Below, in pieces: positions 1-23,761 of a stretch of DNA of 23,761 nt; the first letter of the stretch is position 1; each line of letters starts with the position of its first letter. The translations under genes were made by a program, and so were the position numbers. This DNA is from a virus (lineage: Duplodnaviria > Heunggongvirae > Uroviricota > Caudoviricetes), in the IMG/VR virus record IMGVR_UViG_3300001598_000039, positions 64,001 through 87,761 of that record. One strand, given 5' to 3'. Below the pieces are notes generated by a model that was given only the letters and a program-made list of their open reading frames with translations, had not been told where the DNA came from and did not search any database.

Positions 1-163
1 GGCACAGGTCATAGTCATTTGGCCCAAGCTTGACTTCAACCGCATGCCCAGTATTTGGGTCGCACTTGCAAGCAGAGTCGTTGCGGGCCCAGCTGTTGAG
101 AGGATTGCGCATTCCACGGAGCGCGTCAAGCCATCCGTATGTGTGTACATGCTCTAAGTTCAT
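1..163 (-). CDS. 5' part of a ThyX-like (flavin-dependent thymidylate synthase-related) phage protein; runs off the window
   Basis: Manual translation from ATG 163: MNLEHVHTYGWLDALRGMRNPLNSWARNDS...LGPNDYDLC, open to the window edge. The GW..A.RGMRNP.NSW..DS motif matches my recollection of phage ThyX-like N-termini. A TACAAT box lies 6 nt upstream. Absent from the ORF track. Confidence 0.55.
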   Translation of the reverse strand, partial: MNLEHVHTYGWLDALRGMRNPLNSWARNDSACKCDPNTGHAVEVKLGPNDYDLC

Positions 164-169
164 ATGCTT

Positions 170-175
170 ATTGTA
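170..175 (-). promoter_or_regulatory. sigma70-type -10 box (TACAAT), probably leaderless
   Basis: TACAAT ends 6 nt before ATG 163; no Shine-Dalgarno in between. Confidence 0.55.
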
Positions 176-198
176 CGCAGCCGATCCTGGATGCTAAA

Positions 199-205
199 GT
201 AAATA
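199..205 (+). promoter_or_regulatory. T4-like late promoter box GTAAATA
   Basis: Recurs at 7 positions upstream of co-oriented genes; resembles T4 TATAAATA; 6 nt before ATG 212. Confidence 0.6.
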
Positions 206-211
206 GCCTAG

Positions 212-799
212 ATGACGAACGAAGCAAAGATTGATGGCAAGCAGGTCTGGTACCTAGGGAACAATCGCAAGAAGGACCTTCGGATTGTCCAGCCGTCATG
301 GAACCACCCATTCTTCCTGACAACGGACTTCACATACGCCGAGGGGTACTCCGACTATGGTGTATGGAAGGTCTTGCTGAATGACTCTATGAAGTCTAGT
401 ATCTTGGACTTCAGCAAGCCATCTGAGACAAAGAAGCTCAATTGGCCTAAAGTCCTCATCGACTAGATCAAGACTGGCAAGTCAGACTTGAATGCAATTG
501 GCTTCGACATGTACTGCATGGCGAACAGACATGGAGAGCTGTACTAGATCAAGAAGACTGCCGAATGGGAAGCCGCCTCCAAAGAGTTCGCCAAGAAAGC
601 GGCAAAGCCAATCAAAGGCGTCCCTTACTCGCACTGGCAGGACGACTCGGACAACGCGTTTGTCTTGGCGATGTGGCGAGACATTGCAGAGGCCGGCTTC
701 AAAGGCTTCACTCATATCGAGTACGGCCACCAAATCCTTGCGCTCTTCACAATCGACGCCATCTACAAGATCTCTGCGGAAAGGGTCAGCCATGCTTAA
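212..799 (+). CDS. ADP-ribosyltransferase-fold-like protein, 195 aa with two in-frame TAG read-throughs (464-466, 545-547)
   Basis: Frame stays open through both TAGs to TAA 797-799, overlapping the next ATG at 792. The read-through part (IAEAGFKGFTHIE...ILALFT) matches the downstream paralog (LHKLGYKGVITTE...AIGVFD), as does the N-terminal PSWNHPFFLTTD versus PSYEHPFYVTSD. Confidence 0.7.
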
Positions 800-1628
800 T
801 GAAGCTACTATCGACCCAACAAAGCTCTACTTCCATGGGTCAAGCGAAGCCCGTGTTGACTATCTCGACGCGCCAAGCTATGAACACCCATTCTATGTCA
901 CCTCTGACTTGCACTATGCGATGGCGTTCTGCACGAAGCAGATGAGCAGCACTGGCGAGTGGAAAGGCGTCAGCAAGACATTCACTCCTGCAGACAAGAA
1001 CTATGTCTACATCGTCACTATGGACAAGAGCGCCAAGCTCTTTGACTTCAGAGACAGGAAGAACAAGGAGTTCGCCGACTTGGCGAAGGTCATCCCGGTT
1101 TGGATCCTGAAGAAGGTGATTGGCAACATGATGGCGACGGACATCTATGACTTCTGTGTCGACCTGTACTTTGGCATCATCAAGCATGTCATCTTGACTG
1201 ATGACTATGAGGACTACAGCCGCTTCTACAAAGTGAATGCCATGCATGAGCTGAGCGGAACGCCAAAGCTTACGGAGAAGGAGTACGATGATGCCTACCA
1301 GTTCTGCCGCAAGCTTGGCTACAAAGAGGAGATGGACATCCATGAGGTAATGGCTCCTATCCTCAAAGGCCTACATAAGCTTGGCTACAAGGGTGTCATC
1401 ACTACGGAGATCGACAGCAATGACGAAGACGACACTCGCCATGATGTCCGCACCAAGTACGCGATTGGAGTCTTTGATGCTTCAGCAATGGACCGGCTAT
1501 GCTTGACTCCTATGAAGTACAAATGGCTGAAGAAGGTCAACCCAACGTACAAGCAAGGCCAGACTGTAGACTCAGCCGACGCCAAGATCCGCCGATACGT
1601 TGCGCTTTACCGCCAGATGGCAAAATGA
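792..1628 (+). CDS. ADP-ribosyltransferase-fold-like protein, 278 aa; paralog of 212..799
   Basis: Likely start MLNEA at 792. Motifs LYFHGS, FYVTSD..YA, LGYKGV and GVFD resemble H-Y-type/ART-PolyVal-like ART strands. Ends TGA. Confidence 0.65.
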   Translation: MLNEATIDPTKLYFHGSSEARVDYLDAPSYEHPFYVTSDLHYAMAFCTKQMSSTGEWKGVSKTFTPADKNYVYIVTMDKSAKLFDFRDRKNKEFADLAKVIPVWILKKVIGNMMATDIYDFCVDLYFGIIKHVILTDDYEDYSRFYKVNAMHELSGTPKLTEKEYDDAYQFCRKLGYKEEMDIHEVMAPILKGLHKLGYKGVITTEIDSNDEDDTRHDVRTKYAIGVFDASAMDRLCLTPMKYKWLKKVNPTYKQGQTVDSADAKIRRYVALYRQMAK

Positions 1629-1630
1629 AA

Positions 1631-1651
1631 GGCAGCCAGGTGATGGCTGCC
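1631..1651 (-). terminator. Intrinsic terminator hairpin between convergent genes
   Basis: GGCAGCCA-5 nt-TGGCTGCC perfect 8-bp stem, followed on the minus strand by TTTCATTTT. Confidence 0.7.
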
Positions 1652-1684
1652 CAAGAAAGATCCGACTGAATCTGGGTTATTTGT

Positions 1685-2140
1685 TTACTTGACCTCGATC
1701 TTGAGAGGAGCGGGGTCGCATTCGACTTCTGGGATGACCGGCAGGTCAATGCTCAGGACACCGTCTTCAGCTTTAGCGGTGATCTTGGCGGTGTCAATCT
1801 CTGGAGCAAGCGGAAGCTTGAACTCATAGGACTGGTGAGAGATGCCGCAGTACACGAGGTCTGCGTCCTTCACCTTGTTCTCCGAGCCAATTGAGACCGT
1901 AAGCTCGCCATTAAGGACGCGGACATCGACGTCTGCCTTCTTGAACGGAGTGTAGACCACCTCAAGGCCGTATCCAATGGTCTTGCCATTAGTGTCTTTC
2001 TTGGTGAGCAGGTTGTGCGGACGGCTGATGACAGGCTTAAGTCCGCGGTTCTTGAACTGAGTTGCTCCAGACAGTGGGTAGTTGATGAGTGCATCCATCT
2101 GGCTGAACATGTCGTCAAGATGATCGAACAGTGTGTTCAT
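1685..2140 (-). CDS. Small heat-shock protein (Hsp20/alpha-crystallin domain)
   Basis: 151 aa; GISHQSYEFKLPL..IDTAKITAKAEDGVLSIDLP alpha-crystallin signature; AAGGAAAG RBS-like leader; ends TAA. Confidence 0.9.
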   Translation of the reverse strand: MNTLFDHLDDMFSQMDALINYPLSGATQFKNRGLKPVISRPHNLLTKKDTNGKTIGYGLEVVYTPFKKADVDVRVLNGELTVSIGSENKVKDADLVYCGISHQSYEFKLPLAPEIDTAKITAKAEDGVLSIDLPVIPEVECDPAPLKIEVK

Positions 2141-2184
2141 AGTTTGTTTCTTTCCTTGTTAGTTGGTGTCAATCTAATCTTTCT

Positions 2185-2229
2185 TGCTTGCTAGCCGAAG
2201 CAGATTGTTCTTGAATCGACTAGCAAGCA
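2185..2229 (-). other. 14-bp RNA stem-loop in the Hsp20 leader
   Basis: Arms 2185-2198 and 2216-2229 pair fully on the minus-strand RNA with one G-U wobble (an A-C mismatch on the plus strand); 17-nt loop. Confidence 0.6.
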
Positions 2230-2230
2230 T

Positions 2231-2237
2231 TATTTAC
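2231..2237 (-). promoter_or_regulatory. Late promoter box GTAAATA upstream of Hsp20
   Basis: Exact motif between the gp32 stop and the Hsp20 leader. Confidence 0.55.
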
Positions 2238-2248
2238 TTCAGTCCAAG

Positions 2249-3298
2249 TCAGATGCCGTCAACGAGAGCGTCGATGTCAGCGTCCGATGCGTCTGAAGCT
2301 AGTGCAGCAACCGGTGCTGGAGCCGCGGGAGCGACGCTTTCGACCAAGTCTTCGGCGTCATCCTCAGGAATGTCGTCATTCGAGGCAGCAGGTGCAGGCG
2401 CAGGGTTAGCCATTGGCGTAGGCTTGACCGCATTCGTCTTTGCAACAGGTGCCGCCGCCTTTGGTGCTTCGTACACACCCATTGTATCATCCTCAGGGAT
2501 GTCGTCATTCGACACGCAGCAGTAGCGCTTGTAGAAGTCCTTCAGCTCTTCCGGAGTCGAGGTTGTGTAGTACTCTTCGTCGAAGCCCATTCCCTCCACC
2601 TTGGCAAGAGTGATGTCATCGATTGGGTGCGCGCTTTCAACCTTGGTGAATCCCCACTTGTCCCAAACGCGGGTCTTCCAATGGCGTTCATTTGGCTGTC
2701 CTTCATTGGCGACATTGTCAACTTCCGCCATGTGGACATAGAGGTCAACTCCCTTGTCACCATTCCACGCAGGAATGCCCTTACGGCGCAGATTGTCGAC
2801 TGTCGCTCTGAACGTTGCATAGAACTTCGGGTCATTGATCGTGATGACACGGAACTTGCCGTTGTTCCCGGCATATGTTGGGTCATTGATGACGTAGACA
2901 GGGATTGCGGCTTCCCAACGAGGAGCAAACTTGCGGTTCTTCTCACTTGAAGCCTTGTCTTTGTAGCCGGACTCCTTGTAGACACCAAAGTTCATTTTGG
3001 AGAACGCACAGATCGGACATGGTTCAGTATTGATGTCCTCGTTCTGGAGATACTTTGACTTAGGGCAGGTGACAAATGCAAGCTGCTTCCACTTGTTCGT
3101 CGTCGCATCTTTTTCCCAGACCTGGTGAGTGACGCGCTCAACCCATGGGTCTTTGCGGTTAGTTCCAACTCCGGTGCAGCCAATGAGGCGGAACTTGTAG
3201 TACTCTCCTGGTTCGGTTGGGCGAATGCCAAGCCAAAGTGGACGTTTCTTGGCAGAAACAGGAGCTCGTGATGGCAGTGCGTTGATCAACATGCACAT
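2249..3298 (-). CDS. gp32: T4 gp32-like single-stranded DNA-binding protein
   Basis: YKFRLI, CPKSKY...CPIC Zn motif, IPVYVINDP..NNGK, and an acidic, Ala/Pro-rich C-tail; adjacent to a gp59-like gene. Start taken at ATG 3298 (or 3292). Ends TGA. Confidence 0.85.
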   Translation of the reverse strand: MCMLINALPSRAPVSAKKRPLWLGIRPTEPGEYYKFRLIGCTGVGTNRKDPWVERVTHQVWEKDATTNKWKQLAFVTCPKSKYLQNEDINTEPCPICAFSKMNFGVYKESGYKDKASSEKNRKFAPRWEAAIPVYVINDPTYAGNNGKFRVITINDPKFYATFRATVDNLRRKGIPAWNGDKGVDLYVHMAEVDNVANEGQPNERHWKTRVWDKWGFTKVESAHPIDDITLAKVEGMGFDEEYYTTSTPEELKDFYKRYCCVSNDDIPEDDTMGVYEAPKAAAPVAKTNAVKPTPMANPAPAPAASNDDIPEDDAEDLVESVAPAAPAPVAALASDASDADIDALVDGI

Positions 3299-3345
3299 AT
3301 TGGTGTTCTTTCTTTGTGTGTTCTTGTTTGGTTTGTTGTAAGTCA

Positions 3346-3365
3346 CTGAAGCATTGCTGCCTCAG
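3346..3365 (-). promoter_or_regulatory. GNRA-tetraloop hairpin upstream of the gp32 leader
   Basis: CTGAGGCA-GCAA-TGCTTCAG (8 bp, one G-U), followed by about 47 nt of A/C-rich sequence up to the gp32 ATG. Confidence 0.5.
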
Positions 3366-3375
3366 CTAAGTAATA

Positions 3376-4044
3376 TCATACACGCCGTTCAAGCTCTTCG
3401 CCAATCTTTTTGTCAACCAAGCGGATTGGGTTTGGCATTATGTTCTTTGCCTTGAGATGAGCTTCATTGATGTCCGCGCTGTACTTGTCAAAGCGGGCGT
3501 ACAGGTCGGAGAGCTCCATGCGGGTGATTTGGTCAAGCTTCGGGATGATGTCTTTGAACTTAGGGATGGCGGCGAAGAAGTAGATGGAGATGCGCCCTGA
3601 CATGACGTTGCTCGCAAGTGTCTTCGTGCGGATCAGCATGCGGATGTAGTCCTTGACATTCACATACCCCTTGCAGATGCAGTCGCGGACGATGTTGTTG
3701 ACAGACTTGACGTAGTAGCCATAGATCTTGCGGTACTGTCGCTCGCTCTGCCGCCATTCAACATACTTTCCAACCGTGCTGGACGTCATTACACCGGTGA
3801 TGCCGATCTTTCCAAGGTTGAACAAGTAGAACTTGACCAGCGACTCTGCGTTGATGCGGTACTTCGTAAGGAGTTCCGCAATCCTGTCGCATGTCTGCTG
3901 GTTGTTCTTGTAGAAGTTTCGGTATGGGACGACTTGCGGAGTTGCGGCATATGAGTCGCCCCTTACGGCATAGAGGTAGTGCTTGTAGATGCGCGCAACT
4001 CCAAGGCCATCAATAGTAGTGCTATCGGCGAACGGGTCTCGCAT
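3376..4044 (-). CDS. T4 gp59-like helicase loader
   Basis: 222 aa; IDGLGVARIY and MSGRISIYFF resemble recalled gp59 segments; size and position next to gp32 match T4 order. Ends TGA. Confidence 0.6.
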   Translation of the reverse strand: MRDPFADSTTIDGLGVARIYKHYLYAVRGDSYAATPQVVPYRNFYKNNQQTCDRIAELLTKYRINAESLVKFYLFNLGKIGITGVMTSSTVGKYVEWRQSERQYRKIYGYYVKSVNNIVRDCICKGYVNVKDYIRMLIRTKTLASNVMSGRISIYFFAAIPKFKDIIPKLDQITRMELSDLYARFDKYSADINEAHLKAKNIMPNPIRLVDKKIGEELERRV

Positions 4045-4543
4045 AGCTCTTGTACCTAAGCTCCTTCTTCAGTTTCTTCAAGAATGGTCCTTTGAACACC
4101 GATGGGTAGCTCTTGTAGAGGAGCTTGAAGATGTCCATGATGGTCAAGCCGTAGTAAGACATTATACCGCAGATGAACTCCTTGTCGTTCAAGAAGGCAA
4201 CAATCTCCTTCTTGACAAGTGGGTCCGGCTTGTCCGGCGAGAGGTTAGGGAACTTGGCAATGATCTTGTTGATGATAGTGCTGTCATCAAGAGCATCCAG
4301 GATCTTGTCGCTGGTGTAGAAGAACGACGTCTCGACCGATGACTCGAACGAGCCTCCAACGTCTGGCTTCTGGCAGTCTGCTTCTTGGCAAGCCTGCTCT
4401 GGGTCTGTGTCAGCTGGAGTAGTGTCAGCCTTCTTCTTCAATGTGAACGCCTGCTTCTTCTTTGCTGGAGCAGCTTTCTTTGATGCGCTCCTAGAAGCCT
4501 TCTTTGCTGGAGCAGTCTTTGGTTTTGCCTTCTTAGTCTTCAT
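4010..4543 (-). CDS. Hypothetical protein with a Lys/Ala-rich (PAKK) N-terminus; possibly gp33-like by position
   Basis: Standard code ends at TAG 4022-4024; with TAG read-through it ends 4 codons later at TGA 4010-4012. Occupies the T4 gene-33 slot (33-59-32), but similarity is weak. Confidence 0.55.
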
Positions 4544-5967
4544 AGGTCTTCAACTGAGGAGTTGTTGAGCTCTTCGTTCAGGTTTGGCATGCTCGACATG
4601 AGTCGCCCGATCTCACTGTCATCATCGTCGGTTGGGATGTCTGAGTTGTCACTGAAAGTCACGTCTTCCAAGATCAGTGACTCCGGGTCAAGAGTGAAGT
4701 TTGCCAGCTTGCCAACCATGCCTCCTAAACGGTTCTTGAGGACACGCATGTTGATGATGCCATGCTCGCGGTCTTCTGGGCTCTGGTACATGGCGAACAA
4801 GCAGTCTGTCGTATGCACGATTCCACGCGACTCGCTGACGTTCTGCATGTCGATCTCCGCGTTGCCGATGCCTTCGCTGTTCGACTGGACCGCAGAGATG
4901 AATGGGCATTTAAACTGGTAGCTGAGCGCTCTGAGCTCTTCTGACACCGTCAAGCCGTCTTTGTACATCGAGTCGGACTTTGTGTTTGGAAGCACCAAGT
5001 TCAGATAGTCAACGATGACTGCATCAAAGTGGTGGCCAGCGTTCTGCAAGTTCTCCAAGTAGATCTGGATGTCTTTGGACTTGATGCTGCGTGGCGGGTA
5101 CTCCTTGACGTAGAGGTTGGCCTTTGGATGGTTTTCATAGAACGCCTTGATGCGCTCGATCGCAGTGTCAGCATTCTCTTTGAGGCGGTTGATGTTCTTC
5201 TTTGAGAGGTGGGCGTCAAAGCGCTGAGCATAGACGTCTTGGGACATCTCCAAGGATATGACCACCACCGAGAGGTCTTGCCGCATCAAGTTCACCGCCA
5301 GGTTCGACATGAAGACCGACTTGCCGAGGCCAGCTTGCGCCATGAACAGGCATAGCATCTTGCCGTCTTTCAGCAGGCCGCCGTTTGTGTACTGGTCAAG
5401 CGCTACCCATCCGGTCTTGACTTTCGCTTCTGGGTTGTTGATGAACTCCCAGTGCTTGGCCATAGCTGCAGGATCAAAGTAGTTCAAGCCGAGGTCTGTG
5501 TCGTTGAAGGTGATCTTCTGGACTCGGTCAAAGTTCTCCAAGCACTTGTCTACAACCGAGTCAAATGCCTCTGAGTCGCGAGTCAGGAGCTCGGCGTTGT
5601 CATAGAGAGACATCGCCAACGCGTTCTTCCGGATGAAGCCTTTGAGGTTGGTGTTCAAGACGTCATCTGGCATCTGGAGCTCAAGCCTACCAACATCAGC
5701 CAGCAGTTCTTGTGCTTCAGACGCCTTCATCGCGTCAGGGTTCTTCTCACTGTACTTCTTGACCAGCGCCTGTATGACTTGGCTGCTCGGAATGCTGCTG
5801 TACTTGTTGTAGTAGCGGATCACCAGGTTCAGCATGATGCCGATGCTCTGGTTCTTGAACCACCGCCTGTCATACGTGTTGGCGAGGATGTTCAGCCAGT
5901 TCTTGTCGACCAAGCTCTTCTTGAACAGAAGGCGCTCGATCGTGTCCGTTGAGAAGTCTAGTTCCAT
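4540..5967 (-). CDS. gp41: T4 gp41-like replicative DNA helicase (DnaB family)
   Basis: Walker A AQAGLGKS, SLEM, VDYLN, AVQSN, KNRLGG; start at ATG 5967; ATGA overlap with the next gene. Confidence 0.93.
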   Translation of the reverse strand: MELDFSTDTIERLLFKKSLVDKNWLNILANTYDRRWFKNQSIGIMLNLVIRYYNKYSSIPSSQVIQALVKKYSEKNPDAMKASEAQELLADVGRLELQMPDDVLNTNLKGFIRKNALAMSLYDNAELLTRDSEAFDSVVDKCLENFDRVQKITFNDTDLGLNYFDPAAMAKHWEFINNPEAKVKTGWVALDQYTNGGLLKDGKMLCLFMAQAGLGKSVFMSNLAVNLMRQDLSVVVISLEMSQDVYAQRFDAHLSKKNINRLKENADTAIERIKAFYENHPKANLYVKEYPPRSIKSKDIQIYLENLQNAGHHFDAVIVDYLNLVLPNTKSDSMYKDGLTVSEELRALSYQFKCPFISAVQSNSEGIGNAEIDMQNVSESRGIVHTTDCLFAMYQSPEDREHGIINMRVLKNRLGGMVGKLANFTLDPESLILEDVTFSDNSDIPTDDDDSEIGRLMSSMPNLNEELNNSSVEDL

Positions 5968-5978
5968 TGCTCTTTCAC

Positions 5979-6578
5979 TTAGTTCCAATCGCTGTAGCCA
6001 TTGTTGGCATACTGGTTTGGCGTATATGGTACGCCACTAGACTTCGGCTGGTCTGTTGCCTGGATGAACTGCTTCTGAGGCGCTGCCCGGTCTTTCTGAG
6101 CAGCCAAGTTCTGCAGTTGAGCATGCAGGCTTGCGTTCTCAAAGGTAAGCTCGGAGACGCGCTGGGTGTAGTCATCATTGGCGCTCTGGAGGATCTTCAG
6201 CTCTTCTTTGAGGCCAAACATCTCCTTCTTGCACTCTGCGAGGTCAGCAGCAAGCGTAGACTCGCAGTCCGGACTTGCTGAGATTGAAGTTGGCTGCTGA
6301 GTCCAGCTTGTCTTGAGAGAGTCAACTTCCTCGATGTATGCTGCAAGCTTGTCTTGGAGCTCGTTGTTGGTCGCAACTAAGGTGCTGTTCTCAGCCTCAA
6401 GGCGCTTGATCGTCTCTTCTAGGTCAAGGTCATGCATGCACTTGACTCCAACAAGTGGTGCGCTAGCCTTGTCTAGCACGACATCATCCGCAGATGCTGA
6501 CATTGGAGCGACAGGAGCGGCATCTTCCGATGCCGCCGGCGCAGTGTCGAACAGTTGGGCTTTGCTCTTCTTAGCCAT
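5979..6578 (-). CDS. Hypothetical coiled-coil protein
   Basis: 199 aa, heptad-like L/E/K-rich centre, tightly packed between uvsX and the helicase; ends TAA. Confidence 0.75.
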   Translation of the reverse strand: MAKKSKAQLFDTAPAASEDAAPVAPMSASADDVVLDKASAPLVGVKCMHDLDLEETIKRLEAENSTLVATNNELQDKLAAYIEEVDSLKTSWTQQPTSISASPDCESTLAADLAECKKEMFGLKEELKILQSANDDYTQRVSELTFENASLHAQLQNLAAQKDRAAPQKQFIQATDQPKSSGVPYTPNQYANNGYSDWN

Positions 6579-6580
6579 GC

Positions 6581-7732
6581 TCAGCCCTCCGTCCCATCAT
6601 CAATTGCAGACTCGATCTCGTCAAGCGCTCGGCTCGTCGAGTTTGAGTAAGACATCGTCTCAATGGACTTCTTGTTGAAGTCATCGATGAAGGTGTCCCA
6701 AATCTCACCATTCCGGACAAGCTCCTTGTAAGTGATGCGCTTGCCATCGTTGAATGTTGGGCACTCGTATCCTCCGCGCACTTCTTTGAGGTAGCCAAAC
6801 GTGACGGAGTCTTCAATGAGGCCATCGTACTTGGCGATGCCGGTGTTGAAGTCAATGAACATCGTAGCAGTGTAAGCTGGCTTGCAGATGCGGTTCTTGA
6901 CGACGAAGAACTTGATCTTGTTGCCCTTGAAGAAGCCAACATTGTCATCCTCTTTCTCCAGGCCGGTCATGAACTCAGTGTCAGCCGCCTTGATGAGCAG
7001 CTTCTCACACTGCAGGATCAAGTGCGAAGCGAACTGGATGCCAAGGCCGCCTGCCATGTTGTGGACCTTTGAGCTGAACATTGCGCCAGGGTCCTGGTAC
7101 TCATGGTTGATGATCAGCAACGTCGCATTCGACTGGACGACACGCATCATGAGGCCGCGCATCATGTTGTTCTTCAGCTTTGCGCCGAGGCCCATGTCCA
7201 TAGCGGTCTTGTCCTTGTTGACTGCATCGTTCACCAACTTGTCAGCTGCAAGAGCGCCATAAGAGTCAAGGATGCAGAGGACGCGGATGTCATCGTTGTT
7301 GTCCGGGTCAGCGAGGTACTCCTGACGGGCTTTGACCAGAGTGTCATATGTCTGCAGCATCTTGGTTGAGCACTGCTCGACAGAAGCAACTGGGATGTGG
7401 TTGACTTTGGACATGTCGACGCCGTGCTGCTTGAAGACGTTGACCAACGTTCCGCCTTCGGAGTCGAAGATGTAGACTACATCGACCTTGTCATTCTTGA
7501 GCGCCAAAGCCGCGGTGTTTGCTGCAATCAGTGACTTGCCTGAGCCAGACACACCAAAGAGAGTGCTGATTCGGCCAACAGGGAAGCCCTTGTGGATGTC
7601 GCCGGTAAGCACACGGTTCAAAGCATACGAGCCTGTGTCCAAGTAGTCATGGACTTCAGCATAAGTGGAGTCATCTAGAGTCTCAGCTCCAGTGCTCTTC
7701 CGGATTGTCTTTAGGGTGTCATTCAGTTTCAT
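6581..7732 (-). CDS. uvsX: UvsX/RecA-like recombinase
   Basis: Walker A GVSGSGKS, FDSEGG, LDSYGAL, INHEY, KNR; start MKLND at 7732 after an A-rich leader. Confidence 0.92.
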   Translation of the reverse strand: MKLNDTLKTIRKSTGAETLDDSTYAEVHDYLDTGSYALNRVLTGDIHKGFPVGRISTLFGVSGSGKSLIAANTAALALKNDKVDVVYIFDSEGGTLVNVFKQHGVDMSKVNHIPVASVEQCSTKMLQTYDTLVKARQEYLADPDNNDDIRVLCILDSYGALAADKLVNDAVNKDKTAMDMGLGAKLKNNMMRGLMMRVVQSNATLLIINHEYQDPGAMFSSKVHNMAGGLGIQFASHLILQCEKLLIKAADTEFMTGLEKEDDNVGFFKGNKIKFFVVKNRICKPAYTATMFIDFNTGIAKYDGLIEDSVTFGYLKEVRGGYECPTFNDGKRITYKELVRNGEIWDTFIDDFNKKSIETMSYSNSTSRALDEIESAIDDGTEG

Positions 7733-7757
7733 TGTTCTGTCTCTCTTTGTTAGGTGT

Positions 7758-8447
7758 TCATATTGTACTTGGCTCAATTTCTTCTGCCGCAAGGTCTGCT
7801 TCTTTGGCCATCGCCTGCTCCTGTGCAAGACGAGCAGCTTTGCGCTCATAGCAAGCGACAGTGTTCTTGTTCAGGTATTGGCTGACGACGCAGTAGTACA
7901 TGCCAAGCCTGACGACTTGGGACATGTCCTCATTGATCTTAGACTTGAGCGTAAGCTGGTTGGCGATGTCTTCGGTGATCCATGGGCAGCACTTGCGCTC
8001 GATCACCTTTGTCCAGACTTTGTTCCGGTGCTTCCGGTTGATTTGGCTGTCTTTGAGGTTTGGTATGAAGGAGCGGTGGAATGCGCGGATCCGGCGAGGG
8101 ATGCGGTCAAAGAGCATGTAGCGGCGGACAAAGTGGACATGCTCTCCTACCATGTCGACGTACTTGACGATGGGGTTTGCCTTGGTGAATGCCCACCCGT
8201 TGTAGGCAGTGAAGATCACTTTTGTGCCTTTGACTAGGCGGAACCCAAAGAACAGTGACCTGATGCGCTCTACTTCCTTCCATCCCGGCTTCAGCTTACG
8301 CAAGCAGATTGGACGTTCAGTGTAGTTGTAGCCGTTGTCCATGATGCCCACACAGTAGGTGTACTTCACAAACCTGCTCTTGTAGATGACTACATAGCGG
8401 GCGATTGGGTTTATGTCTAGGTACTGGAGGTTGTGACGTGTCGCCAT
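7758..8447 (-). CDS. Hypothetical basic protein
   Basis: About 229 aa, Arg/Lys-rich, no recognised motif; ATG 8447 lies 6 nt after a TAGAAT box (alternative ATG 8453). Ends TGA. Confidence 0.65.
   Translation of the reverse strand: MATRHNLQYLDINPIARYVVIYKSRFVKYTYCVGIMDNGYNYTERPICLRKLKPGWKEVERIRSLFFGFRLVKGTKVIFTAYNGWAFTKANPIVKYVDMVGEHVHFVRRYMLFDRIPRRIRAFHRSFIPNLKDSQINRKHRNKVWTKVIERKCCPWITEDIANQLTLKSKINEDMSQVVRLGMYYCVVSQYLNKNTVACYERKAARLAQEQAMAKEADLAAEEIEPSTI
7762..7767 (-). promoter_or_regulatory. Possible -10 box (TACAAT) for uvsX
   Basis: TACAAT 29 nt upstream of the uvsX ATG; it lies within the last codons of the upstream gene, so it could be incidental. Confidence 0.35.
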
Positions 8448-8453
8448 GAGCAT

Positions 8454-8459
8454 ATTCTA
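8454..8459 (-). promoter_or_regulatory. -10 box (TAGAAT), probably leaderless
   Basis: Intergenic, 6 nt before ATG 8447. Confidence 0.5.
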
Positions 8460-8474
8460 CCCAGGCGGACGACA

Positions 8475-9536
8475 TCATTTGATCTTCCAATGGATGCGGT
8501 CGTAGTAGGGGAAGACGTTGCTCGAAGTCGTAGTCTGGCTGCACCAATAGTTGGACGGGACTACACATGATGTTCCATCTGCACCAACACTTAGGTCGTA
8601 GTGGTCGCTGGAGATGTAGCCGGAAACAGGACCGCACTCTTCCTCATAGCTGTTGACTTCAGCGATGTACTCATTGAAGTCACTCATTGTTGGCGTTGGG
8701 TAGAAGCCAAGCTCGAGGCTGTTGATGATAGGAGTGAAGCCGTTGTACACTTCAGCGCTCAAGTCTGGGTTCTGGACCAGTGTTTCGACTTTGCCGGTGA
8801 CCAGTGAAGTCAGTGTAGCAGTCATCTCCGTGTCTGGGTACTGCTCATGGAACGATGAGACTTGGTTTGGATGGACAATGACACGCTGCTCTTCGACATA
8901 CGTTGAGAGGCATGAAGACAAGACTTGCTGCGGTACAAGTGATGCTTGCTTAGTTCCTCCAAACAAGAAAGTCTAGAACGTGAAGTTGAAGGTGCTAGTA
9001 TGCAAGTCAAGCTGCGAAGCGTCCAGCTCATCTGGATGCTCTTCATTGACTCCATCGTCCATGATGATCTTGTTGTTCAGTCTGATGCCTTCATACTTTG
9101 GGTGCTGTGCTGAGATGAAGGTGTTGGAGTTGAAGAACACCATGAAGTTCGAGGCGATCTGGTCGACATCACTTGGGTACTTCGCGACGACACTGACTTC
9201 GTAGCTGATGTCGATAGGGATTGGAGTCAGCAAGTCATAGCGGCGGTCTTTCGACGTGACCTCATACTTGACTTCATTGTGCAGGTCATTCACCCGATCA
9301 CCATTCCGGCTGTAGCCGTTGCGGTTGATGATGATCATTGGAAGCCGATACATGCCTTCACGGTTGCTGTTCTCCAGCGCCTTGACGATGCGTGACCGCT
9401 GTCCAAGCTTGCACATGACATCTATCATGCTGCTCTTGCCTTTGGGGTCAACGCGCTCGATCTTGATGTTGGAGAAGATCTTCTTGAACATCAAGTTGGC
9501 GATAGCAAGTTCGCTGTTGTAGCTTACGACTTCCAT
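8475..9536 (-). CDS. T4 gp15-like tail terminator/completion protein, 353 aa with one in-frame TAG (8973-8975)
   Basis: Track ORFs 8973..9536 and 8475..8966 are in the same frame. The junction reads STFNFTF*TFLFGG, continuing the terminal gp15-like strand. RLPMI..NR and PIPIDISYEVSV..DVDQIASN motifs. GTAAATA box 6 nt upstream. Confidence 0.75.
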
Positions 9537-9542
9537 TGACTC

Positions 9543-9549
9543 TATTTAC
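9543..9549 (-). promoter_or_regulatory. Late promoter box GTAAATA
   Basis: 6 nt before ATG 9536 of the gp15-like gene. Confidence 0.6.
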
Positions 9550-9565
9550 CCGTCGATGGAAGGTG

Positions 9566-10015
9566 TCAATTGAGCTGCTTCTCCGTCAAGATGACGAACT
9601 CTGCCCCATTCTGGCGTGCGGTGACTTTAGCTTGTGCCCACTTGCAGCTGTTCACGACCCAAGTGGTGTTCTGCTGCACATTGTTCTTGTTCTTTGGAGC
9701 ATGGGTTTCGCCAAATGGCTTGACTTCGATCCAGAAAGTCTTGCATCCAACTGCAGTCTTGGCAACGGCAATGAAGTCGATGAAGTACCTGCGTGTCTTT
9801 TGGTGGATACGATCAAAGTACTAGATGCACTTTGGCTCATACTGCCATTTGATGATGGCTGGGTTCTTGTCTAGGTACTGCATGCACCGCAGCTCAAGCG
9901 CGGACTTGAAGACCGGCTGTTGCTGCCCGGCGTACTTCTGCGGGTATAGCGGATAGAACGTTCCAGTTTTGGCTGCGTTGTACTTCCCGCGCTTCCCTTC
10001 GTGGACTTGAACCAT
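9566..10015 (-). CDS. gp4: T4 gp4-like head completion protein (TnsA-like endonuclease fold), 149 aa with one in-frame TAG (9821-9823)
   Basis: GTFYPLYPQKY..FKSALELRCMQYLDKNPAIIKWQYEPKCI*YFDRIHQKTRRYFIDF..WIEVKP..NSCKW..A..NGAEFVILTEKQL. The conserved RRY.IDF and IEVKP motifs lie after the TAG. Ends TGA 9566-9568. Confidence 0.88.
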
Positions 10016-11036
10016 ATGTTGCTTTCTTCTGTTCGGCCTCAACCCACAGCCCATTCTGGATGAGATGCATCTTCATCATCAGCTTGTCTGCTACCAGCTT
10101 CTCGAGCTTCGCGGGATCAGCAAAGGTATTTACATTGCCCTTGGCCAGGACATAGTCATTGATGTCCTTCTCTTTGGTGTTCCGGTTGAACCACTTGAAG
10201 TACTTGAAGTCATTGTCCTTAGACATCAGCTTGGCCATCGCAGCAATGCCTGGCACGTCGTTGTCAAAGGAGACTACAACCTGATGGTGAGGATAGCGGT
10301 CTTTGATGAGCTTCAGCTGGCAGTCATTGATGGACTTTGTGCCCGTGCAGATGCCGTTCTTGACGAAGAGGCTGTCATAGAAGCCTTCAAAGACAAAGAT
10401 GTAGGGGAAGCAGACGTCAACTGCATCTAGTCCAGCAACAAGCTTGCGGCTGTCCTTTGGGAAGATGTACTTCAGGTTGCCATGCTTCTGGAAGTCGTTG
10501 AGCTGGAAGTAGGCATCTACTCCGTTGAGCACCCAGTCAATCAGGATGTACTCCTTTCCCTTCGGGCTCGTCCAGCTGTATAAGTCATCATGGTAGAATG
10601 GAGCGTCTAGGACATGCCTCTTGGAGAGGTAGTCTTTAGCGGCGTCAGTCAAGCTGTTCTTCCATTCTGGCTTGACCATCGGCTTCAAGTCGAACATCGA
10701 CGGCTCAGCGTCTGGCTTGTCTCCGCACCAAGCCGACAAGTTTGGGTTGATGCCTGACTTTAAGAACAGCTTGATGTACTCTTTCTTGATCTCCGCGTAG
10801 TCGTATCCAGCAACAGCTTCAAGGAACTTGATGCCAGACATCGCGCAACCGCAGTTGAAGCAGTAGTACGACCCAGTTGAAAGGTAGAACCAACCGCGCG
10901 CCTTTGTCTTGGACTTGTGCGAGTCGCCACAGATTGGACAGCGCCCATGGAGCTTGTTTCCAATCCGCCTCCATCCAGGAGGAAGATGCTCCATCACTCG
11001 CTCGTCGATGAACTGTATGAACTCATAGGACAGCAT
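9894..11036 (-). CDS. gp61: T4 gp61-like DNA primase
   Basis: Zn finger RCPICGDS..KARGWFY..YCFNCG; TOPRIM FEGFYDSLF and FDND; KDIND. The C-terminus overlaps gp4 by 122 nt. Confidence 0.92.
   Translation of the reverse strand: MLSYEFIQFIDERVMEHLPPGWRRIGNKLHGRCPICGDSHKSKTKARGWFYLSTGSYYCFNCGCAMSGIKFLEAVAGYDYAEIKKEYIKLFLKSGINPNLSAWCGDKPDAEPSMFDLKPMVKPEWKNSLTDAAKDYLSKRHVLDAPFYHDDLYSWTSPKGKEYILIDWVLNGVDAYFQLNDFQKHGNLKYIFPKDSRKLVAGLDAVDVCFPYIFVFEGFYDSLFVKNGICTGTKSINDCQLKLIKDRYPHHQVVVSFDNDVPGIAAMAKLMSKDNDFKYFKWFNRNTKEKDINDYVLAKGNVNTFADPAKLEKLVADKLMMKMHLIQNGLWVEAEQKKATYGSSPRREAREVQRSQNWNVLSAIPAEVRRAATAGLQVRA
10127..10133 (-). promoter_or_regulatory. Candidate internal late promoter GTAAATA for gp4
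   Basis: Exact motif inside the primase 3' region, about 110 nt upstream of the gp4 ATG. Confidence 0.4.
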
Positions 11037-11047
11037 AGTTTCTTATC

Positions 11048-11473
11048 TTACTTCGCCAAGATGTTCCGAATGACTTGGTCTAGCACTAAGATGTTGTCCT
11101 TGCTGATCGAGATGAAGTTCTTGATCTGCCAAGACTTCAGGCTGATAGTCTTCATCTTGCAGTCGACCAAGTCCCAAGACATGACTGAGTCCATCTTGTT
11201 CGTCTTTATGCCTGAAGATGATGTCTTGGCGAACTTTGCCTTGTCTTTGGCCTTAAGAGCCTTGAAGACATTGATGAATGGCGTGTTTGAGGTGCAGACG
11301 ACAGAATGAGCTTCTCCATCGGCGCCTTTGAACTCGATCTCCGCGATGTTGAACGCCAAGAACAGCTCAAGGTCAGCTTTGCTATGCCTGAGCTTTGACC
11401 ATTTGGCCATGTCTTCGGCTTCAGTCTGCAGAAGCTTGTTCCCAGACTCGCGCAACTTCTTGATGATGTCCAT
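11048..11473 (-). CDS. Hypothetical protein, possibly WYL_2/DUF2693-like SH3 fold
   Basis: 141 aa; EIEFKGADG...VVCT and SWDLVDCKMKTI resemble that family as recalled; ends TAA. Confidence 0.5.
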   Translation of the reverse strand: MDIIKKLRESGNKLLQTEAEDMAKWSKLRHSKADLELFLAFNIAEIEFKGADGEAHSVVCTSNTPFINVFKALKAKDKAKFAKTSSSGIKTNKMDSVMSWDLVDCKMKTISLKSWQIKNFISISKDNILVLDQVIRNILAK

Positions 11474-12252
11474 CAGCTCTTGAGCAAAGTGTTGTAGATA
11501 CTGAGGCTGAAGTAGCTGTCATTCTTGCCTTCAAGCCGTGTCCTGCTTACGAGGCATGGGCGGTCCATCAAGCTGATCTTGATCTCCGACGACGGTATGG
11601 CGTTGAAGAGGTTCATGCGCTCAAGGTCAATCGCAAGAGTGCGGTCTGCAATGGAGCCAAGAGTGATGAGGCCAAATTTGAACGTCATCTCATTGTTCAG
11701 GTCAGACTCACGGTTGCCAATCGTCGCATACAAGGCGTTGTTCTCCATGTCTGCCTTAGTCTCAAGGTAGACGCGCATCGTCGTTGGATCGGTGAAGATG
11801 TATGAATGGCTGTTGACTTGGCGGATGATGTCCGTCGTCGTAGTGAACTCAAATGTCGGCGTAAGAGTGGTGGTCACCTTCTCAGACACCCACCTGCTGA
11901 TGATGCCTTCATTCTGAGTGCCATACTTGGTCTTGAACTTCTTCGACTCAAACCGGACATGCGGAAGGTCGACTGTGAACTTGAAGTTGGCATAGTCTCC
12001 AGCATGGATGTCTTTCACCGTCGTCAGGACTTTGAGGAATGTCTGTAGATTCTCCACCGCGAAAGTCACCGTCTCAGGCGAATACACTGCATTTGAGACC
12101 ATCTCTGCTCTGGCGATGCGAGCTCTAGCGCCATAGATCTCCAGTCCGTTCTCTCCGATGATGAACTTCGCTGAGTCGACGATCTTAACTGCTGCCTTCA
12201 CCACTTCAACGAACAAGTCGAAGTCTCTGATCTGGATCTGTTTCTTAGCCAT
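11473..12252 (-). CDS. gp45-like DNA polymerase sliding clamp
   Basis: 259 aa with a beta-rich two-domain pattern typical of clamps, in a T4-like replication context; no diagnostic catalytic motif. Confidence 0.6.
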   Translation of the reverse strand: MAKKQIQIRDFDLFVEVVKAAVKIVDSAKFIIGENGLEIYGARARIARAEMVSNAVYSPETVTFAVENLQTFLKVLTTVKDIHAGDYANFKFTVDLPHVRFESKKFKTKYGTQNEGIISRWVSEKVTTTLTPTFEFTTTTDIIRQVNSHSYIFTDPTTMRVYLETKADMENNALYATIGNRESDLNNEMTFKFGLITLGSIADRTLAIDLERMNLFNAIPSSEIKISLMDRPCLVSRTRLEGKNDSYFSLSIYNTLLKS

Positions 12253-12258
12253 AGGGAT

Positions 12259-12267
12259 ATTTTACCA
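12259..12267 (-). promoter_or_regulatory. Extended -10 promoter TGGTAAAAT, probably leaderless
   Basis: TGn-TAAAAT ends 6 nt before ATG 12252. Confidence 0.6.
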
Positions 12268-12275
12268 TGTGCCGG

Positions 12276-12668
12276 TCACTCGGCCAGGCTGAACTTCTTC
12301 ACTAGGTTCTTGGTCATGCTGCGGAATGCTTTCTCTTGACCGCGCTGCAGAGCATAGAGCAAGTAGTAGCTGTACATGTCTTGCACCGAGACTCGATTGG
12401 CGTTGTCAAGGAGAGGAAGCTCTTTGAGGACATCGCTGAAGACTGCTGGACGCTGCCAGTACATGAAGTCATTCAGCGCCAGGTCAATCAAGAACGTGGC
12501 GCTTCCTTCATCTAGCTTGTAGCTCTTGATGCAGTCGCCATACTTCAGCGAGACTTTCATGCAGAACTCCGCCACACTGCCTGCTTCAGCCATCAGCTTA
12601 GCAAGGAGCTTGTAGTTGTGGTTTGCCGGCGGTGGCGGAAGTGGAGTACAGTCTTTAGTCATCTGCAT
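12276..12668 (-). CDS. Hypothetical protein
   Basis: 130 aa, helical, fills the gap, has its own -10 box; ends TGA. Confidence 0.7.
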   Translation of the reverse strand: MQMTKDCTPLPPPPANHNYKLLAKLMAEAGSVAEFCMKVSLKYGDCIKSYKLDEGSATFLIDLALNDFMYWQRPAVFSDVLKELPLLDNANRVSVQDMYSYYLLYALQRGQEKAFRSMTKNLVKKFSLAE

Positions 12669-12674
12669 GGGACT

Positions 12675-12683
12675 ATTGTATCA
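12675..12683 (-). promoter_or_regulatory. Extended -10 promoter TGATACAAT, probably leaderless
   Basis: TGn-TACAAT ends 6 nt before ATG 12668. Confidence 0.6.
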
Positions 12684-12705
12684 TGCGTCTGACTAGCGGT
12701 TAAGC

Positions 12706-13482
12706 TCAAGCGAACTTGATCTGGCTGCCTGTCCTGGTGCAATGGGCAATGATGTCGCCCTTTGGGATCTGCCTGATTGGCGAGTTCGGCGGGACTTCAA
12801 GCTTCCACTTGCTACGGAAGTCGATCTCATGCATGAGGAAGTCCTTGTTCAGGATGCTCTTGCCGACGCTGAAGTGGTGGAGACTGCGCTCAATGATGAC
12901 ACCAAGCTTCAGGCGGTAGTTGATCATTGCTTGGAAGCTGATGTCTGTGTCGTAGAAGTCAAAGGTAAAGAGCGGGTCAAATGCTATCCCAGACTCAAGC
13001 GCCTTCTTGTTGAAGATGATGCAGAGGCCGTCGATGCAGGCGACTTCATGGTCAGTCGCATCTGGCGTATGCTGATTGAAGAGCGACTGCTTGTCGCCAA
13101 GTTCGCCATGGATGACGGATCCCCACTTGTTCTGCGGAGTAGGGTTGCTCCCGGTCCACCAATTCAATGGTGACTGGCTGACATTGACGACTTCAGTTCC
13201 GCAGAAGCCAATGACATCATACTTGTCGCCCGCAGTGATGATCTTAGGGATAGTCGCTCCAAGGTCAAACCAGACATCGGCGTGCATGAACATCATGAAG
13301 TCGTAGTTCGCACGGTCTTGGGCAAGATAAGTGTTGTAGACCTCAGCTAGCGACTTGGTGTTGTTGTCTACATAGCTGATGTTCATGTCTGCCAAGCTCG
13401 CGTACTTGGCGAACTCCTCGCCTTTCATCCTGAAAGAGCTGTCCTTCGAGACGATGACGACTTTGATCTTCTTGTTAGCCAT
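12706..13482 (-). CDS. Family-2 (GT-A fold) glycosyltransferase-like protein
   Basis: SLAEVYN, FMHADV (DxD-like), DVIGFCG, CIDGLCI, FDFYDTDIS, LHHFS; start MANKK at 13482. Confidence 0.75.
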   Translation of the reverse strand: MANKKIKVVIVSKDSSFRMKGEEFAKYASLADMNISYVDNNTKSLAEVYNTYLAQDRANYDFMMFMHADVWFDLGATIPKIITAGDKYDVIGFCGTEVVNVSQSPLNWWTGSNPTPQNKWGSVIHGELGDKQSLFNQHTPDATDHEVACIDGLCIIFNKKALESGIAFDPLFTFDFYDTDISFQAMINYRLKLGVIIERSLHHFSVGKSILNKDFLMHEIDFRSKWKLEVPPNSPIRQIPKGDIIAHCTRTGSQIKFA

Positions 13483-14242
13483 TCTGTTCTTCCTCTCTGA
13501 TGGTCTCATTCAAAAGCTGTGGCTGGCGTTCTGATGATTGCTCAAGGTCGATAGAGCAGTCATCAGTCTCCTGCTTGTCTTCGACCAACACCCACTTCTT
13601 CATCTCAATGTGCTTGCCGTCGATGCTGACGATCTTGTTGGTCTTGTCATTGACGATCCTGAGGTTGGCCGCTTCGTTGTCACTGAGCTTCATCCACTGT
13701 TTCTGGTAGATCTTGCCGTTGTCTTCCTTGATGTCGATCCCGCCGACAGAGTAGTACTTTGGCGGCTTAGGCGGCCTTTGGAAAGTGATTGGAGGACGCG
13801 GCTGAACTTGTGGACGAGCAAGAGTTCCTTGGTTCTGCCTGAGAGTTTGGATCGGAATGTTTGGCGCGCCTTTAGGGAGAGTCATGAACTTGACCGGCTC
13901 TGGTGTGCTTGGAGCGCCATCGACGACTTCACCAAGCTGCTGCGCTTGCGGCAACTGCACATCTCCGCCATCTGGGATGTCGTACTCTGCCAGGAACTCA
14001 ATGCTCTGGTCGCACATCCCATACATCTGCACCAGCTCCTGGCGGCTGTATGCTTCAACAACTTCTTTGCCTTTAGGCTTGCGGGCGATGAGGCCGCTGT
14101 CTTGGAGATCGTTCTCAAAGACCATGATCTCAAAGCGCTTCTTGCGCCGTTCTTCTGCCATAGTTCTGTTTCCTCTGCGTTCTTGCGTAGATGCGGAAGT
14201 CCAGCTTCTAGGCTTCAAGAGCTTAGACAACCACTTCAACAT
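13475..14242 (-). CDS. Hypothetical protein with a Pro/Gln-rich linker
   Basis: Start either ATG 14242 (6 nt after a -10 box) or ATG 14161; ends TAA, overlapping the GT start. Confidence 0.65.
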   Translation of the reverse strand: MLKWLSKLLKPRSWTSASTQERRGNRTMAEERRKKRFEIMVFENDLQDSGLIARKPKGKEVVEAYSRQELVQMYGMCDQSIEFLAEYDIPDGGDVQLPQAQQLGEVVDGAPSTPEPVKFMTLPKGAPNIPIQTLRQNQGTLARPQVQPRPPITFQRPPKPPKYYSVGGIDIKEDNGKIYQKQWMKLSDNEAANLRIVNDKTNKIVSIDGKHIEMKKWVLVEDKQETDDCSIDLEQSSERQPQLLNETIREEEQNG

Positions 14243-14248
14243 AATCCT

Positions 14249-14254
14249 ATTGTA
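14249..14254 (-). promoter_or_regulatory. -10 box TACAAT
   Basis: Just after the gp46 stop, 6 nt before ATG 14242. Confidence 0.55.
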
Positions 14255-14258
14255 CAGC

Positions 14259-16100
14259 TTATGCTTCGCTGTCGACGATCTTGCTGATGCCGTCCTTCTT
14301 CTGGACCTCAATGACTCGGTCGAACATCTCGGTATGCACTTCCGAGCGATGCGAGATGACGAAGACGCTCTGGTTGCTCGAAGATGTGAAGTCCTTGAAG
14401 ATCGACAAGATAGACTCGACTGCAAGAGTGTCAATGCCAGAGTCGATGTACTCATCGATGACCAGGATGTTCGAAGAGATGTTGCTGCGCTGGGCAATGA
14501 AGTCTCTGAACGACAGGCAAGTGGCGATCTCAAGGCGCTTCTTCTCACCACAGGAGAAGTTCTGCAGTTCGCACGGCCCAGATGCCGTTATGAACTCATA
14601 GTCTAGACTGTCATCGAAGACGCATGTGTAGTTTGCTCCCATCTTCGTCAGGTAGTACTTGATCCGGTTGTTGATGATGCCGATCAGGTCTTTGATGATG
14701 AACTTCTTCAGCGACTCGTGGCTGACGATCTCTTCAGCCTTCTTGAGGTACTTGTACGTCTTGCTGTAGGAGTCAAGTTGGTCTTGCTGGGCTTTCATCC
14801 TAGCTTCGGTTTGGCCAATCAGCTCAGCATATGGGTTCTTCTTTGCTTCCAACTGGCTCTTGTTGCTTTCAAGGAGAGCGAGGTTGCGCTCGGCTGCGCT
14901 CTGCTCAGCCTTGGCGCGATTGAAGTCCGCGGTCAAGCTTGTGAGCTTTGCCTTTAGTTCAGCAGTCTTTGTCACAACTGCTGCTTTTTTAGTGTCAAGC
15001 GCCTCTTGGTCAGCAATGACTTGACGCAGTTCGACGTTCTTAGCAGCAATCTCTCTGTCGGCGGCGGAGATAGCAGACTGGCAAGTGTCTAGGCTGTAGT
15101 GCTTGCTGAACACTCCCTTACAGTCATCACACAGCTTTGCCATCAAGTCTGCATGCTTGTCAATCTGCTTCTGCTGGTCTCGCCGGATTGACTGCTGCAT
15201 GCTGATGCTTGAGCTGATTGTGCTCTTCTTTGCGCTGAGGCTTGCAGACTTGACTGCTGCTTTCCGGCTTGCCTCATCTAGCTTAGTGAGTGATGCTTCA
15301 CACTTGGCGATCGCATCGGTGTTCTTCTCAACCGCGGTCGACATCAAGCGCTCAAGGTCGCCTTTGGCTTTGGTGATCTTAGCTTCGGTCTCAGCAAGTT
15401 CCGCAGCCTTTGACTCATCAAAGCTCTTGCTCTTTGCCGCGTAGTCCGCGGAGTTCTGCTCAAGGACAATCATCTGGTTCTGGCATGCCAAGATAGACTT
15501 GTCATGCTGGAGGATGTCCTTGTGTATTGCTTCGTGCATGTCGCCAAAGATGCCGATGTCGAAGAGCTTCTCAATGAAGTCCCGCTTGTCCTGCTTCTTG
15601 AGGTTGAAGAAGTTGTAGTTCTGCTCAGATGTCAACAAGATCGTGCGGAGGAACAGCGAGATGTCGCAGTGCAGCACCTCTTCTTCAAAGAAGCTGCGCG
15701 TCTCGGCGATAGATGACTTGGTGATGTCAACTTCGTTTCCGTCGGTGATCTGGACAAGCTCAAAGTATGATTGGGCGCACTTGTTCATGCCAGTCGTCGC
15801 CCTATACTGAGTTCCGTCTACGTCGAGGAACACCGAGACCCTGACTTCTTTGTCCGCGATGTTGCGGTTGGCGATGTGCTCAGCCTTGATCTTGTTTGGA
15901 AGCTGCCCATAGAGGCCGTACGCCAATGCTAAGAAGACGGTAGACTTGCCGGCGCCATTCTTGGAGTTAGCCGCATCAAAGCTGATGTCACAGTTCTTGC
16001 CTGTCACTAAGCTCATGCCCTTGTGTGAGGTGAAGTCAAACACCTCATCGCCAAATGACATGAAGTTGTGGATCTCTAGCCGATTGAAGTTTGCTCTCAT
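14259..16100 (-). CDS. gp46: T4 gp46-like (Rad50/SbcC) recombination ATPase
   Basis: Walker A NGAGKST, coiled coil with CDDC zinc hook, signature FSCGEKKR, Walker B VIDEYID, ISH. Confidence 0.93.
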   Translation of the reverse strand: MRANFNRLEIHNFMSFGDEVFDFTSHKGMSLVTGKNCDISFDAANSKNGAGKSTVFLALAYGLYGQLPNKIKAEHIANRNIADKEVRVSVFLDVDGTQYRATTGMNKCAQSYFELVQITDGNEVDITKSSIAETRSFFEEEVLHCDISLFLRTILLTSEQNYNFFNLKKQDKRDFIEKLFDIGIFGDMHEAIHKDILQHDKSILACQNQMIVLEQNSADYAAKSKSFDESKAAELAETEAKITKAKGDLERLMSTAVEKNTDAIAKCEASLTKLDEASRKAAVKSASLSAKKSTISSSISMQQSIRRDQQKQIDKHADLMAKLCDDCKGVFSKHYSLDTCQSAISAADREIAAKNVELRQVIADQEALDTKKAAVVTKTAELKAKLTSLTADFNRAKAEQSAAERNLALLESNKSQLEAKKNPYAELIGQTEARMKAQQDQLDSYSKTYKYLKKAEEIVSHESLKKFIIKDLIGIINNRIKYYLTKMGANYTCVFDDSLDYEFITASGPCELQNFSCGEKKRLEIATCLSFRDFIAQRSNISSNILVIDEYIDSGIDTLAVESILSIFKDFTSSSNQSVFVISHRSEVHTEMFDRVIEVQKKDGISKIVDSEA

Positions 16101-17272
16101 GCTGTCACCGCGTTGTAGTAGTTCTCCAAAGTCTTGAACAGCTGGCCTTTGTCCAAGCCGTCAGCGTCAAGTGCCTTCTGGTCAATGTTCTGGATGTAGT
16201 TGCTGATGTACTCAAGCTTGGACTTCTTGAGCAGCTCAATGCTCTTTGCCGCTTCTGGGGTCTGGACTCCTGTGTCTGCGACTCCAACCGCGTACTCAGG
16301 AAGCAGCTCTTCATATGGCTTGCAGTCTTGGATCTTCTGGTCGATCTTGCTGTCAACTAGGCGGTCGACTTCTATGTCGTAGACCTTGTGCAAGATGTTC
16401 CCTTTGACTTGGCTGAAGTCATAATGGTCAATGTCTTTGGTGACTTCGCTCATCTTCAGCTCGACGTGCTTAGGTACGCTTGTGATCTCCTGGAAGCTTA
16501 CTCCATTGTCTTGGCCGATGACATAGAAGCCACATCTGTTCCCCATCTCTCCGAGGTTCTGCTGATAAGGCGACCCGACAAAGATGAACTTGCGGCCTTT
16601 GGCAGCGAACTCCTTCCTACTGTGGATGTGCCCAGAGAAGACCGTTCCTCCAACTTTGGCTGTCTCGACGAAGTCTCCAACTTGGTCATTCACCGACTGG
16701 CTTCTAGATGAGCCGAGGGATGAGTCTGAGTCGATTGCATTGGCAACATTGCTGGACGCAGCTGGAGCTTGAGAATGGTCCTGGACATACGACTGGACCA
16801 AATACTTTGAAGAGACGTCGAAGTGCCCAAACAGCATGTCATAGCTGGCTTTAGACTCAGAAGAGACGTCTGCTAGCCATGGGACAAGCAGCGACTTGTT
16901 GCCATTGATGGAGAGTGGCGTCGCTGAAGTGATGATCTTGACGTTAGGGAGGTCTTTGAAGACCACTAGCGAGTTGACGTCGACGCTGTTCTTCATGTAG
17001 ATATCATGGTTGCCTACGACCATGTACACCGGAAAGCTGCGAGACAGAGCTGACATGAGCTTGTATGAGACATTGAGCACATTGTTCTCTGTCGAGACTC
17101 TGGAGTGGTTCCAGTCACCAAGGAAGAGGATCGCCTTGATGTCATTTGCCTTGGCGTACTTGATGACCTCTTTCACCGCTTGCACGGCGATCTTCAGCTT
17201 AGTCAGCTTGTTGCCAGCTAAGCCAAGATGCAGGTCGGTGAACACCAACGTCTTGCCTTCTATCTTGTCCAT
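16097..17272 (-). CDS. gp47: T4 gp47-like (Mre11/SbcD) nuclease
   Basis: FTDLHLG, LGDWNH, VGNHD, GHF and SGHIH metallophosphoesterase motifs; ATGA overlap with gp46. Confidence 0.92.
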   Translation of the reverse strand: MDKIEGKTLVFTDLHLGLAGNKLTKLKIAVQAVKEVIKYAKANDIKAILFLGDWNHSRVSTENNVLNVSYKLMSALSRSFPVYMVVGNHDIYMKNSVDVNSLVVFKDLPNVKIITSATPLSINGNKSLLVPWLADVSSESKASYDMLFGHFDVSSKYLVQSYVQDHSQAPAASSNVANAIDSDSSLGSSRSQSVNDQVGDFVETAKVGGTVFSGHIHSRKEFAAKGRKFIFVGSPYQQNLGEMGNRCGFYVIGQDNGVSFQEITSVPKHVELKMSEVTKDIDHYDFSQVKGNILHKVYDIEVDRLVDSKIDQKIQDCKPYEELLPEYAVGVADTGVQTPEAAKSIELLKKSKLEYISNYIQNIDQKALDADGLDKGQLFKTLENYYNAVTA

Positions 17273-17279
17273 AGAAGAC

Positions 17280-17285
17280 ATTGTA
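17280..17285 (-). promoter_or_regulatory. -10 box TACAAT, probably leaderless
   Basis: 7 nt before ATG 17272. Confidence 0.55.
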
Positions 17286-17301
17286 CACCAAGGACACAAA
17301 G

Positions 17302-17308
17302 GTAAATA
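17302..17308 (+). promoter_or_regulatory. Late promoter box GTAAATA
   Basis: 8 nt before ATG 17317. Confidence 0.6.
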
Positions 17309-17316
17309 GTTCTACC

Positions 17317-18186
17317 ATGAAGCTTAACCTAGAGATCCTCCCAGATGAGAGCGTCCTTTCAACGGACTCAGCAGAGACGGTCAAGAAGATCATCCGCCAA
17401 GCGGAGAAGTTCATCGCTAAGAACAAGCTTGGCCACTGCAAGGTCCTTGGCTGCAACGAGACTAGCCATCCATCAGGCTCGGTCTTCGAGATCACATTCA
17501 AAGGGCCAATCACTGAGCTGCTAGTCATCTATGGGAAGTACTTCTACGGCAAGAGCCCAGATTCGCTCAGCCTCGACGACTTGCGTGACTTGGTGAGCAA
17601 AGAGATGGGACAGCTCGAAGAGGCGCAAGAATGGTACGTCGACTGGAAGGACAATGAAGGAGACAGCGGAACATCTGGGCCGTTTGCTACGAAAGAGGAG
17701 CTCGACAAGTACATCGCTGCTTCTGACGCACGAGCATCAGCAAGCGAACGCACGGACTTCGGAGAGCCTTACTTGAAGGACAAAGTCGCCAAGCCGGCGA
17801 CGAAAGTTGAGCCAAAGAAGGAAGTAGCTAAGGTTGAGCCGGCTAAGCCAACAGTCCTCAACGTTGGTTCCGTTGTCGCTCGGCTCTTCAGAGGCATCTT
17901 TGGCCAGATGTATGACGTCAAGGTCATGAGCAAAGCAGAGGTCATGAAGTTGGCTGACTCAGATGACCATGCTCGTCTCTTCATAAGAGACCTCAAAGGC
18001 GGTGACTTCAAAGACTGCATCGTCATGAGCTGCAACCGTGATGTGCTGGACATCGATGACTTTGAAGGAAAGATGCAGGCGCTGCTTGGCTACATTGCGG
18101 TCAAGCCTGAGCAGTTCTACTTCAAGTCAGACGTCGACGGCAAGGGGAAAGACTGGGTCTTCCTCCCAATCGACTACGCCGACTGA
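17317..18186 (+). CDS. Hypothetical late protein (possible virion component)
   Basis: 289 aa with an internal K/P/E-rich linker; preceded by a late box; no recognised motif. Confidence 0.7.
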   Translation: MKLNLEILPDESVLSTDSAETVKKIIRQAEKFIAKNKLGHCKVLGCNETSHPSGSVFEITFKGPITELLVIYGKYFYGKSPDSLSLDDLRDLVSKEMGQLEEAQEWYVDWKDNEGDSGTSGPFATKEELDKYIAASDARASASERTDFGEPYLKDKVAKPATKVEPKKEVAKVEPAKPTVLNVGSVVARLFRGIFGQMYDVKVMSKAEVMKLADSDDHARLFIRDLKGGDFKDCIVMSCNRDVLDIDDFEGKMQALLGYIAVKPEQFYFKSDVDGKGKDWVFLPIDYAD

Positions 18187-18207
18187 ACATCTCCAGCAGA
18201 TGTGACG

Positions 18208-18237
18208 AAGCAGGCCGGAATCGCTTCCGGCCTGCTT
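18208..18237. terminator. Probable bidirectional terminator
   Basis: Perfect 13-bp inverted repeat AAGCAGGCCGGAA-TCGC-TTCCGGCCTGCTT between convergent genes. Confidence 0.8.
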
Positions 18238-18263
18238 GAGTCTTTGGAACTAGACACAATTTG

Positions 18264-19892
18264 TCACATCATCGGCGGCATCTGAGGCGCGCTCTTCTTG
18301 GCGTCCTCGGGGTCGTCGACGATGCCGCAGTCTGTCGTAAGGAGCAGGCCTGCGATCGAAGATGCGTTCTCCACCTCGCTGATGATGACTGCTGCAGGGT
18401 CAACGACGCCATCGGCAACCATGTCCACGTACTCCTTCTTCAGGACGTTGTAGCCGGTGCCATTCAGCGTGCTCTTCTCAAGCAGCTTGGCGATGATGAG
18501 CTCAGTCGTCTCACCAGCGTTGTCAAGGATGCGCTTTGCAGGAGCGCTCAGCGACTCACGGAGGATCTCTGCTCCAAGCCACTCATCACCAACGTAGTCA
18601 GCCTTGTTGAAGTTGACTGCCTGGCTGGCTTCAAGGAGCATGACACCACCGCCAGGGACGATGCCGGACTTGATCGAGTTCTTGGCGCTGTTGAAGGCGT
18701 CATCAACTCGGTCTTTCTTCTCAGCAAGCTCGGTCTCGGTCGTTGCTCCAACCGAGATGACTCCAATGCCAGAAGTCAGCTTGCTGTAGCGCTCAGTGAG
18801 CTTCTTCTTGTCAAACTCATCCTTGGCGGCGTCAATCTGGACCTTGATGCTGGCGACATACTTGTCCAGCGCTGCCTTGTCACTGCAGCCACCAACAATC
18901 GTCGTCTGGTCCTTGCTGACGATCACATTCTTTGCTGATCCAACGATTCCGCAGCTGAGGTTGACCTGGTTGAGCACAACTCCGAGCTCGTCTGAGACGA
19001 CTTGGCCGCCGCAGAGAGCGGCGATGTCGCGGAGGATCGCCTTCTTGTTGTCGCCATAGCTTGGAGCTTGGACGGCGCAGACAGGGAAGCCCTTCAGCTT
19101 GTTGATGACCAACGTTGAGAGTGCATCGCCTTCGACGTTCTCCGCGATGATGAGCAACGGACGGCCTTGGCCATTCGTCGAGACGTCTTGGAGGAGAGGG
19201 ATGATCTCCTGGAGGTTGCTGAGCTTCTTCTCAGTCACCAAGATCCATGGATTGCTGAGGTCTGCCTCCATCGCCTCGTTTGTGACAAAGTAAGGAGAGA
19301 GCCAACCGCGCTCGATGACCATTCCTTCGACGATCTTCGACGCCATTTCAGTTCCGCGGCCGTCTTCGACTTTGATCGTCCCTTCAGTTCCAAGCTTGGA
19401 GAAGACATCAGCAATGACTTCAGCGATCTCCTCGTCGTTGTTCGCACTGATCTTAGCGACCTGCTTGATCGCATCTTTGCCGGAGATTGGTGTTGCGCGG
19501 CCTTCAACATACTTGATGACAGCCTTTGCCGCCTTGTCGATGCCATTCTTCACCTGGACCGCATTGGCGCCCATTGAGACGTACTTGAGGCCGTTCTTGT
19601 AGATTGACTCACAGAGCACAACTGTGCCGGTCGTTCCATCACCAGACTTGTCGTTAGTCTTGCTTGACGCTTCGCGGACGAGCGACGCACCGATGTTCTC
19701 AAAGGGGTCCTTCAGCTCAACCGCCTTCGCGACAGTGACGCCGTCCTTGGTCAAATGGATTCCTGCTCCGCGTGAGATCGCGACTGTACGGCCTTTCGGT
19801 CCGAGTGTCGAACTCACAGCTTTGCTGATCTTAGAGACGCCCGCGAGGACCTTGCCTCGAAGCTCCGTGTCATAGTTGATCATCTTGCTCAT
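18264..19892 (-). CDS. groEL: Phage-encoded GroEL/Cpn60 chaperonin
   Basis: TLGPKGR, TKDGVTVAK, GDGTT, ISANND, GIVPGGG, GLLLTT; about 542 aa from ATG 19892. Confidence 0.95.
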   Translation of the reverse strand: MSKMINYDTELRGKVLAGVSKISKAVSSTLGPKGRTVAISRGAGIHLTKDGVTVAKAVELKDPFENIGASLVREASSKTNDKSGDGTTGTVVLCESIYKNGLKYVSMGANAVQVKNGIDKAAKAVIKYVEGRATPISGKDAIKQVAKISANNDEEIAEVIADVFSKLGTEGTIKVEDGRGTEMASKIVEGMVIERGWLSPYFVTNEAMEADLSNPWILVTEKKLSNLQEIIPLLQDVSTNGQGRPLLIIAENVEGDALSTLVINKLKGFPVCAVQAPSYGDNKKAILRDIAALCGGQVVSDELGVVLNQVNLSCGIVGSAKNVIVSKDQTTIVGGCSDKAALDKYVASIKVQIDAAKDEFDKKKLTERYSKLTSGIGVISVGATTETELAEKKDRVDDAFNSAKNSIKSGIVPGGGVMLLEASQAVNFNKADYVGDEWLGAEILRESLSAPAKRILDNAGETTELIIAKLLEKSTLNGTGYNVLKKEYVDMVADGVVDPAAVIISEVENASSIAGLLLTTDCGIVDDPEDAKKSAPQMPPMM

Positions 19893-19932
19893 GCTAGTTC
19901 TTTCTTGTCTTTCTGATTGTTCTGTAGACATT

Positions 19933-19938
19933 ATTGTA
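19933..19938 (-). promoter_or_regulatory. -10 box TACAAT for groEL
   Basis: Intergenic, 40 nt upstream of ATG 19892, with an A-rich leader. Confidence 0.5.
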
Positions 19939-19954
19939 CAGTCCGCCAGATGAA

Positions 19955-19961
19955 GTAAATA
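19955..19961 (+). promoter_or_regulatory. Late promoter box GTAAATA
   Basis: 8 nt before ATG 19970. Confidence 0.6.
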
Positions 19962-19969
19962 GTGATGCT

Positions 19970-20206
19970 ATGAAGACCATCATCACAATTGTGCTGAACG
20001 CCATTGGAAGCAGCTTGGCAAGCATCCTATGCGAAGGCTTGAGCTGCGCTAAGGCGCTCATCCAGTTCCTAAATGGAAAGCGCCAAGACAAGAAGGAAGC
20101 TGAAGCGCAAGCTAAGGTTGATGCCAAGAACAGCGCGATTGATGATGCGTGCAACAATGGCACTCTAGAAGACCTTTTAGACGCAACCAAAGGAGTGAAG
20201 AAGTGA
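19970..20206 (+). CDS. Small membrane protein, candidate i-spanin
   Basis: 78 aa; hydrophobic N-terminus followed by a charged helix; GTGA overlap with a lipoprotein gene. Confidence 0.45.
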   Translation: MKTIITIVLNAIGSSLASILCEGLSCAKALIQFLNGKRQDKKEAEAQAKVDAKNSAIDDACNNGTLEDLLDATKGVKK

Positions 20207-20421
20207 AAGCTTTAGCCATAGTGGCGATGTTCGTGATGCTGCTTGTTGGATGTAAGACAGCTGAGCCAACAGTCGAGACTACCAAGTGCTGGGAAGGGCA
20301 CTACTACAACACCAATGACTTTGTGACAGCAACAAAGCAGATCGAACTTGGACCAAAAGAGTCTATTTGGGTCCTCTCAAACCGCACGCTGTCGCGACTT
20401 CTGCAAAACACAGGAAAGTGA
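20203..20421 (+). CDS. Lipoprotein, candidate o-spanin
   Basis: GTG start; MKALAIVAMFVMLLVG-C signal peptide with LVGC lipobox; 72 aa. Confidence 0.6.
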   Translation: MKALAIVAMFVMLLVGCKTAEPTVETTKCWEGHYYNTNDFVTATKQIELGPKESIWVLSNRTLSRLLQNTGK

Positions 20422-20936
20422 TGACTATGACAGAAATGACCATGCCAGCGGACGTCAAGAAAGTCCAGAAGGCCCTCAACAAGCTCATCTCCGAAGAGAT
20501 GCTTGCGTACCTCACCTACAACGCCTATACCATTGCTGCTGACCCAGTCAACATCCCAGTGATCGCTGAGACCTTCAAAGAGATCGCCGAAGATGAGCTC
20601 AATGACCACCATGCCAACCTTGTCGCATGGGCGCTCGCTCATGGCTATGACATCCCTTGCAACTACAAGGAGTATGCCAAGCATGCATCTGAAGTCTCCG
20701 TCGCAGCGTACGACAAGGTGAAGAAGAACCAAGATGCGCGCTACTACATCGAAGAAGCACTCAAGGCTGAATGCGACGCCATCATGTCCTACACTGAGTT
20801 CCTTGACGCCGACTACATCCCATACGACTTGAATGCGATCATGCTCCAGAACTACTATGATGAGCTTGAGCACAGTGAAGACCTTCGCTCATTGCTCTAC
20901 GGCATCGACGCCAAGGAACAGTTTGGATTCGACTGA
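20421..20936 (+). CDS. Ferritin-like di-iron four-helix bundle protein
   Basis: SEEMLAY, EDELNDH, AECDAI and DELEH ligand pattern; about 170 aa. Confidence 0.75.
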   Translation: MTMTEMTMPADVKKVQKALNKLISEEMLAYLTYNAYTIAADPVNIPVIAETFKEIAEDELNDHHANLVAWALAHGYDIPCNYKEYAKHASEVSVAAYDKVKKNQDARYYIEEALKAECDAIMSYTEFLDADYIPYDLNAIMLQNYYDELEHSEDLRSLLYGIDAKEQFGFD

Positions 20937-20956
20937 GAGGGAAGAGGAAGACTACA

Positions 20957-21781
20957 ATGCACTACAACATCCAAAGCATGAGCAAGATGGTGCCAAGCCT
21001 CAAGGAGTTTGGCTATGACATCAAGACCCAGATTGAGAACGGCATCATCGGTGTAGACAACTCAAGAGCCTACTCCCGCGAGTGGATCAACAACTACTTC
21101 AAGATCGATGGGCCAAAGCCAAAGAACCGCTATGCGAAGCGCGACCAATACATCAATGACCAGCAAGTCGATGAAGTTGGCTACATGCTTGAGCACAAGA
21201 AGTTCCTCGCATTCGCCAAATACCTCTACAAGCAGCTAGATGAGTCTCTCAAAGACACCCAGTTCGGCTTCTGGACAGTTGACCAGCTCAATGCGCTCAT
21301 TGACCTAGCGCACAAGTACAACGGCCTGACGACAGACAACTACAAGCTGGCCATCAACTTCGACGTGCTCAGCAAGTACATCAAGATCTCACCTGAAGTC
21401 TCATCTGTGCAGAAGCTTGAAACTAGCGACCTTGACTTGAACAAGCAGTACCGCAACAACTACCTTGACACATACCGCCTGCTTGGCGCGCTTCTTGGTG
21501 AGATCAAAGGCCTAGAAGAGCACCTCAGAGAGTATGAAGCCAACTTGGCGCTTGTCGCAAAGACACCGGCATTCAAGATCAGCTGCCTCGTCTCAAAGCT
21601 GATGGTGTTCTACACTGTGGTGTTCGCCATCCCAAAGGCCTTCAACAACTACATCAAGTTTGGCATCGCCAAGTTCGAGCAAGAGAAGTTCGACAAGGCG
21701 CAAGCAGCCGCTCAAGCTGAACTCGACGCCATGGACCCGATCTCTCGCTACTATGCGACACACTCTTACACAGGAGACTGA
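20957..21781 (+). CDS. Hypothetical protein
   Basis: 274 aa with typical codon usage and a GAGGAAG RBS; no recognised motif. Confidence 0.75.
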   Translation: MHYNIQSMSKMVPSLKEFGYDIKTQIENGIIGVDNSRAYSREWINNYFKIDGPKPKNRYAKRDQYINDQQVDEVGYMLEHKKFLAFAKYLYKQLDESLKDTQFGFWTVDQLNALIDLAHKYNGLTTDNYKLAINFDVLSKYIKISPEVSSVQKLETSDLDLNKQYRNNYLDTYRLLGALLGEIKGLEEHLREYEANLALVAKTPAFKISCLVSKLMVFYTVVFAIPKAFNNYIKFGIAKFEQEKFDKAQAAAQAELDAMDPISRYYATHSYTGD

Positions 21782-21785
21782 TGAA

Positions 21786-21968
21786 ATGAGCATTCTTAAG
21801 AAAGCGCTTGCAGCTTTGGCCCTTATGGCCGTCTTAGTTGGCTGCACCACAAAGAACGACTACCAAGGCGACACAGGCACCAACACTGTCATCTTTGCTG
21901 CCGGATTCAATGAAGAGCAGTACGTCTGGGAGGCTTTCCTCTTTCCGACGAACCGCACCGAAAGGTAA
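21786..21968 (+). CDS. Small lipoprotein
   Basis: MSILKKALAALALMAVLVG-C, LVGC lipobox, 60 aa; ends TAA. Confidence 0.65.
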   Translation: MSILKKALAALALMAVLVGCTTKNDYQGDTGTNTVIFAAGFNEEQYVWEAFLFPTNRTER

Positions 21969-21971
21969 ATA
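21965..21971 (+). promoter_or_regulatory. Late promoter box GTAAATA
   Basis: Overlaps the lipoprotein stop; followed by a GAGGA RBS and ATG 21993. Confidence 0.55.
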
Positions 21972-21992
21972 GCTCAACTGAGGACAACAACT

Positions 21993-22160
21993 ATGGACCT
22001 AGAGACAATCGAGTTAGGCGGACTGAGAAGTGCTGATCCGCTCATCACTACAGACGCACTTTCTACCGCAATCAATGGCCTGGCCGACAAGACTGAAGTC
22101 TGGCTTACAGTTGACCCTTCAACTGGCCGTGTCGCAGCTACATACGATGACGGTGAATAA
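21993..22160 (+). CDS. Small hypothetical protein (55 aa)
   Basis: Manual translation MDLETIELGG...ATYDDGE; GAGGA RBS; below the ORF-track cutoff. Confidence 0.6.
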   Translation: MDLETIELGGLRSADPLITTDALSTAINGLADKTEVWLTVDPSTGRVAATYDDGE

Positions 22161-22197
22161 TCACAAACTTGCCTGAACAGCAGAAAGCAACAAACTT

Positions 22198-23761
22198 ATG
22201 GCTATCACAAAGATCGACCTCGCAACATACTCACAGCAAGAGCGCATCCTTACTGGCATCGACGCCCTCGCAATGAGCACTAGTTCCATCCAACCTGTCC
22301 GTTGGCACGTCAAGCGCATCAACGGCAACCAAGTCACGCTGAACTAGCGCGACCCGCCTGATGCCTATGGAGTCCAATGGGCAAGCACGCGCATCGTCAA
22401 GAAGCAGAACGCTGTCCCAGCTTACCCAACGGATGGCACGCTTGTCGTTGAGACCACGACTCGCAACCAATACGCCTCAACTGGCTATGTTGACACCCAA
22501 GCTGACGCCGGGACATGGTACTACAAGGCCTTCCCATATTCCTCAGCAGGGCTTGCCAACGTCTCGGACCTCAATGTCTTCGCCGACTCTGAGCAATATG
22601 GCTTCTACATCGACACCCTCGACGCTGATGAGAACAGCTGTGTCCACTACATCGGAGCAAACACTGACTTCAACAAGCTCTACATGGACTTCAACAGCGA
22701 CACTTTGGTCTGGGGAGACTGGCAGAATGCCTTCTTCATGCCAAAGCCTTGCATGCTGAACCTTGATGGCACAGTCGCATACTACCTCAACCCTTCTGAC
22801 TACACTAAGAAGGCTGATGGGACCGCGTCTGATGTCACAAACACCGCTTATGCTGGAAATGCGATGATGGAGTTCCCTGCGATCTACTACAAGATCTACA
22901 CGGAGAACAACAAGCACTACTTCCTCATCGCTGACAACAAGATCGATGATGACTATGAGTGCTGGAGCTGCAAGAAGGCTGATGGCACCTACTCTGAGCA
23001 CTTCTACCTTCCTTGCTACGAAGGCTCTGTTGTCTCTGGAACACTTCGTTCTATGTCGACAGGAGCTCTTCCAACAGGAAGCACAAACTCGACGAACGAG
23101 TACCAGTATGCTACAAACAACGGCTCTGGCTGGTACCCAACACTTTGGGCTGATGAGATGCTCATGCGGATGCTTGGAACTCTCGTCTTTGGCCGCTTGA
23201 ACTCGCAAGAAGCTATCGGGTCACTCTACAAAGCGGGCTCAGGTTCGCTTTACCTCAACTGCGGCTCGCTGAACGCTAAAGGCCTCTTCTATGGTAAGCG
23301 CTTCAATGGAGTCGACAACCAGCTCACTGGCACTAAGTTCTTCGGCATGGAGAACTGGTGGGGACATCGTTGGCGCCGTTCACAAGGCTTCAATACTGTT
23401 GGAAGTGGAGCAGTTTGGGTCAAGATGACTCCTTCGATGATTGATGGGTCCAAGTGTGTCGGATTCAAGACAAGCGATTCTGAGGCGGACTACACTGGCA
23501 ACTATGTCTCTGCCGGCAGTATCTATTGTCCAATGACTTCAGGTGACTTCATTACTGGCATCAACGCCACGAAGTTCAATGCATTCAGCCCGACTACAGT
23601 TGTTGGCTCATCTGCGACATACTTCTGCGACAAGATGTGGAGCAATACTGGCGTTAAGTGCCTTTACTCTGGCGGCAACTTGAACAATGGCTACAATGCC
23701 GGTCTGTTCGCGTTCAACGCGAACAACGCCCCATCGAACGCCAACTGGAACATCGGGGCTT
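22198..23761 (+). CDS. Tail fibre/receptor-binding-like protein (>520 aa, partial) with an FN3-like N-domain, a C-type-lectin-like C-terminus and one in-frame TAG (22345-22347)
   Basis: Manual translation from ATG 22198 is open to the window end apart from one TAG. Contains WASTRIVKK..PTDGTLVVETTTRNQY..GYVD..YYKAFPYS, WQNAFFMPKPCML, GNAMMEFP, FFGMENWWG and GGNLNNG..GLF..N.NN..SNANWNIG. Absent from the ORF track. Confidence 0.8.
23671..23761 (+). repeat. DGR variable/template-repeat-like AAC-rich segment (partner copy not in window)
   Basis: 10 of 30 codons are Asn (8 AAC, 2 AAT) in the GGxWxN...N.NN...N.NWNIG pattern typical of DGR targets. Confidence 0.5.

Follow-up and report, generated by a model that had tools for sequence, protein, structure and literature searches.

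T4 amber mutants grown on supE (Gln-inserting) hosts yield full-length protein from TAG-bearing late genes only with a tRNA(CUA) that inserts Gln. Translation of TAG as Gln (genetic code 15) has been described in gut phages of the crAss-like, Lak, Jade, Sapphire, Agate, Garnet, Amethyst and Topaz clades (bioRxiv 10.1101/2021.08.26.457843, Borges et al.; PMC9523058, Peters et al.). In an Agate pair with >90% ANI, one phage is TGA-recoded (TGA as Trp) and the other is fully standard (Borges et al., Fig. 3, bioRxiv 10.1101/2021.08.26.457843). In phassvirus phAss-1 (136 kb), 41 ORFs contain TAG and three tRNAs are suppressors (PMC10607447).

The phage analysed here is T4-like and uncultured, and is represented by an 87.7-kb contig with 53% GC that is a genome fragment, the complete genome being put at about 280 kb by CheckV; the window is the whole 23,761-nucleotide stretch at the end of that contig. 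Matches (PHROG, Pfam) were obtained to the T4-type core genes gp4, gp15, gp41 helicase, gp61 primase, UvsX, gp46/47, UvsY, UvsW and gp18 sheath, a set that, as judged from sequence, is that of a T4-like (Straboviridae-type) myovirus. Its UvsX was <30% identical to those of cultured T4-like phages, no GenBank phage matched the window in megablast, and a scan of viral_contigs with gp4 as single protein found nothing. The phage very probably translates TAG as Gln in some of its genes, using an amber suppressor tRNA (anticodon CUA) that it encodes itself.

In-frame TAG reading is an already known phage trick, and it is the very low density that distinguishes this phage, which is a sparse, 53% GC addition to the known code-15 phages. 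Common to both are TAG as Gln, a phage-encoded suppressor tRNA, recoded codons in scattered structural and lysis modules with replication genes spared, and a genetic code that differs between close relatives; published recoded phages also retain standard-code early genes, comparable to the TAG-terminated early genes found here. The density was far lower, at about 0.3 TAG per 1000 codons; about 10 of some 110 genes contained TAG, and in the published code-15 clades 26-71% of genes do. The phage has 53% GC and TGA as its commonest stop, unlike the low GC and TAA preference from which the published route sets out. In contrast to the Agate pair, both 96%-identical strains compared here use TAG and differ at 12 sites. 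By its features the phage resembles the phAss-1 group of gut-virome phages, which have in-frame TAG in characteristic phage ORFs and suppressor tRNA genes. Unlike with T4 amber mutants on supE hosts, the suppressor is phage-borne, and the TAGs occur naturally in wild populations, where they are both conserved and polymorphic.

The five in-frame TAGs that the initial annotation had reported were all found inside four ORFs of the window (Table 1), and PHROG matches or full-length homologues spanned those of gp15 (phrog_227, residues 4-205, TAG at residue 188), gp4 (phrog_218, residues 28-161, TAG at residue 78), par1 (both TAGs) and the tail protein. No gene had an internal TAA or TGA, and the strain differences inside real genes that involved a stop involved TAG only. 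Over the whole 87.7-kb contig there were nine firm in-frame TAGs and zero internal TAA or TGA (9/9 nonsense codons TAG; p ~0.007 against the mutation-only expectation), including three further upstream, at genome 33415, 33790 and 50040, and homology extended past each TAG; another contig of the same run had four sense TAGs, in sheath and UvsW-like helicase genes. The 177-codon gene had been taken as the lone gene ending in TAG, with a backup TGA. The TAG plus TGA arrangement was present, but the TAG is probably a sixth sense codon, to be read as such late in infection: it was kept in the sister strain, and the C-terminus aligned through it (..RKKHDY in relative L019, ..RR[TAG]HYY here). Termination there would cost only three residues.

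Table 1. Features of the window (positions in the window)
Feature	Position	Strand	Description
par1	212..799	+	195-codon gene, function unknown; predicted sense TAGs 464-466 and 545-547
par2	792..1628	+	par1 paralogue; no TAG here; CAA 1554-1556 is TAG in sister strain
177-codon gene	4010..4543	-	ATGA-coupled to DnaB-like helicase gene; TAG 4022-4024 four codons before TGA
gp15-like tail sheath stabiliser	8475..9536	-	353 codons; predicted sense TAG 8973-8975
gp4-like head completion protein	9566..10015	-	predicted sense TAG 9821-9823; ORF 9566..10054, probable start 10015
274-codon gene	20957..21781	+	function unknown; CAG 21161-21163 is TAG in sister strain
tail protein (phrog_5302)	22198..23760	+	cut by contig end; TAG 22345-22347
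GTAAATA late-promoter-like box	199..205	+	7 nt upstream of par1
GTAAATA box	9543..9549	-	7 nt upstream of gp15
GTAAATA box	10127..10133	-	upstream of gp4, within 3' part of primase gene
GTAAATA box	19955..19961	+	head of + strand operon containing gene 20957..21781
GTAAATA box	21965..21971	+	upstream of 55-codon gene and tail protein gene

Strains about 96% identical to the phage in nucleotides were present in two independent samples (ERR11637157 and SRR9184936). In them TAG was kept at window 464, 4022, 8973 and 9821 and at genome 33415, and the neighbouring changes were synonymous. On both flanks of each TAG the synonymous differences far exceeded the nonsynonymous ones (7:1, 2:1 and 11:3 for the three segments of par1; 11:0 upstream and 19:3 downstream of the TAG in gp15; 2:0 and 10:0 on the two sides in gp4), a pattern of purifying selection acting on both sides. 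In par1, TAG 464 was kept in two other strains and TAG 545 was CAG in both, and codon 11 (242-244), CAG in this phage, was TAG in the sister strain. The TAGs of gp15 and gp4 were kept in strain L028, that of gp15 beside a synonymous change, and CAG at 9105 and 9012 (gp15) and at 9611 (gp4) was TAG in the sister strain. In the sister strain, gene calling had divided the 274-codon gene into 68 + 198 aa.

Annotated structural and lysis genes contained 6 TAG and 130 Gln codons (TAG making up about 4% of the Gln-type total), and annotated non-structural genes 1 TAG and 259 Gln codons, that TAG being a start-extension artefact (Fisher p = 0.008; p = 1.4e-4 with the sister-strain TAGs added). TAGs occurred in structural, lysis and late-motif genes, and in none of the replication, recombination, chaperone or sugar-metabolism genes. 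TAG-free genes showed 35 CAG/CAA and 0 CAG/TAG changes, and TAG-bearing genes 5 and 11; CAG and TAG swap freely within the species in TAG-bearing genes, and TAG therefore acts there as a nearly synonymous Gln codon. The motif GTAAATA occurred in 7 copies in the window (0.38 expected), and every TAG-bearing gene lay in a transcription unit headed by such a box, apart from the 177-codon gene, which had no late motif upstream. Common use of TAG as terminator elsewhere in the genome had been named beforehand as evidence against recoding. At least four genes of an early-looking region, and possibly a fifth, are closed by a conserved TAG, with sequence of non-coding appearance beyond it (genome 7232..7426, 8791..9000, 15423..15713 and 18994..19332), so the reassignment looks partial and the code gene-class dependent; by analogy with published recoded phages it is probably time dependent too. 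The early/late split is not clean, since the TAG-terminated gene at 15423..15713 lies downstream of a GTAAATA box.

That TAG is partly suppressed rather than fully reassigned, and acts chiefly as an attenuator or gate to reduce or postpone the output of particular late proteins, is somewhat unlikely. The genes that still end in TAG, the small TAG share of Gln-type codons in structural genes and the five sites that are TAG in all strains compared favour it. In proportion, changes from TAG to CAG also seem commoner than the reverse, which would fit a slight cost of carrying TAG. Partial suppression differs in degree and is no separate mechanism, because tRNA(CUA) would still be required; relatives with 10-13 TAGs per 1000 codons, helicase and primase genes included, must suppress efficiently; and at the four sites that could be polarised the singleton state was TAG, which resembles ongoing gain.

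The assignment of TAG to Gln, first proposed from the known recoded phages, was borne out by the strains and by the relatives. In single-step differences between strains TAG was paired with CAG in 9/10 cases (mutation-only expectation for CAG 0.20; p = 4e-6); further TAG/sense differences were two with CAA and one with TGG. No single-step difference was with AAG, GAG, TCG, TTG or TAY, though AAG was 2.7x commoner than CAG. The CAG and CAA pairings argue that TAG is read as Gln. Among syntenic relatives, in which every internal stop was TAG, 41/137 in-frame TAGs aligned with Gln in the proteins of the phage, nine times above background (3.4%; p = 3e-27).

A sense reading other than Gln (Lys, pyrrolysine, Trp or Ser), or one that differs by strain, is improbable, even with columns of distant homologues that point that way. 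The conserved TAGs aligned with Lys in gp15 (6/6 relatives), in gp4 (12 of the 15 homologues in the alignment) and at window 4022, the tail TAG with a family-invariant Trp (31/32 homologues; TGG in strain L032), and residue 90 of the hydrolase mostly with Asn. The homologue columns at the phage's own TAGs thus gave Lys, Trp or Asn, and a column-based (Codetta-type) call of the kind that had been proposed, made on the genome alone, would not yield Gln. The strain polymorphisms led to the rejection of Lys, pyrrolysine and Trp as read from the deep-homologue columns. Lys sites can easily reach TAG by first becoming Gln and then changing from CAG to TAG, and the contig showed no pyl genes.

The tRNA genes bear on the same alternative. 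No tRNA of any kind, no release factor and no Gln- or Glu-tRNA synthetase was found on the 87.7-kb contig. Sister strain L030 and contig L037 both carry, between uvsY and the sheath gene, a 75-nt class I tRNA(CUA) that has an encoded CCA and scores 46 bits against the Rfam tRNA model. Contig L037 is from run SRR1221442, in which a 100% identical copy of the end of the phage contig is also present; the tRNA is assigned to the phage through this same-run contig, which was equally divergent from the sister strain. The E. coli tRNA-Gln carries G73 and G3:C70. The main tRNA(CUA) has U73, atypical for tRNA-Gln, and C3:G70, so its charging, presumably with Gln, is not readable from the sequence. Strain L038, with 99% identical flanks, has at the same locus another tRNA(CUA) of 88 nt with a long variable arm and G73, which looks serine-like (class II). 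In blastn the tRNA matched no phage, and exact-pattern scans of viral_contigs and genome_contigs for either tRNA gave none but one chance match, in an actinobacterial MAG without a tRNA there.

It is most improbable, and already largely refuted, that the TAGs are true stops of broken genes in a decaying or defective genome or of genes split into two polypeptides, or assembly or sequencing errors: although each fragment is an ORF under code 11, public gene calls for the contig split the TAG-bearing genes, and the tail TAG stands at its invariant Trp like a fresh nonsense mutation, five TAGs were kept across samples under the selection described above, every interruption was a TAG with no frameshift, essential genes were affected (gp4, gp15, sheath), the tail gene has no ATG, GTG or TTG for 113 codons past its TAG, with homology that begins before the first one, a second assembly of the same sample gave the same sequence (L035, 100% identical, tail TAG included), and a cognate suppressor tRNA is encoded. 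Coding density, proposed as a check, was 0.888 under code 11 and 0.894 under code 15; with TAG, TGA or TAA as sense it did not discriminate from code 11 and was rejected as a test. A codon-score test of joins worked for TAG and also flagged 19 TGA and 5 TAA joins; it was left unused as evidence because these were merely neighbouring genes in the same frame.

With Gln as the preferred reading, recoding was confirmed to be very sparse; it had also been described as possibly at an early or minimal stage, and of these minimal was supported and early was not. In syntenic relatives the number of in-frame TAGs per 1000 codons ranged from 0 to 13. TAG reading is probably old in the clade, since nearly all of them use in-frame TAG and gene trees place the phage interleaved with TAG-using relatives; the low density alone is specific to the lineage of the phage. 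The trees of DnaB, UvsX, primase and SbcC were poorly resolved and mutually conflicting, so the direction of TAG change in the clade cannot be inferred from them. GC was rejected as what sets TAG density: no in-frame TAG occurred in L017 (39% GC), and relatives with 40% GC stood at the top of the range, with 10-13 per 1000 codons.

Following the published model, the host would take TAG as stop in early infection and early genes would end normally. The phage tRNA(CUA) would build up during infection, and TAG in late messages would then be read as Gln, giving full-length gp4, gp15, sheath, fibre, tail and cell-wall hydrolase proteins. Any regulatory benefit is more tentative: it is unlikely, if conceivable, that the always-kept TAGs (gp4, gp15, cell-wall hydrolase, par1) are a selected translational gate that ties virion completion and lysis to the output of tRNA(CUA), with a suppressor cassette that is exchangeable. 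Given the serine-like tRNA(CUA) of L038, the meaning of TAG could then differ between near-identical strains.

Sparse recoding evades coding-density tests, as the values above illustrate, and standard pipelines consequently split the gp4, gp15, sheath, fibre, tail and hydrolase genes. The three samples at 95-99% identity, with relatives over the full range of TAG density, form a natural population series that allows direct measurement of how a reassigned codon is gained and lost. A handful of defined sites also offers a test of whether recoding gates late expression. Amber suppression in phages is not limited to low-GC, TAA-preferring lineages.

The 87,761-base contig was scored as 31% complete by CheckV. 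Its window encodes T4-type replication functions (DnaB-like helicase, UvsX, primase and SbcCD-like gp46/47), a helicase loader, GroEL and Hsp20, with the gp15, gp4 and tail protein genes scattered between the replication and chaperone genes. UvsX was less than 30% identical to that of cultured phages, with T4-like cyanophages as top matches; judged by this protein, cultured phages are very distant kin. The window had no megablast match among GenBank phages. Homologues of the tail protein were present in one Phascolarctobacterium MAG.

The five TAG codons listed by the initial annotation were each located in frame (see table). PHROG profile matches crossed the TAG in gp15 and in gp4, and full-length homologues spanned the TAG positions of par1, gp4, the tail protein and an upstream cell-wall hydrolase. 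In the tail gene, no start codon was possible for 113 codons 3' of the TAG, and homology resumed before that. Codon usage, scanned along the entire contig, pointed to three further strong in-frame TAGs, in the hydrolase and fibre genes. No TAA or TGA interrupted any gene of the contig, as had been reported earlier for the window. The gene containing the TAG at window 4022 had been taken as TAG-terminated with a back-up TGA. Its C-terminus aligned through the TAG with that of a relative (..RR[TAG]HYY against ..RKKHDY), which would probably bring the sense TAGs of the window to six. As it stands four codons from the end, the protein would be near-identical under either reading.

Coordinates of TAG codons, tRNA genes and associated features (L003 and "genome", whole-contig numbering)
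Feature	Location	Details
par1 TAGs	window 464, 545	gene 212..799 (+); 464 kept between strains
gp15 TAG	window 8973	gene 8475..9536 (-); kept between strains
gp4 TAG	window 9821	gene end 9566 (-); kept between strains
Tail protein TAG	window 22345-22347	
Probable sixth sense TAG	window 4022	gene 4022..4543; kept between strains
Hydrolase TAGs	genome 33415, 33790	33415 kept between strains
Fibre gene TAG	genome 50040	gene of ~1456 codons
TAG-terminated genes	genome 7232..7426, 8791..9000, 15423..15713, 18994..19332	strain-conserved TAG
CTTAAGTTAACG motif	L003:7427-7456, L003:9001-9030	within ~20 nt after two TAG-terminated early genes
BspA-type LRR_5 gene	L003:14320-14877	directly 3' of GTAAATA box
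TAG-bearing gene by helicase gene	window 4010-4543	Lys/Ala/Pro-rich, histone-tail-like N-terminus of ~35 residues; same gene as the probable sixth sense TAG
par1 and par2	window 212-1628	tandem paralogues
gp4/primase overlap	window 9894-10015	~120 nt, at primase 3' end
Sister-strain divergence	window 22072 onward; L030:6478-13000	just 5' of tail-protein gene
Class I tRNA(CUA)	L036:3503-3578; L037:2465-2539	
tRNA 5' flank	L037, minus strand of 2540-2660	120 nt; TTGTAC and TACAAT hexamers
Second tRNA(CUA)	L038:110-197	88 nt, long variable arm, G73, opposite orientation

The overlap of gp4 with the primase gene, which contains the GTAAATA box of gp4, was kept in the relatives G001 and L017. The par1/par2 domain (~190 residues) matched no Pfam or PHROG family; in metagenomes it occurred alone, or N- or C-terminally in proteins of 350-900 residues.

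Strain contigs from other runs, reached via 90% identity clusters, were 95-96% identical in nucleotides to this contig (ERR11637157: L028, L029, L030, L031 and L033; SRR9184936: L027, L032 and L034). Where TAG was kept between strains it often stood beside synonymous changes, and on both flanks of every TAG synonymous differences far outnumbered nonsynonymous ones, at 11:0 and 19:3 on the two sides in gp15, 2:0 and 10:0 in gp4, and 2:0 and 15:1 in the tail protein. A Logan assembly of SRR1221442 reproduced the contig end at 100% identity, and with it the tail TAG. Judged by these comparisons, the in-frame TAGs are neither artefacts nor the result of gene decay. Beyond its point of divergence, the sister strain (ERR11637157) carried wholly different genes, among them a peptidase-like gene and one of 559 codons that has three TAGs; the region resembles a variable locus for tail or host range.

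Columns of deep homologues are misleading as to the amino acid read at TAG in this phage. Relatives had Lys at the gp15, gp4 and window 4022 sites, homologues mostly had Asn at hydrolase residue 90, and 31/32 homologues had Trp at the tail site, within an FN3-like V.L.W.DP.D motif. Between strains, TAG was paired with a sense codon at 12 sites (9 CAG, 2 CAA, 1 TGG). CAG was the partner in 9/10 single-step differences (p = 4e-6), where codon abundances, with transitions given double weight, predict 20%. Among in-frame TAGs of syntenic relatives, 41/137 aligned with Gln in the proteins of this phage (background 3.4%). The strain partners decide the matter, with the relatives in line: TAG is read as Gln, the assignment initially favoured. 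For the Lys-aligned sites the simplest path is a Lys-to-Gln change and then CAG to TAG. At the tail site L032 had TGG, with the TGG to TAG change falling in this phage's lineage; if read as Gln, a conserved-core aromatic would be lost, which may be a tolerated or mildly harmful recent mutation.

The search for a CUA-anticodon tRNA proposed in the initial annotation was negative on the 87.7-kb contig, where no tRNA, Rfam match, release factor or Gln/Glu-tRNA synthetase was found, and positive on two related contigs. L030, of the sister strain, matched the contig at 96% over 6.5 kb and then ran past its end; it encoded, between uvsY and the sheath gene, a tRNA(CUA) of 76 nt with a U1:A72 pair and encoded CCA (46 bits against Rfam tRNA). 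L037, a 7.4-kb contig of SRR1221442 found through its identical UvsY protein and 95.3% identical to the sister strain, had the same tRNA minus one D-loop base, and in-frame TAGs in its UvsW-like helicase gene (one) and sheath gene (three). Because of these two occurrences the phage very probably encodes its own amber suppressor, tied to it via the same-run contig and not by physical continuity; that it carries Gln we infer from the codon comparisons rather than from the sequence of the tRNA.

In L037, TACAAT lay ~14 nt before the tRNA 5' end; given the two upstream hexamers, the suppressor may be transcribed from a host-type promoter, not a late one. At the same locus in L038 (strain from SRR9184935, flanks 99% identical to the ERR11637157 strain), a 137-nt segment with the second tRNA(CUA) replaced the 176-nt segment with the class I tRNA. 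This tRNA was called by ARAGORN and matched solely tRNA-Sec in Rfam (31.7 bits, below threshold); one suppressor cassette may have been exchanged here for another of different amino-acid identity.

Counting sites in this phage or the sister strain, sense TAGs occurred in virion and lysis genes (gp4, gp15, sheath, tail, fibre, hydrolase), a 672-codon fibre-like gene, a UvsW-like helicase gene, and genes of unassigned function (par1, par2, three more). Genes annotated for replication, recombination, chaperones and sugar metabolism had none, although they contain 259 Gln codons and differ synonymously between strains at hundreds of sites (Fisher p = 0.008 for gene-class bias; 1.4e-4 with sister-strain sites added). 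CAG/CAA and CAG/TAG changes numbered 35 and 0 in TAG-free genes, and 5 and 11 in TAG-bearing genes. The late-promoter-like box GTAAATA had 7 copies in the window (0.38 expected) and lay upstream of par1, gp15, gp4, the operon holding gene 20957..21781 and the tail gene unit, and in the rest of the contig upstream of the hydrolase operon and fibre gene. The exception was the window 4022 gene, without a box and ATGA-coupled to the helicase gene. In L037 a box stood 40 nt 5' of the sheath gene.

Extensions past the four strain-conserved TAG stops scored negative for coding and their differences were rich in nonsynonymous changes, or else they overlapped the next gene; on this sequence evidence TAG is still the terminator there. 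In the published picture, early genes fit the host standard code and late genes require the suppressor (10.1101/2021.08.26.457843), a pattern that the surviving early-gene TAG stops match. The same early/late timing would apply to this phage, as we infer. The CTTAAGTTAACG motif probably belongs to a promoter or terminator unit that recurs between early genes. Past the conserved TAG at the end of the BspA-type gene, 28 more codons scored positive for coding, so that this TAG is possibly a tenth sense one.

Syntenic relatives, retrieved by gp15, gp4 and helicase profile, had TAG alone as internal stop, at 0 (L017, G003), 0.4, 2.4, 2.9, 4.6 and 10-13 per 1000 aligned codons; TAG-dense relatives carried it in helicase, primase and SbcCD genes too. 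Density did not follow GC; L017 (39% GC) had none. Gene trees were weakly resolved and mutually discordant, and this phage was interleaved with TAG users. Given the relatives' TAG use and this interleaving, TAG reading is probably old in the clade. Of the "early or minimal" stage first proposed, sparse use stood (~0.3 TAGs per 1000 codons); earliness was not supported. Low density may reflect mutation-selection balance or recent expansion. The singleton state was TAG at four sites with a three-strain comparison or an ancestral state from the wider family, which suggests that TAG gains are ongoing.

The phenomenon is that of the recoded phages of Borges et al. (10.1101/2021.08.26.457843); it has been validated by proteomics in crAss-like phages (PMC9523058) and also seen in Phassvirus (PMC10607447). 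This phage differs in degree, with that low density confined to ~1/10 genes, 53% GC and TGA as main stop (74 TGA, 36 TAA). What this analysis adds is population evidence for Gln, the place of the tRNA gene, the TAG terminators that survive, the clade-wide spread in TAG density and, in one strain (L038), another tRNA(CUA) of a different kind at the locus of the first.
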